Source: an uncultured Gammaproteobacteria bacterium
GTDB taxonomy: Bacteria; Patescibacteriota; Patescibacteriia; Magasanikbacterales; UBA922
Assembly (NCBI GenBank): GCA_964394405.1
Contig: CAYMVY010000001.1
Coordinates: 494,633 to 558,632, forward strand
Length of the DNA stretch: 64,000 bases
Direction: 5' to 3'
Shown: in pieces, positions 1 through 64,000 of the stretch
Numbering within the stretch: position 1 is the first letter of the stretch
How the letters are laid out: each line of letters starts with the position of its first letter
Program-made: the position numbers and the translations under genes
Notes under the pieces: model-generated
Database searches by the model: none
The model's input: the letters and a program-made list of their open reading frames with translations, nothing else
What the model was told of the DNA's origin: nothing

Positions 1-13
1 GGCCCTCGCGGCC

Positions 14-1768
14 ATGGCGTTCTTCTACCTCGGCGGATGCGAGAGCGTCCCGCCGGAGGCGAGCAACAACAGCAACAACACCTTCACGGTGGCAAACAAC
101 GTCGACATGGATGGTGACGGTGTCGTGGAAGGTGGCGTTCCCGGTGGGGACGTCACCCTCGTGATCCGCCAGACCTGCGAGACGGCTCCGAACGAGGGAA
201 CCGAGGAGCTCTGCTTCTCGACCTTGAGCGGTGCCCTGCGCGGGACCGGCGACTGCGATGGCTACCCGAACGACGATCCGGCCGTGTGCTTCGACGGCGG
301 GCTCGACTGCTCGCAGACGAAGTACAGCGTCTGTGCGCTCTGCATCCACCCCGCGGGCGTCGGCATCAATGCCGCGACCGAGGTGTGCGATGGCGTCGAC
401 AACGACTGCGACGCGCAGGTCGACGAAGGGTTGATCTGCATCACGAGCTGCGACGACGGCGACGCGTGCACGTTCGACGGGACGCCCACGGTGAACGGGT
501 GCCCCGAGAAGACGGCCGTGCCCGGGTGCTGCCACTACGACGAGACTTCTGACACGGACGACAACGAGTGCCCGGCGACTCACGAGTGCGTGGAGAACAA
601 CACCTGCGCCCCCGTGACCTGCCAGCCGACCAACGCCTGCTTCACCGCGGCGGTGGTCAACCACGACTGCGTCCAGACCGCCAAGCCGGTCGACGACGCG
701 AACGCGTGCACCACCGACGCCTGCAATACGGCGACCGGTGCGATCACGCATACGGCACTCGCAACGATTGACGACAGCAACGCGTGTACCGTGGACGCGT
801 GCAATACGGCCACCGGCGCCGTCACGCACACCCCGGTCGCGATCGACGACATGAACTCGTGCACGACGGACGCCTGCAACACGACGAGCGGCGCCATCAC
901 CCACACCAAGATCCTGGGCTGCGCTGCCCAGTGCAATGTGGAGCACGACAACGACGGTGAGGCCACGAGCGATTGTGCGCCCTACCGCGACCCGCAGCTC
1001 TCCAACCTCTACGGCTGGGGCTGCTGGCCGACCACCATCACCACCGACCCCAACAACATGGGCACCTGCGTCGCCTACGAGGACCAGGACAACGACGAGT
1101 TCGTCGACGTGCCGGAGCGCTTCTGCGCCGATGGTATCGACGGTGATCTCGACGGCAAGACCGACGGGGCCGACAGCGACTGCCCGGTCTGCACCAACGT
1201 CGACCAGTGCGACGATGGTGACCCGTGCACGACCGATTCCTGCAGCGCCAACCTGTGCGTCTGGACGGTCATCGCGGGCTGCATCGAGTGTCAGACGAAC
1301 GCGCAGTGCCCGCTCGGGAAGACGTGCGGCGAGGACAACACCTGCCACACGACCACCCCCCCGACCACGTGCTCGCCCTCGAACCCGTGCCCGTCCGGCT
1401 ACTACTGCGCGGATGGGGTCGCCCAGTGCTTCGTCTTCGCCGACCAGCGCGGCAACACGTCGTCCTACGAATCCGGCCTCGACAGCAAGCCGGACACCAC
1501 CCCCGACAACTTCGACAACGACGGCGATGGATTCTGCGAGACGGCGCCCTGCGTCGGCTCGCTCGATCCGCGTCTCACGGTCTCGGGGTTGCAGGGTGGT
1601 GACTGCGATGACAACCCGGCTGGCCCCGGGACCTTCGTCATCAGCTGGACCGATGCCGGCGGCGTCTCCCGCTCGTTCACGACCGATGGTTCCTACAACA
1701 ACCGTCCGGGCGCGATCGACTGGGCCGACAACTACGACAACGCGTGCAAGGGCCACCCGTTCCTGTGA
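14..1768 (+). CDS. Secreted, possibly lipidated Cys/Asp-rich repeat protein. It has three tandem ~28-aa repeats (DDxNxCTxDACNTxTGAxTHT), Myxococcus-type cysteine-rich repeats (CDDGDPCTTDSC) and a TEVCDGVDNDCDAQVDEG motif (MopE-like putative metal-binding). The 5' end may be cut by the window edge.
   Basis: The ORF runs without stops from the window edge. An LGGC lipobox-like sequence lies only 8 aa from the first Met, so the true start is probably upstream. Cys spacing is strongly periodic and GC3 is very high (GAC, AAC, TGC, GGC codons), unlike the rest of the window. The C-terminal ~90 aa share motifs with the C-terminus of the 3990..6008 protein (DGDxxCETAPC, GGDCDD, DGSYxNxPG, DxNYDNxC). 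Confidence 0.6.
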   Translation: MAFFYLGGCESVPPEASNNSNNTFTVANNVDMDGDGVVEGGVPGGDVTLVIRQTCETAPNEGTEELCFSTLSGALRGTGDCDGYPNDDPAVCFDGGLDCSQTKYSVCALCIHPAGVGINAATEVCDGVDNDCDAQVDEGLICITSCDDGDACTFDGTPTVNGCPEKTAVPGCCHYDETSDTDDNECPATHECVENNTCAPVTCQPTNACFTAAVVNHDCVQTAKPVDDANACTTDACNTATGAITHTALATIDDSNACTVDACNTATGAVTHTPVAIDDMNSCTTDACNTTSGAITHTKILGCAAQCNVEHDNDGEATSDCAPYRDPQLSNLYGWGCWPTTITTDPNNMGTCVAYEDQDNDEFVDVPERFCADGIDGDLDGKTDGADSDCPVCTNVDQCDDGDPCTTDSCSANLCVWTVIAGCIECQTNAQCPLGKTCGEDNTCHTTTPPTTCSPSNPCPSGYYCADGVAQCFVFADQRGNTSSYESGLDSKPDTTPDNFDNDGDGFCETAPCVGSLDPRLTVSGLQGGDCDDNPAGPGTFVISWTDAGGVSRSFTTDGSYNNRPGAIDWADNYDNACKGHPFL

Positions 1769-2023
1769 ACGTGGTAAGGCGCATGTAGCGTCTTAACAAC
1801 AAGCGGAAGTTCCGCATTACATATCTGAACTCGTCATGCGGCACGAGAACAGATCACGGATCTGGTCGAAGGATCAGAACACAACTAGCCGCACCAAGGA
1901 GAAATATAGAAGGGAGAGAAGACAAGTATGATCTCGGCAGCAATGCCCCGATCGTCGAGTCTCTCTCCCGGTCTCAATTCTATTCCTCATCATGATGATG
2001 GGGGAGAGATAGAGAAGAAATTC

Positions 2024-2043
2024 AAAACTCAAAGTTCAAAACG
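2024..2043 (-). repeat. Third, solitary copy of the 20-bp end motif of the four-helix-bundle cassette (CGTTTTGAACTTTGAGTTTT).
   Basis: It is the exact 20-bp reverse complement of 11693-11712. It is also present with one mismatch at 6242-6260. Confidence 0.6.
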
Positions 2044-2437
2044 CAAAAGTAAAAAGAAAAATTTCTGAAATGTAGATAATAGATTTCAGATTCCAACATA
2101 TCTTTATCAAGTAAGACTGAACACTCAAAGTAATACATATTAGTGAGATACGCGTGAAGTTGTATTGGTAGAGAGATGTTGGAAACAAAGTAAAAAGAAG
2201 AGAAAAAAGAAAATACAAAACTCAATGCCGGTGGTAATGATAAGGCGGAAAGTAAATTACAATTCAATACACACCGCGTGGAATACGCGCGGGGAGAAAG
2301 CTCGCGCCTTGCGAGTTTTTTCAATAAACCGTAGAATGTACCCTTGCTAGTGCAATCAAAAACTTCTACTACCACGGGAATATAGGGAACTGTATGTCAG
2401 TGGCGGGAGAGGTTTCGGAAAAAATCTCACTGCACAG

Positions 2438-3613
2438 ATGGAGCAACTCATGCCATTTCGCGTCCTTTTGATTTCGTTCGCCCTGCTCTTCGGAGCGTGC
2501 GATAATACGATCGCGGGCTCTGTCCGCCAGATCGACCACACCACTCCCACCATCCTGAATATCGCGGACACGATCGAGCATAATACCTCGGTCGAAGACG
2601 CGGAGGATACCCACGTCCACATGGACGAGACCTCGGAAGACACGCGTGTCGAGGAAACTCAAGACACGGTCTCGACCGCAGAGACTGAGGTTGTGACTGA
2701 CACGATTGTCCCGGACACTGCTCCGGAGACGATCGAGGAAGTCGATAGTACAGACGACACCATCAATACAGAGGACACGGTCACCGTGGACACACGGGAT
2801 ACCCTGTCTCAGCCCGAGGTCACTCTAGCCGAGTGCACCCTCGACGCCGACTGCGTTGATGAAGACGAGCTGTGTTTCGAGGGCGAGTGTGTGACTGCGC
2901 ATGCTCTCTGCATGGCACACACCTCTGACCACATCTACCCTGAGCTCGAACTCTGCTGTGTCAAACAGCATCCGGTGTCTCAGGGAGAGGGACTCTGCTC
3001 CTACAGCATGGTCACGGATGAAATAGTGTTCTACTCATGTGTCGAACAAGGGACGAGCCTCGTAATCGAGGAAGTCTCGTGCGTCGATCACGACGAGGAC
3101 ACGAGTGATTCGTGTGATCAGTCGTCTGGGTGTGAAAACACCCCGATCGATTCAGACGACGACCTGTTCTATGACTCAGAGGACGACTGCCCCTTCGAAG
3201 CAGAGGTCTACGACTTCTACGACGACTGGGATGGCTGTCCCGAGGATGACCAGGACCACGACGGCTGGGCCCCACCAGAAGACTGCGACGACGACTCGAC
3301 CATAGACGGGCCTCTGGCCACGTACTGCGAGGACGAGTTCGGCTTCTACGTGATGATCAACACGTACGTCGACGACCTGTTCTACCCAGACTGTCTCGAG
3401 GACTCGTCACTGATCTTCCTGACCGATGGGTCGTTCTTCAATGGAGCGCACATCGCGGGCCAGGACTACCCGGGCGATGAGTTCGACAACGACTGCGACG
3501 GCCAGGCTGATGAAGCAGGTGAGACCGGGCTTATCGACTGCTGGTGGTACGAACTCGGTGAGTTCGTCTCACTGGTCGAGTGCCTGTGGATGACCGAGGA
3601 ATTGGCGGATTAG
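2438..3613 (+). CDS. Acidic secreted lipoprotein. It has a signal peptide with an LFGAC lipobox-like cysteine, a long Thr/Asp/Glu-rich linker, Cys-rich modules, thrombospondin-type-3-like Asp-rich calcium-binding motifs (DDDLFYDSEDDCPF, DDWDGCPEDDQDHDGW) and a GDEFDNDCDGQADE motif.
   Basis: The ORF is complete. GC3-rich codon usage contrasts with the AT-rich flanks, and the signal peptide is followed directly by Cys. Confidence 0.55.
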   Translation: MEQLMPFRVLLISFALLFGACDNTIAGSVRQIDHTTPTILNIADTIEHNTSVEDAEDTHVHMDETSEDTRVEETQDTVSTAETEVVTDTIVPDTAPETIEEVDSTDDTINTEDTVTVDTRDTLSQPEVTLAECTLDADCVDEDELCFEGECVTAHALCMAHTSDHIYPELELCCVKQHPVSQGEGLCSYSMVTDEIVFYSCVEQGTSLVIEEVSCVDHDEDTSDSCDQSSGCENTPIDSDDDLFYDSEDDCPFEAEVYDFYDDWDGCPEDDQDHDGWAPPEDCDDDSTIDGPLATYCEDEFGFYVMINTYVDDLFYPDCLEDSSLIFLTDGSFFNGAHIAGQDYPGDEFDNDCDGQADEAGETGLIDCWWYELGEFVSLVECLWMTEELAD

Positions 3614-3989
3614 CCCGCCCTATCCTCCACTTCGTGGGTGGGTCAGTGCATGCAATGGTTCGTAATTACGATGAGCCTGTATGTTCTTGACCCACCCGCG
3701 ACTACACAACTCCCTGTTGACTAATAGAGGTTTATATGTTACTGTTTGCAGTTGCGTAAGGAAATTCGCATCTTGTACGTCTTATAGCGGCGTGTAGTAT
3801 GCGGCGCTTGACTTAGGTCGAGCCCAAGGTTCTTTTACATATAGTGTTTTGTGAAAATTTGTATAGTCAAGAAACGGTGGATGTGTTTGTGCTCTCAACA
3901 AAGGCACGAATGCACCCCCGTTTCTTGACTGCGGTAGGTTCCGCAGCACAAGGATGGGTTCACGGCACATTCCCAGGAGGGAAACCGCC

Positions 3990-6008
3990 ATCATGTTGCT
4001 TCTGAAGAAGATCCACGAACGCTCCATCATCTTGATGGGGGTGTTCGCCCTGCTCGTGGGGTTCACGAGCGCCTGCATCGATGACGGGTCGCGAGACCCG
4101 GTCGGGTTCACCCAGGGTGCCAGTAACGACGGCGACAACGACGGCGTGCCGGACAACCCGGACAACTGCCCCGGGGTCTACAACCCGGGTCAGGAGAACA
4201 ACGACGGCGACTACGAGCCGTACGATGGGCAGATGGGCGACGCCTGCGACGACGACGACGACAACGACGGCGTCGAGGACGTCGACGACAACTGCCAGTT
4301 CGTCTGGAACGAAGACCAGCTGAACACCGACTGGGAGCTCTCCGAGGAGGAGAACTCGACGGTGGTCGGCGACAACATGGGCGACGCATGCGACGACGAC
4401 GACGACAACGACGACGTCTGCGACATGGGGGTCATGCTCTACAACGCGGACGTGTTGCCGAAGTCGGAGTGCGAGGGCTGGGACAACTGCCAGTTCACGT
4501 ACAACCCCGACCAGGAGAACCTGGACCAGGACTACTGGGGCGACGCCTGCGACGATGACGGCGACTGGGACGGTGTCTTCAATGACGAGGACAACTGCCC
4601 CGAGACCCAGAACCGATTCCAGGAAGACCTCGATCAGGACGGTATGGGCGACGCCTGCGATCCAGACGACGACAACGACGGCGCCTGCGATCCTCACCAT
4701 GAGGCGCGGCTCCCCTCGGCTCCGTGGCTTGAGGAATCACCGGATCAGTGCGAGGGCTGGGACAACTGCCCCGACCTCGAAAACCCTGATCAGTCTGATT
4801 GGGATGGCGACGGCAAGGGGGACTGGTGCGACGGCGATTGCCGTGGTGATGGGTTCTTCGAGGCCTACTACCCCGAGGACTTCCCGAACCTCTACTGCGA
4901 CGGCGACGACAACTGCACCCTCGACTCCGAGGAGTGCGACGACGAGAACAACTGCACCCTCGACTACTGGTGCAGCGATGGTGAAGGCGGCGAGTGCACG
5001 CACGAGAAGGACTACGAGAAGGGGGAGTGCATCGAGTGGTGCAACAACAGCGGACAGGGGCAGTGCAACGATCACGACCCCTGCACCGATGACGACTGCG
5101 AGGGCAACACGTGCGAGCATCAGCTCGACATCACCAACCTGGGCTGCGAGGAGCCGGGGTGCGACAACAACAACGACTGCGAGGACAACAACCCCTGCAC
5201 GGACGACGTCTGCAACCAGGAGACCGGCCAGTGCAGTCACAACAACGACAACACGAACGTCTGCGCCGACGCCGACCTCTGTGACGGCACCGAGACCTGC
5301 GTCTCGGGCGTCTGCACGGATCAGGAGGACCTCGTCTGCAACGACAGCAACCCCTGCACCGACGACACGTGCGTCCCGGCCACGGGTTGCTCCTACAGCA
5401 ACGACAACACGAACGTCTGCGCCGACGCCGACCTCTGTGACGGCACCGAGACCTGCGTCTCGGGCGTCTGCACGGATCAGGAGGACCTCGTCTGCAACGA
5501 CAGCAACCCCTGCACCGACGACACGTGCGTCCCGGCCACGGGTTGCTCCTACAGCAACGACAACACGAATGTGTGTACGGACGGCAACTCCTGCACAACC
5601 GACACCTGCTCGAGCGGTCAGTGCGTGGGCACGCCGATCCAGGAGTGTGGCGTCGTGGATCTCCACGGCGACACCCCGCCTGGTGTGGGTGGTGGAAACG
5701 GCGGACCGAATGCGGACGGAACCGATGACGCGAAGGATGACGACGGCGACTGCTATTGCGAGACCGCGCCGTGCACGTCCTCGGTGAACTCGACTTGCGG
5801 GCCCCTCCTCGGAGGCGACTGCGACGATGATCCGGACGACTCGGCCATGACGGTGAGGAATCCGGGTCCGAATCAGTTCTCGTCGGACGGCAGCTACTAC
5901 AACAACCCGGGTACGGACGGTCAGCAACCGAACGGGAACGAGTGGTGGGACGACAACTACGACAACGACTGCGACAACGTGGTCGACGACGGGTTCCCCG
6001 CGAACTGA
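3990..6008 (+). CDS. Secreted, likely lipoprotein, with N-terminal thrombospondin type-3 (TSP3) calcium-binding repeats followed by multiple Myxococcus-type cysteine-rich repeats. The C-terminal domain is shared with the 14..1768 protein.
   Basis: The TSP3 consensus DxDxDGxxDxxDNCPxxxNxxQxDxDxDGxGDxCD is matched several times (DNDGVPDNPDNCPGVYNPGQENNDGDYEPYDGQMGDACDDDDDNDGVEDVDDNCQF...). Repeated NPCTDDxC / CxDGxExC modules follow. The start at 3990 is preferred because a signal peptide (MLLLKKIHERSIILMGVFALLVGFTSAC) sits behind an AGGAGG ribosome-binding site; the alternative ATG is 3954. GC3 is very high. Confidence 0.65.
   Translation: MMLLLKKIHERSIILMGVFALLVGFTSACIDDGSRDPVGFTQGASNDGDNDGVPDNPDNCPGVYNPGQENNDGDYEPYDGQMGDACDDDDDNDGVEDVDDNCQFVWNEDQLNTDWELSEEENSTVVGDNMGDACDDDDDNDDVCDMGVMLYNADVLPKSECEGWDNCQFTYNPDQENLDQDYWGDACDDDGDWDGVFNDEDNCPETQNRFQEDLDQDGMGDACDPDDDNDGACDPHHEARLPSAPWLEESPDQCEGWDNCPDLENPDQSDWDGDGKGDWCDGDCRGDGFFEAYYPEDFPNLYCDGDDNCTLDSEECDDENNCTLDYWCSDGEGGECTHEKDYEKGECIEWCNNSGQGQCNDHDPCTDDDCEGNTCEHQLDITNLGCEEPGCDNNNDCEDNNPCTDDVCNQETGQCSHNNDNTNVCADADLCDGTETCVSGVCTDQEDLVCNDSNPCTDDTCVPATGCSYSNDNTNVCADADLCDGTETCVSGVCTDQEDLVCNDSNPCTDDTCVPATGCSYSNDNTNVCTDGNSCTTDTCSSGQCVGTPIQECGVVDLHGDTPPGVGGGNGGPNADGTDDAKDDDGDCYCETAPCTSSVNSTCGPLLGGDCDDDPDDSAMTVRNPGPNQFSSDGSYYNNPGTDGQQPNGNEWWDDNYDNDCDNVVDDGFPAN
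5244..5555 (+). repeat. Perfect in-frame 156-bp tandem duplication (2 copies) inside the 3990..6008 CDS. It encodes NDNTNVCADADLCDGTETCVSGVCTDQEDLVCNDSNPCTDDTCVPATGCSYS twice and is followed by a diverged partial third unit.
   Basis: Direct comparison shows 5244-5399 identical to 5400-5555. The third unit diverges from about 5569 (GAATGTGTGTACGG against GAACGTCTGCGCCG). Confidence 0.9.
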
Positions 6009-6177
6009 ACGCCGGTCACGAGCCGGATACGAAAAGGGTATAGCTGAGCCCTGAACACGGAACGAGCCAGGTGGCTCGAACAGCAACCCGGGAGTGGGGC
6101 GGCGCAATTCATGCGCTGCCTCCTCCCGACTTCTACAGTGTTCTCATGTATATGAGAGTAGTGAAGAAGTTACAATA

Positions 6178-6214
6178 AAAAAACATCCTATCATGCATCG
6201 GGATGTTTTTTAAA
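6178..6214. terminator. Bidirectional rho-independent terminator between the converging genes 3990..6008 (+) and 6425..7876 (-).
   Basis: AAAAAAACATCC-loop-GGATGTTTTTT: a 6-7 bp stem with an A-run on one side and a T-run on the other. Confidence 0.6.
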
Positions 6215-6221
6215 TTGAAAA

Positions 6222-6392
6222 AATTAGTATAACTCAAAACGTAAAACTCAAAGTTCAAAATTATAACTCAAATCTCAAAACTTTTTTCAAATCATTTTTT
6301 GAATCTAGTTTAGTCATAATCCCTCCCTGATTAAGTTTTAAATTTTACGTTATAGTTTTACGTTTTGACATTTGAGTTTTGAGTTATGCTAA
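6222..6392 (-). mobile_element. MITE-like, internally deleted, inverted copy of the four-helix-bundle gene cassette found at 11236..11722. It has ~18-bp terminal inverted repeats (ATTAGTATAACTCAAAAC ... GTTTTGAGTTATGCTAAT) and retains the promoter/RBS, the first 9 codons and the last few codons of the cargo gene.
   Basis: The reverse complement of 6290-6395 matches 11236-11344 with 2 mismatches. The reverse complement of 6222-6289 matches the 3' end and downstream flank of the gene (11670-11712). About 325 bp of ORF interior is missing, with the junction at GATTTGAAA|AAAGTTTTGAG. Confidence 0.8.
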
Positions 6393-6424
6393 TCTTCCCC
6401 TCCTTTTACTTTTTATTTTGCAAA

Positions 6425-7876
6425 TTACAAATCCTTCTCCGAATTTCTAATAAAATTAAACGTTTCTTTCTTCTCTCGATACAACACGCCAAACATAGCA
6501 CCCCACCACACCCACGTCATCCACATGACCGGTGTATGATGAAGCATGTTGTCGCCAAGACTCATGACACCAAAAGCAATAATCCAGCCCAGGAGATGTA
6601 TCGAGAGCGCGTGCGTTCCCATCCACACCTGGTCGAGATAAAATTTTCCTGCATTCCATACGAGTAACCACAGGAAGAGGAGATAGGTGAAAAGACCAAT
6701 CGTACCAAGCTCAATTGCAAATCGGAGATAATCATTGTGTGATTCAGTACTGTCGTCCCGGATATGTAGAGGGCTCTGTTCGTTTTCCCATACACGGGGG
6801 AAACTACCGTACCCGTATCCATACCACGGCCGCGCGAGAAATATAGGCACTGACTCAGAGATCAGATTTTGTCGCCATGAAATAGAGTCAGCTTCCTCAT
6901 CACGTGTAGTCAATCGTTGAATGAGCTGAATCCGCTCGAGATTGAAGTTGGTATATTTTTCGAGTACCTGATTGAGTGGGGAAAATATGAGGTAGAGTAT
7001 GAGCGTACCGAGTGCCAATATTCCCAAAAATTTTCTGAATTTTGCGAGACCAATCACTACGAGAAAAATGCCGAGTCCCACCCATGCACCACGAGTGAAG
7101 GTACAGGCAAGGAGAATCAAGAGAAAGAGGGTAATCAGATGTGCATATAATTTTTTGCGTGTGAGATAGAATGTTCGATCAATATATGCATGGTGAATAT
7201 GAATGAAGAGAAGAGAGACAATAAAAAAAGCAAATACATTGGGATGCGCAAAGGTGCCAAAAATGCGATCGCGGATATCAAAGGTGGTAATTCCTTTACC
7301 AAAAAATAATTGGAATATGCCAAATGCAATTGGGATAATACTCCCAACTACAATTGAAAGCGTGAGTTCGCGGAGACTGATATATTTTTTTCCAATAAAA
7401 ATGAATCCGAGAACAAAGAGGATGATAAGCACGAGGAATTTGACGCTCTCGAGTGCAGTCTCCATGGGAACAATGCTGACCATAGTACTCCCGAACATGA
7501 GTACGAGGAGGAGCATTGCAATTTTTAGTCCAGGAATTCGGTATGATCGTTGCAAGTGTGTCGCGAGCATGAATATTCCCCATAGCGCGATAATCATCGA
7601 GAATCCGGCATTGATATTCATCTGAACGCCTGCAACTCCTCCGAGTGACACATCTCGCCAAGTATCGAGAGTGGGGCGGAGTGCCAGGAAAACAAGTAAT
7701 AATTTTTCTCGCAAAAATATATGCCCAAAATACAATAGAGCGATCATGAGAAGTATGAGATCGATTTCGATAATCGGATTCACGAGTATGACCAGAAGAA
7801 AAATCACAGCGACAATCGAGTGGACTCGATTGCGTTGTGGTAGGGAAGACTGCATTGTTTTGAAATATTGGTACAT
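6425..7876 (-). CDS. O-antigen ligase / Wzy_C family polytopic membrane protein (WaaL-like).
   Basis: It has about 10 transmembrane segments and the characteristic periplasmic-loop motifs TRGAW ... GYGYGSF ... ESHNDYLRFAIELGTIGL (the HN-x-YL-x4-E-x-G signature). Confidence 0.8.
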   Translation of the reverse strand: MYQYFKTMQSSLPQRNRVHSIVAVIFLLVILVNPIIEIDLILLMIALLYFGHIFLREKLLLVFLALRPTLDTWRDVSLGGVAGVQMNINAGFSMIIALWGIFMLATHLQRSYRIPGLKIAMLLLVLMFGSTMVSIVPMETALESVKFLVLIILFVLGFIFIGKKYISLRELTLSIVVGSIIPIAFGIFQLFFGKGITTFDIRDRIFGTFAHPNVFAFFIVSLLFIHIHHAYIDRTFYLTRKKLYAHLITLFLLILLACTFTRGAWVGLGIFLVVIGLAKFRKFLGILALGTLILYLIFSPLNQVLEKYTNFNLERIQLIQRLTTRDEEADSISWRQNLISESVPIFLARPWYGYGYGSFPRVWENEQSPLHIRDDSTESHNDYLRFAIELGTIGLFTYLLFLWLLVWNAGKFYLDQVWMGTHALSIHLLGWIIAFGVMSLGDNMLHHTPVMWMTWVWWGAMFGVLYREKKETFNFIRNSEKDL

Positions 7877-7930
7877 GGTATACTACTGCACGAATACACA
7901 CGTGTGTAGTATATCCTACTTTTCCAACAG

Positions 7931-9166
7931 ATGACAATTCTTCAGGCACACAAATATTATTGGCCCCGCGATGGCGCATCCAATTACATGCTTTCACTCT
8001 CGAAATTACTTGAAGAGAGAGGTGAAACCGTAATTCCCTTTGCGATGCAGGGCAGAGAGAATCTTCCAACACCATATGGAGAATTTTTTGTACCAGAAAT
8101 GAATCTGAGAGATCCTGAAAAAGCGAATGTAGGGGAAAAAATACGCTACACACTCCGCATGTTCTATTCGATCGAAGCAAAAAAAAGAATGCGGAAATTA
8201 TTGGACACACATCCCGTGGATATTGCGCATATTCACAATATTTATCATCATATTTCACCTTCGATTTTATCAGAACTCAAGCGACGAAAAATTCCGATTG
8301 TGATGACGCTTCATGATTACAAATTGTTGGCGCCAAATTACACCATGTTTCATCATGGCGCAGTACACGAAGAAGACGCGCGCGGATGGTATCTCTCCTG
8401 TGTCAAGAATAAATGTATGAAAGATTCTCGTGCGCAGAGCGCGATTGTGGTTGCAGAGATGATTTGGCATCACAAAATTATGAAATATTATGAGCGCTAT
8501 GTAGACACCTTTATCGCGCCAAGCAGATTTATGAGAGATATCTGTATAAAATTTGGATGGGATGAACAGAAGTTTGTTCATATTCCACATCCTGCATTTG
8601 TTGAGTCCAAGCATCATGTCTCAAAAAAGGATAAAGAGTACGTGGCATATGTAGGTAGGTTATCAGAAGAAAAAGGTCTTCTCGTGCTACTGCGAGCTGC
8701 AAGCTACACCCCAGAGATCCCCTATGTGATTGTAGGCGAGGGTCCTCTTGAGAATAGAATGAGAGGAATGATTGCGAGTCGTAAGCTGAAGAATGTGTGG
8801 TGTGTGGGGTTCAAAACCGGCGCTGAATTGGAAACAATTATTAGCGAAGCACGAGTGTTGGTGCTCCCCTCAATCTGGTACGAGAATTATCCACTAAGCA
8901 TTCTCGAGGCAAAGGCTGCAGGAAATATTGTTATTGGAAGTAATATTGGGGGTATAGGAGAAATGCTCCCGCCTGAACTGGTAGTAGAAGCAGGGAATGA
9001 AGAAATGCTCGCGCATACTATACAGGAGTGGTATCACAAAAAAGCAAGTGAAAGAAAAAAAATGGGAGCACAGTTGCAAGAGGAAGTGAAAAAAGAAAAT
9101 GCACCCCTCGCTCATGTGCGCGCAATCGAGAATGTGTACGCGGCACTCACCAAACACACCACATAG
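7931..9166 (+). CDS. GT4 family glycosyltransferase (GT-B fold).
   Basis: The C-terminal GT4 signature is present: EEKGLLVLL ... VLPSIWYENYPLSILEAKAAGNIVIGSNIGGIGE (E-x7-E). Confidence 0.8.
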   Translation: MTILQAHKYYWPRDGASNYMLSLSKLLEERGETVIPFAMQGRENLPTPYGEFFVPEMNLRDPEKANVGEKIRYTLRMFYSIEAKKRMRKLLDTHPVDIAHIHNIYHHISPSILSELKRRKIPIVMTLHDYKLLAPNYTMFHHGAVHEEDARGWYLSCVKNKCMKDSRAQSAIVVAEMIWHHKIMKYYERYVDTFIAPSRFMRDICIKFGWDEQKFVHIPHPAFVESKHHVSKKDKEYVAYVGRLSEEKGLLVLLRAASYTPEIPYVIVGEGPLENRMRGMIASRKLKNVWCVGFKTGAELETIISEARVLVLPSIWYENYPLSILEAKAAGNIVIGSNIGGIGEMLPPELVVEAGNEEMLAHTIQEWYHKKASERKKMGAQLQEEVKKENAPLAHVRAIENVYAALTKHTT

Positions 9167-9180
9167 TGGATTCGTCTGTT

Positions 9181-11205
9181 ATGATTCATACCCTATACAA
9201 AAAATGTATATATCTCGGAGTAGTGCTCATGTTGCTCTCTGGATTGGTGTATCCGCGTAGTGCAGAGGCGTCGATTAATTCGCATACGTCACCGAGAATC
9301 GCAAATTATTTTTTGAAATGGGAGTTGACGGATATAGAAGCGACTGAACTTTCAAAATGGGATGTAGTTATATTGGATATGGAAGTACAATTCCGCAGTG
9401 CAGCAGCTCTCGCAAAATTAAAAAAATTGAATCCAGAAATCGTCCTTCTTGTGTATCTAACCCCCCAAGAAATCGCTACCAATGCAGCCACTGGGTGGAG
9501 TACTGCTAGACGCAAACTCGCTGCAGGAATTCCAGATGAGTGGTATCTCAAAAATAGTAGAGGAGAACGACTCTCCTGGTGGTCAGGAACGTATCTACTC
9601 AATGTGACTGATAGTGCGCCTGAACGCGGAGGAATGAGGCTGAATGAGTACATACCGCGATTTGTAGTGAATGAATTGTTATCTTCTGGATATTGGGACG
9701 GAGTGTATTATGATAATAGCTGGGATACTATTGCCTATTTTGCGGGAAATGATATTGATTTGAATCTCGATCGTTCACCAGATACCGCAACCGAGACCAA
9801 ATGGCAGGAGGGTATGAAAGAATTGTATGCAACGACCCGGAATTTGAGCGGGAGTGATATTATTATTGTGGGGAACAATCACAATACTGCATATCTCTCT
9901 GATCTCAATGGAAAACTACTCGAAAATTTTCCGAACGGTAATTGGGTGTCGACCATGAATACATTGAGAGCATTTTCGACTAGTCGAGCGGTGGTACCTC
10001 GTGTACCAATAGTCAATGCAAATACGGCAAATACCGGAATCCCTGATTATCGCTCCATGCGATATGGTTTGACCTCAGCACTCCTCGAGAATGCATATTT
10101 TGCCTATGACCACGGGGATCAGGATCATGGACAGACATGGTGGTACGATGAATACGAGGTATCGCTCGGGAATCCGATAACTGTAGCGCAATCACAGACC
10201 GGCAAGACTGAGTATGCGCCAGACGTGTGGTCGCGTAATTTTGAAAATGGAATTTCGATTGTGAATAGTACCAATGAGGCGCGTACCATTCCGCTTGACG
10301 GAGAGTATGAGCATATTCATGGTGTCCAGGACACGGCAGTGAATGATGGATCCATTGTCTCAGAAGTCACCCTTGCGCCAAAAGATGGACTCATATTATT
10401 GAAAACATTCGAGACACTGAAGAATGTCATTTTTACCAATGGTTTTTTTGCGCGATTTTTCAAGCCCACCGGTGAACGAGCACGCAATGGATTATTTGTT
10501 TTTGAAGAAGAGCAGAAAGGTGGCGCACAAATTGCGCATATTGATTTGAATTTTAATAATCAAGAAGATTTGGTCGTGGTGAGTGGTAACAAGATTCAGG
10601 GATGGAGAGATGATGGACAAATTTTGTTTAAGATTTACCCCTATGGTGCCAACTATACGGGATCGCTACATGTCGCGGTAGGTGATCTTGATAATGATGG
10701 CTTCTATGAAATATACAGTGCTCCGAGCGCTGGTTTTCGAGAACCCATTCGAAGGTATGATAGAAATGGAGCGACTATTGGAGGAGATCTTTTCCCCTAT
10801 GGTTCAGCATACAAAGGTGGATACCATATGGCCCTAACCAAAGCATCGGAGGCAGCTCCTGCGCGACTGATTGTGGGATCAGGGGTGGGGGTGAGACCAA
10901 CGATCACCGTCTATGGTCCTGACTTCAAAAAATTACTCGCCTTTAGCGCATTTGAATCTACATTCATGGGCGGGGTAAGTGTTGCTGCGGGAGATGTCGA
11001 GGGAGATGGAACACAGGAAATTATTGCAGGGAAAGGAAGTAATGGAGCGCCTACGGTAAAAGTATTTACCCTTCAGGGAAAAGAAAAATATCAATCCTTC
11101 AATGCGTATACTACGATGTTTAAACCTGGTATTGAAGTTCGTACATTGGATATTGATTTTGATGGGAAAGATGAGATTGTGACCCTATCGGATGGAGCGT
11201 TATAA
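9181..11205 (+). CDS. Secreted protein. The N-terminal domain is a putative TIM-barrel glycoside-hydrolase-like domain (GH114/GHL-type; low certainty). The C-terminal domain is an FG-GAP/VCBS-like beta-propeller.
   Basis: A signal peptide is present. The C-terminus has repeated GDLDNDGFYE and GDVEGDGTQEII motifs typical of FG-GAP repeats. The N-terminal WDVVILDME region resembles the polysaccharide-hydrolase-like families. An alternative GTG start lies at 9166. Confidence 0.5.
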   Translation: MIHTLYKKCIYLGVVLMLLSGLVYPRSAEASINSHTSPRIANYFLKWELTDIEATELSKWDVVILDMEVQFRSAAALAKLKKLNPEIVLLVYLTPQEIATNAATGWSTARRKLAAGIPDEWYLKNSRGERLSWWSGTYLLNVTDSAPERGGMRLNEYIPRFVVNELLSSGYWDGVYYDNSWDTIAYFAGNDIDLNLDRSPDTATETKWQEGMKELYATTRNLSGSDIIIVGNNHNTAYLSDLNGKLLENFPNGNWVSTMNTLRAFSTSRAVVPRVPIVNANTANTGIPDYRSMRYGLTSALLENAYFAYDHGDQDHGQTWWYDEYEVSLGNPITVAQSQTGKTEYAPDVWSRNFENGISIVNSTNEARTIPLDGEYEHIHGVQDTAVNDGSIVSEVTLAPKDGLILLKTFETLKNVIFTNGFFARFFKPTGERARNGLFVFEEEQKGGAQIAHIDLNFNNQEDLVVVSGNKIQGWRDDGQILFKIYPYGANYTGSLHVAVGDLDNDGFYEIYSAPSAGFREPIRRYDRNGATIGGDLFPYGSAYKGGYHMALTKASEAAPARLIVGSGVGVRPTITVYGPDFKKLLAFSAFESTFMGGVSVAAGDVEGDGTQEIIAGKGSNGAPTVKVFTLQGKEKYQSFNAYTTMFKPGIEVRTLDIDFDGKDEIVTLSDGAL

Positions 11206-11235
11206 AGTAAAAAGTAAAAGGGAAAAAGGTAAAAG

Positions 11236-11722
11236 ATTAGTATAACTCAAAACTCAAATGTCAAAACGTAAAACTATAACGTAAAATTTAAAACTTAATC
11301 AGGGAGGGATTATGGCTAAACTAGATTCAAAAAATGATTTGAAAGTACGTGCGTATTTTCTATCAATACAGACCATACGTTTTTTAGAGATAGTGCCTGA
11401 AAAACGTGTGTATTGGACAATTGGAGATCAGCTACTTAGATCAGTAACGTCAATTGGGGCAAATATTGTCGAAGCAAAATCATCAGCCTCACGAAAAGAG
11501 TTTATCAAGTTCTATCAAATTTCCCTTAAGTCAGCGAATGAGAGTAAATACTGGCTCGGATTATTACGTGATACTACAAATATGGATAAAGACTTAGACA
11601 ATAACATACTGAATGAGGTTGTAGAAGTTGCAAATATGCTTGGATCAAGTATCATTACCATGAAGAATAAAAAGTTTTGAGATTTGAGTTATCGTTTTGA
11701 ACTTTGAGTTTTAAGTTTTGAG
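11236..11722 (+). mobile_element. Small terminal-inverted-repeat-bounded cassette carrying a four-helix-bundle protein gene. It is the full-length counterpart of the MITE-like element at 6222..6392.
   Basis: The left terminal inverted repeat ATTAGTATAACTCAAAAC (11236-11253) is identical to the element end at 6222. Both ends are built from degenerate ACTCAAA / GTTCAAAACG units. The right end (…CGTTTTGAACTTTGAGTTTTAAGTTTTGAG) is a partly degenerate inverted copy. Confidence 0.65.
11312..11680 (+). CDS. Four-helix-bundle protein (TIGR02436 / 23S rRNA intervening-sequence protein family, PF05635).
   Basis: The family signature is present: GDQLLRSVTSIGANIVEA ... SRKEFIKFYQISLKSANESKYWLGLL. The protein is 122 aa and is preceded by a strong RBS (AGGGAGGG). 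Confidence 0.8.
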   Translation: MAKLDSKNDLKVRAYFLSIQTIRFLEIVPEKRVYWTIGDQLLRSVTSIGANIVEAKSSASRKEFIKFYQISLKSANESKYWLGLLRDTTNMDKDLDNNILNEVVEVANMLGSSIITMKNKKF

Positions 11723-11732
11723 ATGGGTCTCT

Positions 11733-13580
11733 ATGCAATACGTTGAAAAGCATCTAACCAAACACCATTTATTGAACGCTCCCCACAAGTGGTTTTTCGC
11801 GTTCTTAGCATCGCCCATACATTTTGCTGAAATGCACTATAAGAATCGATATCATCTGCAGTTTTCTCATGCACGGAAATTATTTTTGTTCGACATGTCT
11901 CTCCTCGCGACACTGGCTGTGATTGCTGGAGCATTCTTATTCTGGAGTACCTATAATCCCACAGTGACAGATCTGGTATATCTCACGGTCACTCCTTCGC
12001 AATCAAGAATTTTGAGTGGAGAGTATGTGACATACACCGTAGGATATGAGAATAAAAGTGATGTGCGACTTTCGAATGCATCCATAACTCTAGACATTCC
12101 TGAAGGATTTATTCTTGATAAAACCGAGCCTGCGACATTTGATCGCTCAAATAATACGATGAAACTCGGTTCAATTGGTTCAGGGGAAAAGGGGAGTGTC
12201 TCGATCTCAGGCTGGTTCTATGGAACACCAGAAGTAGAAGATCATATCCATGCGCATATTAACTATGCCCAAGAAGGGAAAACGCGTACTGAGAATAAAA
12301 TGAGCCCGCATATCATATTTTTACGTGGGTCATTATTGGAGTCTTCGGTTGAATTGCAGGAACAGATTATCGAAAATTCACGCATTCCATTCACAATAAC
12401 GTTAGTCAATAATGGTTCGGAGCCTCTGCTCAATATTGTATTTGATCTAAGTCCAGTCAATACAATTGGAGTACTAGAGAGTGTGACAACTACGAGAGGA
12501 TTGGTGAATGGTGGAATGTGGAATTTATCAGGTCTGCTTCCTGATGAGTCTGTAGAGCTCGAGGGAATCATTGTGATTAGAGGAGGGTTGGGAGAAAATA
12601 CGTATTCGATAAAATTAGCACCAGCACTCTCAATTCGTGGCAAGACAATCACCCAATCAACGGTAACAAAATCTGTACAAGTCGCACGTCCAGAAGCTCG
12701 GGTTAGTGCTCGATGGGATAATGATTCCGCCATGTTAAAACCTAGCGAAACTGGTAGGTTGACTGCGACGATTACCAATACCGGGTCAATCACACTCGAA
12801 CAGGGAGTGATTGAAATTCCGCTTCCCAAAACAATTGTAAATCTGCAGGAGGCTGCGAGAGTGAATGCAGGGACAGTGAGTCAAAATACACTGATTCTTT
12901 CTTCCGCAAAACACCCAGCACTTAATTCGATCTCTCCGGGAGAGTCCCGAACAATTGCACTATTGGTTCCTATTCTTGCAATACCTGATGGGGGAACCGA
13001 CACTGTGCTCCAACCAACAGTTCGCTTCCATGCAGGAGTCGCGATTGATCCAAATACAAGGGTTGAGGCTACAGGGAAAACAGGGCAGCTCAAAGTAGGG
13101 ACACAGGTAGTCTTTACTGGAGAAATTCGGTACTATACTGCCGAGGGCGATCAGCTCGGGCGAGGACCGCTACCTCCACAGGTTGGAAAAGAGACCAAGT
13201 ACGCCGCCCTATTTTCGATTCGCAATACCACGAGCAATGTTACGGGGGGAATACTCAGCGTAAAACTTGGAAGCCGTGCAGTGTGGACGGGTAAGACGAG
13301 CGTTAGTCAGGGGTCTGCTCCTACCTATAACCCCTCGACCCGTATAGTACGGTGGAATGTGGGAACCATTCCAGCGCATGCGACAGTAGGTCTATTTTTT
13401 GAAGTTGGACTGACTCCAGAGGACGAAGAAGTGGGGACCACGCCAGTATTGGTGCTAAGCGCGGAAATTACTGGTACAGATGCCTATCTAGGGTATATGG
13501 TGAGCCGTTCGATAGGCGCTCTTGACACCTCCCTCGGCACAGATCTGATTGGGAGGACAAAAGGGGTGACTGTACGTTGA
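11733..13580 (+). CDS. Membrane-anchored surface protein with repeated DUF11-type (conserved repeat domain) beta-sandwich domains.
   Basis: An N-terminal transmembrane helix (SLLATLAVIAGAFLFW) is followed by repeated motifs such as TITNTGS and TLVNNGSEPL. The start is uncertain: the track uses TTG at 11718, and ATGs lie at 11733 and 11835. Confidence 0.55.
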   Translation: MQYVEKHLTKHHLLNAPHKWFFAFLASPIHFAEMHYKNRYHLQFSHARKLFLFDMSLLATLAVIAGAFLFWSTYNPTVTDLVYLTVTPSQSRILSGEYVTYTVGYENKSDVRLSNASITLDIPEGFILDKTEPATFDRSNNTMKLGSIGSGEKGSVSISGWFYGTPEVEDHIHAHINYAQEGKTRTENKMSPHIIFLRGSLLESSVELQEQIIENSRIPFTITLVNNGSEPLLNIVFDLSPVNTIGVLESVTTTRGLVNGGMWNLSGLLPDESVELEGIIVIRGGLGENTYSIKLAPALSIRGKTITQSTVTKSVQVARPEARVSARWDNDSAMLKPSETGRLTATITNTGSITLEQGVIEIPLPKTIVNLQEAARVNAGTVSQNTLILSSAKHPALNSISPGESRTIALLVPILAIPDGGTDTVLQPTVRFHAGVAIDPNTRVEATGKTGQLKVGTQVVFTGEIRYYTAEGDQLGRGPLPPQVGKETKYAALFSIRNTTSNVTGGILSVKLGSRAVWTGKTSVSQGSAPTYNPSTRIVRWNVGTIPAHATVGLFFEVGLTPEDEEVGTTPVLVLSAEITGTDAYLGYMVSRSIGALDTSLGTDLIGRTKGVTVR

Positions 13581-13605
13581 TAGAAAATGTATAAAGAATA
13601 TATGC

Positions 13606-13634
13606 AAAAAATCGCTTATTTTAGCGATTTTTTG
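13606..13634. terminator. Rho-independent terminator after the DUF11 protein gene.
   Basis: AAAAAATCGCT-TATTTT-AGCGATTTTTT: a 9-bp stem flanked by an A-run and a T-run. Confidence 0.65.
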
Positions 13635-13659
13635 CTGGATTTTTCAATGCTTTCTTCAC

Positions 13660-13688
13660 TTGACAATATACTCCATCTGTGCTATACT
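13660..13688 (+). promoter_or_regulatory. Consensus sigma70-type promoter (TTGACA-17-TATACT) about 150 nt upstream of the GT4 gene at 13837.
   Basis: TTGACA lies at 13660-13665 and TATACT at 13683-13688, with 17-nt spacing. Confidence 0.45.
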
Positions 13689-13836
13689 GAGCCGTTTACT
13701 AGTGATTGACAGATTCTCTGCTTACTCCCAGTATATGGGCACGGTGTTGACTCTATTTGCTTTATACTGATAAGGTTAAGTAATGGTTTAATTAGTTATT
13801 GCATTTTACCCAGATTTATTTAATTTAACGCATCAT

Positions 13837-15012
13837 ATGCGTATAGCCATGATCGGTCAAAAAGGAATCCCTGCGGTCTATGGTGGCGTGGAAAAACACG
13901 TACACGATCTTTCGGTACGTCTGGCAGAAAAAGGGCACCACGTAACAGTCTATGCTCGGAGCTGGTATACCGGATCTCATGGTACTGATACTGTTCAGGG
14001 TGTAACACGAGTACATACTCCTACTATTAGAACCAAACATCTTGATACAATTGTACATGTATTTACTTCAACTATTCATGCACTATTCCAACACACTGAT
14101 GTACTCCACTACCATGGAGTCGGTCCAGCATTGCTGGCGTGGATTCCACGAGTCTTTGCTCCTCGAACTAGGGTGGTAGTAACACTCCATTCACTCGATC
14201 GGTTCCATCAGAAATGGAATTGGTTTGCTCGATATGCACTCAAATTAGGTGAGCAAGCAACATACTTCTTTGCACATGAGACAATTGCAGTATCACGCAG
14301 TCTACAACAGTATGTGCAAAAAAAATACGGAAAAACAATCAATTGCATTCCCAATGGAGTGGAGACACCTCGTTTACCTAATTCAGAAAAGCATATCAAT
14401 TCTTTTGGCCTTACCCAGGGGAATTATATCGTAATGATTTCACGACTGGTTCCACACAAAGGGGCGCATCTTCTGATTGAAGCGTTCAAAGAATTGAAGG
14501 CGCGAAATCTGGAAAATCCAAAAATTGCATCACTCAAACTCGCAATTGTCGGGGGTTCTGCATACACTGATGAGTATGTGAAAGATCTGCATGCGAGTGC
14601 TGGAATTCTCAATGACATTATATTCACTGATTTTCAATCAGGAAGTGCATTGGATGAATTGTATGCCCACGCGCGTGTAATGGTGAATCCTTCGTTAAAT
14701 GAAGGATTGCCAATCACGGTGCTTCAGGCAATGAGTTATGGTATTCCTGTATTACTTTCGTCAATTCCGGAGCACAAAGAAATTACGAATAACAATCAGG
14801 TATTCTTCAATGAAAATGATGTAGAATCATTGGTCGTCCGTCTAGAAGCTTTTATGAGACTGACTGATGAGGAGCGAGCGCGAATCGGGAGAGAAAATAA
14901 GGCCATTATTCAGGAACGGTATGACTGGAATAATATTGTACCTCTCATAGAAAATACCTATCACGTAGTCAAAACTTCTCCTACCAAAATGAGTGCTACG
15001 TCTACCGTATAA
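13837..15012 (+). CDS. GT4 family glycosyltransferase.
   Basis: The N-terminus reads MRIAMIGQKGIPAVYGGVEKHV. The C-terminus has the GT4 motif VNPSLNEGLPITVLQAMSYGIPVL. Confidence 0.8.
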   Translation: MRIAMIGQKGIPAVYGGVEKHVHDLSVRLAEKGHHVTVYARSWYTGSHGTDTVQGVTRVHTPTIRTKHLDTIVHVFTSTIHALFQHTDVLHYHGVGPALLAWIPRVFAPRTRVVVTLHSLDRFHQKWNWFARYALKLGEQATYFFAHETIAVSRSLQQYVQKKYGKTINCIPNGVETPRLPNSEKHINSFGLTQGNYIVMISRLVPHKGAHLLIEAFKELKARNLENPKIASLKLAIVGGSAYTDEYVKDLHASAGILNDIIFTDFQSGSALDELYAHARVMVNPSLNEGLPITVLQAMSYGIPVLLSSIPEHKEITNNNQVFFNENDVESLVVRLEAFMRLTDEERARIGRENKAIIQERYDWNNIVPLIENTYHVVKTSPTKMSATSTV

Positions 15013-15166
15013 AAATATAAATAACAAAAACGACCCTCCAAGAAGAACACATGTAGGGTCGTTTTTTGTTACAAAAAAACCGCATAATGCGGAAATAAAT
15101 TAGAGGACGAGAGGTACGAGAGAGTGCGCTTCGCGTATGCGAATACCACACTCTCTCGTCCATGCC

Positions 15167-15886
15167 TCACGGGTCGTCGCAACCTTCGAGTTCGGTCTTG
15201 GCGACGTAGAGGAGCTCTGGGCATCGTGCAGGATCTTGGCTCGGTACGATCGAGTACGTCAGGCGATCGAGGAACTGCCACGTGGTCACGTTTTTGAAGA
15301 GCGTGACACAGCCGTTCCCGTATCCGTACGACGGATCACGAGGATCTCGAAGTTCGATCCAGTATCCGCTCTCGCACAGTTCTCCGAGAGGGAGCCACTC
15401 GGAATAGGGTATGACCCCAGTCTTCTCCCATGGCTCGCGTCCGAAGATGATGGTTATCTCCTCGCCATCGTGCAGATGTGCTGGGGGAGGTGAGCCATCG
15501 TAGCCAGAAAGTACGTAGATGAGGACGTCGCGACTGACGCACTGTCCGTCAGGAGTACAGTCCTTGCCACTGGCGCAGTGCCAGTCTTCGGTGCACGGGA
15601 GTGTTTCTGTGAACACCTCTTCCGTCGGTATGGTAGTGTCTTCGACCGCAGTGTCATCGAGTGTGATGTCTGCATCGGGAACGTCTGCGAGATCGGTAGG
15701 GATGTAGGGGTGCTCGACCATGTCAGCCCATTTCTCGGTGATGATGGTCACAGGAACCTGTGCATCACTCGAGGAGGTGGCGTCACTATCGCTCCATACA
15801 TCTTGCTCCATTCTCACGACGATAGTGATATCGTCGTAGTCGCAGGCGATGATGAGGAAGGCCAGGGGAATGAACAAACGCTTCAT
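15167..15886 (-). CDS. Cys-containing secreted lipoprotein of unknown function; the fourth GC3-rich gene.
   Basis: A GGAGG RBS lies 8 nt upstream of the ATG at 15886. The signal peptide MKRLFIPLAFLIIAC has an IIAC lipobox. Cys-rich C-terminal motifs follow (CTEDWHCASGKDCTPDGQCV). GC3 is high, unlike the neighbouring genes. Confidence 0.55.
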   Translation of the reverse strand: MKRLFIPLAFLIIACDYDDITIVVRMEQDVWSDSDATSSSDAQVPVTIITEKWADMVEHPYIPTDLADVPDADITLDDTAVEDTTIPTEEVFTETLPCTEDWHCASGKDCTPDGQCVSRDVLIYVLSGYDGSPPPAHLHDGEEITIIFGREPWEKTGVIPYSEWLPLGELCESGYWIELRDPRDPSYGYGNGCVTLFKNVTTWQFLDRLTYSIVPSQDPARCPELLYVAKTELEGCDDP

Positions 15887-16043
15887 GGTATTTCCTCCGC
15901 AAGGGAAGTTTGGTTGGGACTTGTACAAAGACACTGTTGTCTTATACAAGCAATCTGTAGCGTTATAGAAATACGACTTTAGTCCCACACCACAATCTTT
16001 GGTGCGAAGTAGTATTTCTACAAATTACAGCTATGTGATAACA

Positions 16044-16403
16044 CTATACCACAGGAGTAGAGGAGGGGGTATTATCTTCTTCGGTGTTTTTTGGCGGAGG
16101 TGTCTTGACTGCTTTAGTACTAGGTGAATACAGAGTATTCGATATTTTCCACTTGTCGACAAATTGTCCAATTCCTTGCTTTTCTGATTTATGCTTGACT
16201 GTAATTTTTCTCTGTGACCACTTGACGAGACTTTCAAAATTTATTTTGTATCTACCGCCAACCACCACATACGTGATTTCCTGATCTCGAATGGCTCGAC
16301 GAATAGTCTGTGGATTGACTCCAAAAAGCCGTGCAGCCTCAGAGATTGATACTCTGATTATTTCTTTTGGTTCAGATTGTGGCAGGGGAGTCAGTTCAAC
16401 CAT
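16044..16403 (-). CDS. Helix-turn-helix DNA-binding protein (excisionase / MerR-like HTH_17 type) with a Lys/Pro/Thr-rich tail.
   Basis: The HTH motif is SISEAARLFGVNPQTIRRAIRDQEITYVVVGGRYKINFESLVKW. The probable start is the ATG at 16403 (MVELTPLPQ); the track ORF extends to 16460. Confidence 0.55.
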   Translation of the reverse strand: MVELTPLPQSEPKEIIRVSISEAARLFGVNPQTIRRAIRDQEITYVVVGGRYKINFESLVKWSQRKITVKHKSEKQGIGQFVDKWKISNTLYSPSTKAVKTPPPKNTEEDNTPSSTPVV

Positions 16404-16726
16404 AGGTATATTTGTATACACAAGTATTAACAATTTATCACATTTTGTCAAGTGTTTCAACCTTTATTTAGTAGGAAATATCACTTATTTGTATAGATTA
16501 TTGTATACAAAAATATGTATGTCAGTGTAGTCTAGCAGGTAAATAATCGGGTACATATAGCCTTATTTGGTCAGTAGATGTGGGTGTGCATAGGGGGCTT
16601 TATTTTTTGGCCTTTTTATGCTATAGTTCGCTCTATCTTTAGGTGGGGTATAGATAGTGTCTATAGAGCCATTGTACCCCTTATTTCCCTAGTAACTGTA
16701 ACACTTTTCCCTCTCCTTCGTCTTCT

Positions 16727-17302
16727 ATGGTGAACATACTCAATTCATTCAATGAAAAGAAGCTACTCTACCGAGTTCGGGTACACAAGGACACCGAGGC
16801 TTTTGGAGAACTGTATGATCGGTATGTGGCAAAAATATACCGGTTTGTATACCTCAAAGTATCTCATCGGGAAGAGGCAGAGGATATCGTGAGTGATGTG
16901 TTTCTCAAGGCCTGGAACTATCTCGTTGATGCGCAGCGAGAGGCAGATACTGAAATAAAGAGTTTTAGTGGGCTGATCTACACCATTGCCCGAACATCGA
17001 TAATAGATTTTTATCGGGCACGAGCTCGGAGAAAAGAATGTACTCTCGAAGTATTGGAAGGAGTTGCGGAGAATAGTGAATTGGAGCGATCGACCGGACA
17101 ACAACAGGAAATAACTGCAATACTCCACAAGTTAAAAAAGATGAAACATGAGTATCAAGAGATAATTACACTCAAATATATCGAAGAATTATCTACCGAG
17201 GAAATTGCAAAGATTCTTGATAAAAGTCACGTATCAGTCCGGGTTACTCTACATCGCGCACTCAAAATTTTGAAAGGAATGTTACAAAAAGAAAAAAAAT
17301 GA
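16727..17302 (+). CDS. ECF-type RNA polymerase sigma-70 family factor.
   Basis: Region 2 (YRFVYLKV ... DIVSDVFLKAW) and region 4 (ITLKYIEELSTEEIAKILDKSHVSVRVTLHRALKIL) are present. Confidence 0.8.
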   Translation: MVNILNSFNEKKLLYRVRVHKDTEAFGELYDRYVAKIYRFVYLKVSHREEAEDIVSDVFLKAWNYLVDAQREADTEIKSFSGLIYTIARTSIIDFYRARARRKECTLEVLEGVAENSELERSTGQQQEITAILHKLKKMKHEYQEIITLKYIEELSTEEIAKILDKSHVSVRVTLHRALKILKGMLQKEKK

Positions 17303-17323
17303 TAACGCTACCACTCTGAAAAT

Positions 17324-18499
17324 ATGAGAATGCTCAAGGCACAATTAAGAAAAATAAAAAACCTTGAAGCTCGGATCAATCCCAATCACGAGTGGGTTTT
17401 GCATAATCGGGAAAAATTGATGACCCAGATTGGACATAGCTCAAAGCAAACGGTGAGTGAATTTCAGGTTGCACCAAAAGTGGGACATAGCATCAATACC
17501 TGGACCAAAATTTTTGTTCCACAATCTTTGGTTCATTCTATCAAACCATTTGCATCTGTAGTGGTTGCACTTGTACTGACCAGCGCAGGATGGATAGCAA
17601 GCGCATATGCCGAACCTGGTGATGTACTCTGGAATGCAAAAAACGCGTTTAATTCAGTGGTTGAAAACAGTAGATTGATTTTAGCATCAGAACAAGAACA
17701 GACATCACTTCATCTCAATTTTGCCTCAAAACAAGCACATGTGCTGAAGCAAGTAGTGGAGACAGATAAATTGGAGGGAGAAGAAAAGGCAAAACTCGTA
17801 GATAAGACAGTTGAAAATTTGCAGAAAAAACTAGACTCAGCGCAGGAAAGTATCAAGACACTTCTGCCCAGTGAAGCTGCGGGTCTAGTAAAAGAAGTAT
17901 CGCTTTCAACACAAGATATTTCCCATACGCTCCAAGAAACAGTAAAGAACGCGACTGATAATGGGATTTCTGAAAAAATCGAAAAAACAGTAGTCGAGAC
18001 AACCAAACAAAGTCTTGAAATGGTAGGGGATACAGTTCAGAAAAAGGCAGAAGCAAATCTAGAATTTTCGCCTGAAGAAAAAGAAATTGTCAAAGACCAT
18101 ATCAATCAAGCAGTAGACTCAATGGTTGCAGAGGTAATTAAAACACAAAGTAAATTAGGACAATCTGGAGCAACGACGACGCTGGTTATTGTCCCAACAA
18201 GTACACTGAGTATTGGAAACATTTCAACTTCTACCGTGATCGTAAGTACGACTACAACAATCGATGAACAGAAAAAAGTAGTTGATTCTCTGAAGGAGAC
18301 TAATCTCCTTGAAGCGATCAATACTACCAAGGTACTGGCTGATCAGGTGACAACCATGATTGAAAAAGCGACCGTTCAGACTAATACGTTTAATGCAACC
18401 AATGCGACAACATCCTCAACAGGCGCTGTTGCGTCGCCTACTAAGACACCGGTTTCGATTACACCAACATCGTCTATTACCACATCCTCTACCAGATAA
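17324..18499 (+). CDS. Putative anti-sigma factor-like membrane protein. It is single-pass with a coiled-coil extracytoplasmic domain and a Thr/Ser-rich C-terminus.
   Basis: It sits immediately downstream of the ECF sigma gene and has one transmembrane helix (ASVVVALVLTSAGWIASAYA). No catalytic motifs are present. Confidence 0.35.
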   Translation: MRMLKAQLRKIKNLEARINPNHEWVLHNREKLMTQIGHSSKQTVSEFQVAPKVGHSINTWTKIFVPQSLVHSIKPFASVVVALVLTSAGWIASAYAEPGDVLWNAKNAFNSVVENSRLILASEQEQTSLHLNFASKQAHVLKQVVETDKLEGEEKAKLVDKTVENLQKKLDSAQESIKTLLPSEAAGLVKEVSLSTQDISHTLQETVKNATDNGISEKIEKTVVETTKQSLEMVGDTVQKKAEANLEFSPEEKEIVKDHINQAVDSMVAEVIKTQSKLGQSGATTTLVIVPTSTLSIGNISTSTVIVSTTTTIDEQKKVVDSLKETNLLEAINTTKVLADQVTTMIEKATVQTNTFNATNATTSSTGAVASPTKTPVSITPTSSITTSSTR

Positions 18500-18873
18500 A
18501 TTCGAGTGTAGCGTTTGGAAAGGTAGTACATAACTTTTCAAACGCTATATCTCGAACATCAAGTAGAGGTAGAGCTCTGTTCTCTAACATGTGTTTTGTA
18601 ACATAGCCAGTTCCCAGGGAACTGTGTGGCACACGCTCGGGGGTAAGTACAATCTTATACGCGTGTGTGCCATACAGTTGCTATACATCCTAATAAGATG
18701 TGTGGTAAGGGGCAAAAAAACTCGAGTTTGGCCCTCGAGTATACACACCATCTATAGCAAGGTCGATCCTCGATTCAATCGAGGGAATAGGTGGATTAAC
18801 TAACACTACATATTGGGGTGACGTCCGGCCTTGGCCGGATCGCGTGCCGTGATATGTAAAAGAAAAATTAATT
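18500..18873 (+). promoter_or_regulatory. Highly structured ~370-nt region upstream of the S-layer-like gene, containing at least five hairpins or palindromes. It is a candidate long 5' leader or regulatory RNA.
   Basis: Hairpin 1 at about 18509-18547: TAGCGTTTG ... CAAACGCTA. Palindrome 2 at about 18612-18627: CAGTTCCC/GGGAACTG. Hairpin 3 at about 18626-18685: AACTGTGTGGCACACGC ... GCGTGTGTGCCATACAGTT. Hairpin 4 at about 18721-18741: ACTCGAG-TTTGGCC-CTCGAGT. Hairpin 5 at about 18769-18785: CCTCGAT-TCA-ATCGAGG. Palindrome 6 at about 18827-18842: TCCGGCC-TTG-GCCGGA. Confidence 0.4.
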
Positions 18874-21800
18874 ATGAATGATGTATTAAAATTCGGCAAA
18901 AAGCTTTTTACAGCTTCTGTAGTCGGAGTTACCATCGCATGGAGCATGGGCCTTGCAGCTCTCGTTCCATCAGTAGCTCAGGCTGCTACCTGCCCAGAGC
19001 TTGAACCGGGTGATTTATTCAAAGCCTCAAGTGCATCAGCTGTATACTATTTGACAGCTGACTGGAAACGAGCTTATTTCCCACATGAGGACGTATTCAA
19101 GAGTTGGAATCTTAATTTCAACGATGTAGTAACTGTTTCAGGTGATTGTCTTTTCACCTATCCAGCTGCTACTCCAGCAGGTATCAGTTACCGCGCTGGA
19201 TCACGCTTGATCAAATTGACTGACGCTAATGCAGTATTTGCTATTACGCCAGGCAACAAGATCGTGCAGATCGGAAGTGAATCAGTTGCTGCTGCACTCT
19301 ATGGCAGCGCATGGGCAAAAGTCGTTCGCGACGTTAGTCCTTTCCACTGGTCAAACTACTCAGATACACAAACCACATGGAACGAATCAAAACCTCATGA
19401 TGGAATGCTCGTAAAGAAAACTGGTGAAACAACTGTATACCACGTAAAGAGTGGAATGCTCCACATGGTAGACGGAACTGTTCCAGCAAACGCATCTGCG
19501 GATGTACGAACAGTATCTGCATCAGTATTCGGTACCCTTTCAATGGGTAGTGGATCTATGACTGTAAACAGTCTGTTTGAGAACCCACCACAGGGCACTG
19601 GAACAGGTGTTCCAACTGTGTCTGGCTCTCTCTCAGTAAGTCTTGCAGCTGATACTCCAGCAGCAGGATTTGCACTTGCAAGTGCAGCTCGCGTACCTTT
19701 TACCAAAGTTACATTCCGAGCTGGATCAAGTGACATCACTATTGATTCATTCAAAGTAAAACGCACAGGTTTCCCTGCAGTTGATGCTGATTTCAGCAAT
19801 ATCAATGTCATGGATTCAAATGGCAACCTCTTGAATGACTCTGGAAAAACATTGAATTCAGATCATGAAGTAACCTTCACTGAAAACATCGTTGTTCCTG
19901 CAAACACCAGTAAAACCTATACGATCGTAGCTGACATGGCTGCTATCGCTACTATGGTTGGTGGCAATGTACCAAGACTTACATTACTTTCAGTTGTTTC
20001 AAACGCTGCATCAGTTTCTGGTCTTCCTGTTGAAGGAAATCAGATGACTACTAATGAAAGTCTTACTCTCGGTACAGTAACTCTCGCAGAAGGTACTCAG
20101 GTAGGTACTCCTACCAAACAGGTTGGCGCTGAGAATGTAAACTTAGCTAACTTGAAGATTACCAACTCTGGAAGTGCTGATACTGAAGATGTTCGCGTAG
20201 AGCGAATCGTGTTCTACAACAGTGGAACCGCTGCTGACGCTGACGTAAGTGGATTTGAGTTGAAATTCAATGGTAACGTTGTTGCTACCGGCGTATTGTC
20301 AAACAAATACCTCACATTCGATCTCTCAAGCTGTCTTGAAAACTGTGTTATCAAGAAAGGCTATGATCGAACTTTCGAAGTATATGGTGACTTGACCGCT
20401 GGCTCAGGACGAACTATCAACCTTGATGTACAATATGCTACACATGTGTTGGTAAAGGATCTTGACAATAGCGTGTACCTCACTCCTACTGACGATGCTA
20501 CAGCAATGACCAATACAGTTACTGTTTCCCAAGGTAAAATCAATGTTACCAAGGTAAACAATGTACCTGCAGGAAATGTTCCTGGAAATGCGTCTAACGT
20601 AGAATTGGGTTCTTGGAACTTCAAAGTTACCGGTGAACCTATCGACGTTCGAACTACGGTATTCAAATTGGTAACAACTGGCACCATCGTACCTACAGGC
20701 TTAGACAGTCTTGTACTCTATGATGCTGCTGGAAAAGCACTGACAGGTAGTGTGGATGGTGTAGGTGGAACTTCTACTGGATATGCTACCACTACTGACA
20801 CTTTCACTTTGCAGCCTGGGGACAACATCCTTACGCTCAAGGGTAAAGTAGACAACACTGCAGTAGCGGGTGATACCATCACCGTAAGTATCGACATGGG
20901 AAACACCACGAACTTTATTGCTCGAGGTGTAAACAGTAATCTCGATATTACTCTTGGTACCTATGCAACTCCACAGTCTACTGTGGCTGCAAATATCAGA
21001 ACAGTAGAGACTTCAGCACTCCGAGTAACGACACTTAGTACTCCAGCTGCTCAGTCTTTCTCTCCTGGTACAAGCAACGTACTCTTTGCAAAAGTTTCAC
21101 TTGACGCTTCTGGATCTTCTGAAGATCTCAAAGTTAGTCAATTCATCGTTGTAGATGAAACTGGTGCTACTGCTAAAACCATCGACCTCCAGAACATTCG
21201 TCTCTGGGTAGACAAAGATGGTGATAGTAATAATGGCACTGGAAGTGCAGTTGCATTGAGTGAAGTAAACAACGGTAGTGACACTGACGCGGGTGATGAC
21301 GAAACATTCACCTTCAACCTCTCTGGCGATGACCAAATCTTGGTTAAAGCTGGAAAGAGTGTTGTAGTTGAAGTTCGTGCTGACATCGCTGGTGGCGCAA
21401 CTGCTGGTACTCACACCTTCGTTACCGATGGTGCAAATGAAGTAACCGCAACTGGGTTAACTACTCAGTCAACTGTGGTTGAAACGATCGATGCTGGCCC
21501 AACTGGTCAGGCAATGACGATCGGTACTTCTGGTGGACAGGTTGAAGTAGCGTTGGCTTCTGAAAATCCAGTTGCAGCACAGCTTGCTGCTGGAACTACA
21601 GTAACCCTCGCAGCATTCAATTTCTTGGCTACCACAACTGAAGATGTAGAGCTCGATTATCTCTACCTCACTCAGAACATTACCGATACTGCATCATCTT
21701 CTTACACTGATTACGATCAGATTTGGTTCGAAGATGCAAGTGGTAATGAAATTGCTGGTACCCGAATGTCTCCAACTAGTACCAAGCCACTTATCAACTT

Positions 21801-22623
21801 TGCTGACAACGCGTTTGTCGTAAACGTTGCTAATTCAAGTGGTGAAGTTCTCTACTTGAAAGCTAAATTAGCTGCAATTGGAGCTGGCGCAAACGGTGTT
21901 AGTCAGCATCAATTAGGCTATAAGATCAATACAGCTGCAGATGTAGTCGCAAAAGGTGACCAGACTGGAAGCGCAGCAACTGAGTTCTTGGCTGCTACTG
22001 CTCCAACTGGCAATACACACTTGAATTTCAAGGCGTATCCTAGATTCGCGAGAGTCTCTGCAGGAAATTCAGGACTATCAAATAGTACTGAAGATCTGTA
22101 TCGATTTACTGTTACCGCTGTCAATGGACCTATAGCACTCAATGGATTCACCTTTGATGTAGCTACCACGACAGCAAGTCTAGTGCTAGGCACAATGTAT
22201 CTGTATGATGTAACCGATGCAAATGAGTTGCAGGTCAATGAGACTGCAATGGTCGGTACATACTATGCAACCGGAGCAGTATTCCAGACTGTTGGATACA
22301 ACAATGACTGGGATACAAGCTATACACCTGATGAAATTACCGTCTCAACTGGTGCTACACGTACCTTTGTATTGAGAGCTAATGTTACAGGTGCTGCTAC
22401 TGGCGCTTCGATCAATACAGGTATGGCTGGAGATAGCGCTGAAGTACCTATTGCGTACGGCAGTCGCACTGCAACCAACATTGACTCACAGACACATGAT
22501 GACTTTATCTGGTCTGACAAGAGCGCTTCTGGTCATTCAGTAAGCACTGCTGACTGGGCTAACGGTTATCTCGTAGCTGGATTGTCTTCTTCAACCAGTA
22601 CACTTGAGTCAATTTCGTACTAA
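18874..22623 (+). CDS. Large secreted S-layer-like / surface (glyco)protein, 1249 aa.
   Basis: A signal peptide ends in AQA-ATC. The composition is Thr/Ser/Ala/Val/Gly/Asn-rich and charge-poor with very few Cys, and the protein is mostly beta-rich repeats. A strong terminator follows the gene, and it is adjacent to the glycan-biosynthesis island. Confidence 0.5.
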   Translation: MNDVLKFGKKLFTASVVGVTIAWSMGLAALVPSVAQAATCPELEPGDLFKASSASAVYYLTADWKRAYFPHEDVFKSWNLNFNDVVTVSGDCLFTYPAATPAGISYRAGSRLIKLTDANAVFAITPGNKIVQIGSESVAAALYGSAWAKVVRDVSPFHWSNYSDTQTTWNESKPHDGMLVKKTGETTVYHVKSGMLHMVDGTVPANASADVRTVSASVFGTLSMGSGSMTVNSLFENPPQGTGTGVPTVSGSLSVSLAADTPAAGFALASAARVPFTKVTFRAGSSDITIDSFKVKRTGFPAVDADFSNINVMDSNGNLLNDSGKTLNSDHEVTFTENIVVPANTSKTYTIVADMAAIATMVGGNVPRLTLLSVVSNAASVSGLPVEGNQMTTNESLTLGTVTLAEGTQVGTPTKQVGAENVNLANLKITNSGSADTEDVRVERIVFYNSGTAADADVSGFELKFNGNVVATGVLSNKYLTFDLSSCLENCVIKKGYDRTFEVYGDLTAGSGRTINLDVQYATHVLVKDLDNSVYLTPTDDATAMTNTVTVSQGKINVTKVNNVPAGNVPGNASNVELGSWNFKVTGEPIDVRTTVFKLVTTGTIVPTGLDSLVLYDAAGKALTGSVDGVGGTSTGYATTTDTFTLQPGDNILTLKGKVDNTAVAGDTITVSIDMGNTTNFIARGVNSNLDITLGTYATPQSTVAANIRTVETSALRVTTLSTPAAQSFSPGTSNVLFAKVSLDASGSSEDLKVSQFIVVDETGATAKTIDLQNIRLWVDKDGDSNNGTGSAVALSEVNNGSDTDAGDDETFTFNLSGDDQILVKAGKSVVVEVRADIAGGATAGTHTFVTDGANEVTATGLTTQSTVVETIDAGPTGQAMTIGTSGGQVEVALASENPVAAQLAAGTTVTLAAFNFLATTTEDVELDYLYLTQNITDTASSSYTDYDQIWFEDASGNEIAGTRMSPTSTKPLINFADNAFVVNVANSSGEVLYLKAKLAAIGAGANGVSQHQLGYKINTAADVVAKGDQTGSAATEFLAATAPTGNTHLNFKAYPRFARVSAGNSGLSNSTEDLYRFTVTAVNGPIALNGFTFDVATTTASLVLGTMYLYDVTDANELQVNETAMVGTYYATGAVFQTVGYNNDWDTSYTPDEITVSTGATRTFVLRANVTGAATGASINTGMAGDSAEVPIAYGSRTATNIDSQTHDDFIWSDKSASGHSVSTADWANGYLVAGLSSSTSTLESISY

Positions 22624-22663
22624 TCGAACTCTTGAAAAGAGTGATTGGTAAGTCATTACAGAC

Positions 22664-22707
22664 TAAAAAAACATCCCCCCGACGTCACGTCGGGGGGTGT
22701 TTTTTTG
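22664..22707 (+). terminator. Strong rho-independent terminator.
   Basis: CCCCCCGACG-TCA-CGTCGGGGGG: a 10-bp GC stem followed by TGTTTTTTTG. Confidence 0.8.
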
Positions 22708-22785
22708 TTTAATTTTCTATTGCAAAAGCAGTGGTGGTGTGATAGAATTTACCTGTAGAAATAAGATTCTTTTAGATTTTTAGGT

Positions 22786-23502
22786 ATGAGCAAGAAAAAA
22801 ATTATCATTGGAGGTGTTTTGATAGTAGTATTAATTTTGGGGGGCGGGTATTGGTGGACACTGCGCCAGGGGATTTCCCTGTCTGATGTAGCGAGAAAAA
22901 TCACAGGAAAAGAAGAAGTGTTCCCAATTGATGATCCGGGCAAGCTATTTTTGGTAGTGCCACCTGAGCATTTTAGTGATGTAGAAAAAGAGAGATTGGG
23001 TGATAAAATCAACCTAAGTAGGACTCTGTATGACACCAAGAAAGAAGAGACCTGGACATGGGTTACGATTGGTAATATGTATGAATTTGCAGAAGACTAT
23101 GATCGGGCTATTAGTGCATATACTCACGTCGCAGAATTGAATCCTCTTGAATTTATTTCTCAGATAAATATTGCTTATATTTATGAGAACTATAAAAAAG
23201 ACTATAAAAAAGCAGAAGAATATTATAAAAAAGTATTGGAAATGAATCCAAATAGCCCGGATAATTACATTAATTTGGCCCGACTATATGCTCTAAAGAT
23301 GAATCGGGTGGAGGACGCTGAAAAGGTGTATCTAGAGGGTCTTGAAAAGACAAAAAATTATCCAGATCTATTGGTAATGTTGATCAGGTTGTATCAATCA
23401 CAGGCTAATACTGAAAAAGTTGTTGAATATTCGAAATTACTTCTCAGATTATATCCTGACAACGAAGCCTATCAGCGAGATTTTGGAGAATTTGCGCAAT
23501 AA
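22786..23502 (+). CDS. Membrane-anchored TPR-repeat protein.
   Basis: An N-terminal transmembrane helix (IIIGGVLIVVLILGGGYWW) is followed by TPR-like repeats (AISAYTHVAELNP, AEEYYKKVLEMNP). Confidence 0.55.
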   Translation: MSKKKIIIGGVLIVVLILGGGYWWTLRQGISLSDVARKITGKEEVFPIDDPGKLFLVVPPEHFSDVEKERLGDKINLSRTLYDTKKEETWTWVTIGNMYEFAEDYDRAISAYTHVAELNPLEFISQINIAYIYENYKKDYKKAEEYYKKVLEMNPNSPDNYINLARLYALKMNRVEDAEKVYLEGLEKTKNYPDLLVMLIRLYQSQANTEKVVEYSKLLLRLYPDNEAYQRDFGEFAQ

Positions 23503-23526
23503 TTTACTTATATCTTACACTCCGTT

Positions 23527-25605
23527 ATGGAAAGAAAAAATTTCTTCAATTATTCTAGTATCATAAAGATTTTGATTAGCGCTTTGTTCGTCGCACCTCT
23601 AATTCTTTTGAATGATTTTATCTTTCCATTTATTGTACCAAAAATTTTGTTTCTTCGGTCGCTCATCATGATCATATTGGGCGCATACATTTTATTACTT
23701 TTCTCTGATTTCCAGAGATTTAGACCAAAATTTTCTTTCCTCACTATAAGCATTCTCTTATTTTGGCTAAGTTTGGCCATCTCAACATTCGCAGGGGTTG
23801 ATTGGTATCGGAGCTTCTGGGACAATCACGAGCGTATGCTCGGGCTCTTCACCATCACGCACTATGTGATCCTCTATATGGTTGCGTCAGTAGTCATTAC
23901 GACTGAGCGCGATTGGACATTTATCTTTCGGTCAATTTTGATTTTTGGATCACTCGTCATGCTTCTTGGTATGTGGCAAAAATTTGTAGATCCTCAGGCA
24001 CTTTTGAATCGAGGATCAGGGCGTGTGTCCGCAACACTTGGGAACGCTATCTATTATAGTGGATATGGATTATTCCTCCTGTTTCTCGGTGCGATAGAAT
24101 TTTATCGTGAACGGCGGGTGAGTGCGGTATGGAAATATATCGCTCTCGCAACAGCGCTATTTGGGTTCATTGGAATTTTTTTAGGAGGTACTCGAGGTAG
24201 TTTGCTAGGGGGTATGGTAGGTGTTGGTGTACTAGTCACCTGCTATGGATTTTTCTCAAAAACTCGGAATCAGATTACTCGACTGGCGCGATATGCCGCG
24301 ATTGTTGGTGTGGTGGTACTGGGGCTCCTATTCGCATTTCGGACTACCCCGTTTGTATCAGAATTACCTCTACTTGGGTCACTTCTCAATACGTCTTTTT
24401 CTGGTGGTACTGCTGGAACTCGTGTTATGGCATGGGGTATTGCAATTGATGCGTGGAAAGAAAAACCAATCTTTGGTTGGGGGCCTAATAATTTTTACTA
24501 TGCGTTCAATCAATATTACAATCCTCAATTTTTGGAACATGGTTGGAGTGAAACATGGTTCGATAATGCGCATAGTGTAATTTTTAATACACTGACAGTA
24601 CAAGGTGCGTTTGGAATCATCACATATCTCCTCATTTATATCACAGCGGTCAGTATATTATTCATAGGAGTGCGACGTGGACAGATCAATCAACACATTG
24701 GTTTTTTATCAATTGCATTTCTCATTGCGCATTTGGTGGGACTGGTAACAGTGTTCGAGAATCCGACCTCGTATCTCTACTTTTTTGTTTTCTTGGGATT
24801 CGTGGCATACATCGTGAGTCCAGTGAAAGTATTGCATGCGAAAGAATCTACTGAGAGCAATACTTCAAAGAAAGCAGTAATACAATCTGCTCGAACAGGG
24901 CAGTCATCTGTCGGATTATCAGTAATTGTATGGACTTTTATCATACTGTTCATATATATCACTGATATTTCACCTGCTCGCGCGAATAAAGCAGTCGTAG
25001 TGTCTATGCAGAAGTTATATGCGGGTATTGCAGACGAGACTATTTTTGATGAACCATTATCTTTCTCCACACCGCATATCGACGATATACGGAATGATTT
25101 GGCTCGGGTAATTTTTGAAAGACTACCTCAGATGGCGCAAGAAGGTAAGACAGCAGAGATAGGGTTATTATTTGACCGAACAGTACAAGAACTCAAAAAA
25201 AATCAGGCATTGCATCCACTAGATGTTCGCGTACATTTCACTTTATCACAGTATTATAATGTAGGGTATCAGCTGACCAAAAATAGGGACCTCGTGATTC
25301 AGAGTGAAGTCGAGATACGACGAGCGCTGGGACTATCACCCAAGCGTCAACAATTCGAGTATACGCTTGCCTATAATTTGGTAGATCAGGCGAGGCACAA
25401 AGAAGCTGAAGAAATATTAAGAAAATCAATTGAAAACAATCCAAAAATCAGTGAGGGTTGGTGGAGACTAGCGGTCATTTATGGCTATGAGACGAGTACG
25501 AGCTCTGCTCAGGCATTGGTCGATGAGGCTATTGGCAAGGGAGTGGTATTCGATGAGAATGGGAAGAATATTTTGAGACAGCTCGGTATTAAACTCCCCG
25601 AGTGA
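23527..25605 (+). CDS. Wzy_C / O-antigen-ligase-family polytopic membrane protein fused to a C-terminal TPR domain. It is a candidate ligase or O-oligosaccharyltransferase.
   Basis: Ligase-family motifs are present (GGTRGSLLG ... RVMAWGIAIDAWKEKPIFGWGPNNF ... AHSVIFNTLTVQGAFG). C-terminal TPR repeats follow (EEILRKSIENNPKISEGWWRLAVIYG). Confidence 0.65.
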   Translation: MERKNFFNYSSIIKILISALFVAPLILLNDFIFPFIVPKILFLRSLIMIILGAYILLLFSDFQRFRPKFSFLTISILLFWLSLAISTFAGVDWYRSFWDNHERMLGLFTITHYVILYMVASVVITTERDWTFIFRSILIFGSLVMLLGMWQKFVDPQALLNRGSGRVSATLGNAIYYSGYGLFLLFLGAIEFYRERRVSAVWKYIALATALFGFIGIFLGGTRGSLLGGMVGVGVLVTCYGFFSKTRNQITRLARYAAIVGVVVLGLLFAFRTTPFVSELPLLGSLLNTSFSGGTAGTRVMAWGIAIDAWKEKPIFGWGPNNFYYAFNQYYNPQFLEHGWSETWFDNAHSVIFNTLTVQGAFGIITYLLIYITAVSILFIGVRRGQINQHIGFLSIAFLIAHLVGLVTVFENPTSYLYFFVFLGFVAYIVSPVKVLHAKESTESNTSKKAVIQSARTGQSSVGLSVIVWTFIILFIYITDISPARANKAVVVSMQKLYAGIADETIFDEPLSFSTPHIDDIRNDLARVIFERLPQMAQEGKTAEIGLLFDRTVQELKKNQALHPLDVRVHFTLSQYYNVGYQLTKNRDLVIQSEVEIRRALGLSPKRQQFEYTLAYNLVDQARHKEAEEILRKSIENNPKISEGWWRLAVIYGYETSTSSAQALVDEAIGKGVVFDENGKNILRQLGIKLPE

Positions 25606-26761
25606 TGATATCAGTATAGAGTGTTGTTGTTTTCGTAATCATGTGTGAAAGAGAAAATACAGGAGGAAGTTGAGATTTGGCAGTAGTAGTACGAACATCT
25701 CTACTACGAGAGAGTGCGTCAATGATTGCAATGGCCTGTGCATGAGGATTGTTGGGTGGTACCAATTGTATATTTCCTCTGCTCAGGACTGCAAATGAGG
25801 GGATACCTCCTACCTCAGTTGCAATAACAGGGATTCCCATGTGTACGGATTCAAGTAGGGCATAGGGTAATCCTTCTTTGAGCGAGGGGATGAGAAATAG
25901 ATCAAATGCGCGAATCAATGTCTCAGCTTCAGGTATGAATCCGTGGAGAGTGAGTACTGTCTCAAGACGGTACTCTTTTATTTTTGATTCCAACCACTCG
26001 CGCGTGGGGCCGTCACCAATAAGATGCACGTGATAGGGGTGTACTGTTTGTTTGGTTGATACTATGCGGAGTGCCTCTACCAAGGTGTTGAGTCCTTTGG
26101 TTGCAAAAAAATTTGCAATGACGCCCAGATGTATGCGGGTATCACTGCTTTCGATTCCAAGTTTTTTTCGAGCATCAGAAGCCGAGTGGTATGTGTTTTT
26201 TTCTTCAATACCAAGAGGGATAATCGTCATCTTTTTTTCAGGAATATGGAGCATTTTTTCTCCAATAGTTTTTTCTTCTTCTGATAATACGATGAATGCG
26301 TCCTTGCAATAGCGAGTGAGTTGTTCGCTCAATTGATAGAATCCTGCACGCACGCGTGAGAGAGGCTCTCTGAATACCCATCCGTGTACAGTGTAGACAG
26401 TCGAGATCGTAGTTCTCATACTCGCAATCGAGCCGAGTATTCCTGCTTTACTGCTATTGAGATGAACTACCGTAGGCTTTAATTTTTTGTATATTTTTCG
26501 GATTTCATACAGAGCTCTCAGGTCGTCGATAGGTGAGAGAGGGCGTACGAGGTGGGGTATCTGGACGAGTTCAATAGCAGATCCATGCATGGCATTAAAG
26601 GTCTGTATTCGCTCATGTAGACCATGAGGGAGGCAGGCATCGCCACCAATACCAATAACAACCCGGTAGTCCTGGTATAGGTGGGTCGCGAGGTCATAGA
26701 CGTAGCGCTGGGCGCCACCCCATGAATCCTGGGTAATGAGGTAGAGGAGGGTAGGTTTCAT
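25589..26761 (-). CDS. GT4 family glycosyltransferase.
   Basis: The N-terminus reads MKPTLLYLITQDSWGGAQRYVYDL. The C-terminal motif is LIPSLKEGLPYALLESVHMGIPVIATEVGGIP. Its 3' end overlaps the converging gene 23527..25605 by 17 bp. Confidence 0.8.
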   Translation of the reverse strand: MKPTLLYLITQDSWGGAQRYVYDLATHLYQDYRVVIGIGGDACLPHGLHERIQTFNAMHGSAIELVQIPHLVRPLSPIDDLRALYEIRKIYKKLKPTVVHLNSSKAGILGSIASMRTTISTVYTVHGWVFREPLSRVRAGFYQLSEQLTRYCKDAFIVLSEEEKTIGEKMLHIPEKKMTIIPLGIEEKNTYHSASDARKKLGIESSDTRIHLGVIANFFATKGLNTLVEALRIVSTKQTVHPYHVHLIGDGPTREWLESKIKEYRLETVLTLHGFIPEAETLIRAFDLFLIPSLKEGLPYALLESVHMGIPVIATEVGGIPSFAVLSRGNIQLVPPNNPHAQAIAIIDALSRSRDVRTTTAKSQLPPVFSLSHMITKTTTLYTDIITRGV

Positions 26762-26829
26762 AGATTGACTTTTGCTATAAAATATAGCATACTATAAACA
26801 TATATTTTATTCAATATTTGTGCTTAATT

Positions 26830-27774
26830 ATGCGGATTTTGGTAACGGGCGGAGCTGGCTTTATCGGGTCGCATTTGTGTGAAAAATTGCTCGAAACAGG
26901 TAATTCAGTCATCTGCGTTGATAATTTTTTGACAGGCTCACGTGATAATATTGCGCATTTGTTGAAAAAAAAGAACTTTTCTCTCATTGAACATGATATC
27001 ATTGAACCCCTTTTTATTGATGAAAAAATAGATCAGGTCTACAATCTGGCATGTCCGGCAAGTCCGATTCATTATCAGCATAATTCAGTCAGAACCATCA
27101 AAGCAAATACAATTGGCATGATTAATGTATTGGGTATTGCGAGGAATCATGGTGCTCGAATTCTGCAGGCATCAACGTCAGAGGTTTACGGGGATCCAAT
27201 AGTCCACCCGCAGGTAGAGAGTTATCGCGGAAATGTGAATCCAATCGGACCTCGTGCATGCTATGATGAGGGAAAACGATGTGCCGAAACACTGTGTTTT
27301 GAATACCACCGTATGCATGGAATGGAAATCAAGGTAGTGCGTATTTTCAACACCTATGGTCCACGCATGGCATTTGAAGACGGGCGAGTCGTATCCAATT
27401 TTATTATCCAAGCGCTTAGTGGAGAAGAGATTACGATTTATGGAGATGGAATGCAGACAAGAAGTTTTTGCTACGTCGATGATTTGGTCGATGGGCTCAT
27501 ACGAATGATGAATAGTTCGGGAGAATTTTTGGGTCCAGTCAATCTAGGAAATCCCACTGAATTTACGATTGCGGATCTGGCTGCTATTGTTCTCAGACTC
27601 ACCAATTCAGAGAGTACACTCACACACAAAGCATTGCCAGAAGATGATCCGCAACAGCGCCAGCCCGATATCACATTGGCAGAGACAAAACTGGGGTGGA
27701 AACCAACCGTATCACTCGAAGAAGGGTTGCAAAAAACGATAGAAGATTTTAGGAGACGCAAGACTCGTGTATGA
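26830..27774 (+). CDS. uxs: UDP-glucuronate decarboxylase (UDP-xylose synthase), SDR family.
   Basis: Motifs present: [20 protein letters not shown] ... [12 protein letters not shown] ... [20 protein letters not shown] ... [10 protein letters not shown]. Confidence 0.8.
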
Positions 27775-28868
27775 AAAATCGGATACTTATTTTTTCTACC
27801 GCCTATCTGCCTATGGTCGGCGGAGCTGAAGTCGCGGTAAAAGAAATCACTGATCGATTGCCTGATTTTGAGTTTGTGATGATTACGGCAAAATTAAAAA
27901 AAGAATTACCTGATTCAGAAACAATTGGAAATATAGTAGTTCACCGCATAGGGAAGGGGAATGGATGGGATAAATATCGCCTGATTATCAGTGGATGGAA
28001 AAAGGCAAAGGATCTGGGAGTATTTGATAGTGTCTGGTCAATCATGGCGAGCTATGCTGGATTTGCTGCACTCCGCTTCAAAAAGAGAAATCCTCATATT
28101 CCATTTTTATTAACCTTGCAAGAAGGAGATAGTAGGTGGGACATATATAAGCATGTGTGGTGGTGCTGGCCATATTTCAAACAGATTTTCAAACGAGCAG
28201 ACAAAATCCAGGCAATCAGTGGCTATCTGAAGAAATGGGCAGAGTCATTGGGAGCAACCTGCGCAATTGAAGTGGTCCCCAATGGAGTTGCGATAGAAAC
28301 TGCGTTGCCAGAGAACGCTCACGCTGATGTAAAACGAGTAATTACTGTTTCTCGTCTGGTAAAAAAGAATGGATTGGAATATTTGATCCGAGCCATGAAA
28401 ATAGTAAATGAATATCAGCCTCAGCCCATTGTATTGAAAATAATCGGCGATGGTGAATTGAGAAATAAACTGGAAACATTGGGTAAAAAATTGGGAATCG
28501 CGGATCGATTCGTGATTACCGGCAGTGTCTCGTATCGGGAAGTATATGAGCGTCTAGCTCAGGCTGATGTATTCGTGCGCCCTTCGCTATCAGAGGGTCT
28601 GGGAAATGCATTTCTCGAAGCCATGGCTATGGGAGTGCCGGTCATTGGCACTCGAGTAGGTGGTATTCCTGATTTTCTGAAAGATGGAGAGACCGGATGG
28701 TTTTGTGAATCAAAAAATCCAGAGAGTATTGCAGAAAAAGTGATGTATGTTCTCGATAAGAAAAATAAGGCAGTGGTAGAGAAGGTGGTGCACAATGCGA
28801 GGGAATTGGTGCGACGAATCTATTCGTGGGAATTAATTGCTGAACGAATGAAACAATTATTTGTATGA
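27771..28868 (+). CDS. GT4 family glycosyltransferase.
   Basis: The N-terminus reads [21 protein letters not shown]. The C-terminal motif is [34 protein letters not shown] 4-bp ATGA overlap links it to the upstream gene. Confidence 0.8.
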
Positions 28869-29965
28869 AATTATTGATTGCAGCTGACATTTTCCCACCA
28901 GAGTCAGGAGGACCAGCCACCTACGCAGTCACGCTTGCAAATGAGCTCACTAAGCAGGGAGTTGGTGTTAGAATTGTGTCGCTTAATCCAAATTCTGATA
29001 AGAGTAAAGTAAATTGCAAAATATCTTCTGTTTGGTTTAAAAATAAGTTATTACGTTATTTTAACTATTTTGTTCTACTTTTTATTAATGCTATTGGTGT
29101 AAACACTGTCTACGCAATGGGGCCGGTGAATGCAGGTTTACCCGCTTGGATTGTGGCACGTATTTTGAGAAAAAAGTTTGTAGTTAAGGTCGTAGGTGAT
29201 TATGCATGGGAGCAGGGACAAGTGTCTGGAGTGATCAAAGATTCAATTGATGATTTTCAGAAAAAAAATTACGGGGGAAAAATTGGAAGATTGAAAAAGA
29301 TTGAGACTAGTGTAGTAAAAAATGCTGATGCCGTTATAACTCCATCAAAATATTTAAGAAAGATCGTAATAGGGTGGGGGGCGAATGAAAATAGCGTTGA
29401 GGTTATTTATAATGAAGTAGAATTTATAAAGGGTAAGCCAATAGAGCATTCTGGCGAAAACTGGTTGATCTCTGTGGGTAGACTAGTTCCATGGAAAGGC
29501 ATGGATACCTTAATTGAAGTTATTGCTGAAATTTGTAAAGAAGCTCCAGAGTGGAGATTAAAAATCGTTGGTGACGGACCAGAGATGGAAAATTTGAAAA
29601 AGAGAATAATAGATACAAATTTGACACACATTGTTGAGTTAACCGGTAATCTTTCTAAAGAAAAGACATTATCCTATATTGCCTCAGCTGATGTTTTTAT
29701 TTTAAATAGCAGTTATGAAGGGTTATCACATGTTATAGTAGAAGCAATGAACCAGGGGGTCCCAGTATTGGCAAGTGACGTAGGGGGAAATCCTGAAAGC
29801 GTAGCGGATGATAATCTATTTAAATACAACAATAAAGAAGAGATTAAAGAGAAAATTATGCGATTTAGTCATGTGGGTAAGAGAGGGAGCATACAGCATA
29901 ATTTTAAGTTGGGTGGATCTAAGCGCATGATAGACGAGACAAAAAAACTACTAGAGAATCTATGA
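28865..29965 (+). CDS. GT4 family glycosyltransferase.
   Basis: The N-terminus reads [21 protein letters not shown]. The C-terminal motif is ILNSSYEGLSHVIVEAMNQGVPVLASDVGGNPE. Confidence 0.8.
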   Translation: MKLLIAADIFPPESGGPATYAVTLANELTKQGVGVRIVSLNPNSDKSKVNCKISSVWFKNKLLRYFNYFVLLFINAIGVNTVYAMGPVNAGLPAWIVARILRKKFVVKVVGDYAWEQGQVSGVIKDSIDDFQKKNYGGKIGRLKKIETSVVKNADAVITPSKYLRKIVIGWGANENSVEVIYNEVEFIKGKPIEHSGENWLISVGRLVPWKGMDTLIEVIAEICKEAPEWRLKIVGDGPEMENLKKRIIDTNLTHIVELTGNLSKEKTLSYIASADVFILNSSYEGLSHVIVEAMNQGVPVLASDVGGNPESVADDNLFKYNNKEEIKEKIMRFSHVGKRGSIQHNFKLGGSKRMIDETKKLLENL

Positions 29966-30924
29966 AAAAATTAATGATCAGTCTCGATAAAAATATTTTA
30001 CAGAAAGACTCGATTGTTGCTCGGCGCATGATTGATCATGGAAAAGAAAATGAATTATTTATTATTATTCCACACACAGAAAAGGAAAGTTTTGATTTGA
30101 GTGATAAAGTACACGTACAGTCGACTGGTGGGAATAAACTACAGCAATTTTTTCGTGTAAAGAAAATTGGGAAAAAGTTAATTAGACAAAATAAAATTGA
30201 GGAAATTACAACACAGGATCCATTCTTTACTGGTCTCCTCGGCTGGCTATTACAGAAGAAAAGTAATATCAGCCTAGAAGTACAGCTTCATGGTGATTTT
30301 TTGAATGGGTATTATGATAAACAGTGGCTCGCAAAATTTGTGTTGAAGCACGCTTCAAAAATTCGAGTAGTTGGAGAACGTATCAGACATAGCGTGTTAA
30401 AACTTGGAGTGGCAGAAAATAAAATAGTGGTAAAACCAGTACAGAATAATCCAGAATTAATTAAAAATTGGATTTCTGAAGTAAATTTAAAGGATAAATA
30501 TCCAGGATACGACAAAATCTTTTTAATCTTGGGTCGTCTAGAGCCGGTAAAAAATATTTCGTGGTTGATTAATATTTTTAAAGAAGTGGTAAAGCAGAAA
30601 AATTATTTATTACTCATTGTGGGTAGAGGTAGTGAAGAAGAGAAGATAAAAAAACAGATTATCGATGCGGGATTGGTACATAATGTGAAACTCCAAAATT
30701 GGACCGAAGAACCGTATGGGTATCTAAAAACTACAGATTGTGTTCTATTCCCGAGTCTGAGTGAAGGCTATGGGTTGGTTGCGATGGAGGCTCACCTGGT
30801 CGGTACGCCTATTATCATGAACGACGTTGGGGTTGCAAATTATGAACTCAAACCAAGTGAAAAAGTAATTATTCTGCCCACAAACGACCGGGAAGCGTGG
30901 ATTAAGGCAATTCTTTCAATATGA
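29962..30924 (+). CDS. GT1/GT4-like glycosyltransferase (GT-B C-terminal domain).
   Basis: The C-terminal motif is LFPSLSEGYGLVAMEAHLVGTPIIMNDVGV. Confidence 0.65.
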   Translation: MKKLMISLDKNILQKDSIVARRMIDHGKENELFIIIPHTEKESFDLSDKVHVQSTGGNKLQQFFRVKKIGKKLIRQNKIEEITTQDPFFTGLLGWLLQKKSNISLEVQLHGDFLNGYYDKQWLAKFVLKHASKIRVVGERIRHSVLKLGVAENKIVVKPVQNNPELIKNWISEVNLKDKYPGYDKIFLILGRLEPVKNISWLINIFKEVVKQKNYLLLIVGRGSEEEKIKKQIIDAGLVHNVKLQNWTEEPYGYLKTTDCVLFPSLSEGYGLVAMEAHLVGTPIIMNDVGVANYELKPSEKVIILPTNDREAWIKAILSI

Positions 30925-31835
30925 AACGAGCGCTCATAACCGGAATTAATGGCTTTGTAGGATCATATCTTGAAAAAGAATTAGCTCTTCATGGGTACAG
31001 CGTTTTTGGAATGGGGAGAGAAGATGTGCAGAAATCGCATTATTTCCATGTTGATGTGACTGAAGAAAAAAAAGTACATGATGCAATACTGGAGATCAAG
31101 CCAGAATATATTTTTCACCTTGCTGGAATCGGAGTTCCTGCGGTTGCTGAGAAAGATCCAGAGCTTGCGTATAAAGTAAGCGTATATGGGACAAAGCATG
31201 TACTTGAAGCCGCAACGAAGCTTGAACATACTCCAAAAATTCTGGTCACCGGCACTGCACAGGTGTACGGAACGCCAGAGTATCTCCCCATTGATGAAAA
31301 GCATCCACTGAATGCTAAGGGGAGCTATGCAGTATCGCGTCTGGATCAGGAAAAAGTGGTAGTATCATATAGTTCAAAATTACCAATGGTGTTGACGAGA
31401 AGTTTCAATCATACGGGGCCTGGGCAATCTGATGATTTTGTAATTCCAAAAATCCTGAAGCATATTGCAGAAATCAAGAAAGGAATTCGTGAGTCAATTG
31501 AACTGGGAAATATTGAAATAAAACGCGATATTTCGTATGTCGGTGATGTTGTTTCTGCATATCGATTATTGCTCGAACAAGATGCATTTTGTGGTACCGT
31601 AAACGTGTGTAGGGGAGAATCTATCAGCTTGAAAGAAGTGGTAGAATATGGTAGAATTCTGGCCCAGATGGAAGAGATTCCGATTACCGTCAATCAAGCG
31701 TTTATTCGAGCACATGACGCCCTTGATCTCTATGGGGACGCGACGCTACTCCACTCAATTATTTCGTGGAAACCACGTGTAAGTTATAAGGATTTGCTTG
31801 AAAAAATTTATCAGTATTGGTATTCAATTGTATAA
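30921..31835 (+). CDS. rmd: NAD-dependent epimerase/dehydratase, a GDP-4-dehydro-6-deoxy-D-mannose reductase (Rmd)-like enzyme.
   Basis: The Rossmann motif is ALITGINGFVGSYL. It lies directly upstream of gmd and has a YxxxK SDR catalytic region. The specific substrate is inferred from gene context. Confidence 0.55.
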   Translation: MKRALITGINGFVGSYLEKELALHGYSVFGMGREDVQKSHYFHVDVTEEKKVHDAILEIKPEYIFHLAGIGVPAVAEKDPELAYKVSVYGTKHVLEAATKLEHTPKILVTGTAQVYGTPEYLPIDEKHPLNAKGSYAVSRLDQEKVVVSYSSKLPMVLTRSFNHTGPGQSDDFVIPKILKHIAEIKKGIRESIELGNIEIKRDISYVGDVVSAYRLLLEQDAFCGTVNVCRGESISLKEVVEYGRILAQMEEIPITVNQAFIRAHDALDLYGDATLLHSIISWKPRVSYKDLLEKIYQYWYSIV

Positions 31836-31841
31836 CATTGT

Positions 31842-32828
31842 ATGAAAAAAGCGTTTATCACGGGTATTACTGGGCAAGATGGTTCATATTTGACTGAACT
31901 ATTGCTTGAAAAAGGATATGAAGTACATGGCATTGTTCGGCGCACGAGTACTGTGGTGCGTTCTCGTTTGGAAAATTTACTACCAGAGCATCAAGGAAAA
32001 GATCTGTTCCTTCATTATGGGGATCTTGCTGATGGATCGAATATTGCACACCTCTTATATACCATCCAGCCAGACGAAGTATATAATCTTGCAGCCCAGA
32101 GTCATGTACGCATCAGTTTTGATATTCCGGTATATACCGCAGATGTGACTGGGGTCGGTGTGGTGCGTTTGCTTGAAGCAATTCGCGATACAGGTATCAA
32201 AGCAAAATTTTACCAAGCCTCAAGTAGCGAAATGTTTGGAAAAGTCCGTGAAACTCCTCAGACTGAACTCACTCCTTTTTATCCCCGAAGTCCATATGGG
32301 TGCGCCAAAGCATTTGCGCACCATCTGACTGTCAATTATCGAGAAAGTTATGGAATTTTTGCGTGCTCTGGAATTTTGTTCAATCACGAATCGCCTCGTC
32401 GTGGTGAAAATTTTGTGACAAGAAAGATTACCAAAGGTGTTGCTGAAATTGCACAAGGAACGAGAGAGAAATTACTGCTCGGCAATCTTGACGCAAAACG
32501 AGACTGGGGATACGCAAAAGAATATGTAGAAGCAATGTGGCTCATGCTCCAGCAACCAGAACCAGATGATTATGTGATCGCGACTGGCGAAACACATTCA
32601 GTCGAGGAATTTGTAAAAGAAGCATTTCGTGTTATAGGAATAGAAGATTGGCAGAAATATATTGGATTTGATGAGAAATATCTGCGCCCCGCAGAAGTAG
32701 ATCTATTGATCGGGGACACAGCAAAAGCCAAACAGAAACTAGGTTGGGAACCAAAAGTAAAATTCAAAGAACTTGTGCAGTTGATGGTAGAAGCTGATAT
32801 CAAAGAGCTCCAGACACGCACGCACTAA
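31842..32828 (+). CDS. gmd: GDP-mannose 4,6-dehydratase.
   Basis: Motifs present: [34 protein letters not shown] ... [10 protein letters not shown] ... [51 protein letters not shown]. Confidence 0.9.
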
Positions 32829-32836
32829 ATTCTTCT

Positions 32837-34060
32837 ATGAGCACCCAGCCACAGTCAAAAAAAATTCTTGTGGTAACCCCCCGGTTTCCATATCCAGAGG
32901 CGGGTGCGTGCCAACAAGATCGTGCGGAAGGAATTAGACAATTGAAGCGTCTTGGTTTTGATGTCCGTGTGCTTACCAAAATATTTGATTGGCAGGATCC
33001 AGAAACAATTAAACAGGTGTGGAAGAATGAAGGTGTGGTCGTTGGGACTGTTCCGTATAAATATCAGCGCCTTTCAAAAAAGGAAAAAATCAAAATGGCA
33101 CTCCGGTTTGTATTTCGTCCGTGGCTTCTCGATTCCTCGACCTATGAATACCGGGATCCTGAATTGCAAAAACTTCTTACTGACGAACTAGAACATTTTA
33201 CCCCAGACTATGTCTGGTTTGACTATACCTATACCTGGCCATTATTTTCATTTGTTGAGAAAAAGGGGATTCCAGTTATTTTTCGCAGCATTACCTACGA
33301 AGTTGATAATTTTTTGGAAGAAGATGGGAAAACGCTGTTCAATTATGTGAAAGCATTGCCAAAGATGTATTCTGAACGAAAGGCAACCAAAGAAGCTGAT
33401 GTTGTATTCGCGATCACTCCTCGTGAACAAAAAAAGTACCAACAATTTCGAAAACAAGGTGTATTTGTCTTGCCACTCCGATCTCTGCATAACAAATTGG
33501 GAACCCATACTCCTCGTACGACTGACGTCTTACACATTGTCTACTCAGGGTCTACGTTTTCAGTCGAACACAATTATCGAGCGCTCAAATTTATTCTGAC
33601 TGAACTTGCACCACATGTATTGCAGGATCTTAAAAAAAAGTACATTTTTCATATCACGGGCGCCAAATTTCCAGAAGAATTTCAATCATATCTGAACGAG
33701 AGCGTACGATATCATGGATTTGTGGATGATCTTGAAGCTTTTTTGAGAGATATGGATATTGCGCTTGCTCCTTCATTCTTCGGCGCAGGAATGCAGCAAA
33801 AAATTTTTGAACCAGTTTCAAGAGGATTCCCGACCGTTACACATATGCGCGGTCTTGCTGAGTATCCTGTTATATCTGGAGAAGATGTACTGACTGGTGT
33901 TGATGCTGATTCATTTTGTAAGGAACTTGAGAAATTACAATCGTATGAAAGTCGAGTCTCATTATCGCAACATGCAAAGGAAAAAAGCAGAACATTATTT
34001 TCTCGTGAGGTGATTGATAGAATTGTACAAGATGCGATGAATAGCTTGAAAAAAATATGA
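32837..34060 (+). CDS. Glycosyltransferase (GT-B fold, GT4-like).
   Basis: The N-terminus reads KILVVTPRFPYPEAGACQQDRAEG. The size is right for the family, the gene is in the cluster, and the C-terminal domain is GT-B-like. Confidence 0.55.
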   Translation: MSTQPQSKKILVVTPRFPYPEAGACQQDRAEGIRQLKRLGFDVRVLTKIFDWQDPETIKQVWKNEGVVVGTVPYKYQRLSKKEKIKMALRFVFRPWLLDSSTYEYRDPELQKLLTDELEHFTPDYVWFDYTYTWPLFSFVEKKGIPVIFRSITYEVDNFLEEDGKTLFNYVKALPKMYSERKATKEADVVFAITPREQKKYQQFRKQGVFVLPLRSLHNKLGTHTPRTTDVLHIVYSGSTFSVEHNYRALKFILTELAPHVLQDLKKKYIFHITGAKFPEEFQSYLNESVRYHGFVDDLEAFLRDMDIALAPSFFGAGMQQKIFEPVSRGFPTVTHMRGLAEYPVISGEDVLTGVDADSFCKELEKLQSYESRVSLSQHAKEKSRTLFSREVIDRIVQDAMNSLKKI

Positions 34061-35088
34061 AGCGAAATCTACTAATTATCACCCAAGTGCTTGATGAGGC
34101 GGATTCAAATCTGGGATTTTTTTGTCGCTGGGTCACAGAATACGCGAGTCAGGTAGACCAGCTCTATGTGATTGCGCTTCGGGTGGGTACCTATCATGCG
34201 CCGAGCAATGTCACTGTACTATCTCTTGGTAAAGAGGAGGGGAATAGTAGAATCAAACGATTATGTTTGTTTTGGAAATATTGCTTGGTATATGGCCGCA
34301 AAGCCACTGCAGTATTCGCGCACATGTGTCCTGAATATATTCTCTATGGCGCATGGCTACTTAGATCCAAGAGACGCAAGCTCGGGCTCTGGTATTTGCA
34401 CAAATCTGTCACTTTGAAATTGAAATTGGCAGAAAAAATGGTTGATTACATCTTCACCGCACACAGTGATGGAGTCAAGGCACATTCAAAAAAAATAGTA
34501 GTGACTGGACATGGTATTGATCTTGATCTTTTTTCTTTACCACGAACAGCACATACTTCATCTGATTCGATTCGTCTGCTTACCGTCGGTCGTATTACGC
34601 CGAGCAAGGATTTGCTTCTTCTGTTGAGAGTTGTTAAGATGTTACATAGTTCAAATCAAGGAAAATTTACACTGGATATTGTGGGGGATGCGTATCTTCC
34701 ATCTGATCATGCCTACCTCAAGTTACTTCATGAGGAAGTCAGAAAATTAGAAATTAACGATAGTGTACGCTTCGTAGGTAAAACTCCTTATACTGAATTG
34801 CCAAAGATATATAGAAACGCGGATATATTTGTAAGCGCGAGTAAAACTGGTGGGATTGATAAGGCAATCCTTGAGGCTATGGCAAGCGCGTGTGCGGTAA
34901 TTACTTCCAACGAAGCATTTCGGAGTATTCTGCCCGCTGAGTGTATATTTGAAGAAGGGTCTGTGGAAGATGGTGCTTCTAAAATCAAAAATTATAAAAG
35001 CATTGATCGAGAGAAACTACATGAATATGTGATTCATGAGCATTCTCTCGAAAAAAGCGCAGCGAGTGTACTTGCGCAACTATTTTAA
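34057..35088 (+). CDS. GT4 family glycosyltransferase.
   Basis: The C-terminal motif is VSASKTGGIDKAILEAMASACAVITSN. Confidence 0.7.
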   Translation: MKRNLLIITQVLDEADSNLGFFCRWVTEYASQVDQLYVIALRVGTYHAPSNVTVLSLGKEEGNSRIKRLCLFWKYCLVYGRKATAVFAHMCPEYILYGAWLLRSKRRKLGLWYLHKSVTLKLKLAEKMVDYIFTAHSDGVKAHSKKIVVTGHGIDLDLFSLPRTAHTSSDSIRLLTVGRITPSKDLLLLLRVVKMLHSSNQGKFTLDIVGDAYLPSDHAYLKLLHEEVRKLEINDSVRFVGKTPYTELPKIYRNADIFVSASKTGGIDKAILEAMASACAVITSNEAFRSILPAECIFEEGSVEDGASKIKNYKSIDREKLHEYVIHEHSLEKSAASVLAQLF

Positions 35089-35100
35089 AAACGTTTGCAT

Positions 35101-35808
35101 ATGTACCACACTGTTTCTATCGTTATTCCTGTGTATAACGAAGAAAAGACAATTGAAGCAATTGTAAAAAAAGTTTCAGAAGCTTCTGTTTTGGGACTCA
35201 AAAAAGAGATTATACTCGTGAATGATTGTTCAAAAGACAAAAGTAGAGAGGTCCTGGAATCTCTTCAAAAAACTCGTGATCTCCGTGTTTTTCATCAGGA
35301 GATTAATATGGGAAAAGGTGCGGCGCTCCATCGTGGATTTGCAGAGGCAACTGGGGATATTGTAATTATTCAGGACGCTGATCTGGAGTACTCACCAGAC
35401 GAGTATGAGGTACTTTTGCGACCAATCATTGATGGTGATGCAGACGTAGTCTATGGATCACGTTTTCTTGGTAGTAGACCGCATCGAGTGCTATTCTTTT
35501 GGCATTCAGTAGGTAATAAATTCTTGACTCTGTTATCAAACATGTTTACGAATTTGAATCTTACTGATATGGAAACATGTTACAAAGTATTTCGTCGGGA
35601 GTTGTTACAAAAGATTCATCTGAAGGAGAGACGTTTTGGATTTGAACCAGAATTTACTGCAAAAATTGCACATATACCAGACATACGTATATACGAAGTC
35701 GGTATTTCATATCGGGGGCGAAGTTATAAAGAAGGAAAAAAAATAAACTGGAAAGATGGTTTCAGGGCAATTTATTGCATTATAAAGTACGGTATTATAA
35801 AAAGATAG
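35101..35808 (+). CDS. GT2 polyprenyl-phosphate (dolichyl-phosphate-like) hexosyltransferase of the DPM1/ArnC/GtrB type.
   Basis: Motifs present: [18 protein letters not shown] ... [10 protein letters not shown] ... [10 protein letters not shown] ... [14 protein letters not shown] (DxD). Confidence 0.8.
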
Positions 35809-35823
35809 GCAACCGTAAACGTT

Positions 35824-37170
35824 ATGTCATTTGTCTCGAGGATTCGGTCACTCCCAACCAAGAGCTTATTACTGGGCATTCTCGTGGTCTCTTTTTTTAT
35901 TACACTTAGTTACGCATTTTATTTTCGGATTCATCCTGTTGTTGACGCTCAGGCATATGATCAGATTGCCATGAACTTGCTTCAGGGCTGTGGGTTCAAA
36001 GAAGACTGTTCGAATAATTTTCTGCATGATCCGGCAATCACTCGGGCGGGTCCTGCGTATGAATTTTTTCTTGCTGGAATATATTATATATTTGGGCATC
36101 AGTACGAGGTAGTGTGGATTATACAAGCACTTCTTCATGTACTTACTGCATACATGCTTTACCTAAGTGCAAAGCGCTTGTTTGTGGAAAAAGGAGAAAA
36201 AATAGGTTTGATTGCTGCTGCAATAATTGCGTTTCATCCAGACCTGATTGAAATAGCAGCAATGCTCATGACAGAAACATTTTATCTGTTTTTTGTTTCG
36301 CTATTCATATATTTATTTGCTCGAGTATATAGAGATCCTGCGAATTCATTTCTTTCTATTGTGCTTGGAGTGATAACAGGCCTGGCGATTCTCAGTCGTC
36401 CGCCGGTGATGTTATTTGTCCCAGTGGTGCTATATCTATACTTCACGAAGAAGCTACTTCGACAGGGTTTGGTATTTTGTGTCTTTTTACTACTCACTCT
36501 AACTCCGTGGACAATACGTAATTACCGAGTGTTTGATACGTTTATCCCGACCACGTTGATTGGTGAGTATAATTTATGGGTGGGGAACACGCTTGAGAGC
36601 GATGGGGGGCAGCTAAGCGAAGGATTTAATCCTGTAACCCATTATGGCGAATTTTATGGATTTGCAACATTAAAAGACGAGGCAAAACGTCAGTTTTTTG
36701 ATTTTGTCTTTACACATCCAGGACGTTTTATAGAGTTGTGTGTGATTCGTTTTATGACCTATTTCAGTCTGATCCGTCCGATGGGGTTCTGGTTTTATCA
36801 GACGGGCATTTCGCAAGCTACATTTGTGGCTGTATCAGGTATTTCAATTGCTGCCCTTTTTATTCTCGGCTTTGCGGGGCTGGTGCAACTTTTTCGAGAG
36901 AAAAAAGCACTCTATTATTATGTCATTGTCCTCACGCTTACTGCGCCCATTCTTCTCATTCCGACCGTGGTGCAGTCACGGTATCGTTTCCAGATTTATC
37001 CATTTCTCGCACTAAGTGCTGCGTACCTACTTGCACGTTATACAGGTGAGAGAAAGTCTGCACGCTCAGCCATTATCATGACCATGGTAGTACTTGGCAT
37101 AATTACACTGTGCGATGTCTTTATCTTTCGAGAAAGTATTATTGAACATATCAATATATTATTTCCTTAG
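35824..37170 (+). CDS. GT-C fold membrane glycosyltransferase, ArnT/PMT-like (GT39/GT83, PMT_2 type).
   Basis: It has about 11 transmembrane helices. The first extracytoplasmic loop motif is AQAYDQIAMNLLQGCGF. It is paired with the upstream DPM1-like GT2. Confidence 0.65.
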   Translation: MSFVSRIRSLPTKSLLLGILVVSFFITLSYAFYFRIHPVVDAQAYDQIAMNLLQGCGFKEDCSNNFLHDPAITRAGPAYEFFLAGIYYIFGHQYEVVWIIQALLHVLTAYMLYLSAKRLFVEKGEKIGLIAAAIIAFHPDLIEIAAMLMTETFYLFFVSLFIYLFARVYRDPANSFLSIVLGVITGLAILSRPPVMLFVPVVLYLYFTKKLLRQGLVFCVFLLLTLTPWTIRNYRVFDTFIPTTLIGEYNLWVGNTLESDGGQLSEGFNPVTHYGEFYGFATLKDEAKRQFFDFVFTHPGRFIELCVIRFMTYFSLIRPMGFWFYQTGISQATFVAVSGISIAALFILGFAGLVQLFREKKALYYYVIVLTLTAPILLIPTVVQSRYRFQIYPFLALSAAYLLARYTGERKSARSAIIMTMVVLGIITLCDVFIFRESIIEHINILFP

Positions 37171-37173
37171 ACT

Positions 37174-39021
37174 ATGTGTGGCATTAATGGTTTTAATTTC
37201 AAAGATCCTGATCTCTTAGAGCGGATGACACGGATCACCAGTCATCGTGGACCAGATCAGAATTCGATGTGGTCAGATGAACACATGTCGTTTGGGCATA
37301 ATCGTCTTGCAATTATTGATCTTTCTCCAAAAGGGAGTCAGCCGATGTGGGATGCCGCCCGGGAATTGGTGATTACGTTTAATGGAGAAATTTATAATTT
37401 TAAAGAACTGAGAAAGGAACTTGAAAAAATGTATTCTTTCCAATCAGAAAGTGATACAGAAGTTATTTTGTACGCTTATAAAAAGTATGGATACCATTGT
37501 GTGAAAAAGCTTAATGGTATATTTGCATTTGCAATCTGGGATACAAAAAAACAAGAACTTTTTATCGCGCGTGATCAAATGGGAGTAAAGCCCCTGTATT
37601 ATTATCAGAAGGACACTCGCGTTATCTTTTCTTCCGAGATTAAGGCAATTCTCGAGTGTCATGAGGTACCTCGAGCGGTAGATCGAGATGCGTTTTCATT
37701 TTATACGAGTATTCTATATATCCCCGAGCCGTACACCATGTTTCAGGGAATCAAAAAATTTCCTGCGGCCCATTATGCAGTTATTAGAAAAGGGAAGATA
37801 GAAATGCAAAAATATTGGGAAGTAACTGATTTTTCTGATATTCAGAATTATACAGAAGCAAAAGAGAATATCCATCATATTTTTACAGATGCAGTGCAAA
37901 GACAACTTATCTCAGATCGTCCAGTCGGTGTTTTCTTGAGTGGGGGCATTGATTCCACTGCAATTCTTGGTGCAGTCAGCGAATTTCACAAAGGAAGAGT
38001 AAAAACATTTTCAGTTGGTTTTAAGGAAAGTAATGATCCGAAAAAGTTTAATACAGATTTCAATCTCGCGCGAAAAACAGCGGCTTTTTATGGTACGGAC
38101 CATCATGAACTATTGATTGGGCCAGAAGAGGTTAAAGATAATTTAAAACAAATTGTCTGGCACCTCGATGAACCAAATTTTAATGCAACCGCAGGTGCGA
38201 TTTTTCTTCTAGCTCAGGAGGCAAAGAAAGATGTTGCGGTAGTGCTCGGTGGTGATGGGGGTGATGAATTGTTCGGTGGATATCCGCGTTATCACTACAG
38301 CCGATTACTCGGTCAGTATTATCGCATTCCGCTCCAAGTACGGCAATTACTTGAGCGCGTGGTGTCTCATGGACTGGCTCAAAAACTTACGCATCGTACC
38401 TCGACAGAGAGAGTGCTCGCATTTCTTGCGCTCAAACCAGACCTGCGTCGTGAAATGTTGAATCCAGATAAGCTAGAAAATAGAATTGTGCATACACATA
38501 TTGAAGAGTATTTTTCTTCACGATCTCTATATTCGGATGATTTTGAAAAACAATTTATGAATTTTGATCGTCAGAGCTGGCTTCGTGATGAATCATTGGT
38601 GCGTACGGATAAAATGACTATGGCGTTTGGATTGGAGGAGCGAGTTCCTATCCTGGATTATCGCCTGGTGGAATATGCGTATCGTATTCCCACACAATGG
38701 AAATTATCTCTGTGGCAGCGTCCGAGTAATTTTCAAGGAAAAAATATTTGGCGTGATGCAATCAAGAATTATATCCCTGATCATGTATTAAACGAACAGA
38801 AGCGTGGGTGGTTTACACCAATGGCAAAATGGATGCGGGGCGAGCTCAGAGAAACTGTAGAAGAATACATCTCTCCAGGACATCTCAACAGTGAGTTTTT
38901 TAACACGGCAGAAGTGCAGACACTATGGAAGGATCACCTCGAGGGTAAACGGTATAATCTGAATAGTATCTGGGCAATCGTTATGTGGCAGATGTGGTAC
39001 GATACATTTATCAAAAGGTAA
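37174..39021 (+). CDS. Asparagine synthase (glutamine-hydrolysing) family amidotransferase. In this context it is probably a glycan amidotransferase.
   Basis: It has an N-terminal Ntn Cys (MCGINGF), a PP-loop SGGIDS and C-terminal AsnB motifs. Confidence 0.8.
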   Translation: MCGINGFNFKDPDLLERMTRITSHRGPDQNSMWSDEHMSFGHNRLAIIDLSPKGSQPMWDAARELVITFNGEIYNFKELRKELEKMYSFQSESDTEVILYAYKKYGYHCVKKLNGIFAFAIWDTKKQELFIARDQMGVKPLYYYQKDTRVIFSSEIKAILECHEVPRAVDRDAFSFYTSILYIPEPYTMFQGIKKFPAAHYAVIRKGKIEMQKYWEVTDFSDIQNYTEAKENIHHIFTDAVQRQLISDRPVGVFLSGGIDSTAILGAVSEFHKGRVKTFSVGFKESNDPKKFNTDFNLARKTAAFYGTDHHELLIGPEEVKDNLKQIVWHLDEPNFNATAGAIFLLAQEAKKDVAVVLGGDGGDELFGGYPRYHYSRLLGQYYRIPLQVRQLLERVVSHGLAQKLTHRTSTERVLAFLALKPDLRREMLNPDKLENRIVHTHIEEYFSSRSLYSDDFEKQFMNFDRQSWLRDESLVRTDKMTMAFGLEERVPILDYRLVEYAYRIPTQWKLSLWQRPSNFQGKNIWRDAIKNYIPDHVLNEQKRGWFTPMAKWMRGELRETVEEYISPGHLNSEFFNTAEVQTLWKDHLEGKRYNLNSIWAIVMWQMWYDTFIKR

Positions 39022-39112
39022 TGAGCCATTGCAAGCTTGAATGAAATAGAAGGGTGTGATAAATTATCAGTGCTTTTTAAAGCAAACCGAAGGCTTAGAT
39101 TGTAGCTATTGA

Positions 39113-39898
39113 ATGGTTATTATGTTCGAACAAAAGAAGATTTTTGCAGTGGTACCAGCGTATAATGCAGCAAAAACGCTTGAAAAAACACTTACCGCAA
39201 TCCCGTACGGGGTGGTAGATACCGTTTTTGTGGTTGATGATGGGAGTAGGGATGACACAGCTGAGATCGCACGTAGGTTCAAGGTAACCCTCCTTCGTCA
39301 CGAAAAGAATAAAGGCTATGGTGCAGCGCAAAAAACAGGCTATGAAGCTGCGCTTCGGGCAGGAGCTGATGTTATTGTCATGGTACATGCTGATTTTCAG
39401 TATGACCCGACACTACTTCCTAAGTTGGTGGAGCCAATTGTGCGAGGAGTCGCTGATGCGTGTTTTGGTTCACGAATGGCTGATAAACGCCAAGCGTGGC
39501 GTGGAGGTATGCACTGGTGGCGTTTTGTCGCGAATATTGCCCTGACCATGATCGAAGAGATGGTGTTGCGTCTGAGACTTACCGAATACCACACCGGGTA
39601 TCGGGCATATAGTAGGAAAGTGCTCGAAACGATTCCATTTGCAAAGAATTCAAACAACTATGTGTTTGATACAGAGATGATTGTAGAGTTAAGACTGGGG
39701 AATTTTAAAGTTTCTGAGATCGGAATTCCTACACGGTATTTTTCTGATGCATCGTCGCCCAATTTTTTAAAAAGTGTTGAATATGGGTTCTCAACCCTAC
39801 ACATGCTTCTGCGATATATCCTTTTTAAATTTCGCCTGAAGATCTATCCGCAATTTACGATGCAGAATCCAAAAACACAGTCAGAAGTGATTAAATAA
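39113..39898 (+). CDS. GT2 family glycosyltransferase (DPM1-like polyprenyl-phosphate sugar synthase type).
   Basis: Motifs present: IFAVVPAYNAAKTLEKTL ... VVDDGSRDDTAEIA ... KGYGAAQKTGY ... HADFQYDP. Confidence 0.75.
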   Translation: MVIMFEQKKIFAVVPAYNAAKTLEKTLTAIPYGVVDTVFVVDDGSRDDTAEIARRFKVTLLRHEKNKGYGAAQKTGYEAALRAGADVIVMVHADFQYDPTLLPKLVEPIVRGVADACFGSRMADKRQAWRGGMHWWRFVANIALTMIEEMVLRLRLTEYHTGYRAYSRKVLETIPFAKNSNNYVFDTEMIVELRLGNFKVSEIGIPTRYFSDASSPNFLKSVEYGFSTLHMLLRYILFKFRLKIYPQFTMQNPKTQSEVIK

Positions 39899-39920
39899 AT
39901 GACATACTAGAGTATTTGTT

Positions 39921-40865
39921 ATGAGTGCAGAACAAAAGAAAATTGTAATTACTGGCGCAGGAGGTTTCTTGGGTTCGCACCTGGTCAAGCGCTGTCTCAG
40001 AGATGGTTACCAAGTTATTATTTTTATTAAACCCTCGACTGATCTTGCTCGGATTAAAGAAGTACTGCCCCAATTGACCTCATATGAGGTTGATATCACT
40101 GATGCGGATAGAGTAAGAGAGGTGATGCACGAAGTGAAGCCAGATGGAGTGGTACATCTTGCCGCATCAAATATCAAAAGTGGTGTAACTGCGAGCGATG
40201 AAGAGGTGGTGCGAGTGAATATATTGGGTATACGAAATTTACTTACCGGTCTTGCCGATATCGACTATCAATTTTTCATTAATACGGGCAGTTTCCTTGA
40301 ATACGGAATGAAGAAGAAACCTCTAGTAGAGGAGGATCGGTGTGACCCAACAGAACTCTATAGTGTTACTAAATTGGCGAGTACCCTATATAGCCAGAGT
40401 GTTGCGCGTGCGACTGGCAAACCGATTATTTCTTTTCGTTTGTTCACTCCCTATGGACCTGAAATCCAGCCTGGGCGTCTGATATATGAATTAGTCTCAC
40501 ACGCACTGAGAAACGAAGAAATAAAATTAACCGCGCCTTCAATCACTCGTGATTTTATCTTCATTGATGATATTATTGATTTGTATATGGAAGGTATCGA
40601 GCGGGCAAAAGACCTCAAAGGAGAAATATTTAATCTAGGTAGTGGCCAAGCGTCCACACTCGAAACAGCCGTAGGAGAGGTAGTGAGTATAACCAATTCA
40701 AAGAGTAAGGTGATGTGGGGTGCATTACAAAATGTTCAATATGATTCTGAGTTATGGCAAGCAGATATGAAAAAAACTTTTACTCATTTTAATTGGCGAC
40801 CAAGACATACACTTAAGGAAGGATTAACAAAAACAATTACCTGGTTTACACAGGAACATAATTAA
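39921..40865 (+). CDS. NAD-dependent nucleotide-sugar epimerase/dehydratase (SDR).
   Basis: The Rossmann motif is IVITGAGGFLGSHLVKRCL and a YxxxK region is present. Confidence 0.7.
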   Translation: MSAEQKKIVITGAGGFLGSHLVKRCLRDGYQVIIFIKPSTDLARIKEVLPQLTSYEVDITDADRVREVMHEVKPDGVVHLAASNIKSGVTASDEEVVRVNILGIRNLLTGLADIDYQFFINTGSFLEYGMKKKPLVEEDRCDPTELYSVTKLASTLYSQSVARATGKPIISFRLFTPYGPEIQPGRLIYELVSHALRNEEIKLTAPSITRDFIFIDDIIDLYMEGIERAKDLKGEIFNLGSGQASTLETAVGEVVSITNSKSKVMWGALQNVQYDSELWQADMKKTFTHFNWRPRHTLKEGLTKTITWFTQEHN

Positions 40866-40878
40866 TTTTTTATTCTGT

Positions 40879-42099
40879 ATGAAGAAAAAAATGATTAAAG
40901 TACCATACGCAGCTGCGGTCTATGGAGACGCTGAAATAAATGCAGCAATTGAAGTATTGCAGAATCCTTCAAGAATTGTCGCAGGGCCTGCGGTGAAAAA
41001 ATTTGAAAGTCGTGTGGCTAGTGTATTCGGGAAAAAAGTTGGAGTCATGGTGAATTCAGGTTCATCTGCGAATATGATCGCCCTTGAAGCATTTGATATC
41101 CCACGAGGATCAGAGGTGATTACTCCGGTACTTACATTTGCAACCACCGTTGCTCCATTACTTCAGAAAGGACTAGTCCCTGTTTTTGTCGACGTTCTTC
41201 CAGGAAATTATCAGATTGATACTTCAAAAATTGAAGCACTTATTACCAAGAAAACAAAGGCTCTGATGATTCCTTCACTTATTGGGAATCTTCCTGATTT
41301 AGTGCATTTACAAAAAATTGCAAAAAAGCACAAGCTCTGGCTCATCGAAGATTCGTGTGACACTCTGGGGGCAAAATTTGATGGAAAACCAAGTGGTACC
41401 TATTCTCATGCGTCCACAACCAGTTTTTATGCATCACATATTATTACTGCTGCAGGTGGTGGCGGAATGACCTGTTTTCATGATGAGAAGATTGGACGCA
41501 AGGCGCTTGTCATTGCAAATTGGGGGAGAGAGTCTACGTTATTCGGTTCATATGAACAATCAGAAGAATTAAAGCGACGTTTTGCTGGTGTGCTCGATGG
41601 ACAGCCATACGATGCAAAATTTTTGTTCACTGAAGTAGGATATAATTTTCAATCAGCTGAGTTGAATGGGGCGTTTGGATTGATACAACTTGATAAATTG
41701 AAGAAATTTATTCAGCATAGAAAGAAAATGTTCAAAGCATTAAGAACATTTTTCAAACAGTATGAACACTGGTTTATACTTCCTGAACAGGATCCTCGAA
41801 CTGATACTGCATGGCTTGCGTTCCCTTTGACACTTCGCACTGGCGTACCATTTTCTCGGTATGAAATAACCAAGTATCTAGAAGAACAGAATATCCAGAC
41901 ACGTCCTATTTTTACAGGGAATATTACTCGTCAGCCTGCATTCAAAAACACTGCATATAAGCGGGTTCCTGGTGCAAAATATCCAGTAGCAGATCACATC
42001 ATGCGGAACAGCTTTTTGATTGGATGTCACCACGGACTCACTCTAGAGCAGCTTGAATATGTCACCGAAACCTTCACAAGATTTTTGAAGAAATATTAA
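40879..42099 (+). CDS. DegT/DnrJ/EryC1/StrS-family PLP/PMP-dependent sugar-modifying enzyme, RfbH (CDP-6-deoxy-D-xylo-4-hexulose-3-dehydrase)-like.
   Basis: Family motifs present (VNSGSSANMIALEAF ... DSCDTLGAKFDGKPSGTY). Confidence 0.7.
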   Translation: MKKKMIKVPYAAAVYGDAEINAAIEVLQNPSRIVAGPAVKKFESRVASVFGKKVGVMVNSGSSANMIALEAFDIPRGSEVITPVLTFATTVAPLLQKGLVPVFVDVLPGNYQIDTSKIEALITKKTKALMIPSLIGNLPDLVHLQKIAKKHKLWLIEDSCDTLGAKFDGKPSGTYSHASTTSFYASHIITAAGGGGMTCFHDEKIGRKALVIANWGRESTLFGSYEQSEELKRRFAGVLDGQPYDAKFLFTEVGYNFQSAELNGAFGLIQLDKLKKFIQHRKKMFKALRTFFKQYEHWFILPEQDPRTDTAWLAFPLTLRTGVPFSRYEITKYLEEQNIQTRPIFTGNITRQPAFKNTAYKRVPGAKYPVADHIMRNSFLIGCHHGLTLEQLEYVTETFTRFLKKY

Positions 42100-42128
42100 T
42101 CTTCAGGTCTTTATCCAGTAGAAAAAGT

Positions 42129-42689
42129 ATGAATGTTGTACCCACACCCCTGCGTGGATTATATGTGCTCGAACCTCGCGTGTTCACTGATGAACGCGGG
42201 TTTTTTATGGAAGTGTATCGACAAGACACTTTTAAATCTCTTGGGCTTGAAGTCGGTCAGTTCGTGCAGAGTAATCATAGTAAATCACATGCGGGAGTGG
42301 TCCGGGGATTGCATTTTCAATGGGATCCACCATTAACCAAACTGATTCGCGTGATCAATGGTCAAGCATTTATGGTGGCAGTAGATATACGATATAATTC
42401 TCCGACTCGTGGACAATGGTTTGGTGTAGAAGTGAGCGCACTGAATAAGAAAGAGTTACTAGCGCCATTCGGCTTTGCAACAGGTTTTTGTGTGGTGGGG
42501 GAGGTGGCTGAAGTTGAGTATCAATACACGGCGCACTACAATCCTATGGGTGAGTCTGTAATTCTCTGGAATGACCCAGGACTTAATATAGAGTGGCCGG
42601 TGGAAGGACAAGTTCGCACCTCTGATCGTGATAGTAAAGGAACTACATTGGAAGAATGGTTGAGAGATCCGCGTGCCAAGCTCATCTGA
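42129..42689 (+). CDS. Nucleotide-sugar 3,5-epimerase of the RmlC cupin family.
   Basis: RmlC-type motifs present (GLYVLEPRVFTDERGFFMEVY ... HSKSHAGVVRGLHFQ). Confidence 0.75.
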   Translation: MNVVPTPLRGLYVLEPRVFTDERGFFMEVYRQDTFKSLGLEVGQFVQSNHSKSHAGVVRGLHFQWDPPLTKLIRVINGQAFMVAVDIRYNSPTRGQWFGVEVSALNKKELLAPFGFATGFCVVGEVAEVEYQYTAHYNPMGESVILWNDPGLNIEWPVEGQVRTSDRDSKGTTLEEWLRDPRAKLI

Positions 42690-42706
42690 GTAGCGAATAA
42701 TACGCT

Positions 42707-44413
42707 ATGCGTTTTTCTCTAAAAACATTGACTGCGAAAAAAAATATTCCGCTTTTGATAATACTCACGATTGCACTTTTGGTACGAGTTATCGGTATTG
42801 GTTTCGGACAACCATTATGGGTAGTGGGGGATGAACCCTCATTTATTTTTGGTGCTCTCAAAATGATTGAGCTGAAAACGCTGCTCCCCATTTTTCATGA
42901 CACTGTATTCAAGGGACTTCTGTACTATCCACCATTCCTATGCTATATCAACATACTTCCATTTCTTTTGTTGATCGGAATAAAGTTTCTTTTTTTTAAT
43001 GGAGCAATAGGGGATTTCAAGAATTATCTTCTTATTGATCTTACAGATTTTTTTATACTCGCACGCTGTATAAGCGCAGTAATTGGGTGCGCTACTGTGT
43101 GGCTGGTATATAAAATCGGAAAAAATATTTTTAAAAATGAAATCGTCGGACTCGCTTCGGCAAGTTTTCTCACACTTTCTTTTCTGCACGTTAACTTTTC
43201 TCATTGGGCGAGACATTGGACGTTTTCTACATTCTTTTTTGCTTTGATTATCTGTATTCTCTCCTCTGAACATATACAAGTCTCCAAGCGTTATCGATCC
43301 GCGATTCTTGTGTGCGCACTGGGTGTTGGAATTACACTTCCAATCATTATTTTGGGTCTATTTATCGCAATTTGGTTTTTGTACTATGAGAGAGTATCGA
43401 TAGTAGTACATATACGCAAAGCGTGGTTCTGGCAGGCACTGGTAGGTGCGGTACTCCTTATTGCCACTGCATATAGTGTGTGGCCCAGAGGGTTTTATGT
43501 TGCTCAGAATGCGACACATGATGCATTTTTTGCAGGTAAGACATTTATTGATTTTTTCAGAAGTTATTCCTTTTATGCAGTTGGTCTCATTCGCGGGGAA
43601 CTACTATTGTCTATATTCGGGCTTATTGGTTGTGTCTGTGGAATAAAAAAATTCAAAAGATATATCTTATCGAGTATTTTGTTTATCTTTGTGTACATCG
43701 CGATTTTTTATCTATTTTTCTTACAGACTGATCGCTTTATTCTTATCCTATATCCTCTATTTGTGACAATTGCGGGTTATGGATTCGTGACGACTGTGAA
43801 ATATAGTCTAAAGTACAGTCGCCCGATTACCTATTTTTTTGTCGGAGGACTCGTAGCTCTTCAGGCTTTTTTCATCATTAAATTTGAGTATCTTTTGGTG
43901 ATAGATGACACTCGAGTACAGGCGCGTGAATGGGTAGAGGAACATATTCCTGAAAAAAGTAAAATTGTGGTACTCGCCTCCTTGATGCGGTTACCGTCTA
44001 CAGCTGAGGCGATTAAAGAGCAAGAATATCTAGATAGTTCTTCACTTCGCTCTATTGATCGGGCTGAAGCAGTGCTTGATGACTCCTTCTTCAGTGGAAA
44101 AAGATACCATGCGCTCAATCTGAACTCAGTAAATTCGAGTACTTTGTATCAAGAGCTGGGTAACTACATTCTTACTCATGGATATCAATATATAGTGTAT
44201 ACCTCTGAATTTGCGACTGAAAAAGGAGTTCATGAATCACTCCTACACTTAGGGGTCCCGGTAAAAACATTTACAGGGTATAAGAAGCCTGGTTTCCAGG
44301 GAGAGTCAATAGTAAATGGCTTTGGGGGAGGCATTGTGGAGATACTGATGTCACGAAGTATTGGCCCTACGGTGACTATTTATAGGCTAGGCGTAGAAAA
44401 GTCCGAGGAGTAG
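42707..44413 (+). CDS. GT-C fold membrane glycosyltransferase (ArnT/PMT-like) with a C-terminal periplasmic domain.
   Basis: It is multi-pass. The first-loop motif is PLWVVGDEPSFIFGALKMIE (a DE motif). Confidence 0.55.
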   Translation: MRFSLKTLTAKKNIPLLIILTIALLVRVIGIGFGQPLWVVGDEPSFIFGALKMIELKTLLPIFHDTVFKGLLYYPPFLCYINILPFLLLIGIKFLFFNGAIGDFKNYLLIDLTDFFILARCISAVIGCATVWLVYKIGKNIFKNEIVGLASASFLTLSFLHVNFSHWARHWTFSTFFFALIICILSSEHIQVSKRYRSAILVCALGVGITLPIIILGLFIAIWFLYYERVSIVVHIRKAWFWQALVGAVLLIATAYSVWPRGFYVAQNATHDAFFAGKTFIDFFRSYSFYAVGLIRGELLLSIFGLIGCVCGIKKFKRYILSSILFIFVYIAIFYLFFLQTDRFILILYPLFVTIAGYGFVTTVKYSLKYSRPITYFFVGGLVALQAFFIIKFEYLLVIDDTRVQAREWVEEHIPEKSKIVVLASLMRLPSTAEAIKEQEYLDSSSLRSIDRAEAVLDDSFFSGKRYHALNLNSVNSSTLYQELGNYILTHGYQYIVYTSEFATEKGVHESLLHLGVPVKTFTGYKKPGFQGESIVNGFGGGIVEILMSRSIGPTVTIYRLGVEKSEE

Positions 44414-44485
44414 ACTAAACGTTTTTAATCTGTTAAAGTAGGTCGTGAATATCGATAATCAGACACTGAATAAAGGAAAAAATAT

Positions 44486-45538
44486 ATGGGCACTGGCACA
44501 AAAAATATATTGATTACGGGAGGCTGCGGTTTTATTGGATCGAATTTTATCCGCCATTTTTATCACCGTCATCCTGACTACCGGATTTTTAATTTGGATT
44601 TGTTGACGTATGCTGGGAATCCGGACAATTTAGTCGATATAGAAGAGCTAGAGCTTAATAGTAAGGCAGCAGAGAAGAGATATAATTTTATTTATGGAGA
44701 TATTTGCGACAGCAGACTCTTGGATATCATTTTTAGTCGATATGCTTTTGATTTGGTGGTGAATTTTGCAGCAGAAACACATGTAGATCGATCAATTATC
44801 AATACGAATAATTTTATACGAACTAATATCGGCGGTACCCATTCTTTGCTTGAAGCAGTACGCATTCATCGGGTGCCACGCATTATCCATATATCAACTG
44901 ATGAAATTTACGGATCAATTCCCGAAGGTTTATCGCATGAAAATACACCACTTCGTCCATCAAATCCCTATGCGACGTCAAAAGCCGCGGCTGATTTGAT
45001 CGTACAGTCATTTATCAATACTCATAAGGTCCCTGCAATCATCATTCGAGCTTCAAATAATTATGGACCTTATCAATATCCTGAAAAATTAATCCCACTC
45101 ACCATTTCTAATTTTATTGAGGGTGGAAAAATTTCAATTCATGGAACTGGTCAACACATACGGAGCTGGTTGCATGTGGAAGATTTTTGCTCGGCAATTG
45201 ATTTTGTGGCTGAGAAGGGCGCACTATTGAATATCTATAACGTCTCTGGAGAGGAGAGGACTAATCTAGATGTCGTACGTCTGGTTGCACGAGAACTGAA
45301 TCGCGTAGCGGATGATCATATACACTATATCAATGACCGTCCAGGAGCTGATGCTCGGTATGCACCGGATTATACAAAATTACGTGAACTCGGGTGGGAG
45401 CGGAAGTATTCATTTGATGAGAGTATGAAAGATGTGGTCGCCTGGTATATCAATAATCAGGACTGGTGGAAAAAAATTAAAAATACAAAAGAATTTCTTA
45501 ATCATTACGAAAAACAATCAAAAGGTCAGTGGTATTAA
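44486..45538 (+). CDS. rmlB: dTDP-glucose 4,6-dehydratase (RmlB-type).
   Basis: Motifs present: ILITGGCGFIGSNFIRHF ... NLDLLTYAGNPDNL ... NFAAETHVDRSI ... YATSKAAAD. Confidence 0.8.
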   Translation: MGTGTKNILITGGCGFIGSNFIRHFYHRHPDYRIFNLDLLTYAGNPDNLVDIEELELNSKAAEKRYNFIYGDICDSRLLDIIFSRYAFDLVVNFAAETHVDRSIINTNNFIRTNIGGTHSLLEAVRIHRVPRIIHISTDEIYGSIPEGLSHENTPLRPSNPYATSKAAADLIVQSFINTHKVPAIIIRASNNYGPYQYPEKLIPLTISNFIEGGKISIHGTGQHIRSWLHVEDFCSAIDFVAEKGALLNIYNVSGEERTNLDVVRLVARELNRVADDHIHYINDRPGADARYAPDYTKLRELGWERKYSFDESMKDVVAWYINNQDWWKKIKNTKEFLNHYEKQSKGQWY

Positions 45539-45554
45539 TTCTAAAACCGGCAAT

Positions 45555-46697
45555 ATGTCTCTGAGACAGGGGAAATTGTGCTATGTCAGTAATATTCGTC
45601 TTCCTACAGAGAAAGCTCATGGCCTTCAGATCATGAAAATGTGCGAAGCATTTACGCATCAGGGGATTGAAACTGAACTCGTAGTTTCAAGAAGAAAGAA
45701 TCATCTCACCGATGATCCATTTCATTTTTATACCATAGCAACAAGGTTTCAGATTGCTCGGATAGGTAGTATTGATTTATTGTGGTTACCATTTTTTAAG
45801 AAATGCTGGTTTTTGGTGCAAAATATAACATTTTATTTTTCAGTTAAAAAATATTTTTCCAGAAAAAACTCTCAAATTTATTATACACGTGATGTGCTTA
45901 TTGCTGCGTGGGCAAGCAGACGTATTCCTAACATGTTTTATGAAATTCATTCGTTGCCGAAAAAAGTACGAAGAATCCACCGTAAAGCATGGACAGGTGC
46001 TCGCGGTATAATTGCAATCAGTCAAGGAATCAAAGATGCACTTATTTCTTACGGAATTCCAGAGAGTAAAATTTTAGTTGCGCATGATGCAGTAGACATT
46101 CAACAGTTTCAAATTTTAGAGTCAAAACAAGAGTGTCGTGCCAAGCTGCAATTACCTCAAGCGCAGAAAATAGTACTGTACACCGGACATCTCTATGAGT
46201 GGAAAGGTGCTAATTTGCTGGCCGAAGCAGCAGAGAAGCTTCCTGAAACGATTCACCTTTATTTTGTCGGGGGCACTAATGAAGATATAGAATTGTTTAA
46301 AAGAAAATATCCCTATCAAAATATACATATTGTAGGTTGGCAGTCACATGACGTGATACCGTATTGGCTCCGGGCAGCTGATTTTGTGGTGCTCCCTACA
46401 AGTGCTAAAGAAAAGATTGGAGACGTGTATACGTCGCCTTTGAAGTTGTTTGAATATATTGCTTCGGGTACACCGATTATTGCATCGCAAACTCAGTCAA
46501 TTCAGGAAATTCTAAAGCCGGGAGACGCAACTTTTTTCCAACCAGATGACGTCTCTGATTTAGTAGAAAAGATAAGATCAAGTATTGAAAATAATAATGG
46601 GGCACAAGAAGACGCTGCAAAAAAACTTGCGAAAAATTTTGATTTGAGCTGGGACAGTAGGGCAGAGAAGATTTTAGAATTTATTTCTAAAGTCTAG
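45555..46697 (+). CDS. GT4 family glycosyltransferase.
   Basis: The C-terminal motif is VLPTSAKEKIGDVYTSPLKLFEYIASGTPIIAS. The start is set at the ATG at 45555; the track ORF from 45432 overlaps rmlB and uses a non-ATG start. Confidence 0.7.
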   Translation: MSLRQGKLCYVSNIRLPTEKAHGLQIMKMCEAFTHQGIETELVVSRRKNHLTDDPFHFYTIATRFQIARIGSIDLLWLPFFKKCWFLVQNITFYFSVKKYFSRKNSQIYYTRDVLIAAWASRRIPNMFYEIHSLPKKVRRIHRKAWTGARGIIAISQGIKDALISYGIPESKILVAHDAVDIQQFQILESKQECRAKLQLPQAQKIVLYTGHLYEWKGANLLAEAAEKLPETIHLYFVGGTNEDIELFKRKYPYQNIHIVGWQSHDVIPYWLRAADFVVLPTSAKEKIGDVYTSPLKLFEYIASGTPIIASQTQSIQEILKPGDATFFQPDDVSDLVEKIRSSIENNNGAQEDAAKKLAKNFDLSWDSRAEKILEFISKV

Positions 46698-46702
46698 TAT
46701 AT

Positions 46703-48583
46703 ATGTGTGGTATTGCTGGATATTGTGGATCTGGGAATAGGGAAGTGTTGCAAAAGATGACTGATACTATTAGGTACCGTGGACCCGATGATTCAGGACT
46801 CTTTGTTGATCATATGGTCGGTCTGGGACACCGCCGGCTGAGTATTATTGATCTCTCGCCTCTGGGACATCAACCTATGTGGAATGACGCTCAAACGATC
46901 GCAATTGTTTTTAATGGGGAGATTTATAATTTCAAGTCTCTTCGTGAAAAATTGAGTAACTTGGGTTACAAGTTTAAAAGTACCAGTGATACTGAGGTTA
47001 TCATTTATTTATATCAAGAGTACGGAACTGAATGTTTTTCATATCTTAATGGAATGTTTGCGTTCGCTCTGTATGACACACGTAAGGAAAAAATTATTCT
47101 TGTGCGTGATCGTCTGGGCAAGAAACCATTGTACTGGACAAGTCAGAGGGGTACATTGATTTTTGGTTCAGAATTAACAGTATTAACACAACATCCTTCT
47201 TTTTCTAAGAAATTAAATGTTCACTCACTGAACAAATATCTCGCATTTGATTATATACCAACTCCGCATACGATATATGAAGGGGTCTATAAGCTTGAGC
47301 CAGGGACGTTTTTGGAATATGAAAAAGGTGGAATCAAGAAAACCCAATTTTGGGATATATCTTTTAGCGGAAACAGTGGCCCAGTGAATGAAAAAGATAT
47401 TCTTATTTCAATTGATTCGAAGCTCGAGAGCGCTGTTCAGTCAAGACTTATGGCTGATGTGCCGCTCGGTATTTTTTTGAGTGGAGGACTTGATAGTTCC
47501 TCAATCGCATATTATGCACAGAAGAATAGTGCTCAAAAAATAAAGACATTTAGTATTGGGTTTGAAGAAAAAAGCTACGATGAGAGCGAGTATGCACGAG
47601 AAGTTGCGCAATTTTTGGGAACTGAACATCATGAAAAAATACTTACAGCGCGCGATTCATTGAATTTCATTCCGCAGATTGGAAGTGTAATTGATGAACC
47701 AGTCGCTGATTATTCCTATATTCCAACCTATTTATTATCACAGTTTACGCGTGAACAGGTAACCGTTGCTTTGGGGGGCGATGGTGGTGATGAATTATTT
47801 TTCGGATACGGAACGCTCGCTGCAGAAAGAATGATGCATATTTTTAAAAAACATCCGCACGTATTAAAAAAACTCTTAGAGTTCGCAAGAAAATGCATAC
47901 CCACATCCTATTCGTCTTTTAATATGGGTTTCAAACTGGATCGATTGATCGCGGGAGTTGGTAGTCCTCCTGCCCATCAACATCACGCATGGATGGGAAC
48001 TTTCTCACCTGCGCTACGGAAAGATTTATTTGTACCAGAGGTGCGGAGTCTGCTTGTAGAAAAAAATGAATATGAAGATATTGATCGGTATATGAGACAT
48101 GTTTCTTCAGAACCCCGGTATAATCAACTTATCTACCTATATCTGCGGACATATCTTATGGATCAGGTGCTCGTTAAAGTTGATCGTATGAGTATGGCAA
48201 ATTCTCTTGAAGTGAGAGCGCCATTTCTTGATTATGAATTTGTTGACTTCATAAATCGTATTCCGTATAATTTCAAAATTAAAGGAATGCAGACGAAGTA
48301 TCTACTAAAGAGAGTAATGGAAAATAAACTTCCTTCACATATCGTGCATCGTAAGAAGCAAGGTTTTGGGGTCCCTCTATCGCAGTGGTTCACATCTGAA
48401 CTAAAAGATTTTGTGACAGATACACTATCACCTGAACAGATAAAACGATCTGGATTTTTTAATCCTGCAACCATACATACGATTCTCCAAGAACATATGA
48501 CAGGGAAACGTGATAACCGTAAGATGATATGGTCACTGATTGTCTGGCAATTATGGTATGATCATTCAACCCAAAACGTATGA
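46703..48583 (+). CDS. Second asparagine synthase (glutamine-hydrolysing) family amidotransferase.
   Basis: It has the N-terminal Cys (MCGIAGY), a PP-loop SGGLDSS and AsnB C-terminal motifs. Confidence 0.8.
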   Translation: MCGIAGYCGSGNREVLQKMTDTIRYRGPDDSGLFVDHMVGLGHRRLSIIDLSPLGHQPMWNDAQTIAIVFNGEIYNFKSLREKLSNLGYKFKSTSDTEVIIYLYQEYGTECFSYLNGMFAFALYDTRKEKIILVRDRLGKKPLYWTSQRGTLIFGSELTVLTQHPSFSKKLNVHSLNKYLAFDYIPTPHTIYEGVYKLEPGTFLEYEKGGIKKTQFWDISFSGNSGPVNEKDILISIDSKLESAVQSRLMADVPLGIFLSGGLDSSSIAYYAQKNSAQKIKTFSIGFEEKSYDESEYAREVAQFLGTEHHEKILTARDSLNFIPQIGSVIDEPVADYSYIPTYLLSQFTREQVTVALGGDGGDELFFGYGTLAAERMMHIFKKHPHVLKKLLEFARKCIPTSYSSFNMGFKLDRLIAGVGSPPAHQHHAWMGTFSPALRKDLFVPEVRSLLVEKNEYEDIDRYMRHVSSEPRYNQLIYLYLRTYLMDQVLVKVDRMSMANSLEVRAPFLDYEFVDFINRIPYNFKIKGMQTKYLLKRVMENKLPSHIVHRKKQGFGVPLSQWFTSELKDFVTDTLSPEQIKRSGFFNPATIHTILQEHMTGKRDNRKMIWSLIVWQLWYDHSTQNV

Positions 48584-50715
48584 AGCAATTATCAATTGTA
48601 ATTCCGGTATATAATGAAGAAGCTATTCTTGAAAAAGAAATCGCTGAACTTGTGATACAGATGGGGCAATTATTACCCGATATATCATATGAGATTATTC
48701 TGGTGGAAAATGGAAGTTTCGATCGTACGCGACAGATTACTCGAGAATTAGAACAAAATTACCCCGTAGTTCGAGGAGTGTATCTACCTAGTGCTGGGTA
48801 CGGACGTGCCTTGAAGCAAGGATTGATTGAAAGCACTGGTTTTTATACAGTTCTTTTTAATATTGATTTTTGGGATATTAGTTTCATACGTAAAGCACTT
48901 ACAATTTTCAAAGAAAAAAAAGTTGACATGGTGGTGGGCTCAAAGGTGATGAGTGGTGCAGAAGATAGTCGTCCATGGTTGAGGCGTCTGATCACTCGAT
49001 CGTTCAATCGAGTGTTGCGTCTGCTATTCGGGTTTCATGGTACTGATACACATGGTATGAAAGTATTGGTACGTGATCGTATGCTTCCTGTTGTTCATGA
49101 GTGCAAGACGCAGAGAGAAATTTTTGATACTGAATTTGTCTTGCGGGCACAGCTCATGGGATTGACGAGCGAGGAGGTGCCCGTGGTATGTATTGAAAAA
49201 AGAAACACCACCTACAATATTGCAAAGCGTGTACCTCGTACGATCAAAGACATGATTACTTTGTTTTTTACGCTACCTAATCAACGACAGAGACATCTGC
49301 GAGGCTTACTACTTCTTGCAAGTGTGGTGTTATTTTTTGGGATAGTTTTTTCTGGTTTTCCAGATAGGCCAGGTCCATGGTTTGATGAAGGAGTAAATCT
49401 GGGAATTGCAAAAACATTTACCGAAGATGGTGTGTTTAGTCTTCGTCTAGGACCTGGAGAATATGTACGAGAACGAGGGCTGATGATTAGTACTAATTAT
49501 CCGGTACTCATTCCAATCAGTCTAATGTTTCATATGTTTGGTGTGGGTCTTGCACAGGCAAAAATAGTCATGATTCTTTTTTTGATTGGATTTCTGGTCG
49601 TCGCGTATCAGCTCGTGCGTTCGCGCGCCTCCTCACTTGTTGCATCTCTCAGTATATTGTTGGTAGTAACGTTTCTCCCATTTTATGGTAATGGGTTGGG
49701 TGGGGGACTGGGAGAAGTACCTGGTTTATTTTTTTTATTGCTTGGGTTATTACTTTTTGAACATAAAAAACCTACATATCTATTTTTTGCTGGCTTAAGT
49801 TTTGGTCTCTGTGCATCGACCAAAGTCTTTTATCTGGTGGTTCTTGCTGCACTTGGGGTGAGTGAAATATGGGGAGCAATTCGCGAACGCCATTTGCCGT
49901 GGAAACGCTGGTTAATCCTCCTAGCGGGTATAGTACCACCACTCATATTATGGCTTCGGACACTAATTCCAGAGTTAAGTATCGAGGGAATTAGACAGAC
50001 TTTATCGTATTACAATAATCCATATAATATTACGATTGAGCCAGCCAATAATCTGATAAAATTTTTTACTGAATCAACCCCAATACATTTCACACTCTGT
50101 TTGATTGCATTTATTTTTTATCTGTATTCCAGACATCGATCTTCTCGGTTAAATCGAGCTGACATCATTATTGCGACCTTTATTATATTGAATATTGCTT
50201 GGTTTTTGAGAACGCCAGGGTGGTATCGATATTTTTTTCCGGCGCATCTATTGGTGCTGGTACTCTTAGCTAGTAGTGTGTGGGATGTATTAAAAAATCT
50301 CACGAGTCAAAGGAAGGCTCTGTATGGGGTAACTCTACTTAGTATCATTCTTGCATCCGTACAAGCAGGACATTTACTCGGTGAATATAATAGCCGACTA
50401 TACTACAACCCAGAACCGCGCAGATTTGCAATTGATCTAATACAGGAAAAGAAAGTTGATGCTGATATTTTTGTGATCGATCAGCCTGAATTTTGGTTTT
50501 TACTTGATGATCAGGGTGTGGGACAATATATGCAGATGAATCCGTATATCGCATTTGGTAGATCTGTTTTTGAAAATACATCATCCTTACCAAAATTTTT
50601 AGTAAGTGGCGATCCTGCAAGAAATCAGTATCTATCCGCACATCTGAATGAACTGGAGGAGTATTATGTACTCAAAGAAACACGAGATCAGTATTATGTA
50701 TTTGAGAAAAAGTAG
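48580..50715 (+). CDS. Fusion protein. The N-terminal part is a GT2 DPM1-like polyprenyl-phosphate sugar synthase domain. The C-terminal part is a polytopic GT-C-like membrane domain.
   Basis: The N-terminus reads [18 protein letters not shown] ... ENGSFDRT ... GYGRALKQG. The C-terminal ~480 aa have about 11 transmembrane helices and a first-loop WFDEGVNLGIAKTF motif (DE, GT-C-like). Confidence 0.6.
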   Translation: MKQLSIVIPVYNEEAILEKEIAELVIQMGQLLPDISYEIILVENGSFDRTRQITRELEQNYPVVRGVYLPSAGYGRALKQGLIESTGFYTVLFNIDFWDISFIRKALTIFKEKKVDMVVGSKVMSGAEDSRPWLRRLITRSFNRVLRLLFGFHGTDTHGMKVLVRDRMLPVVHECKTQREIFDTEFVLRAQLMGLTSEEVPVVCIEKRNTTYNIAKRVPRTIKDMITLFFTLPNQRQRHLRGLLLLASVVLFFGIVFSGFPDRPGPWFDEGVNLGIAKTFTEDGVFSLRLGPGEYVRERGLMISTNYPVLIPISLMFHMFGVGLAQAKIVMILFLIGFLVVAYQLVRSRASSLVASLSILLVVTFLPFYGNGLGGGLGEVPGLFFLLLGLLLFEHKKPTYLFFAGLSFGLCASTKVFYLVVLAALGVSEIWGAIRERHLPWKRWLILLAGIVPPLILWLRTLIPELSIEGIRQTLSYYNNPYNITIEPANNLIKFFTESTPIHFTLCLIAFIFYLYSRHRSSRLNRADIIIATFIILNIAWFLRTPGWYRYFFPAHLLVLVLLASSVWDVLKNLTSQRKALYGVTLLSIILASVQAGHLLGEYNSRLYYNPEPRRFAIDLIQEKKVDADIFVIDQPEFWFLLDDQGVGQYMQMNPYIAFGRSVFENTSSLPKFLVSGDPARNQYLSAHLNELEEYYVLKETRDQYYVFEKK

Positions 50716-50717
50716 AT

Positions 50718-52442
50718 ATGAATGTTACCATCATTATTTCAAAAATTCGTTTCCATCTCTCAGGACTATTAATTAGTCTCCTTATTGGTGCTATTATCAC
50801 TCTCCCTGCAATTTTTTTCCGTTTTTCCACCAGTTATCAAGGTATCGACATGATGAAGACCAATACCGAGACACACTACATTGCACAGATTAAGGAAGTA
50901 ATGGATGGACACTACGGTCTCGGCAATCCTTTTTATGCTGATTTAAAAGATTCTCCGTATCTATTCCCTCCGCTTTCTCCATTATTGATTGGTCTTGTAG
51001 GTAAATTATTTTCACTTGATATCTATACTATTGTTTCAGTTGCTCGTTTTGTCTCCACAGGGATGACTGCATTTTTTATATATCTGTTTGTCGCATTACT
51101 TACGAGCCGAAGATTGGTGGGAATTATTGCAGCGCCAGCAGTCATGCTCGGATATGGGTTACTTGATCCACACAGCATTATTAATTTATTTGTACACGGA
51201 GTTCCTACTCCTACTTCTGCTTTTATTGATTACGGTCGACCGATTAATCCGCAGATGAGTTCGCTCTTTTTCTTTGCATACCTTTTCTTTTTACAAAATT
51301 TTCTTACAAAAAACAAATTGGTCCATGGAATTATTGCAAGTGTACTGCTCGGACTTTCTTTTTATGTGTACTTGTTTACTTGGACGTTTATTATAATCCT
51401 AAATGGAACACTGGGGTTAGTATATATCTTTAGAAAAGAGTGGCCGATGTTAAGAGGATTGGTATATATTTCATTAGGTGGTTTGCTGGTGGGAATACCG
51501 TATTTTTTGAATGTGTATCAAGCATCGCTCAGCCCGTGGTACGAGGAATCAGCTGCGCGGTTTGGTTTTGTGAATGTTCGTTTTCTTACCATCAGCAGAA
51601 TTGTAATTGGCACGAGCATCCTCTTTGGGCTGGTGTATAAATGGTGCACCAAAGAAATACGCATATTTTTTATAGCTTTTTTTCTTGCAGCGTTTGTTGC
51701 CGTCAATGAACAATTAGTTACGGGAAAGTATTTATTTAATCACCATTATCACTGGTATTACATCACCCCACTGATTATTGTCTGTATCTTGGTAGTATTA
51801 TTTGTAATAATGAAGAAATTAAATGTGCAGAGAAAGTTTCAGCTTGGAATTGGGATCTTACTCAGTGTAGTAACCGTGTCAAACGGCATATTAGCGCAAG
51901 CATATTCCTTTTACGCGGCATTACCTGAGACTACTGAACTGCAGAAATATGCACCAGTAGTCTCGTGGCTGAACACAGAAACTGAGAAAGACAGCAGCGT
52001 GCTTGCGCCAGGAGTACTTTCAGACCTACTCCCTGCAATTACACACAATAATGTGTATTATCCAAACACCGGCCTCTATACTTTGATTTCAAATGAACGA
52101 CTCTTAAATATATATCTGGTTTACACGTACCTTGATCAGATACCAAAAGAGAGGATACGTGAGCATCTAGAGAGTAAAAGAGATGAAATCAGTGGATTTG
52201 CGTTTGGGTATACCTACAGCTTTATACCGGGGGTATGTTATGGCTGTTTTCCTGATTCGATCATTGATAGCTTAGTCAAGGTATATGAGGGACTGGACGA
52301 AGAAAATTTTATTTTCTTTGCAACACAGTATCCAGTGGACTACATCATATGGGATACCCAAAAAAATCCAGAGTGGAATATCGATCGGTTCAATTTTTCT
52401 TTGGTAAAACAGTTTGGCAGTATTAAAATGTATAAACTGTAG
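50718..52442 (+). CDS. Polytopic membrane protein of unknown function; a possible GT-C-fold transferase.
   Basis: It has about 12 transmembrane helices. An early loop has VMDGHYGLGNPFYADLKD. It sits between GT-C/GT2 genes. Confidence 0.4.
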   Translation: MNVTIIISKIRFHLSGLLISLLIGAIITLPAIFFRFSTSYQGIDMMKTNTETHYIAQIKEVMDGHYGLGNPFYADLKDSPYLFPPLSPLLIGLVGKLFSLDIYTIVSVARFVSTGMTAFFIYLFVALLTSRRLVGIIAAPAVMLGYGLLDPHSIINLFVHGVPTPTSAFIDYGRPINPQMSSLFFFAYLFFLQNFLTKNKLVHGIIASVLLGLSFYVYLFTWTFIIILNGTLGLVYIFRKEWPMLRGLVYISLGGLLVGIPYFLNVYQASLSPWYEESAARFGFVNVRFLTISRIVIGTSILFGLVYKWCTKEIRIFFIAFFLAAFVAVNEQLVTGKYLFNHHYHWYYITPLIIVCILVVLFVIMKKLNVQRKFQLGIGILLSVVTVSNGILAQAYSFYAALPETTELQKYAPVVSWLNTETEKDSSVLAPGVLSDLLPAITHNNVYYPNTGLYTLISNERLLNIYLVYTYLDQIPKERIREHLESKRDEISGFAFGYTYSFIPGVCYGCFPDSIIDSLVKVYEGLDEENFIFFATQYPVDYIIWDTQKNPEWNIDRFNFSLVKQFGSIKMYKL

Positions 52443-52455
52443 TGCACTCTCTTTT

Positions 52456-53835
52456 ATGCGTATACGTGCTATTCTGAAGATTCGAAGGTGGTTTCACGAG
52501 CGTCCCACACCTGTGATTTTATTCTGTGTTTCATTTATTATTAATTGCACAATTGGACTTTTGCTGTACCTGACTCACGGGTCAGATTTTGTGACACTTG
52601 GTGATGATGATTCCTCTGGGTACATTAGTCTAGCTCGGAGTATTGCTTCGGGAAACGGTTTTATGTTGGATGGGGTAGTGAGTGCACTTCGTCCGCCCCT
52701 GTATCCCTTGTTCCTTTCATTTTTTATTTTTTTTGGTCTTCCTCTAGAATATGCTATTTTTGTTCAATATATAGCTGCCTCAATATCAGTGGTCCTTATC
52801 TATAGTATCGGTGCGCGGATGTATTCTTCAAAAGCTGGTATTATTGCCGCTGGGCTGTTTATGGTAGAGCCGTACATGCTGTTGCTCAATAGTACTGCGA
52901 TGACTGAAACGATTTTTGTCTCACTATCGCTGGCAGGAGTTTACTCAATACTCAGATTACTTGAAGGAGAAAAATACCAGCGGTGGTCAATTTCTATAGG
53001 TATTTTTTTTGGGCTTGCAACACTCACTCGACCGAATGTATTCTATATCCCAGTGATTGTACTCTTGCTTGCAATCATCGGTGGTGTGTATTCAGAAAAA
53101 TTTAAGAAAGTGAATATCAAAGCTTTTGTGCTTTTTTTATTTATATTCTCTCTAGTACTTGCGCCATGGGGTGTGCGGCAGTACACCCGATTCGGGTCTG
53201 TGCGCCCGAGTAGCGTCGATACGTATCTTTTGTATTGGCGAGTTCTCCCAATAGCTCTTGCGCACGAGAATAATGTTACCTACAGACAGGCAATTGATAT
53301 GCTTCAAATAGAAACGCCACAAAAGATTCCCAATTTTGATCCTCTCAAGATGCAACATACTTTTGAGTATGATCATATTCTCAAAAAAGAAGTCATGTCT
53401 CATGTGCGAGGACAGGTGCTTATCATTGTAAATTTTTACCTCTCTTCAGTGCCAGTGACACTTCTTAGAACAGGATACACACGAATTCTTGAAGAATTTG
53501 GTATACCAGAGCACAGAAAAGAAAACATAACATCGCTTCTTGCAGAGCAGAGATATGGTCAGGCAGTTGATGTTCTGTTGAAACCATCTGTATACCAACT
53601 CGTACACCTACTAGGAGCTTTCTTATGGATCTGTATATATGGTGTTATTATTGCCAAGGCAAAGGCTCTCGTCAGGAGAGATAAGCGCATGAATACGATA
53701 GTTCTATGCCTATGTATACTCTATTTGACAGTATTCGCTATCGGTCCGCAAGTATATGTGCGCTATCAGTTGGTTATTTACCCCTATTGGTTGTTACTTT
53801 TTGCTGGTGCTCTCAGTTTACAGAAGAAAAAGTAG
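52456..53835 (+). CDS. GT-C fold membrane glycosyltransferase, ArnT/PMT_2-like (GT39/GT83).
   Basis: The first-loop motif is GDDDSSGYISLARSIASGNGFML ... RPPLYPLFLSF. The track ORF starts at a TTG at 52414; the ATG at 52456 is preferred. Confidence 0.65.
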   Translation: MRIRAILKIRRWFHERPTPVILFCVSFIINCTIGLLLYLTHGSDFVTLGDDDSSGYISLARSIASGNGFMLDGVVSALRPPLYPLFLSFFIFFGLPLEYAIFVQYIAASISVVLIYSIGARMYSSKAGIIAAGLFMVEPYMLLLNSTAMTETIFVSLSLAGVYSILRLLEGEKYQRWSISIGIFFGLATLTRPNVFYIPVIVLLLAIIGGVYSEKFKKVNIKAFVLFLFIFSLVLAPWGVRQYTRFGSVRPSSVDTYLLYWRVLPIALAHENNVTYRQAIDMLQIETPQKIPNFDPLKMQHTFEYDHILKKEVMSHVRGQVLIIVNFYLSSVPVTLLRTGYTRILEEFGIPEHRKENITSLLAEQRYGQAVDVLLKPSVYQLVHLLGAFLWICIYGVIIAKAKALVRRDKRMNTIVLCLCILYLTVFAIGPQVYVRYQLVIYPYWLLLFAGALSLQKKK

Positions 53836-53913
53836 GTCTGAGAGTGGTTCATTCAACACTCTTGAAAAAGATACGTTGAGCGTATATACTGGGGTGTATA
53901 TAATTACACACTT

Positions 53914-55131
53914 ATGGGACAAAATATCCTACAAAAAAATCCATACCAAATCGGAGTCGGTACATGCGATATTGGGGAGCGGGCAAAGAAATACGTGAAC
54001 GAAGTGCTTGAAAGCAACCGGCTTACCTACGGGCCTTTTTCAAAAAAATTTGAACAACTATTTGCGGAGGCACATGGATGCAAGTATGCTGTATTTGTGA
54101 ATAGTGGCACGAGCGCGCTTCGAATCGGCCTTGCTGCGTTGAAAGAAAAGTACGGTTGGGATGATCAGGATGAGGTGATTATACCCACGATTACGTTTAT
54201 CTCAGATGTGAATATTGTCGTACATAATAATTTGAAAGTTGTATTCGTTGATGTTGATCCAGAACACTATACGATTGACCCTGCGAAAATTGAAGAAAAG
54301 ATTACTGCTAGAACCCGCGCAATTATTCCGACACATTTATGTGGTCTTGCTTCGGACATGGACCCTATTATTGCTCTGGCAAAAAAACATAATTTGAGAA
54401 TAATCGAGGATGCATGCGAGGCGTCGTTTGCGCGGTATAAGGGGAAAGCAGTGGGGAATTTCAGTGATATTGCATGCTACTCCACCTATCAAGCACACAT
54501 CATTACAACAGGTGTGGGAGGTTTTGCGCTGACCAATGATCCTGATCTTGCGGTACTACTGCGGAGTCTGGCAAATCATGGTAGGGACGGTATTTATATG
54601 CAAATCGATGATGATAAAGGGAAAAGCGCGGACGAACTTCGTGAGGTGGTGAATCGACGTTTTTCATTTATTCGCCCAGGATACAGTTTTCGGGCAACCG
54701 AGCTCGAAGCTGCGTTGGGTGTTGCAGAATTGGAAGAAGGAGTTGAGAAAGGTATTGAGATTCGTCAAAAAAATGTACAGTTACTCTTGGAGACCCTACG
54801 TCCGTTTAGTGATGTATTGCAGCTTCCTGTGTGGCCTCTATCGAGTTACCATGTATTCATGATGTTTCCAATTGTGGTCAAAGCAGGTAGTGGGGTCAAT
54901 CGAGACGAATTGGTGAATTTCCTTGAGCAGTATAATGTTGAAACAAGAAGGTTGCTTCCAATTCTTGATCAGCCCTTTATTCTCAAGAAATTTGGTGATC
55001 TATCTTCCCAATTTCCAGTAGGAGATCACCTGAATAAAAATTCTTTCTATATCGGTTGCCATCCTTCAATTACTAGAGAAAATATTGAGTATATTGGAAA
55101 AGTATTTTCACTCTATCTTCATAAGTCCTAA
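53914..55131 (+). CDS. DegT/DnrJ/EryC1/StrS family PLP-dependent sugar aminotransferase.
   Basis: Family motifs present (FVNSGTSALRIGLAAL ... HLCGLASDMDPI ... EDACEASFARYKGKAVGNFSD). Confidence 0.8.
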   Translation: MGQNILQKNPYQIGVGTCDIGERAKKYVNEVLESNRLTYGPFSKKFEQLFAEAHGCKYAVFVNSGTSALRIGLAALKEKYGWDDQDEVIIPTITFISDVNIVVHNNLKVVFVDVDPEHYTIDPAKIEEKITARTRAIIPTHLCGLASDMDPIIALAKKHNLRIIEDACEASFARYKGKAVGNFSDIACYSTYQAHIITTGVGGFALTNDPDLAVLLRSLANHGRDGIYMQIDDDKGKSADELREVVNRRFSFIRPGYSFRATELEAALGVAELEEGVEKGIEIRQKNVQLLLETLRPFSDVLQLPVWPLSSYHVFMMFPIVVKAGSGVNRDELVNFLEQYNVETRRLLPILDQPFILKKFGDLSSQFPVGDHLNKNSFYIGCHPSITRENIEYIGKVFSLYLHKS

Positions 55132-55137
55132 TCTGGT

Positions 55138-55884
55138 ATGCAGTCGGGGATTGTAATACCCTCATATAACGAAGCCGAAAATATCGGCATGCTTATAAAA
55201 GAAATTGTAACCGTACTGCCGGGTGCATTGATTGTAGTTGTTGATGATTCTCCAAATGAAGAAACTGTTAATGCAGTCAAATCTCTCGGGTTGGAGCACG
55301 TACACATTATCCACCGGACACATAAGGATGGGCGTGGTTCTGCAGTGATTGTAGGACTTCAGTATCTTTTGGACAAAAAAACAGACATTCTCATAGAAAT
55401 GGATGCTGATTTTTCCCATCCACCAAAACAGTTGTTAGAATTAATCAGGACATTCGAAGAGAAGAAATTAGCAATGTTAATTGCAAGTCGGTATCTCAAA
55501 GGAAGTAGAATTGATAATTGGTCGATGATGCGGAGAATTTTTTCACGATGCGCAAATTTTGTTGCGCGTCGGCTATTACAAATTCCGATTGCGGATTATA
55601 CCAATGGATACCGAGTATACTCCCGTGAAGCTGCAGAGCTCATTACGGCGAATTGTGGAAAGATGGGGAAAGGATTTATTCCACTCAGTGAAATTGTGAC
55701 ACAATTGTACTACCGGGGTTTTCCAATTGGAGAGATCCCTACTCATTTTGTCAATCGGGCACGTGGACAGAGTTCACTTAATTTTGTAGAAATCAAAAAT
55801 GCAGCACTAGGAATTATGAAGATATACGGACTTAGGAAAAAATTACAAAAAGAGTTCCCGAATGTGGAAACTAGGATTTCTTAA
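55138..55884 (+). CDS. GT2 polyprenyl-phosphate sugar synthase (DPM1/ArnC-like).
   Basis: Motifs present: GIVIPSYNEAENIGMLI ... VVVDDSPNEET ... GRGSAVIVG ... DADFSHPP. Confidence 0.8.
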   Translation: MQSGIVIPSYNEAENIGMLIKEIVTVLPGALIVVVDDSPNEETVNAVKSLGLEHVHIIHRTHKDGRGSAVIVGLQYLLDKKTDILIEMDADFSHPPKQLLELIRTFEEKKLAMLIASRYLKGSRIDNWSMMRRIFSRCANFVARRLLQIPIADYTNGYRVYSREAAELITANCGKMGKGFIPLSEIVTQLYYRGFPIGEIPTHFVNRARGQSSLNFVEIKNAALGIMKIYGLRKKLQKEFPNVETRIS

Positions 55885-57376
55885 ACGTATCCATGAGTAG
55901 TGCACAAAAAGACCGGAGACCTGGGTCTTTTTTTAATTTTTCAATATCATTTTCATACCAGAGATTCGAGAAATCGAAAGGCACTGATTCCTTGAGAACT
56001 GCGGCAGTAAAATGAATCATTGCCTCTTCATCGTATGAGAAATGAGTGAGTTGCTTTTGGATAATACTGGGTAAATCTTCCATAGCCCGAACTCGCGTGA
56101 CAAATGGGAGTGTATTGTAAAAAACATCACCGAAAGTAATCACTGGTTTTCCATAGATGCCGGCCTCCCATCCGCCGGTTCCAGTAATTGCGGTTATTAA
56201 TTTTGCTCGCTTAATAAATTCAAAACTACTGACACGATGATTGACTAGGCGAACATTTGGAATTTTCAGTAGTTCCTTGTAGTACCAATTTTGTCGCTTG
56301 CTTATCATCGCAGGGTGCTCTTTGACATAGAGTTTGTAGTGCAAAGGTAGAGACTCTGCGATATATCGAATAAGGGTGAGCTGATCGAAGTAGTAAGGAG
56401 AAAGGAGAAGGATTGCTAGCTCAGGCTCATAGTGAAGTGGAAAAAATACAAAATCTTCATTCCAAGTTAATGGTTTGTAGAAACGATCGAGACCCCTGAT
56501 AGATCGCACATACTGTTTGATTTTATACCAGATAAATCGTAGAGGGTTGAGATTGGTCATGCCATACTCGAATAAATGTCGACTTTTGACATAATTATTG
56601 AGCAGTGTCCAGATATATCGGATTGATTGTAGAACGTGCTTGGGATTCAAGATTCGAATCGGCTTTGGTAGCTGACCTAATGCTACATTCATATATTGCA
56701 ATTGCAAAGATCCGGTTTTTCTGAAGTGTTCGATTAATTTTTTTGCCTCGACATGATAAGAAGTCTCTATTTTTTCTTTTTTGAATATTTCAAATGTGCG
56801 AGATACTTCAGTTAGAGTTTTATAATCTTTGGAAATACACATGCGATTTGACACACGTGGGAAGTCGATATTAAAAACAGGAATTCCCATTTTTTTCGCA
56901 ACATTGTACAAAATTAGGTGCCCAAGAGCGCCAATAGCAAAAAATAAGATAAAATCGGGACGATGCTCAGAAAGCATTTTTTCAATCGCTCGTGCGCGCA
57001 CCTGAAATATTCGGAGAAGTTCTTCGTGTGAATAGAGAGGGTCGATTACTGCAGTGGTTTCTTCTTTTGGGCCGATAGACATCATGAGTTTTCTGTCGGT
57101 ATAGAGGTAGTGCCATAGTTCAGAAGGTCCATAGTTTTTTTCAAAATGTGTGATGTACTCAATATCAACTGTCTCATGTTGAAATTGGTTATGAAGTTCA
57201 TGATCGACAAGTACTGGGTTGTACACAATATCTGTTTGTGTATGTATAAATTTTTCGGCACCAAGCGAAAAGACATATGCAGAAAACTCCGTGACTCCAT
57301 AATCTTCTTTCAAGACATTCGCAATCGCATGTCCGATTTTACTGTACTGGTTTTGTAATACAATACAAGCTCTCAT
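55871..57376 (-). CDS. GT-B-like polysaccharide biosynthesis enzyme, either KpsC/KpsS capsule-synthesis type (PF05159) or TagF-like glycerophosphotransferase.
   Basis: The C-terminal motif FIKRAKLITAITGTGGWEAGIYGKPVITFGDVFY resembles the KpsC/KpsS / TagF nucleotide-binding region. Confidence 0.45.
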   Translation of the reverse strand: MRACIVLQNQYSKIGHAIANVLKEDYGVTEFSAYVFSLGAEKFIHTQTDIVYNPVLVDHELHNQFQHETVDIEYITHFEKNYGPSELWHYLYTDRKLMMSIGPKEETTAVIDPLYSHEELLRIFQVRARAIEKMLSEHRPDFILFFAIGALGHLILYNVAKKMGIPVFNIDFPRVSNRMCISKDYKTLTEVSRTFEIFKKEKIETSYHVEAKKLIEHFRKTGSLQLQYMNVALGQLPKPIRILNPKHVLQSIRYIWTLLNNYVKSRHLFEYGMTNLNPLRFIWYKIKQYVRSIRGLDRFYKPLTWNEDFVFFPLHYEPELAILLLSPYYFDQLTLIRYIAESLPLHYKLYVKEHPAMISKRQNWYYKELLKIPNVRLVNHRVSSFEFIKRAKLITAITGTGGWEAGIYGKPVITFGDVFYNTLPFVTRVRAMEDLPSIIQKQLTHFSYDEEAMIHFTAAVLKESVPFDFSNLWYENDIEKLKKDPGLRSFCALLMDTFKKS

Positions 57377-58869
57377 AGTCGGGGGAGTGTTTTTAAAATG
57401 ACATCAATAGTCATATAGGGTCCTCGGTGGAATTTTTTTCCTACGATGTATATACCAAGACCGTATAGTAGGAAATAAAGTATTGTGAGGACGATTAGTA
57501 TGTAGAGGGGTAGCTGCATGAGAGTGTCTTTAAAAATCGCAAGGGGGGTCATGAGTCCTCCTGCAAGCAGGAGGGGGAAACCAATGCGGATAAAAATATT
57601 CCAATAAGTGATGCGAGTCAATGACTGTATATAGTGAAGGGTAAAGAAGAAGGTGGGCAAGAAGCCGAGTAACAGTGCGAGTGGAGCTCCATTAATTCCG
57701 TATCGAGGGGTGATATAGAGCAATAATATGAGGGAAATAATTATCTTTACGATATCAAGTTTTACTTTTTTGTCAGGGTATCCGATTCCACTTAATAATT
57801 TTGCACAAATATCAGTCATGTAACTCAATGTGAAATAAAGGAGTAGTATACGCAAGGCAAAAGTAATCGGAAGCCAAGGTTCTCCAAGCAGGACCAAGAC
57901 CAGTTTTCCTCCAGCAATTTGTATAAATAGGATAATAGGTAGGGTGACGACAAATAGGAGGTCTAAGCTTTTTTTAAATCCATCGGCAATTTTTTCTGGA
58001 GAATCTTTGATGCGTGCAAATGCGGGGAATGCAATCATTGAAATTATTGAGGAGATAAAACCGGGACCAATTGATGCAAGATTTTTCGCCTTACTATATA
58101 AACCAACCGCCGAGGTATTGGTTGAACGTGCAATAATTGAACTTTCGGCAAATGAATATATTTGGTCTCCCAACACCTGCCCAGTTACCCATTTACCGTA
58201 TCCGATAAGTTCTTTTAAAATTTTAAATTGAAAAGTAATGCGTGGTCGATAGGGGTGGAGCACGTAGCTGGCAATCATTTCGGTGAGATAGAGTGCTAGA
58301 TTACCGATAATGAGAGCGAGGTATGAACGCAGGAAATATGCTGAAATAACAGTCACAATTGAATAGGCGATTGCCCGAGCTGTATTGCGGATAAATATTT
58401 TTTTGAAATCAAGATCTTTGGTAAACCAAATTTCTCCGATATTGGTGAATTGTCGGATAAGAATGAAAACTCCACCAAGACGGATAACCCATGTGTATTC
58501 TTCTACATGGTAGAATGTTGCAATGAATGGTCCGGCAATAAAGACCAGAAGACAGATTACAATGCCGCGTAACACATTAACGGTCCAGATTGCATTAAGA
58601 TATTTTTCGACGCTTCCACCTTTTTGTATTGCCGCGGTTGCAAGCCCGTGTTCACTGGTAGTTTGGAGGAACCGTGGCACGAGCAAAACAATACTTGCAA
58701 TACCAAATTGTTCTGGAGTGAGAATTCGGGCAAGAATAAAAAAGGGCAGGATTGCGACTGCTTTTTGGATGATATAGTCTATCATGAGCCATTTGCCTGC
58801 TCGGATAGACTTCTGAAGCACGCCCTCAGGCGCTGAATTTTGTGTAGAATTAGAGGTATTCATTACCAT
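57373..58869 (-). CDS. wzx: Wzx-type oligosaccharide/polysaccharide flippase (MOP superfamily).
   Basis: It is about 498 aa with 12-14 transmembrane helices. The N-terminal region (IQKAVAILPFFILARILTPEQFGIASI) is typical of Polysacc_synt flippases. Confidence 0.7.
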   Translation of the reverse strand: MVMNTSNSTQNSAPEGVLQKSIRAGKWLMIDYIIQKAVAILPFFILARILTPEQFGIASIVLLVPRFLQTTSEHGLATAAIQKGGSVEKYLNAIWTVNVLRGIVICLLVFIAGPFIATFYHVEEYTWVIRLGGVFILIRQFTNIGEIWFTKDLDFKKIFIRNTARAIAYSIVTVISAYFLRSYLALIIGNLALYLTEMIASYVLHPYRPRITFQFKILKELIGYGKWVTGQVLGDQIYSFAESSIIARSTNTSAVGLYSKAKNLASIGPGFISSIISMIAFPAFARIKDSPEKIADGFKKSLDLLFVVTLPIILFIQIAGGKLVLVLLGEPWLPITFALRILLLYFTLSYMTDICAKLLSGIGYPDKKVKLDIVKIIISLILLLYITPRYGINGAPLALLLGFLPTFFFTLHYIQSLTRITYWNIFIRIGFPLLLAGGLMTPLAIFKDTLMQLPLYILIVLTILYFLLYGLGIYIVGKKFHRGPYMTIDVILKTLPRL

Positions 58870-59011
58870 GTAAGAATGTATAATTCTCTTCTAGAATAAC
58901 AAAAAAAACACTCGAAGTCAATGTGATTTATAACGAACGCGTATATATTGACTATACCTGAGTGTTGGTGGTATTATCCTAGGGTAAAAATCATTCAATC
59001 CATGACAATCT

Positions 59012-59818
59012 ATGGCAGGTACTAACGCAAATGCATTTTTTTTACAGAAATTGGTCGAAAGAAAAAAACATCGAGCAACTGCTTTAGTTAGTCACGCGCT
59101 ATTGTCGATGGGAAGTATTGGATATTATATGAATGGTGAGCTGGGTTGGAAAACACGGCTTTTTATTTACAACCATTTCGCCTTATTGAATGATGATAAT
59201 TTCGGGGTATTCTGGGAAGCACTATTCTATTCAAAAGATGGTAGACTTCTTGCACGAAAAGAAGGAAAATTTACTGGACCAGAGACAAAAATGATCGAAG
59301 TGGCTGATATAGGTGAACTTGATACCTATGGAATTGTAGTGGTACACATCAAGGATGCAGACCAGAAATATATGCTCCATGATCTATATTCTTCGGTATT
59401 TTATACGCAGTATTACTTGCCAGGAACAACACAGACCGTGATGGCACACTGTCTCTCTGGAGCTCCAAAGGCTAGTCACTACACCGTAAATCATATGAGT
59501 ACGAGTTGGGTTACTCCAGCAGGATTCCGACCATATCTGTTTTTGGCAAATTCATGCCGTTTTCAGAAAATCCTCCACAGACCATGCGGACGAGCTGATA
59601 TCACATTCATCAATCATGAGGGCAAGAAAAAAACAATCACCCTTCCTCCATTCAAAGGATTGGTATGTTTAAAGATTGATTTATTTGAAAAATATCCTGA
59701 ATTACGAGAGCATCTAGGCGTCAAGCCTTATGCAATGAAAGTAGTCGGAAAGAATATTTTACATAAGCCATTTTTGCTCCAGACAGATGGTAAGGTGGCG
59801 ATTGGCGAACATTTATAA
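59012..59818 (+). CDS. Hypothetical soluble protein with no recognisable motif.
   Basis: It is a complete 268-aa ORF inside the glycan cluster. Confidence 0.4.
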   Translation: MAGTNANAFFLQKLVERKKHRATALVSHALLSMGSIGYYMNGELGWKTRLFIYNHFALLNDDNFGVFWEALFYSKDGRLLARKEGKFTGPETKMIEVADIGELDTYGIVVVHIKDADQKYMLHDLYSSVFYTQYYLPGTTQTVMAHCLSGAPKASHYTVNHMSTSWVTPAGFRPYLFLANSCRFQKILHRPCGRADITFINHEGKKKTITLPPFKGLVCLKIDLFEKYPELREHLGVKPYAMKVVGKNILHKPFLLQTDGKVAIGEHL

Positions 59819-59824
59819 AAACGT

Positions 59825-61522
59825 ATGTGGCGTGATCTATTTAGCGTAAAAGACAAATGCATTTTTTCAACCTATGTCCATGTATTACCAGGGCAGAGGA
59901 CATCGTTTTGTTATGTAAATGACGGAAAGTATCGTGAGCGAATTGTCGGGCTATTACTACTACCCTCAGGAGAACTTGCGCCTGGTCTTGCTCCAATTGT
60001 GAGGGAGATTGGTCCAGGCGAGGTATTTGAAGTCGATGCCAATGAGGAGCTCAGACGTGTTGGAATTACTAGTTTTGAAGGAAGTTTTCTTGCATTACTT
60101 TCAAATGTCAATCCACTTGAACCATTTGATATTTCGACCAAGGATCATGTAACCATGTGGGTTTCTGATAAAAGTCAGGTGCAGATTGTTACTGCTGGAA
60201 ATAAAAATATCAATGTTCCGGGTCAAGGAGCAAAAAAAAGTTTTTGCATGTTTTGTTCAGCGATTCTTGAAACTCCAGAAATACAAACCAGGGTCATGAT
60301 TTTCAATCACTCAACTGAAGGAAATTACACTGACACAATAACGATCACACCTCGATTGCACAATATGAATGGAGAAACGATCGAGGGTCAAGCTTTGTCG
60401 GTTGCACCTTTTGGGTGTGCAATAATTAATGTGGATCAGTTTTTTGGAGAAAAAGGAAAAGGACTGTTATCTAAAACAGAAGGGCGCGGGACACTCTCAG
60501 TTATCCATCAGGGTCACACCATGGGGTCGTTATTTTTCCATGTTGACCGCCCAAGCGGCGCGCTCCAGAGTGGGCAACACACACAGCCAGTCGTGCCTGC
60601 TATTTTCTTTCAACCAACGTATAATTATTGGGTGGAGTGGGTTGGAACACATATTCCATTAATGGGTTGGGTTATTCCTGCAGTGAGCTTCTTGAGGCAC
60701 CGTCGTTCAGTGTTGGCTACCTTCTACCCACATCATTCGAATTATGTGCCCTCGTTAATTGCATACATACGTCAATCGCGATGGGTAATATATTTCAAAA
60801 TGATGTTTCGTGCGCTGTATTTTCTTATAAAGCGTAGATTTCATATTGACGAAATGCGTTTCAGTGGTGAGAATGAACATAATGAATATGTGATTCAGCA
60901 CAATCTCTGGAATAATTTGAAATTATTTCAATTTAGCCGTGCGCGCATTGAATACCTCATGTACCCATTACTCAGTATCCCAGAAGTTCAGCTAAAAGGA
61001 AAAATGCTCTGTATCGGGCCAAAAAATGAAGGGGAAATTCTACTCCTTGAAGCGCATGGATTTAAAGAGGTAATTGGAATTGATCTCTTCACCTATACCC
61101 CAAAGATTTTGCTCATGGACATGCATGAGATGACGTTCCCGGACAATTCTTTTGATACAGTATTCTCTGGTGCTGTAGTCAGGTACTCATACGATATCAA
61201 AAAAGTAGTTTCAGAAATGATTAGGGTAGCAAAAGATGGTGCTATGATTGTATGCAGTTTTGGTCTTTTTCCACCCGACGAGGAACTCGAATTTTGTGCG
61301 ACTCCATTATATGGCGGTATCGGGGAGTTATTGCAGTTATTTGGAAATAGTGTAGGACATGTATATTGGTGGAATGAAGGGCAGGTGCCGGGGAAACGAA
61401 GTAGAATTTGTTCGGTTATTTTCAAGCTTAACAAAAAAGGTTCTCCAATTGATGTGAGAGATAATAACTATTCTCGCATTGCAGTACAGGGTGTGTCTAC
61501 ACAGCAGCTTTCATTTCGCTAG
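59825..61522 (+). CDS. Two-domain protein. The N-terminal domain is unknown. The C-terminal domain is a class I SAM-dependent methyltransferase (type 11-like).
   Basis: C-terminal methyltransferase motifs are present: GKMLCIGPKNEGE (motif I-like), DTVFSGAVV, VAKDGAMIV. Confidence 0.55.
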   Translation: MWRDLFSVKDKCIFSTYVHVLPGQRTSFCYVNDGKYRERIVGLLLLPSGELAPGLAPIVREIGPGEVFEVDANEELRRVGITSFEGSFLALLSNVNPLEPFDISTKDHVTMWVSDKSQVQIVTAGNKNINVPGQGAKKSFCMFCSAILETPEIQTRVMIFNHSTEGNYTDTITITPRLHNMNGETIEGQALSVAPFGCAIINVDQFFGEKGKGLLSKTEGRGTLSVIHQGHTMGSLFFHVDRPSGALQSGQHTQPVVPAIFFQPTYNYWVEWVGTHIPLMGWVIPAVSFLRHRRSVLATFYPHHSNYVPSLIAYIRQSRWVIYFKMMFRALYFLIKRRFHIDEMRFSGENEHNEYVIQHNLWNNLKLFQFSRARIEYLMYPLLSIPEVQLKGKMLCIGPKNEGEILLLEAHGFKEVIGIDLFTYTPKILLMDMHEMTFPDNSFDTVFSGAVVRYSYDIKKVVSEMIRVAKDGAMIVCSFGLFPPDEELEFCATPLYGGIGELLQLFGNSVGHVYWWNEGQVPGKRSRICSVIFKLNKKGSPIDVRDNNYSRIAVQGVSTQQLSFR

Positions 61523-61537
61523 AATGAAAATTTCTAT

Positions 61538-62650
61538 ATGAAAATTTGCTTTATTCTAGGCACACGGCCAGAAATTATCAAGTTAAGTCCGCTCATGAGA
61601 GAATGTGAGCGTCTTGGTATTGAATATTTTATGGTCCATACGGGTCAACACTACTCCTATGAAATGGATCAATTATTTTATGAGCAATTAGGATTGATAG
61701 ATCCACATCACAATCTTGCTATCAAATCAGCGTCACCCTTCCTACAGTCAGAACATACGGGGCGCATGCTGATTGATATTGAAAAGATATTACTTGATAA
61801 AATTCCTGATATTGTAATGGTTGAGGGAGATACCAATACCGTACTTGCTGCCGCAATTTGTGTGAACAAGTTGCGCACCAAGCCAATTAATATGGCGATC
61901 AGACTTGCGCATGTAGAAGCAGGACTTCGGAGCTATGATCGTACTATGACGGAAGAGATCAATCGAGTGCTTGCAGACCACATGTCTGATTTTTTGTTTG
62001 CACCAAGTGCGGTTGCGAAAGAATATATGCTGAAAGAAGCGATCGATGAGCACAAAATTCATATAACAGGTAATTCAATTGTTGATGCAGTGTATCATTA
62101 TAGAGATAGGGCAGAACAATCTACAATTCTCAAAGATCTAGGATTAGAAAAGCAGCAGTATTTTTTTGCAACTGCGCATCGTCAAGAAAATGTTGATGAT
62201 CCTGAGAGACTTCGAGGAATTATAGACGGCTTAGAACTCGTTTCAAAAACGTTTGGCGTACCTGTCATCTATCCGATTCATCCTCGTACACAAAAAATGT
62301 TACATGAATTTGGCATATCGTTGCCATCGGGTATTCGAGCGATCGACCCAGTCGGGTTTTTCGAATCATTATGTTTACAGATGAACGCACGTCTTATTTT
62401 GACTGATTCTGGTGGAGTTCAGGAAGAAGCGAGTGTGTTGCACGTACCATGCGTCACTCTCCGTGATAATACAGAGAGACCGGAGACTGTTGCTGCAGGG
62501 TACAATATTCTTGTTGGGACTGATCCTAAAAAAATTCTTGCAGGAGTAAAAGAAATGCTTAGTCGCACATATGAATGGAGAGACTTGTATGGTGATGGGA
62601 CTGCTGCTGAAAAAATGGTGGCTATTCTTAAAGGCGCAATGCATATATGA
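61538..62650 (+). CDS. wecB: UDP-N-acetylglucosamine 2-epimerase (non-hydrolysing).
   Basis: Motifs present: MKICFILGTRPEIIKLSPL ... VHTGQHY ... VEGDTNTVLAAA ... HVEAGLRSYDRTMTEEINR. Confidence 0.85.
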   Translation: MKICFILGTRPEIIKLSPLMRECERLGIEYFMVHTGQHYSYEMDQLFYEQLGLIDPHHNLAIKSASPFLQSEHTGRMLIDIEKILLDKIPDIVMVEGDTNTVLAAAICVNKLRTKPINMAIRLAHVEAGLRSYDRTMTEEINRVLADHMSDFLFAPSAVAKEYMLKEAIDEHKIHITGNSIVDAVYHYRDRAEQSTILKDLGLEKQQYFFATAHRQENVDDPERLRGIIDGLELVSKTFGVPVIYPIHPRTQKMLHEFGISLPSGIRAIDPVGFFESLCLQMNARLILTDSGGVQEEASVLHVPCVTLRDNTERPETVAAGYNILVGTDPKKILAGVKEMLSRTYEWRDLYGDGTAAEKMVAILKGAMHI

Positions 62651-63879
62651 GTACTATCTGTATTGTCGGTCTTGGGTATATTGGTTTTCCAACTGCGCTC
62701 CTTCTCGCTCGCGCAGGACACCAAGTCTTTGGGTATGATGTCAATGCTGAAAAAATTGCAAGATTAGAAAAGGGGGTTATGCCATTTGAAGAAACAGGAC
62801 TTCATGAATTATGGGTAGAAGCACACCATAATTTTTTTCCAAAAACTGAAATGGTGAGCGCGGAAATATATGTGATTGCAGTGCCGACACCAGTCACTAC
62901 TGATAAAAAGTGCGATTTGTCATATGTGCAAAAAGCAACAGAAGCTGTTGCAGGTGTCATACAAAAAGGATCACTCGTCATACTTGAATCAACTGTATCG
63001 CCTGGGACTACAGAAGAATTGGTCGGTCATATAATTGAACAAAAAACAGGGTTTGTTAAAGGAAAAGATTTTTATCTCGGGTATGTCTCAGAAAAAGCTA
63101 TTCCAGGTAACACACTTCATGAAATGATTCACAATGACCGCATTATCGGTGGGTACAACCCAGAAAGTACAGAAAAAACCAGAAGAATATATATGAGTTT
63201 TGTGGAAGGGGTGATACACGTCACCGATTGCAAGACCGCAGAGACAGTGAAATTGGTAGAAAATGCATACCGTGATGTGAATATTGCATTTGCAAATGAG
63301 CTTGCAAAAATGAGTGCTTCGCTTGGTATGAATGTGTGGGAAATTATTCGGCTTGCAAATAAACATCCCCGAGTGAATGTACATGCGCCAGGACCTGGAG
63401 TGGGTGGGCATTGTATCGCACTCGATCCGTGGTTTCTGGTAGAACACGACCCAAATCAGCCAACTTTGATACCGCATGCCCGCGAGGTCAACGACCATAT
63501 GCCTGAATATGTAGTTGCTGCAGTGAAGAAGCTGGCGGAAAAGCATGGAACTAAAAAGATTGGTATACTAGGAGTGGCGTATAAGAAGAATGTTGATGAT
63601 GCGAGAGAGACTCCTGCAATACCTATTATAGTAGGTTTGGAAAAAATGGGGTTCGAGGTATGTGCGCATGATCCATGGGTGAAAGATTTTTCTTTCCCTC
63701 TGGTTTCATTTGAAACACTCATGAATAATGTTGAAGCGCTGGTCATAATCACTGATCATGATAGTTTTAAGAATATGGAGTTTAACAATCAAGCGAAGTG
63801 GTTGTTGGACACCAGAGGGCTATATGAAAATAATAAGGATATTGGCGTAGAATATTATTTACTCGGAAGAGAAATCTAA
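62647..63879 (+). CDS. wecC: UDP-N-acetyl-D-mannosamine / UDP-sugar 6-dehydrogenase (nucleotide-sugar dehydrogenase family).
   Basis: Motifs present: ICIVGLGYIGFPTALLLA and a catalytic Cys region GPGVGGHCIALDP. It is adjacent to wecB. Confidence 0.75.
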   Translation: MSTICIVGLGYIGFPTALLLARAGHQVFGYDVNAEKIARLEKGVMPFEETGLHELWVEAHHNFFPKTEMVSAEIYVIAVPTPVTTDKKCDLSYVQKATEAVAGVIQKGSLVILESTVSPGTTEELVGHIIEQKTGFVKGKDFYLGYVSEKAIPGNTLHEMIHNDRIIGGYNPESTEKTRRIYMSFVEGVIHVTDCKTAETVKLVENAYRDVNIAFANELAKMSASLGMNVWEIIRLANKHPRVNVHAPGPGVGGHCIALDPWFLVEHDPNQPTLIPHAREVNDHMPEYVVAAVKKLAEKHGTKKIGILGVAYKKNVDDARETPAIPIIVGLEKMGFEVCAHDPWVKDFSFPLVSFETLMNNVEALVIITDHDSFKNMEFNNQAKWLLDTRGLYENNKDIGVEYYLLGREI

Positions 63880-63880
63880 T

Positions 63881-64000
63881 ATGGAGCTTACAAATAAAAA
63901 AATACTCATCACTGGGGGGGCAGGTGCAATTGGAAGTAGGCTCTGTGAAGGGCTTATTGATCGTGGTTGTACAGATATTACAGTTCTTGATGACCTGAGC
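63881..64000 (+). CDS. NAD-dependent epimerase/dehydratase; the 3' end is cut off by the window edge.
   Basis: The translation MELTNKKILITGGAGAIGSRLCEGLIDRGCTDITVLDDLS has a GxxGxxG Rossmann motif. The ORF is still open at the window edge. Confidence 0.6.
   Translation, partial: MELTNKKILITGGAGAIGSRLCEGLIDRGCTDITVLDDLS

What the first reader, a model, noticed from the sequence alone, without database searches (positions are those of the whole stretch)
16727..22707. ECF sigma / anti-sigma pair directly upstream of a 1249-aa S-layer-like protein that heads the glycosylation island
Three genes lie in the same orientation just upstream of about 40 kb of glycan biosynthesis genes. They are an ECF sigma factor (16727-17302), a single-pass membrane protein typical of anti-sigma partners (17324-18499), and a very large signal-peptide protein. 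That protein has S-layer-like composition, being Thr/Ser/Ala/Val/Asn-rich and nearly Cys-free. It ends at a very strong terminator. The layout suggests an envelope-stress-responsive surface-layer protein whose glycosylation machinery is encoded next door. S-layer glycosylation loci of this size are poorly described outside Firmicutes and Archaea.
Basis: inference. Interest (0 to 1): 0.6.

Follow-up and report, generated by a model that had tools for sequence, protein, structure and literature searches.

The report
Candidate CPR S-layer glycoprotein operon
In an ultra-small "candidate phyla radiation" bacterium, a dedicated sigma factor, a membrane partner and a long folded RNA leader are conserved in one unit with a large wall-anchored surface protein, the best available candidate for the S-layer seen on these cells by electron microscopy but never assigned to a gene in the literature searched here.

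Summary
All three ORFs, the signal peptide, the composition, the strong terminator and about 41 kb of glycan genes are present. The genome is a Candidatus Magasanikbacteria (CPR/Patescibacteria).

The 1249-aa protein founds a large unannotated family (1,405 representatives; median length 1,248 aa). It has three parts: a Sec signal, an N-terminal triple repeat resembling endolysin/EccB wall-binding domains (swapped for PG_binding_1 in some relatives), and about six cohesin/CLIPPER-like beta-sandwiches.

The body is hypervariable between close relatives while the anchor is conserved, as in S-layer genes. A TPR protein plus a Wzy_C protein follow, mirroring WsaA/WsaB of the Geobacillus S-layer glycosylation cluster.

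- Sigma is adjacent in 36 of 41 loci, and in 4 of 4 loci sampled from the sigma side.
- A conserved TGTAAC-N16-CGTC promoter gives a leaderless sigma (or DUF5667) mRNA.
- No such promoter lies upstream of the large gene. Instead, no terminator separates it from the upstream genes, and a conserved structured leader of about 370 nt, absent from Rfam, intervenes.

"S-layer" and "anti-sigma" remain inferences.

The parts
16044..16460 (-). Divergent HTH_17 (excisionase/MerR-like) regulator gene, a conserved neighbour of the unit
   Evidence: Pfam HTH_17 36.6 bits. Homologues lie divergently upstream of sigma in most Magasanikbacteria-type loci.
16696..16726 (+). ECF-type promoter TGTAACAC(TTTT)-N-CGTCTTC (-35 TGTAAC at 16697-16702, -10 CGTC at 16719-16722). 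It ends 4-7 nt before the start codon, so the mRNA would be leaderless.
   Evidence: The only strict GTAAC-N15-17-CGTC match on either strand of the 64-kb window. Conserved in 26 distinct loci at fixed register, with the start codon 7 nt after CGTC. PWM score 34.1 bits against a background 95th percentile of 4.8.
16727..17302 (+). ECF (group 4) sigma-70 factor. The probable true start is GTG at 16730.
   Evidence: Pfam r2 + r4_2; TIGR02937 88 bits against cut-off 42.9. 730 homologues at E<=1e-20, and every named one listed is from Magasanikbacteria or other Patescibacteria.
17324..18499 (+). Single-pass membrane protein of the DUF5667 orthologous group (putative anti-sigma, or a partner of the surface protein). 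It has a 67-aa cytoplasmic N-terminus with a conserved LKxQLKxIKxLxxxxNPDxxWVxxNRxxLxxQI motif, a TM at about 68-96, a helical ectodomain and a Thr/Ser-rich tail.
   Evidence: TM and composition. 21 of 29 orthologues hit Pfam DUF5667, best E 4e-12, while the window copy is below threshold. No solved anti-sigma relative; only helical-bundle noise.
18500..18873 (+). 374-nt structured leader with no intrinsic terminator. It comprises a helix after the stop codon and a long hairpin at 18621-18678 with an invariant base ACUGURUGGC/GCCAUACAGU. It also has a hairpin at 18720-18740, an AAGGUCGA box at 18759-18766, and a closing helix next to the ribosome-binding region.
   Evidence: RNAalifold on six relatives: 87 pairs, 32 with compensatory changes. 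The hairpin folds with z -4 to -8.5 in 14 of 14 loci while its distal stem differs completely in sequence. 22 of 30 GCCATACAG occurrences in 1.07 Mb of loci lie in this leader. No Rfam family matches. Terminator-like hairpins occur in only 5 of 37 leaders.
18874..18984 (+). Sec signal peptide of the large protein (37 aa, cleavage after AQA)
   Evidence: Hydrophobic core at residues 11-35 and an AQA|A site read from the sequence. 97 % identical in relatives whose body is unrelated.
18985..19611 (+). N-terminal domain (aa 38-246): three tandem repeats of about 60 aa, a putative cell-wall-binding anchor
19612..22623 (+). Body (aa 247-1249): about six all-beta sandwich domains plus a conserved C-terminal tail motif DDFIWSD..H...DW.NGYLV.GL
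22675..22707 (+). Strong intrinsic terminator that closes the sigma/DUF5667/large-protein unit
   Evidence: 10-bp stem, 9 G-C pairs, then a T-run. An equivalent terminator follows the large gene in 33 of 35 loci.
22786..23502 (+). Small TPR protein (238 aa), the positional counterpart of WsaA
   Evidence: Many TPR Pfam families, for example TPR_8 at 55.5 bits. Conserved downstream of the large gene. WsaA analogy from PMC2943079.
23527..25605 (+). Wzy_C (O-antigen-ligase/O-oligosaccharyltransferase family) membrane protein with weak, below-cut-off C-terminal TPR hits, a candidate protein O-glycosyltransferase
   Evidence: Pfam Wzy_C 56.1 bits. The C-terminal TPR hits are below Pfam cut-offs: TPR_14 15.3 against 23.5, TPR_19 14.5 against 25, TPR_8 14.0 against 25.7. 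A homologue lies downstream in 37 of 43 loci. WsaB, WsfB, PglL and PilO share Wzy_C, and WsfB and PglL have a C-terminal TPR (PMC2943079).

Best explanation
The finding is a conserved gene unit of Patescibacteria (here a Candidatus Magasanikbacteria) that makes and controls the cell's main wall-anchored surface protein, most likely its S-layer glycoprotein.

Shown:
- An ECF sigma gene is preceded by its own TGTAAC-N16-CGTC promoter, placed so that the mRNA is leaderless. In Parcubacteria-type relatives the same promoter sits directly in front of the next gene instead.
- The next gene encodes a single-pass DUF5667 membrane protein.
- No terminator follows it. A conserved, heavily base-paired leader of about 370 nt follows, then the 1249-aa gene and a strong terminator.
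- The protein has a Sec signal, three small repeats with the fold of endolysin/EccB wall-binding modules (exchanged for PG_binding_1 in some relatives), and about six cohesin/CLIPPER-like beta-sandwiches whose sequence is replaced wholesale between close relatives.
- A TPR protein, a Wzy_C protein and a 41-kb glycan island follow.

Inferred:
- The protein is exported and held on the wall by its N-terminal module.
- It forms the outer layer and is O-glycosylated by the Wzy_C/TPR pair, as in Geobacillus.
- Its transcription comes at least partly by read-through from the sigma-dependent promoter.
- The leader hairpins process or stabilise the mRNA so that far more surface protein than sigma is made.
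- The DUF5667 protein holds sigma at the membrane until an envelope signal releases it.
For: Synteny: sigma is on the same strand upstream in 36 of 41 distinct loci and Wzy_C is downstream in 37 of 43. The same order is seen in 4 of 4 loci sampled from sigma orthologues and in loci from Magasanikbacteria to Parcubacteria.

Promoter: 26 loci carry TGTAACA[CT]TTT-N-CGTCT with the start codon exactly 7 nt after CGTC. It is unique in the 64-kb window. In Parcubacteria-type loci it sits directly before DUF5667.

One transcription unit: terminator-like hairpins occur in 5 of 37 leaders against 33 of 35 regions after the large gene.

Leader: 87 pairs, 32 compensatory, in six sequences; hairpin z -4 to -8.5 in 14 of 14.

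Glycosylation parallel: TPR + Wzy_C next to the structural gene, as with WsaA/WsaB beside sgsE (PMC2943079).

S-layers on groundwater CPR cells that lack an outer membrane have been imaged, and those texts assign no gene.
Against: - No sequence or whole-chain structural similarity to any characterised S-layer protein; the domain folds are generic for surface proteins and adhesins.
- No data on lattice formation, abundance or glycosylation.
- Codon bias is only mildly stronger than in neighbouring genes (ENC 45.4 against about 51).
- No sigma-type promoter lies in the leader, so sigma control depends on unproven read-through.
- In some loci a TATACT -10-like box overlaps the hairpin's 5' arm and could be an independent promoter.
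- Five of 41 loci lack the sigma. Four of them are in the branch where the N-terminal wall-binding module is replaced; the fifth (L085) has a tandem large-protein copy upstream.
- The DUF5667 protein has no recognisable anti-sigma domain.
- Known O- and N-glycosylation sequons are not enriched.
Confidence: 0.55

Rival explanations
1. The large protein is a wall-anchored surface glycoprotein that does not form a lattice. It could be a host-attachment adhesin or fibril of an episymbiotic CPR cell. Its variable body would reflect host or phage specificity rather than S-layer cassette switching. The genetic unit is otherwise as described.
For: Its domains resemble cohesin, CLIPPER (fibrillar adhesin) and pilin/adhesin beta-sandwiches. 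Inter-domain packing in the model is uncertain (pTM 0.51). CPR cells attach to hosts. Body replacement between close relatives fits a specificity determinant.
Against: Fibrillar adhesins usually vary in repeat number, whereas this family keeps 1,216-1,264 aa (IQR) down to 27 % identity with non-identical domains. It has a conserved genomic slot beside the O-glycosylation pair, as S-layer genes do. It is present across many Patescibacteria lineages.
Confidence: 0.3
2. The sigma factor does not control the large gene. The large gene is transcribed from its own strong housekeeping promoter inside the leader. The sigma/DUF5667 pair is only a conserved neighbour that regulates itself, and perhaps distant genes.
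For: No sigma-type promoter occurs in any leader. S-layer genes in Firmicutes are monocistronic (PMC2943079). In L002, L009, L019, L022 and L076 a TTTAAA-17-TATACT-like element abuts the hairpin. An autoregulated ECF operon would normally be weakly expressed.
Against: Adjacency and orientation hold in 36 of 41 loci plus 4 of 4 across deep divergence. A terminator is almost never present between the genes but almost always follows the large gene. When the promoter moves, it stays upstream of DUF5667 plus the large gene. In L089 the gap between DUF5667 and the large gene is 33 nt. No housekeeping-type promoter holds a consistent position across loci.
Confidence: 0.35
3. The DUF5667 protein is not an anti-sigma factor. 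It is a structural or assembly partner of the surface protein, for example a membrane-anchored helical spacer with a glycosylated Thr/Ser tail that links membrane, wall and outer layer. It is co-expressed with the surface protein under the sigma.
For: No anti-sigma domain or Zn motif was found. It has a long helical ectodomain and a Thr/Ser-rich tail (36-41 % in the last 80 aa in the window group). In Parcubacteria-type loci the sigma-dependent promoter drives DUF5667 rather than sigma. So the invariant promoter-driven pair is DUF5667 plus the large protein.
Against: The conserved about 35-aa cytoplasmic N-terminal motif and the start codon overlapping or abutting the sigma stop (gaps from -7 to +41 nt in most loci) are typical of sigma/anti-sigma coupling. 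Most ECF sigmas have a co-transcribed single-pass anti-sigma (established knowledge).
Confidence: 0.25

Closest known systems
Geobacillus stearothermophilus NRS 2004/3a sgsE S-layer gene with its slg glycosylation cluster (WsaA TPR protein, WsaB Wzy_C O-oligosaccharyltransferase); also Paenibacillus alvei WsfB
   Same: A secreted S-layer structural gene ends in its own terminator and lies close to a polysaccharide-type gene cluster. A small TPR protein sits immediately before a Wzy_C membrane protein; WsfB and PglL carry the TPR C-terminally (PMC2943079). The window has TPR 22786-23502, then Wzy_C 23527-25605 with weak C-terminal TPR hits, then GT4/GT2 and NDP-sugar genes.
   Different: There is no sequence homology between the structural proteins. 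The anchor is a different fold. The island has a Wzx-type flippase (57373-58869) rather than the Wzm/Wzt ABC transporter. No initiating PHPT was found in the window. The Firmicute S-layer genes have no dedicated sigma/anti-sigma and are transcribed independently.
Bacillus subtilis cell-envelope ECF sigma operons (sigW-rsiW, sigX-rsiX, sigM-yhdLK, sigV-rsiV)
   Same: A two-domain sigma is followed by a single-pass membrane partner. It has an autoregulatory promoter with an AAC -35 and a CGT -10 at 16-nt spacing. The consensuses TGAAAC-N16-CGTA, TGTAAC-N17-CGAC and TGCAAC-N17-CGTC are recalled from memory; the motif here is TGTAAC-N16-CGTC.
   Different: The mRNA here is leaderless at a fixed 7 nt from CGTC. 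The partner is DUF5667 with no recognised anti-sigma domain. The unit continues without a terminator into a 3.7-kb surface-protein gene. In some lineages the promoter precedes the partner rather than sigma.
SLH- or CWB2-anchored S-layer proteins with variable exposed regions (Bacillus anthracis Sap/EA1, Clostridioides difficile SlpA cassettes, Lactobacillus Slp)
   Same: Modular design: a conserved wall-binding module made of three tandem repeats plus an exposed part that is swapped between strains. Acidic, Cys-poor, with a Sec signal.
   Different: No SLH, CWB2 or other known S-layer Pfam domain is present. The repeats have the PlyCB/EccB1-repeat fold instead. The body is six cohesin/CLIPPER-like sandwiches.
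Clostridium thermocellum sigmaI-RsgI pairs that control cellulosomal scaffoldin (cohesin-bearing) genes
   Same: An alternative sigma with a single-pass membrane anti-sigma that has an extracellular sensing part is dedicated to genes for large secreted cohesin-fold surface proteins (PMC6056542 listed; mechanism from own knowledge).
   Different: SigmaI is not an ECF sigma. RsgI has defined N-terminal and CBM/sensor domains. The targets have their own sigmaI promoters and are not fused into the sigma operon.
Long structured 5' untranslated regions of S-layer mRNAs (Lactobacillus slpA/cbsA, Thermus thermophilus slpA, Aeromonas vapA); from own knowledge, not tested here
   Same: A long leader with stable hairpins precedes a very highly expressed surface-layer gene and is thought to prolong mRNA life.
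   Different: The leader here is longer (170-590 nt), conserved with covariation across many lineages, and sits inside an operon-like unit rather than at a mapped 5' end.
PlyCB, LysIME-EF1 and Lys170 endolysin cell-wall-binding domains and the EccB1 repeat domains

Membership tests
ECF (group 4) sigma-70 factors | Only sigma domains 2 and 4, matching the ECF profiles | tested here: met
   Pfam Sigma70_r2, Sigma70_r4_2 and Sigma70_ECF; TIGR02937 88 bits against cut-off 42.9. No equivalog-level family reaches its cut-off; the best is TIGR02952 at 116.9 against 206.
ECF (group 4) sigma-70 factors | Autoregulatory promoter with an AAC-type -35 and a CGT-type -10 | tested here: met
   TGTAAC-N16-CGTC at 16697-16722, conserved in 26 loci and unique in the window. 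Its activity was not tested.
ECF (group 4) sigma-70 factors | Co-transcribed membrane anti-sigma partner | tested here: inconclusive
   A single-pass membrane gene follows at -7 to +41 nt in most loci, but its anti-sigma function is unproven.
Anti-sigma factors (class I anti-sigma domain / zinc-binding ZAS) | N-terminal anti-sigma domain recognisable by profile (zf-HC2, RskA, etc.) or the HxxxCxxC zinc motif | tested here: not met
   No Pfam or NCBIfam hit in the window protein. It has no Cys at all. The orthologue profile finds no solved anti-sigma.
Anti-sigma factors (class I anti-sigma domain / zinc-binding ZAS) | Physical binding of sigma domains 2/4 by the cytoplasmic N-terminus | not testable with these tools
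A conserved about 35-aa N-terminal motif exists.
Pfam DUF5667 | Match to PF18915 above threshold | tested here: inconclusive
   21 of 29 orthologues match (best E 4e-12). The window copy does not at E<=0.01, so membership is by orthology only.
Bacterial S-layer proteins | Self-assembly into a 2D paracrystalline lattice that covers the cell | not testable with these tools
   S-layers have been imaged on CPR cells, but this gene is not linked to them.
Bacterial S-layer proteins | Secreted, acidic, Cys-poor protein rich in hydroxy and hydrophobic residues | tested here: met
   Signal peptide, pI 4.5, 0.3 % Cys, and T+A+V+S+G = 52 %.
Bacterial S-layer proteins | Known anchoring module (SLH, CWB2, or the Lactobacillus or Caulobacter types) | tested here: not met
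   No Pfam domain. A different candidate wall-binding fold is present, and PG_binding_1 takes its place in relatives.
Bacterial S-layer proteins | One of the most abundant cell proteins / very high expression | tested here: inconclusive
   ENC 45.4, at the low end of window genes. The strong terminator and structured leader are consistent. No expression data.
slg-type S-layer protein O-glycosylation systems | Wzy_C-family O-oligosaccharyltransferase with a TPR module (fused or adjacent) next to glycan assembly genes | tested here: met
   TPR protein 22786-23502 and Wzy_C 23527-25605 with weak C-terminal TPR hits; glycan genes. Definition from PMC2943079.
slg-type S-layer protein O-glycosylation systems | Initiating polyprenyl-phosphate hexose-1-phosphate transferase and an export system (Wzm/Wzt or Wzx) | tested here: inconclusive
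   A Wzx-type flippase is present (Polysacc_synt_3, 57373-58869). No PHPT or ABC transporter was found among the ORFs scanned, and three ORFs have no Pfam hit.
slg-type S-layer protein O-glycosylation systems | The structural protein is actually glycosylated | not testable with these tools
   The Bacteroidetes D(S/T)(A/I/L/V/M/T) motif and NxS/T are not enriched.
Rfam RNA families (leader RNA) | Match to any curated covariance model | tested here: not met
   No hit at gathering thresholds in the window. Only chance-level miRNA matches (E 0.55-1.3) at permissive settings.

The most novel reading that the evidence does not exclude
Patescibacteria use a dedicated feedback circuit to match synthesis of their S-layer glycoprotein to envelope state. 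The circuit would consist of a leaderless autoregulated ECF sigma, a DUF5667 membrane sensor, and a previously undescribed structured leader RNA of about 370 nt. The leader's long hairpin has an invariant ACUGURUGGC/GCCAUACAGU base. The protein family would be the long-sought S-layer protein of CPR bacteria, anchored by a wall-binding fold so far known from phage endolysins and EccB.
Probability: 0.25. Interest if true: 0.8.

Novelty: new variant of a known kind. Interest (0 to 1): 0.62.

Why it matters
CPR/Patescibacteria make up a large share of bacterial diversity. Cryo-EM shows that they have an S-layer and no outer membrane, yet none of the papers found in the searches here assigns a gene to that layer outside the SLH-bearing Gracilibacteria/Absconditabacteria. 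This locus offers a concrete, testable candidate: a family of more than 1,400 representatives with confident domain models that could be fitted into subtomogram averages or looked for in metaproteomes.

The layer is probably what phages and host cells meet, which fits the wholesale replacement of the exposed body between close relatives. The circuit around the gene is unusual for any surface-layer gene. It combines a leaderless ECF sigma, a DUF5667 partner and a conserved structured leader absent from Rfam. It would give DUF5667 its first functional context and add a candidate new cis-acting RNA.

Tried and rejected
1. Strict and relaxed regex scans and a 26-site weight matrix found nothing above background in any of 37 leaders. 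The one weak window match (TAACAC-N17-CGTC at 18801-18824) is not conserved; it lies in a variable hairpin stem.
2. Known families for the large protein. Pfam, NCBIfam and a PDB sequence search all gave nothing.
4. Viral structure library for the N-terminal domain. Hits were weak and mostly uncharacterised, with a few lysins at poor E-values. The afdb50 library was unavailable.
5. Rfam for the leader. No hit at gathering or permissive thresholds.
6. Housekeeping promoter at a fixed position relative to the leader hairpin. No consistent site across loci; only a subgroup has TATACT abutting the hairpin.
7. Glycosylation sequons. NxS/T 17 against 17.4 expected; D[ST][AILVMT] 4 against 8 expected.
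8. Codon bias as an expression proxy. Only a mild signal.
9. Anti-sigma homology through a profile of 29 orthologues against the PDB. Only helical-bundle noise.
10. Technical failures. The distant alignment A2 was too divergent for the metagenome scan and too long for the representative search. Both were redone with other inputs.
11. Locus tags of named family members are not mentioned in any searchable paper.

Full report
**Observation.** The three ORFs exist exactly as described: 16727-17302 (191 aa), 17324-18499 (391 aa) and 18874-22623 (1249 aa), all on the + strand.
- The first ORF is an ECF-type sigma factor. Pfam finds Sigma70_r2, Sigma70_r4_2 and Sigma70_ECF, and NCBIfam TIGR02937 scores 88 bits against a cut-off of 42.9. 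No narrower family reaches its cut-off.
- The second ORF has one hydrophobic segment at about residues 68-96 after a 67-aa N-terminus, and no family hit.
- The third ORF has a Sec signal peptide (…VAQA|ATCPE). Its composition is T 12.6, A 11.3, V 10.2, S 9.0, G 8.8, N 6.5 %, with four Cys and pI 4.5.
- It ends at a terminator with a 10-bp stem, 9 G-C pairs and a T-run at 22675-22707.
- Downstream, glycan genes fill the window from 22.8 to 63.9 kb. They include a TPR protein, Wzy_C, many GT4/GT2 transferases and NDP-sugar dehydratases, epimerases and aminotransferases. There are also two PMT_2 enzymes, two asparagine-synthase-like amidotransferases and a Wzx-type flippase.

**Organism and family.** The closest homologues of all three proteins come from Candidatus Magasanikbacteria and other Patescibacteria (CPR) metagenome-assembled genomes, and every named homologue of the large protein is "hypothetical".
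- The large protein has no Pfam, NCBIfam or PDB sequence match, yet it founds a large family. The 1,004-aa body finds 1,405 representatives at 50 % clustering (E <= 1e-3) and 268 at E <= 1e-30.
- Length is remarkably constant. Among 115 full-length homologues the median is 1,248 aa with an IQR of 1,216-1,264, down to 27 % identity.

**Architecture of the protein.** Pairwise comparison shows a mosaic.
- In P0054, P0056, P0060, P0063 and P0064 the signal peptide is 86-97 % and residues 38-246 are 71-81 % identical to the query, while the body is only 20-37 % identical and the C-terminal tail 7-19 %.
- In P0070, P0084, P0098 and P0114 the N-terminal region is unrelated, but the body and a C-terminal motif (DDFIWSD..H...DW.NGYLV.GL) are kept.
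- AlphaFold2 with a 43-sequence alignment folds residues 38-250 at pLDDT 92.6 as three tandem repeats of about 60 residues.
- In P0084, P0098 and P0100 the same position holds PG_binding_1 above Pfam's cut-off. I therefore infer that residues 38-246 are a wall-binding anchor.

A conserved anchor with a wholesale-replaced exposed part, constant overall length, acidic pI and few Cys together make the classical profile of S-layer proteins. The folds alone cannot exclude a non-lattice adhesin.

**Genomic context.** I compared 98 fetched loci: 6 from genomes, 80 from metagenomes and 12 from exact-protein look-ups.

| Feature | Loci with enough flank | Loci with the feature |
|---|---|---|
| Homologous ECF sigma, same strand, 1-2.7 kb upstream | 41 | 36 |
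| Wzy_C homologue downstream | 43 | 37 |

- Four of the five exceptions without sigma are in the branch where the N-terminal wall-binding module is replaced. They carry a different 220-260-aa gene upstream. The fifth, L085, has a tandem copy of the large gene.
- Sampling from the sigma side gives the same answer. Four sigma orthologues (52-56 % identity) chosen only for long contigs all show HTH_17(-) | sigma > DUF5667 or anti-sigma-like gene > 310-410-nt gap > 1,236-1,484-aa protein > (TPR) > Wzy_C.

**Promoter.** Directly upstream of sigma lies TGTAACAC-TTTT-N-CGTCTTC (16696-16726).
- It is the only strict GTAAC-N15-17-CGTC match in the window.
- It is conserved in 26 distinct loci in a fixed register, with the start codon exactly 7 nt after CGTC: ATG, GTG or TTG. 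That implies a leaderless mRNA. In the window it makes GTG 16730 the likely start.
- A weight matrix built from these sites scores them 21-36 bits. The best site in any of the 37 leaders upstream of the large gene scores 4.7, equal to the 95th percentile of random 350-nt chunks.
- Scanning all loci with the matrix showed something further. In Parcubacteria-type loci (L013, L045, L047, L059, L077, also L043 and L089) the same promoter sits directly in front of the DUF5667 gene. Sigma lies just upstream wherever the contig reaches far enough: L013, L043, L077 and L089.

The invariant promoter-driven unit is thus DUF5667 plus whatever follows it.

**One unit.** A simple terminator scan found terminator-like hairpins in only 5 of 37 leaders, and those were weak. 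It found them in 33 of 35 regions just after the large gene. In L089 the DUF5667 and large genes are only 33 nt apart. Read-through from the sigma-dependent promoter into the large gene is therefore structurally possible and conserved. It is not shown.

**Leader RNA.** The 374-nt spacer (18500-18873) is not junk.
- Six close relatives align with 71 % mean identity in blocks. RNAalifold predicts 87 pairs, 32 of which show compensatory changes.
- The most striking element is a hairpin (18621-18678) whose base helix ACUGURUGGC/GCCAUACAGU is conserved in 18 leaders. Its distal stem differs completely in sequence and length but is always paired. In 14 of 14 cases tested, z was -4 to -8.5 and 0 of 200 shuffles folded as well.
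- 22 of the 30 GCCATACAG occurrences in 1.07 Mb of loci lie in this leader.
- An AAGGUCGA box and a closing helix next to the ribosome-binding region are also conserved.
- Rfam has no match.
- In a subgroup a TATACT box abuts the 5' arm and could be a -10 element, so an internal promoter cannot be excluded.

My inference is that the leader processes and/or stabilises the surface-protein mRNA, as the long 5' UTRs of other S-layer genes are thought to do (own knowledge).

**The second gene.** Its orthologues share a cytoplasmic motif LKxQLKxIKxLxxxxNPDxxWVxxNRxxLxxQI, a TM at about residues 60-95 and a helical ectodomain. In the window group they also have a Thr/Ser-rich tail.
- 21 of 29 orthologues match Pfam DUF5667 (best E 4e-12); the window copy is below threshold.
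- There is no zinc motif (the protein has no Cys) and no similarity to solved anti-sigma factors.

"Anti-sigma" is a reasonable positional inference, but the family membership test fails. A structural partner role is a live alternative.

**Glycosylation.** The review PMC2943079 states the following:
- The Geobacillus S-layer gene sgsE lies close to its slg cluster.
- The predicted O-oligosaccharyltransferases WsaB and WsfB carry Wzy_C, as do PglL and PilO.
- WsfB and PglL have a C-terminal TPR.
- WsaB lacks a TPR but is preceded by the small TPR protein WsaA.

The window has the same pair directly after the large gene: a TPR protein of 238 aa, then a Wzy_C protein with weak C-terminal TPR hits. 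This is the strongest contextual argument that the large protein is O-glycosylated. Sequon counts are uninformative.

**Literature.** S-layers without an outer membrane have been imaged on groundwater CPR cells and on Ca. Nealsonbacteria, and a 2026 review only notes their presence. SLH-domain proteins are reported for Gracilibacteria/Absconditabacteria. I found no paper naming this family, DUF5667, or a sigma-linked S-layer gene.

**Verdict.**
- The best-supported explanation (about 0.55) is a conserved Patescibacteria unit. In it an ECF sigma-dependent, leaderless transcript runs through a DUF5667 gene and a structured leader into the gene for the principal wall-anchored surface glycoprotein, probably the S-layer protein. 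The TPR/Wzy_C pair and the adjacent island then glycosylate that protein.
- Shown: the anatomy, the conservation, the promoter motif, the absence of a leader promoter and of intervening terminators, RNA covariation, the domain folds and the modular evolution.
- Inferred: lattice formation, wall binding, glycosylation, read-through, anti-sigma function and any stress signal.

It is a new variant of a known kind: an S-layer gene with an slg-type glycosylation cluster, plus an ECF sigma module. The protein family, the anchor and the leader RNA are new.

Noticed in passing
window 14-6008 (ORFs 14-1768, 2438-3613, 3954-6008): Base composition is very different here: GC 0.57-0.66 and GC3 0.73-0.90, against about 0.40 and 0.35 elsewhere, with a strong A-over-T skew. 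Two of the ORFs encode Cys/Asp-rich repeat proteins (Dicty_CTDC, thrombospondin type-3 and MopE-like repeats). A 1,149-aa Dicty_CTDC protein lies in the same neighbourhood in L009, so this looks native rather than a chimeric assembly.
   Followed up: partly
window 18500-18873; hairpin 18621-18678: The spacer before the large gene is a conserved structured RNA that Rfam does not contain. Its long hairpin has an invariant base (ACUGURUGGC/GCCAUACAGU) and a hypervariable but always paired distal stem. It is a candidate new cis-acting RNA motif, possibly an RNase III-type processing or stabilising element.
   Followed up: yes
L012:7485-7580 and L014:7534-7630: A related element ending in GCCATACAG, with a degenerate 5' arm (CTGTGTTATAC...), also lies about 170 nt upstream of the sigma gene in these two loci. 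The motif may therefore mark both transcription units, which suggests a possible common regulator site.
   Followed up: partly
window 16044-16460 (-): An HTH_17 (excisionase/MerR-like) gene is transcribed divergently from sigma. It is conserved in that position in most Magasanikbacteria-type loci and may be a second regulator of the unit.
   Followed up: partly
window 16600-16640: About 90-120 nt upstream of sigma is a block conserved in the close relatives, GCCTTTATTTTTTGGCYTTTTTATGCTATAGT. It reads like a housekeeping promoter (TTTATT-17-TATAGT with TGC before the -10). It could be a second, sigma-independent promoter for the unit.
   Followed up: no
window 6425-7876 (-), 9166-11205, 11718-13580: Conserved upstream neighbours include a second Wzy_C gene, a GHL15 + FG-GAP protein of 679 aa, and a DUF11/CLIPPER-domain protein of 620 aa. 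The last two recur next to the unit in distant relatives (L011, L012, L014, L095-L098), so they may be further envelope components.
   Followed up: partly
window 35824-37170 and 52414-53835; 37174-39021 and 46703-48583: The glycan island holds two PMT_2 (GT-C, protein-mannosyltransferase-like) enzymes and two asparagine-synthase-like amidotransferases. These are unusual extras that may modify the protein or the glycan.
   Followed up: no
L051:4060-4845, L065:4250-4981, L072:4185-4847, L074:3718-4614: In the branch where the N-terminal wall-binding module is replaced (PG_binding_1 type), the sigma/DUF5667 pair is absent. A 220-298-aa ORF sharing the motif LYRVT(D/E)L(F/M)P..EP(L/I)KW.LR sits upstream of the large gene instead, possibly an alternative regulator.
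   Followed up: no
L085:96-1208 and 4620-8735: One locus carries a second, partial homologue of the large protein followed by TPR and Wzy_C-like genes, immediately upstream of the full-length copy. This is a tandem duplication or cassette arrangement.
   Followed up: no
L008:1-1494: A second sigma + DUF5667 pair lies about 8 kb upstream of the main unit in the closest relative. DUF5667 partners therefore accompany more than one ECF sigma in these genomes.
   Followed up: no
window 18874-22623, residues C40/C92 and C487/C491: The four Cys are invariant or nearly so across 18 relatives (C92, C487 and C491 at 90 % or more; C40 is in the majority consensus). They lie in two close pairs, suggesting two conserved disulfides in an otherwise Cys-free protein.
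   Followed up: no

What the first reader, a model, noticed from the sequence alone, without database searches (positions are those of the whole stretch)
18500..18873. Hairpin-dense 370-nt region upstream of the S-layer-like gene
The region between the anti-sigma gene and the surface-protein gene contains at least five or six strong inverted repeats. One has a 17-19 bp stem, and there are two perfect 14-16 bp palindromes (CAGTTCCCGGGAACTG, TCCGGCCTTGGCCGGA). This is far more structure than typical AT-rich intergenic DNA in the window. Highly expressed S-layer genes classically carry long, stable structured 5' UTRs. Alternatively this could be a cis-regulatory RNA or a cluster of protein-binding palindromes.
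Basis: seen in the sequence. Interest (0 to 1): 0.5.

Follow-up and report, generated by a model that had tools for sequence, protein, structure and literature searches.

The report
Structured RNA leader of surface-protein gene
The hairpin-rich 374-base spacer is real, and it is one copy of an RNA leader absent from Rfam 15 whose fold is conserved upstream of a giant cell-surface protein gene in dozens of Magasanikbacteria (ultra-small 'candidate phyla radiation' bacteria); it most likely stabilises or processes that mRNA.

Summary
Window 18500-18873 folds far better than shuffles (z -7.2 sense, -4.9 antisense) and holds seven or eight hairpins. The window is from a Candidatus Magasanikbacteria (CPR) genome. 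All 23 further full-length orthologous loci examined from public genomes keep the same layout: ECF sigma gene, membrane protein gene, long spacer (168-521 nt), then a ~1250-aa surface-protein gene. Twenty-three of the 24 spacers were tested against shuffles and all are hairpin-dense, although they share no BLAST-level similarity. Three modules recur. H1 is a long hairpin with a near-invariant 3' arm, GCCATACAGTA. H2 is a stem with the bulge AAAGGUCGR, about 101-123 nt before the ATG. H3 is a hairpin with a GAC/GCGC internal loop that ends just before an unpaired A/U-rich start region. H2 and H3 show strong compensatory changes. Wobble pairs favour the sense strand, so the structure acts as RNA. 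There is no Rfam match, no terminator in the spacer and no consensus promoter match there. The only conserved promoter found is an ECF-type one before the sigma gene, and a canonical terminator follows the surface gene. The best reading is a stabilising or processing leader, possibly intercistronic in a sigma/anti-sigma/surface-protein operon. The transcription start and the function of the conserved loops are unresolved. It is a new RNA family of a known kind.

The parts
16698..16723 (+). ECF-type promoter GTAACAC-N-CGTCT, immediately upstream of the sigma gene. It is the only conserved promoter motif found for the three-gene cluster.
   Evidence: GTAACA-N15-CGTCT (26 nt, fixed length) lies just before the sigma gene in 21 of 22 loci. 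A PWM scan finds one strong match per locus, with a strong match absent from 2 of the 23 full-length sources (L021, L028), and none in the spacer.
16727..17302 (+). ECF sigma factor gene
   Evidence: Pfam Sigma70_r2 and r4_2 match. NCBIfam TIGR02937 (sigma70-ECF) scores above its cutoff. The best subfamily hit is the BldN family, below its cutoff.
17324..18499 (+). Single-pass membrane protein. It is a putative anti-sigma factor by position only.
   Evidence: A 317-476-aa ORF always follows the sigma gene. It has no Pfam, NCBIfam or PDB match.
18501..18556 (+). H0: a 22-bp hairpin directly after the stop codon with no U-tract. It is present only in the loci with longer spacers.
   Evidence: -28.5 kcal/mol. 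Pairing is kept with changed sequence in the closest relative, L046.
18598..18615 (+). Unpaired block GTAACATAGCCAGTTCCC, conserved 17 of 18 with the closest relative. Function unknown.
   Evidence: Pairwise alignment A7.
18620..18679 (+). H1: a long hairpin. The base is conserved (5' ACTGTGTGGC / 3' GCCATACAGT) and the upper stem is variable.
   Evidence: Present in all 18 main-clade loci examined. The exact 10-mer GCCATACAGT occurs there in 16 sources (15 loci plus the window). The 3' arm is kept even where the 5' arm has changed (L046). A metagenome scan with the H1 pattern retrieved about 40 further loci that all have the surface-protein gene 157-276 nt downstream.
18678..18708 (+). Variable 12-bp hairpin between H1 and H2
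   Evidence: Zero to two such hairpins lie between H1 and H2 in other loci.
18720..18740 (+). Hairpin ACTCGAG-TTTGGCC-CTCGAGT preceded by an A-run. Read on the minus strand it looks like a terminator.
   Evidence: The core CTCGAGTTTGGCCCTCGAG (18721-18739), loop included, is 100% identical in L046.
18748..18794 (+). H2: P1 (CCATCTAT/ATAGGTGG), an 11-nt 5' bulge AGCAAGGTCGA (18756-18766), and the P2 hairpin (18767-18785). This is the most widely conserved module.
   Evidence: Found in 22 of 23 spacers by automatic parsing and in the last by hand. The GGTCG anchor lies 101-123 nt before the ATG in 21 of 23. Covariation was tested, with a shuffled-flank control. A descriptor search gave 17 hits in 1.0 Mb (15 loci): 15 lie in the sense-strand spacer upstream of the surface gene, Portnoybacteria L042 included. 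Model R2 scores the window copy at 38.5 bits, but that copy was in the seed.
18807..18858 (+). H3: outer stem, internal loop (5' GAC / 3' CGCG), and apical hairpin (inner element TCCGGCCTTGGCCGGA, 18826-18841). It ends 15 nt before the ATG.
   Evidence: RNAalifold predicts the outer stem on a plain MAFFT alignment, with 13 of 13 pairs showing compensatory changes. Against shuffles, 84.5% of cells are paired versus 64%.
18859..18873 (+). Unpaired A/U-rich translation-initiation region (AAAGAAAAATTAATT) with only a weak purine tract
   Evidence: The last 12 nt before the ATG are A/U-rich in 42 of the 46 loci tabulated (for example AATTAATTATG).
18874..22623 (+). Gene for a 1249-aa secreted surface protein made of a string of Ig-like beta-sandwich domains (S-layer-like, unproven)
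   Evidence: 253 homologues, the named ones from Magasanikbacteria and other Parcubacteria. No Pfam, NCBIfam or PDB sequence match. The AlphaFold model of residues 243-1249 has pLDDT 85 and is all-beta. Foldseek matches are generic multi-Ig proteins, including adhesins and two S-layer proteins.
22675..22705 (+). Canonical bidirectional intrinsic terminator (CCCCCCGACGTCACGTCGGGGGG plus a T-run) ending the cluster
   Evidence: An equivalent terminator follows the surface gene in 21 of 23 loci, whereas only 4 of 24 spacers contain even a weak terminator-like site.

Best explanation
The spacer encodes a long, multi-hairpin leader RNA on the sense strand of the surface-protein mRNA. It belongs to an RNA family absent from Rfam 15 that is found in Magasanikbacteria, with its H2 module also in some other Parcubacteria.

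Shown:
- Synteny is conserved.
- Hairpin density is conserved without primary-sequence similarity.
- Three modules recur (H1, H2, H3). H2 and the outer stem of H3 have covarying helices. Unpaired or basal motifs are sequence-conserved.
- The pairing is strand-specific.
- The start codon lies in an unpaired A/U-rich stretch.
- The spacer has no terminators.

Inferred:
- The cluster (sigma, membrane protein, surface protein) is transcribed at least partly as one unit, from the autoregulated ECF-type promoter before the sigma gene to the strong terminator after the surface gene.
- The structured spacer uncouples expression of the abundant structural protein from that of the regulators.
- Endonucleolytic processing is a candidate mechanism. 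The long H1 duplex is a candidate RNase III site. The single-stranded AAAGGUCGR bulge next to the P2 hairpin is a candidate RNase Y/E-type site.
- Processing would leave a surface-protein mRNA whose 5' end is capped by stable hairpins (H1, or H2-P2, plus H3). This would protect it from 5'-end-dependent decay while keeping the ribosome-binding region open.

If a separate promoter exists just upstream of H1, the same hairpins would act as a classical 5'-terminal stabiliser of a 195-260-nt 5' UTR.
For: - Fold z = -7.2 on the sense strand.
- All 23 spacers tested (22 orthologues plus the window) have z between -3.9 and -10.3 on the sense strand, and the sense strand is better than the antisense strand in 19 of 23. 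The closest relative, L046, gives z = -7.6.
- There is no blastn similarity to other loci and no other copy in the window.
- H2 covariation: 98% paired with 8 of 14 pairs compensatory on a MAFFT alignment. On the 23-sequence alignment, 18 of 19 pairs are compensatory and the covariation score is 0.76 versus 0.19. On the CM alignment of 35 sequences, 13 of 14 pairs are compensatory and the score is 0.71 versus 0.26, with 0 of 500 shuffles as high.
- The H2 architecture with P1 >= 8 bp occurs in 14 of 22 real sequences versus 0.6% of shuffled flanks.
- The H3 outer stem is predicted on a structure-blind alignment, with 13 of 13 pairs compensatory.
- Strand-symmetric wobble test: G.T 60 versus A.C 22, p = 8e-4 after correcting for composition.
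- Insertions and deletions between the window and L046 are not multiples of three, so the spacer is non-coding.
- There is a single ECF-type promoter per locus and none in the spacer. There is no -35 enrichment upstream of H1.
- Canonical terminators follow the surface gene in 21 of 23 loci, against 4 weak sites in 24 spacers. The genome does use consensus promoters and terminators elsewhere.
- Distant relatives (L038, L041, L042) have 500-950-nt structured spacers that begin with a consensus TTGACA-N17-TATAAT promoter, so very long leaders are a family trait.
- Precedent: S-layer slpA mRNAs are stabilised by a 5' UTR stem-loop that leaves the RBS exposed (PMC10221546).
Against: - There are no transcript data. 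The transcription start, co-transcription and processing are all inferred.
- A simple stabiliser does not explain several features: the near-invariance of the H1 3' arm (kept even where its partner arm has mutated), the AAAGGUCGR bulge at a fixed distance from the ATG, or the GAC/GCGC loop. These suggest a specific partner.
- Some subgroups carry a CGTCT motif (ECF -10-like) directly before H1, which hints at an internal promoter.
- The S-layer identity and high expression of the downstream protein are unproven.
- Other spacers in the window are similarly hairpin-dense, so part of the signal may be a genome-wide habit.
- The 23-sequence H2 alignment was fitted to each sequence's own fold, and the CM alignments lean towards the model.
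Confidence: 0.6

Rival explanations
1. The leader is a regulatory RNA switch rather than a passive stabiliser. A trans-acting factor binds the conserved unpaired motifs (H2 bulge AAAGGUCGR, H3 loop GAC/GCGC, H1 3' arm). Candidates are the surface protein itself, a dedicated RNA-binding protein, a small RNA or a metabolite. Binding would tune translation or decay of the surface-protein mRNA in step with envelope status.
For: Sequence conservation is concentrated in bulges and loops while the stems covary. H2 sits at a fixed distance from the ATG. The H1 3' arm is conserved independently of pairing. The element is linked to an ECF sigma/membrane-protein pair in every locus.
Against: There is no expression platform. 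No terminator and no anti-SD pairing is present, and the start region is unpaired in all predictions. The architecture is a row of hairpins rather than a multi-helix junction. There is no Rfam match. No candidate partner was identified.
Confidence: 0.2
2. The hairpins are 3'-end structures or terminators of the upstream sigma/membrane-protein operon, followed by a separate unrecognised promoter. In that case only the distal part (H2-H3) would be the leader.
For: H0 directly follows the stop codon. H1 starts within 15 nt of the stop codon in the short spacers. A CGTCT motif or an A/T-rich motif often directly precedes H1.
Against: None of the hairpins has a U-tract, although this genome and its relatives use canonical terminators. 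H1 and the surface gene always occur together. No conserved -35/-10 pair was found. In L031 the gap between H1 and H2 is only 19 nt, too short for a promoter.
Confidence: 0.1
3. The inverted repeats act in DNA, as operators for dimeric DNA-binding proteins or as cruciform-forming promoter architecture. One candidate binder is the HTH_17 protein encoded divergently at 16044-16460.
For: The two H1 base arms form a sequence-conserved inverted repeat (TACTGTRYGGC ... GCCATACAGTA). CTCGAGTTTGGCCCTCGAG is identical in the closest relative.
Against: Stem sequences are otherwise not conserved, only their pairing. The spacing between the H1 arms varies from about 29 to more than 80 nt, and the intervening sequence is itself self-complementary. 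The wobble asymmetry favours RNA on one strand.
Confidence: 0.07
4. There is no specific function: chance structure, a repeat or mobile element, or an independent small RNA gene.
For: Several other spacers in the window are also hairpin-dense.
Against: The element is conserved across about 60 loci at a fixed position with covariation. There are no other copies in the window or loci. There is no terminator that would define a small-RNA 3' end.
Confidence: 0.03

Closest known systems
Structured 5' UTRs of S-layer genes (for example Lactobacillus acidophilus / Levilactobacillus brevis slpA)
   Same: A long leader precedes a gene for a major surface protein. Stable stem-loops lie upstream of an exposed ribosome-binding region. 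The literature describes a role in mRNA half-life and translation efficiency (PMC10221546).
   Different: There is no sequence or Rfam relationship. This leader is much longer (195-260 nt from H1 to the ATG) and modular, with conserved bulge and loop motifs. No consensus promoter match was found in the spacer, and the gene sits behind an ECF sigma/membrane-protein pair. S-layer identity is unproven.
5'-terminal stabiliser stem-loops (E. coli ompA 5' UTR, B. subtilis aprE leader); from general knowledge, not tested here
   Same: Hairpins at or near the mRNA 5' end would block 5'-end-dependent RNases, with an open RBS downstream.
   Different: Those need the hairpin within a few nucleotides of the 5' end, and the 5' end is unknown here. 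They also lack conserved loop sequences at a fixed distance from the start codon.
Intercistronic hairpins in selective RNA processing and stabilisation (Rhodobacter puf, E. coli papBA, clostridial cip-cel operons; B. subtilis cggR-gapA cleavage by RNase Y); from general knowledge
   Same: Regulator genes lie upstream and a highly needed structural gene lies downstream. A structured spacer without a terminator sits between them, and a single strong terminator ends the cluster. This would give differential stability of the processed segments.
   Different: Co-transcription and cleavage have not been demonstrated. The motifs are unrelated in sequence.
BldN/RsbN of Streptomyces (an ECF sigma plus a single-pass membrane anti-sigma that controls the chaplin and rodlin surface-sheath genes)
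   Same: An ECF sigma is followed by a single-pass membrane protein with no similarity to classical anti-sigma factors, and the pair is functionally tied to cell-surface coat proteins (PMC6101532). The window's sigma factor has its best NCBIfam subfamily hit to the BldN family.
   Different: That hit is below the family cutoff. Here the coat gene is adjacent to the pair, with no ECF promoter of its own. The RNA leader has no counterpart in that system.

Membership tests
Any curated Rfam 15 RNA family | Covariance-model match at or near the gathering score | tested here: not met
   There were no gathering-level hits in the 64-kb window or in 12 orthologous loci. In the region itself only chance-level miRNA-model hits appeared, at E = 1.5-5.9.
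Structured stabilising 5' UTR of a surface/S-layer gene | Stable secondary structure upstream of the gene that is conserved among relatives | tested here: met
   z = -7.2. All 23 spacers tested are structured. Covariation.
Structured stabilising 5' UTR of a surface/S-layer gene | Ribosome-binding region left unpaired | tested here: met
   In silico only. The last 15 nt before the ATG are unpaired and A/U-rich.
Structured stabilising 5' UTR of a surface/S-layer gene | Transcription starts upstream of the structures, so that they lie in the mRNA | not testable with these tools
   Covariation and G.U bias imply transcription. The 5' end cannot be mapped, and no consensus promoter match was found in the spacer.
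Structured stabilising 5' UTR of a surface/S-layer gene | The downstream gene encodes the S-layer or major surface protein | tested here: inconclusive
   The protein has a signal peptide, is 1249 aa long and is a string of Ig-like domains (pLDDT 85). Foldseek hits are generic and include adhesins and two S-layer proteins at low TM-scores. It has no family name.
Structured stabilising 5' UTR of a surface/S-layer gene | The leader lengthens mRNA half-life or raises protein yield | not testable with these tools
   This needs reporter or rifampicin-chase experiments.
Intrinsic (Rho-independent) terminator or attenuator | GC-rich hairpin directly followed by a U-tract on the sense strand | tested here: not met
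   There are none on the + strand in 18200-19100. Only 4 of 24 spacers have weak sites, while 21 of 23 loci have a terminator after the surface gene.
Riboswitch | Conserved multi-helix aptamer plus an expression platform (a terminator or SD-sequestering helix) | tested here: not met
   The architecture is a row of hairpins. There is no terminator and no anti-SD pairing, and no Rfam match.
ECF-sigma-dependent promoter in the spacer | The GTAACA-N15-CGTCT motif seen upstream of the sigma gene | tested here: not met
   The PWM gives one strong match per locus, always at the sigma gene. Relaxed core matches in the spacers are scattered with no conserved position. The window has a 2-mismatch, N16 match inside H3 that is not conserved.
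Repeated extragenic palindrome / MITE | Multiple dispersed copies in the genome | tested here: not met
   There is no second copy in the 64 kb. The test is limited to the window and the fetched loci.

The most novel reading that the evidence does not exclude
The leader is a new class of sensor or effector RNA that closes a feedback loop between cell-envelope assembly and synthesis of the coat protein in CPR bacteria. The invariant H1 3' arm, the AAAGGUCGR bulge and the GAC/GCGC loop would form a binding platform for a dedicated factor, for example the cytoplasmic domain of the membrane protein, the sigma factor, unexported surface protein, or a CPR-specific RNase. Coat-protein translation or decay would then be gated post-transcriptionally inside an ECF operon.
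Probability: 0.15. Interest if true: 0.75.

Novelty: new member of a known kind. Interest (0 to 1): 0.55.

Why it matters
CPR (Patescibacteria) bacteria are largely uncultivated and little is known about their gene regulation. This is a well-supported structured RNA family specific to them, with about 60 instances, covarying helices and no Rfam entry. It sits in front of what is probably their main envelope protein.

The element offers three things:
- A concrete candidate for a new Rfam family.
- A marker for annotating the surface-protein locus.
- A testable model of how a minimal genome sets the stoichiometry between a sigma/anti-sigma pair and an abundant structural protein.

The conserved single-stranded motifs point to an unknown binding partner or RNase specificity in these organisms.

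Tried and rejected
- **Rfam.** The window at gathering thresholds, the region at E <= 10, and 12 orthologous loci gave nothing.
- **tRNA/tmRNA scan.** None in the window.
- **Plain MAFFT plus RNAalifold over H2-H3.** This failed because the hairpins differ in length. Narrower alignments worked.
- **First covariance model R1.** It was too specific to one subgroup. Iterating to R2 widened it to 33 loci. R2 still missed H2 copies whose P2 sequence differs (for example L004, L015, L020-L022, L025).
- **N-padding.** I used it to pass a hand-made structural alignment to the pair counter. That alignment is fitted to each sequence's own fold, so the percentage paired is by construction. Only the shuffle and slide controls and the separate shuffled-flank control carry weight.
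- **ECF promoter in the spacer.** Rejected.
- **Sigma-70 promoter in the spacer, or with TACTGT of H1 as the -10.** There is no -35 enrichment at any spacing. The window's own GTGGCA-16-TACAAT match inside H1 is not conserved.
- **Terminator function of the hairpins.** Rejected.
- **Coding potential of ORFs in the spacer (for example 18591-18803).** Rejected, because the insertions and deletions relative to L046 break the frame.
- **Repeat or mobile element.** Rejected.
- **H1 in other gene contexts.** In the metagenome scan, every hit without the surface gene that I inspected (37 of about 52 loci) was a chance match with an unstructured interior or a eukaryote-like palindrome or satellite.
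- **Possible pairing between the H2 bulge (GGUCG) and the H3 GAC(C).** Only 3-4 bp, and not conserved. Dropped.
- **Fixed-window z-score for H3.** The window from -90 to -13 gave mean z = -2.3, against -1.5 for a coding control. This is only weakly discriminating, so I do not rely on it.
- **Fold search for the surface protein.** It gave only generic Ig-domain matches.
Full report
**Observation**

Window 18500-18873 is the whole spacer between the stop codon of a 391-aa ORF (17324-18499) and the ATG of a 1249-aa ORF (18874-22623). As sense-strand RNA it folds to -141.5 kcal/mol, against -98.5 +/- 6.0 for dinucleotide-preserving shuffles (z = -7.2). The antisense strand gives z = -4.9. A GC-corrected sliding scan ranks 18501-18700 second of about 1,280 windows on the + strand.

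The hairpins are as follows:
- H0, 18501-18556.
- A short palindrome CAGTTCCCAGGGAACTG, 18608-18624.
- H1, 18620-18679.
- A 12-bp hairpin, 18678-18708.
- ACTCGAG/CTCGAGT, 18720-18740.
- H2, 18748-18794, with an inner hairpin at 18767-18785.
- H3, 18807-18858, with the inner element TCCGGCCTTGGCCGGA at 18826-18841.

The first has a central A that was dropped from the quotation. The second has a non-complementary TT centre.

**Context**

The 1249-aa protein has 253 detectable homologues, and those with names come from Candidatus Magasanikbacteria and other Parcubacteria. It has a signal peptide and no Pfam, NCBIfam or PDB sequence relative. A confident AlphaFold model of residues 243-1249 (pLDDT 85) is a string of Ig-like beta-sandwiches. 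The Foldseek matches are generic multi-Ig proteins, including adhesins and two S-layer proteins. 'S-layer-like' is therefore plausible but unproven.

Upstream lie an ECF sigma factor gene (16727-17302) and a single-pass membrane protein with no recognisable domain. 'Anti-sigma' rests on position alone.

**Comparative evidence**

A scan of one genome per species returned 45 loci. Twenty-two of them have a full-length orthologue, and all 22 show the same order: sigma gene, membrane protein gene, long spacer (168-521 nt), surface-protein gene. The closest relative (71% protein identity, L046) has the same layout.

Every spacer tested against shuffles is hairpin-dense. Sense-strand z runs from -3.9 to -10.3 across 23 spacers, and the sense strand beats the antisense strand in 19 of 23. 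L046 gives z = -7.6. Yet the window spacer has no blastn similarity to any locus held at that point, and no second copy in the window. Structure is conserved and sequence is not. The insertions and deletions relative to L046 are not multiples of three, which excludes coding.

**Three recurrent modules**

H1:
- It is a 50-108-nt hairpin whose base is 5' (T)ACTGTRYGGC / 3' GCCATACAGTA and whose upper stem is different in every species.
- The exact 10-mer GCCATACAGT is present in 16 sources (15 loci plus the window).
- It survives even where the 5' partner arm has changed, as in L046.

H2:
- It consists of a 7-11-bp stem P1, a 9-13-nt 5' bulge ending in AAAGGUCGR, and a 3-8-bp hairpin P2 stacked back onto P1.
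- Its anchor lies 101-123 nt before the ATG in 21 of 23 loci.

H3:
- It is a two-tier hairpin with an outer stem (often CUUAUC/GAUAAG), an internal loop 5' GAC / 3' GCGC, and a variable apical hairpin.
- It ends 13-25 nt before the ATG, and an unpaired A/U-rich stretch follows.

**Tests of the helices**

- H2 on a gap-consistent MAFFT alignment of 8 sequences: 98% of cells paired, 8 of 14 pairs with double changes, 0 of 500 shuffles as good.
- H2 on my structural alignment of 23 sequences: 18 of 19 pairs compensatory, covariation score 0.76 against 0.19. The percentage paired is by construction here.
- Independent control: a P1 of at least 8 bp in the fixed geometry occurs in 14 of 22 real sequences and in 0.6% of sequences with shuffled flanks.
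- After adding metagenome loci and iterating a covariance model, 35 aligned sequences give 95.5% paired, 13 of 14 pairs compensatory and a score of 0.71 against 0.26.
- A simple descriptor finds H2 in 15 loci (17 hits) within 1.0 Mb of held sequence. Fifteen of the hits are in the sense-strand spacer before the surface gene, including a Portnoybacteria locus.
- The H3 outer stem is recovered by RNAalifold on a structure-blind alignment: 13 of 13 pairs compensatory, 84.5% paired against 64% in shuffles.
- A strand-symmetric stem finder counts 60 internal G.T against 22 A.C oppositions (p = 1.6e-5 against an even split; p = 8e-4 against the split expected from base composition). The pairing is therefore selected in sense-strand RNA, not in DNA or antisense RNA.

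**Breadth and specificity**

A metagenome scan with the H1 pattern alone returned 92 loci. About 40 carry the surface-protein N-terminus 157-276 nt downstream, with the sigma gene upstream wherever the contig reaches that far. The remaining hits that I inspected (37 of about 52 loci) are chance matches with unstructured interiors or eukaryote-like palindromes and satellites. I found no instance in a different bacterial gene context.

Rfam has no match in the window, in the region at E <= 10, or in 12 orthologous loci.

**Transcription signals**

- A strictly spaced ECF-type promoter, GTAACA-N15-CGTCT, sits immediately before the sigma gene in 21 of 22 loci.
- A PWM finds a strong match once per locus at the sigma gene; in L028 the only match lies upstream of a different ORF and scores lower. 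It never finds one in the spacer.
- No conserved sigma-70 or ECF promoter was found in the spacers, and there is no -35 enrichment upstream of H1.
- Some subgroups have CGTCT directly before H1.
- None of the spacer hairpins is followed by a U-tract. A canonical terminator follows the surface gene in 21 of 23 loci; in the window it is at 22675-22697 plus a T-run.
- More distant Parcubacteria have 500-950-nt structured spacers that begin with a consensus TTGACA-N17-TATAAT promoter, so very long leaders are typical of this gene family.

**Interpretation**

The simplest model is a three-gene unit driven by the autoregulated ECF promoter and ended by the strong terminator. The structured spacer serves as a processing and stabilising leader for the distal, abundantly needed surface-protein message. 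Alternatively it is a classical 5' UTR stabiliser, if an unrecognised promoter lies before H1.

This matches the precedent of S-layer slpA leaders (PMC10221546). It also echoes the BldN/RsbN pair, which controls surface-sheath genes (PMC6101532).

A passive stabiliser does not explain the invariant H1 3' arm, the AAAGGUCGR bulge at a fixed distance from the ATG, or the GAC/GCGC loop. These argue for a specific partner, either an RNase or a binding protein. That keeps a regulatory-switch reading alive at about 0.2.

DNA-level palindromes, terminators, repeats and chance are each disfavoured by specific tests.

**Verdict**

The element is a new RNA family of a known kind. Whether it is a true 5' UTR or an intercistronic spacer, and what binds its conserved motifs, need transcript mapping and mutagenesis.

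Noticed in passing
window 16698-16732, and the equivalent position in L001-L031: The -10 element CGTCT of the conserved ECF-type promoter lies about 6 nt before the sigma start codon in most loci (for example CGTCTttctatATG). This implies a leaderless sigma mRNA. In the window the spacing fits GTG at 16730 better than the ATG at 16727.
   Followed up: partly
window 1-6100 and 15050-15990: These are GC-rich genes (57-67% GC against about 41% background) for Cys/Asp-rich secreted proteins with Dictyostelium-type CTDC and thrombospondin type 3 repeats. They are compositionally foreign in this CPR genome, which suggests horizontal acquisition or a chimeric assembly.
   Followed up: partly
window 1769-2437, 3614-3953, 6009-6424, 15013-15166: Other spacers next to the secreted-protein genes are also strongly hairpin-dense. 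For 1769-2437 (669 nt), z is -10.5 on the + strand against -3.0 on the - strand. For 3614-3953, the tool gives z = -7.5. Five other spacers are unstructured. None shares the H1, H2 or H3 motifs. Spacer 3614-3953 contains a TTGACT-N17-TACTGT promoter-like site.
   Followed up: partly
window 18720-18750, minus strand: On the minus strand the CTCGAG hairpin is followed by TTTTTTT and scores as a terminator-like site. The hairpin, loop included, is 100% identical in the closest relative. An antisense transcript ending here is not excluded.
   Followed up: no
L038, L041, L042 (Portnoybacteria-like loci), spacers upstream of the homologous surface gene: These 500-950-nt spacers are structured (z -6.7 to -11.4) and have a consensus sigma-70 promoter at the 5' part. 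They share blocks such as GGGGGGTGGCAGATTAA and ACCTCGAGGACACCTCGC. This looks like a second, longer leader family with no Rfam match.
   Followed up: partly
L012, L013, L014, L021, L028: Deeper-branching relatives keep H2. In place of H1 they carry a different conserved hairpin (GATAGGTTATGG...CCCTAACTTATC) followed by GCTAAATCGCGCGCGATC in L012-L014.
   Followed up: no
window 16044-16460, minus strand: A small HTH_17 (excisionase/MerR-like) protein gene lies divergently upstream of the sigma gene. It is also present in L046, and small minus-strand ORFs occupy the same position in L004, L007 and L031. It is a possible additional regulator of the cluster.
   Followed up: no
whole window: There is no tRNA, rRNA or any Rfam-gathering RNA in the 64 kb. 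From 26.8 kb onwards the window is a long, almost uninterrupted run of + strand genes, many of them overlapping or tightly spaced.
   Followed up: no

Follow-up and report, generated by a model that had tools for sequence, protein, structure and literature searches.

A surface-glycan locus with several predicted transmembrane glycosylation modules

Gene content and packing of the island

The window, i.e. the whole stretch of 64,000 nucleotides that was analysed, holds a surface-glycan island at 23527-63879, most likely that of a CPR/Patescibacteria bacterium with a very small genome. The family or fold of every component, topology-consistent motifs, the coupling of synthases with GT-C transferases and the conservation in related Patescibacteria loci were computed here, with sequence comparison and predicted structure as the basis of all assignments. 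ORF calls and Pfam searches returned the gene content and positions described in an earlier note. The content reaches 63879 as described there, but no boundary lies at this position and the island runs on for at least 10 kb past the window. The coding density of the island is 98.6%, and 24 of the 27 same-strand gaps are 30 bp or shorter. The long operons proposed earlier fit the operon-like tight packing, largely on one strand, but the statement that most junctions are coupled by ATGA overlaps is refuted, with such overlaps at 8 of the 27 same-strand junctions. Promoter-like sites occur in some of the intergenic gaps.

At 23527..25605 (+) a Wzy_C membrane protein of the polymerase/ligase/O-oligosaccharyltransferase type is encoded (PF04932, 56 bits), in which about 11-12 hydrophobic segments are followed by an extracytoplasmic helical C-terminal tail. 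The protein had been described as Wzy_C-TPR; the Wzy_C domain stands, but the TPR match of the tail is below threshold (E 2.6e-3, 18 bits), and a clear TPR protein is encoded by a separate gene at 22786-23502. The additional Wzy_C-domain gene reported outside the island is present on the minus strand (6425..7876; PF04932, 72 bits). The Wzx/MOP-family flippase was likewise recovered at 57373..58869 (-) with 224 bits to PF13440 (Polysacc_synt_3) and 176 bits, below cut-off, to NF007773. It is adjoined, in related loci too, by a gene for a weakly Capsule_synth-like protein (55871..57376, -; PF05159, 31.5 bits). Instead of the nine GT4/GT-B genes claimed earlier the island holds seven, and a total of nine is reached only with the upstream genes 7931 and 13837. 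These seven comprise one gene on the minus strand (25589..26761; PF13692/PF00534/PF13439), three assigned by Pfam and arranged in tandem with ATGA overlaps on the plus strand (27771..30924, i.e. 27771-28868, 28865-29965 and 29962-30924), two of GT-B/GT4 type (32837-34060 and 34057-35088, +; PF13692/PF00534) and one at 45432..46697 (+; Pfam), for which the gene caller starts at 45555 (380-aa gene call in L001).

The nucleotide-sugar genes, all on the plus strand, fall between and behind the transferase genes. An NDP-sugar epimerase/dehydratase of the SDR type (26818..27774; PF16363/PF01370) scores under every NCBIfam equivalog cut-off. GDP-mannose 4,6-dehydratase Gmd (31842-32828; TIGR01472, 510 bits, cut-off 415) and its partner SDR (30921-31835, below cut-offs) form a predicted GDP-6-deoxyhexose branch. 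RmlB, the dTDP-glucose 4,6-dehydratase, is encoded at 44486..45538 (TIGR01181, 397 bits, cut-off 365), while the second module described below includes an SDR (39921-40865; Pfam), a DegT/RfbH-like PLP enzyme (40879-42099; RfbH 355 bits, below the 423-bit cut-off) and RmlC (42129-42689; TIGR01221, 201 bits, above cut-off). Two AsnB-type glutamine-dependent amidotransferases were found, at 37174..39021 (PF00733, 298 bits; TIGR01536, 475 bits), with amidation of a sugar carboxylate as its probable role, and at 46703..48583 (PF00733, 347 bits; TIGR03108, 595 bits, below cut-off). A DegT-family sugar aminotransferase follows at 53914..55131 (PF01041, 303 bits). Towards the end of the island, UDP-GlcNAc 2-epimerase WecB (61538-62650; TIGR00236, 364 bits, above cut-off) and a WecC-like NDP-sugar dehydrogenase (62647-63879), which passes TIGR03026 with 422 bits and reaches 369 of the 459 bits required by the WecC model, form a putative UDP-ManNAc(A) branch. 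The two genes before them, likewise on the plus strand, encode a 268-aa protein (59012-59818) and a protein of 565 aa that ends in a SAM methyltransferase domain (59825-61522; PF08241), and are kept as a pair in related loci L002 and L009; the former protein and the N-terminal 399 aa of the latter gave no family match.

Outside the island, the gene at 18874..22623 (+) encodes a secreted 1249-aa protein. Its earlier description as S-layer-like is consistent with the signal peptide and the Thr/Ala/Val/Ser/Gly-rich, Cys-poor composition (Thr+Ser 21.6%), features on which the label depends; no family match was obtained. It is a candidate surface-layer protein and possibly a glycosylation acceptor.

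Predicted GT-C transferases and GT2 synthases

Five predicted GT-C transferases are encoded in the window, where the earlier note had counted at least four and a possible fifth at 50718. Against a gathering score of 26.1 bits for PMT_2 (PF13231), the module 1 enzyme (35824..37170, +) scores 58.5 bits and the enzyme at 52414..53835 (+; 459-aa gene call, start probably at 52456) 54.6 bits. PMT_2 matches below threshold were obtained for the module 2 enzyme (42707..44413, +; E 1.5e-3) and for the GT-C domain of the module 3 protein (48580..50715, +; E 3.9e-3), a fusion with a DPM1-like GT2. For both, full-length homologues with 35-46% identity contain PF13231 and have GT39/ArnT-like names; those of 42707 share 40-44% identity, with PF13231 and the label GT39. 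The fifth protein (50718..52442, +) has no Pfam or NCBIfam match and is, by fold and profile-profile comparison, a predicted GT-C transferase of a family without a curated model.

The extracytoplasmic acidic motif sought for each candidate was located directly after TM1 in all five proteins and is invariant or conserved within each family: VDAxxYD in 35824 and GDDDSSGY in 52414, both kept in orthologues, and D42-E43 in 42707, invariant across 38 sequences. In the 48580 protein a cytoplasmic GT2 (aa 1-~235) is joined through one TM helix to a GT-C domain whose first outer loop carries WFDEG and whose conserved acidic residues include D269/E270; since exactly one TM helix lies between the GT2 domain and the WFDEG loop, this loop is predicted to be extracellular. 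The possibility that the membrane proteins are transporters is contradicted by these motifs together with the PMT_2 matches and the PMT_2/GT39-labelled homologues.

All four proposed GT2 genes pass PF00535, namely the module 1 DPM1/ArnC-like enzyme (35095..35808, +; 237 aa, 130 bits, ATG at 35101), the module 2 DPM1/PpgS-like enzyme (39113..39898, +; 261 aa), the N-terminal domain of 48580 and the module 4 DPM1-like enzyme (55138..55884, +; 248 aa), of which the 52414 GT-C is the likely partner. Dolichol-P-mannose synthase 5mlz is the best solved homologue of all four, at 1e-20 for 35095 and 2.6e-24 for 55138, each followed by ArnC and GtrB, and at 4e-13 for 39113, where a chondroitin synthase takes second place and GtrB gives no match. 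The ArnC structure matches all four (rank 2 for three), and GtrB matches the same three. Among NCBIfam models the top matches are AglJ and ArnC for 35095, PpgS, AglJ and the Dol-P-hexose transferase for 39113, PpgS for 55138, and PgfS also within the set. All these scores are far below the curated equivalog cut-offs and thus permit no substrate assignment, which counts against the reading preferred below. The DAD-type motif is present in the GT2 set, including 35095, QxxRW is absent from all four proteins, and three (35095 and 39113 among them) have no TM helix. An assignment as ordinary processive synthases is contradicted by the likeness to 5mlz, ArnC and GtrB, the missing QxxRW and the three proteins without a TM helix; the similarity to polyprenyl-phosphate sugar synthases is supported for all four as a predicted activity. 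Further points against are the replacement of DxD by NID in the fusion's GT2 domain and the very lack of TM helices in three proteins, which would thus require a membrane partner or interfacial binding, comparable to what has been proposed for GacI, a synthase without TM helices that acts with GacJ (PMC8035078).

Synthase/GT-C coupling in related loci

The pairing of GT2 with GT-C genes was independently backed by fusions and adjacency in related loci, in which such pairs recur. Synthase and GT-C are a single polypeptide in 48580 and two neighbouring genes in L007, L014 and L018; at least 21 cluster representatives share the fusion, and elsewhere its two parts are separate. Members of the 50718 family elsewhere include GT2 fusions (four clear, one weak) and four fusions to a GtrA flippase domain. 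The orthologues of 35095 and 35824 stay together in L017 and L018, a 52414-like GT-C adjoins a 283-aa GT2 in L010 and L017, and in L004 the orthologues of the 52414 GT-C and the 53914 DegT are fused in frame. L002, L003 and L004 each keep the block 45432-55884 (GT4, AsnB, fusion, 50718, PMT_2, DegT, GT2) together, and the 46703 AsnB-type gene belongs to this conserved core, of which L017 has a shorter form (GT4-AsnB-fusion-50718).

Proposed pathway and alternative readings

Both assignments, GT-C and non-processive GT2, hold and support the multi-module extracytoplasmic glycosylation suggested earlier. The locus is probably a Wzx/Wzy-type glycan locus with several transmembrane glycosylation modules like GtrABC, ArnC/ArnT or SccN/SccM. 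One complex cell-surface glycoconjugate would be assembled in two compartments. In the cytoplasm, Gmd and its SDR would yield GDP-6-deoxyhexose, RmlB, RmlC, SDR and DegT enzyme a dTDP-6-deoxy (amino/deoxy) hexose, and WecB with the WecC-like dehydrogenase UDP-ManNAc(A), with further tailoring by the two AsnB-type amidotransferases and the second DegT. The seven GT4 enzymes would assemble a polyprenyl-linked oligosaccharide for export by Wzx, and the Wzy_C-type proteins would polymerise it or transfer it to the final acceptor. In parallel, each of the four GT2 enzymes would load one sugar onto polyprenyl monophosphate at the inner membrane face, and once these sugars are flipped, the five GT-C enzymes would attach them at the outer face, either to the exported glycan or to a surface protein. 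Lipid carrier, sugars, acceptor, step order and flippase are what we infer from the gene set; the same mechanism is established for GtrABC, ArnC/ArnT, CsbB/YfhO, GacI/GacL and SccN/M with SccP/Q (PMC8035078, PMC11754754, PMC11127046). Counting against it, GT2 and GT-C stand at 4:5 and not one to one in the window, neither the window nor the 10 kb beyond it showed an initiating phosphoglycosyltransferase (WecA/WbaP type), and no GtrA- or ArnE/F-type flippase gene lies in the window, where Wzx is the sole flippase candidate.

That two or three independent glycan cassettes lie side by side and serve different surface molecules is possible, if doubtful. The block 45432-55884 is conserved as a unit, different cassettes precede the shorter core in L017 (35095/35824-like) and the full block in L004 (RmlB/RmlC/DegT/42707), paralogues share just 21-35% identity, and two Wzy_C genes and the promoter-like sites fit this arrangement. 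The tight, mostly single-strand packing, the single Wzx gene and the missing initiating transferase for even one pathway speak against it. It is compatible with the main mechanism and alters the number of products only.

It is unlikely that the GT-C enzymes glycosylate proteins directly, the 18874-22623 protein and other surface proteins included, like actinobacterial Pmt O-mannosyltransferases and PgfS/PgfM1 of Streptococcus mutans, while GT4, Wzx and Wzy_C make a separate glycan. In favour of it, PgfS ranks among the top GT2 matches, the Thr/Ser-rich secreted protein is encoded 900 bp upstream of the island, after an ECF sigma factor gene, and Wzy_C proteins can act as O-oligosaccharyltransferases. 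However, no family could be assigned to this secreted protein and no MIR domain was detected. The GT-C genes lie within sugar-tailoring/GT4 operons and not beside its gene, and the GT2/GT-C/GT4/AsnB block is kept in the related loci examined, all of which stop short of the island's upstream region. PMT_2 is moreover a broad family and covers GT-C enzymes of both the ArnT-like and the polysaccharide-modifying kind (PMC8035078, Table 2).

A role of the GT-C enzymes as builders, extending the glycan stepwise from polyprenyl-phosphate sugars after the GT4 phase and flipping, as in the ER-lumenal ALG3/9/12/6/8/10 steps and mycobacterial Aft/Emb/PimE, appears improbable. The eukaryotic lipid-linked oligosaccharide pathway combines GT4 enzymes, a flippase, a DPM1-like GT2 and several GT-C enzymes, a set mirrored here, and with a sixth GT-C gene beyond the window there are more GT-C enzymes than the four to five synthases. 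GT-C fold likeness does not separate builders from decorators, seven GT4 enzymes with Wzx and Wzy_C suffice for a repeat-unit polymer, and the cassettes are reshuffled among relatives, a pattern more in keeping with optional decorations than with an obligatory assembly line. A reading of the small GT2 proteins as ordinary cytoplasmic enzymes that add sugars to a PP-linked repeat unit, with GT-C donors from elsewhere or other GT-C roles, is hardly credible: their sub-cut-off scores, three TM-less members and the chondroitin synthase match of 39113 are outweighed by DPMS as best solved homologue (whole catalytic domain aligned for three), fusion of GT2 to two different GT-C families, recurrent GT2/GT-C adjacency and known TM-less synthases, PpgS-like and GacI with GacJ (PMC8035078).

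The mechanism favoured here, decoration at the outer face by synthase/GT-C modules, is already known, and the unusual part is the copy number of the modules, not a new kind of system: one sugar-coat cluster combines four predicted lipid-sugar loaders with five predicted outer-face membrane transferases.

Gene content and packing of the locus

The surface-glycan gene cluster at 23527-63879, whose genes are named here by their start coordinates, comprises 32 genes, 28 of them on the plus strand, at a coding density of 98.6%, and 24 of its 27 same-strand junctions do not exceed 30 bp. According to Pfam, the cluster encodes a Wzy_C protein (23527), seven GT4/GT-B glycosyltransferases (25589 on the minus strand, 27771, 28865, 29962, 32837, 34057 and 45432), five SDR epimerase/dehydratases, two DegT PLP enzymes, one RmlC, two AsnB-type amidotransferases, four GT2 proteins (35095, 39113, the N-terminal domain of 48580, and 55138), a Wzx flippase (57373, minus strand), WecB with a nucleotide-sugar dehydrogenase, a methyltransferase-containing protein and a weak Capsule_synth match (55871, minus strand). 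The membrane proteins are 35824, 42707, the C-terminal part of 48580, 50718 and 52414. Four sugar enzymes passed the NCBIfam equivalog cut-offs, namely Gmd (31842), RmlB (44486), RmlC (42129) and WecB (61538), and the dehydrogenase 62647 scored above the generic NDP-sugar dehydrogenase model, with UDP-ManNAc dehydrogenase as the nearest model. One Wzx and two Wzy_C proteins are present in the window (Pfam); neither an initiating phosphoglycosyltransferase nor Wzz was found in the 64-kb window or in the 10 kb beyond it that are covered by L010, the locus that continues the window. A promoter and terminator scan of the second half of the cluster gave background levels and was informative only at the divergent gap 58869-59012 and at the gap before 53914.

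The earlier note had counted at least nine GT4 genes inside the cluster, which holds seven, and ATGA overlaps at most junctions, the latter being present at 8 of 27; it had also ascribed a TPR part to the Wzy_C protein 23527, for which the TPR match fell below the threshold. The rest of its gene content stood apart from minor corrections, and the end that it had placed at 63879 is passed by the cluster. At 3159-13157 of L010, past the WecC-like gene, there follow genes for an SDR protein, a GT4 enzyme, a methyltransferase, a PMT_2 GT-C protein (472 aa) and a GT2 protein (283 aa) with two C-terminal TM helices; next are two ORFs for small hydrophobic proteins of 71 and 82 aa, two adjacent gene calls that together cover a carbamoyltransferase, and genes for an SGNH/AlgX-like protein and a further SDR protein. 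With this continuation counted in, the locus is more than 50 kb long, and its GT-C and GT2 genes number six and five, respectively. Essentially no family could be assigned to three products that are kept in related loci: the 501-aa weakly Capsule_synth-like protein (55871-57376, minus strand), whose gene always adjoins the Wzx gene, a 268-aa protein (59012-59818, plus strand) and the first 399 aa of the methyltransferase protein (59825-61022, plus strand).

Upstream of the cluster are located a TPR protein, two further GT4 genes, the second Wzy_C gene and a gene for a 1249-aa secreted protein rich in Thr, Ala, Val and Ser (18874-22623). The signal peptide and composition of the latter fit its previous S-layer label; it matched no Pfam or NCBIfam family and is not identifiable as an S-layer protein. 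Directly upstream of it, an ECF sigma factor gene (16727-17302, plus strand) is followed by a gene for a 391-aa membrane-anchored, coiled-coil, Thr/Ser-rich protein without a family (17324-18499, plus strand), and the two may form a sigma/anti-sigma pair controlling the surface protein. The three 391-aa ORFs of the window (2438-3613, 13837-15012 and 17324-18499) were rejected as IS copies, being an unrelated Cys/Asp-rich protein, GT4 enzyme and Thr/Ser-rich membrane protein, respectively. The stretch that separates the main cluster from the Wzy_C and GT4 genes upstream of it encodes a GHL15 glycoside-hydrolase-like protein carrying FG-GAP repeats (9166-11205, plus strand) and a DUF11 surface-repeat protein (11718-13580, plus strand). 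Among the surface-protein and glycan genes there is also an isolated gene coding for a '23S rRNA intervening sequence protein' (11312-11680, plus strand; PF05635, 75 bits), and no rRNA gene is located nearby. Secreted Cys/Asp/Gly-rich repeat proteins with Dicty_CTDC, thrombospondin type-3 and MopE-like matches are encoded at 14-1768, 2438-3613 and 3954-6008 (all plus strand); two of these three genes lie in stretches of 64% GC in a genome of about 40% GC, a jump that follows the share of Cys, Asp and Gly codons.

Over the rest of the window, from about 6 kb onwards, the GC content stays uniform at about 40%, and no tRNA or integrase gene was found in the window. Nothing therefore suggests recent horizontal acquisition, and the term 'island' applies only in the sense of a gene cluster. 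The relatives of the marker families belong to MAGs of Patescibacteria/CPR, namely Ca. Magasanikbacteria, Giovannonibacteria, Harrisonbacteria, Wildermuthbacteria and 'Patescibacteria group', and from them the window is itself inferred to come from this group. Its sequence is identical to Logan contigs of run SRR12404947, and an NCBI contig of 596,879 bp carries its proteins. Three MAGs titled 'uncultured Gammaproteobacteria bacterium' (L004, L005 and L009) share a gene block with Ca. Magasanikbacteria MAGs; their proteins are about 41-66% identical to those of the window, and their taxonomic labels may be wrong.

Predicted synthases and transferases

The four GT2 proteins are predicted to be GT-A/GT2 polyprenyl-phosphate monosaccharide synthases, in agreement with the earlier note. 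For all four the best solved homologue in the PDB was the Pyrococcus dolichol-phosphate mannose synthase 5mlz (E values of 1e-20 for 35095, 4e-13 for 39113, 1e-9 for 48580 and 3e-24 for 55138), after which ArnC matched all four and GtrB three of them. The proteins are 237-261 aa in size, with a 235-aa domain in the fusion protein 48580, and each carries a DAD-type motif (DAD in 35095 and 55138, HAD in 39113, NID in 48580). The top NCBIfam models were AglJ, PpgS, ArnC, PgfS and a haloarchaeal dolichyl-phosphate hexose transferase; every score was well short of its equivalog cut-off, and a substrate can therefore not be assigned to any of the GT2 enzymes. Processive polysaccharide synthases of the cellulose, chitin, hyaluronan or PNAG type, to which only the N-terminal approximately 100 residues gave matches (PgaC and NodC, NCBIfam), were rejected because 5mlz is the best homologue and because of the NCBIfam ranking, the size, the DAD-type motif and the absence of QxxRW from all four proteins; a multi-TM channel domain is lacking as well.

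A TM helix is lacking in three of the four GT2 enzymes: none is convincing among the 237-261-aa proteins, and the hydrophobic segment of 55138 (residues 15-37) sits within the catalytic domain. This leaves the membrane recruitment of the three enzymes unexplained. TM-less synthases are known, namely PpgS-like enzymes and GacI, which requires GacJ (PMC8035078).

The five membrane proteins were identified, as the earlier note had claimed, as putative GT-C transferases and not transporters by PMT_2 scores, homologues, fold and acidic motifs. Above the Pfam gathering threshold for PMT_2 (PF13231) were 35824 (58.5 bits) and 52414 (54.6 bits); 42707 (19.2 bits, E 1.5e-3) and the C-terminal domain of 48580 (17.8 bits) remained below it and are joined to PMT_2 and to CAZy GT39-GT83-like proteins through homologues, those of 42707 being full-length proteins of 40-44% identity that carry PF13231 and are named GT39. 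The protein 50718 has no PMT_2 match in Pfam and joins only at the profile-profile level, and hence was not filed under PMT_2; as judged from its predicted structure, 50718-52442 has a GT-C membrane fold, with AftA as the best structural match. When the GT-C candidates were compared with PDB sequences directly, by sequence or by profile, nothing was returned, and fold comparison alone succeeded. Identity with eukaryote-type PMT (GT39), which is marked by MIR domains in lumenal loop 5 and by protein Ser/Thr acceptors, was rejected, as none of the five proteins has a MIR domain in Pfam.

In all five proteins the N-terminus is positively charged and leads into a single TM helix, behind which lies an acidic motif; the predicted topology places this motif in the first extracytoplasmic loop. 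The earlier note had proposed to look for an extracytoplasmic DD/DE motif. The motifs are VVDAQAYD (VDAxxYD) after TM1 in 35824, GDEPSF in 42707 (D42-E43 invariant in 38 sequences), WFDEG in 48580 (D269 invariant), E51...E60..D63 in 50718 (E51 and E60 invariant) and GDDDSSGY after TM1 in 52414, and they are invariant or conserved across family alignments and orthologues. In 48580, a single TM helix (about residues 236-257) lies between the cytoplasmic GT2 domain and the WFDEG loop, and this predicted topology is the one expected for synthesis inside and transfer outside.

Coupling of the modules and the 50718 family

The repeated pairing of a DPM1-like GT2 enzyme with a GT-C transferase, which was central to the earlier note, was borne out by gene adjacency, synteny, the fusion protein 48580 and fusions within the 50718 family. 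The genes 35095 and 35824 are separated by 15 bp, and their orthologues are adjacent in the related loci L017 and L018. GT2/GT-C pairs recur in L007, L010, L012, L014, L017, L018 and L019, with a 283-aa GT2 protein adjoining a 52414-like GT-C protein in L010 and L017, and with a GT2 gene directly 5' of a 50718 homologue in L006, L012 and L013. The core GT4-AsnB-fusion-50718-PMT_2-DegT-GT2 is kept in L002, L003 and L004 at 37-88% identity. Scans with 50718-family patterns gave only 7 loci in genomes and 6 in metagenomes, and the contexts were extended via contigs encoding homologues.

The protein 48580 is a single polypeptide in at least 21 cluster representatives, and its counterpart consists of two adjacent genes in L007, L014 and L018. 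At 7748-9955 of L007, a TGA stop splits the 48580-type fusion and the next ATG follows two codons on, giving a 253-aa GT2 and a 480-aa GT-C protein. In L004, an 879-aa ORF (11733-14372) joins a 52414-type GT-C protein in frame with a 53914-type DegT aminotransferase, and therefore links sugar tailoring to the 52414 module; this ORF could be a genuine GT-C::aminotransferase fusion, or it may have arisen through the loss of a stop codon in that MAG. Since the paralogous modules share only 21-35% identity, they are old and presumably different in specificity.

The family of 50718, for which a curated model is lacking, comprises 818 cluster representatives at a threshold of E<=1e-30, rising to 1884 at <=1e-10. 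Its longer members have N-terminal extensions, comprising a PF00535 GT2 domain in P0259, P0286, P0314 and P0332 (weakly in P0313) or a GtrA_DPMS_TM flippase domain in P0249, P0261, P0327 and P0297. This Rosetta-stone evidence, as read from domain architectures, links the GT-C family to both other parts of three-component systems, and therefore argues that 50718 uses a lipid-monophosphate monosaccharide donor and not an oligosaccharide. One further member is fused N-terminally to a GT4 domain (P0271).

Proposed mechanism, known systems and significance

In the proposed mechanism, an oligosaccharide would be assembled by the GT4 enzymes on a polyprenyl carrier in the cytoplasm, exported by Wzx, and polymerised or ligated by the Wzy_C proteins. 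The four GT2 enzymes would produce polyprenyl-phosphate monosaccharides from tailored nucleotide sugars encoded alongside, as in the cassette 39113-SDR-DegT-RmlC-42707-RmlB, which shares its part list with an arn operon but lies on a dTDP-6-deoxyhexose branch. These lipid-linked sugars would be flipped, the product of the Wzx gene being a candidate flippase by analogy with GacK (PMC8035078), and the five GT-C enzymes would transfer them to either the exported glycan or a protein of the cell surface. The GT-C enzymes characterised to date are inverting at the anomeric centre (PMC11754754). No GtrA- or SMR-like small membrane ORF and no ArnEF were found in the 64-kb window, nor a GtrA or ArnEF gene in the 10 kb beyond. 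The absence of a GtrA/ArnEF-type flippase gene and of an initiating phosphoglycosyltransferase weakens the mechanism and does not contradict it. Computational evidence establishes what the parts are, which fold they are predicted to have, that they are coupled and that they are conserved, and the interpretation is supported within the limits of sequence and predicted structure.

Alternatively, a lipid-linked core made by the GT4 enzymes might be flipped and then built further outside by five to six GT-C enzymes with dedicated synthases, in the manner of an assembly line and following the logic of the eukaryotic ER or of mycobacterial arabinan; 48580, which would make, hand over and use its own lipid-linked donor, might then dispense with a separate flippase. 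This is considered improbable. If true, extracytoplasmic construction of a glycan, and not its decoration, would be a major investment of a Patescibacterium with a reduced genome, the locus taking up more than 50 kb of the 597-kb contig.

For the preferred mechanism, the addition of lipid-linked monosaccharides to an exported glycan or protein, precedents are at hand. Multi-component transmembrane glycosylation is well described for the three-component systems GtrA/GtrB/Gtr(type), CsbB/GtcA/YfhO and GtlA/GtlB and for CsdAB/CD/EF of L. lactis; in these, a GT-A/GT2 enzyme charges polyprenyl phosphate with one sugar at the inner face, a multi-pass GT-C enzyme whose first outer loop bears an acidic motif transfers the sugar outside, and the genes are usually adjacent (PMC8035078; PMC11127046). 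The GT2 and GT-C identities, the acidic motifs and the adjacency are all matched here. Such systems usually have one GT-C per locus, whereas five are found here and a sixth just beyond the window; moreover, a GtrA-type flippase gene is missing from the window, three synthases are without C-terminal TM helices and one synthase is fused to its GT-C enzyme.

Side chains of streptococcal rhamnopolysaccharides are added by GacI/GacJ/GacK/GacL in GAS and by SccN-SccM and SccP-SccQ in S. mutans, whose SCC cluster with these two pairs is the closest experimentally studied multi-module locus among the systems compared (PMC11754754). B. subtilis has three GT-A/GT-C pairs (PMC8035078), and for L. lactis three distinct glycosylation pathways are reported (PMC8035078; reference 7 of PMC13390465). 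Rhamnose-pathway genes, a polymer backbone of cytoplasmic origin (predicted for the present locus) and GT2/GT-C pairs inside the locus are common to the streptococcal systems and the present one. Further parallels are the Wzx-type GacK, which is the proposed flippase of the lipid-linked monosaccharide, and a GT-A enzyme with a separate membrane partner. In streptococci, the backbone is exported by an ABC transporter and the donors are Glc or GlcNAc; here, in contrast, Wzx/Wzy is found, additional genes of the DegT, AsnB and SDR types point to modified amino or amido sugars, the modules are two to three times as many, and the lineage (Patescibacteria) is unrelated.

The arn (pmr) operon consists of ArnB (DegT), ArnC (GT2), ArnA (SDR/formyltransferase), ArnD, ArnT (GT-C) and ArnE/F. 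The cassette 39113-44486 resembles it in having genes of four of these classes (GT2 synthase, SDR, DegT PLP enzyme, GT-C) together in one operon, and ArnC and ArnT were among the best structural matches. An Arn pathway was nevertheless rejected: only the generic DegT/GT2/SDR/GT-C classes are shared, no formyltransferase or deformylase domain was found by Pfam, ArnE/F is missing, and the NCBIfam scores reached 30-73 bits against a cut-off of 529 for ArnC models and 119-174 bits against 631 for ArnB models. The sugar branch is dTDP-6-deoxyhexose (RmlB/RmlC) and not UDP-GlcA to Ara4N, and in a Patescibacterium one would not expect lipid A as the acceptor.

Mycobacterial PpgS (Rv3631, with Rv3779) is a small polyprenyl-phosphate aminosugar synthase that works with a GT-C enzyme. 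Among the NCBIfam models, PpgS ranked first for both 39113 and 55138, and the structural match of 50718 to AftA is a further resemblance; the PpgS scores are 75-85 bits against a cut-off of 370, and an arabinogalactan context is missing here. The Ppm1/Pmt system differs in that Ppm1 carries a membrane domain other than a GT-C. Gene clusters for S-layer glycans (slg) in Bacillaceae, as well as loci for general O-glycosylation, have also been described (PMC2943079, PMC6120980). The slg clusters are similar in their location directly downstream of a large secreted surface-protein gene, in rml-type genes and many glycosyltransferases, and in a Wzy_C-domain protein that could act as O-oligosaccharyltransferase; here, by contrast, the surface protein could not be recognised as an S-layer protein, and RmlA and RmlD were not identified in the locus. 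We know of no slg cluster that carries arrays of GT2/GT-C modules.

The module number per locus, the synthase::GT-C fusion, the TM-less synthases, the GT-C family without a curated model and the host lineage go beyond the known examples. A literature search for GT-C/PMT/ArnT arrays in CPR/Patescibacteria or for GT2::GT-C fusions found none, within an incomplete coverage that is not proof of novelty, and the PF00535+PF13231 architecture already occurs in public proteins according to precomputed Pfam annotation. Because the mechanism itself is textbook, the value lies in the annotation, the new family and an entry into the surface biology of Patescibacteria, and not in a new principle. Two leads emerge, namely a large GT-C family without a curated model that is tied to lipid-monophosphate donors by GT2 and GtrA fusions, and a natural synthase::GT-C fusion that could serve as a single-polypeptide model for the coupling of inner-face and outer-face steps. 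The genomes of Patescibacteria/CPR are very small and the cells are believed to be attached to hosts, and for this reason their surface chemistry, of which to our knowledge almost nothing has been described, probably matters for attachment and phage recognition. At least one lineage, with Ca. Magasanikbacteria as its nearest named relatives, devotes a very large modular gene set to what is predicted to be extracytoplasmic sugar addition.
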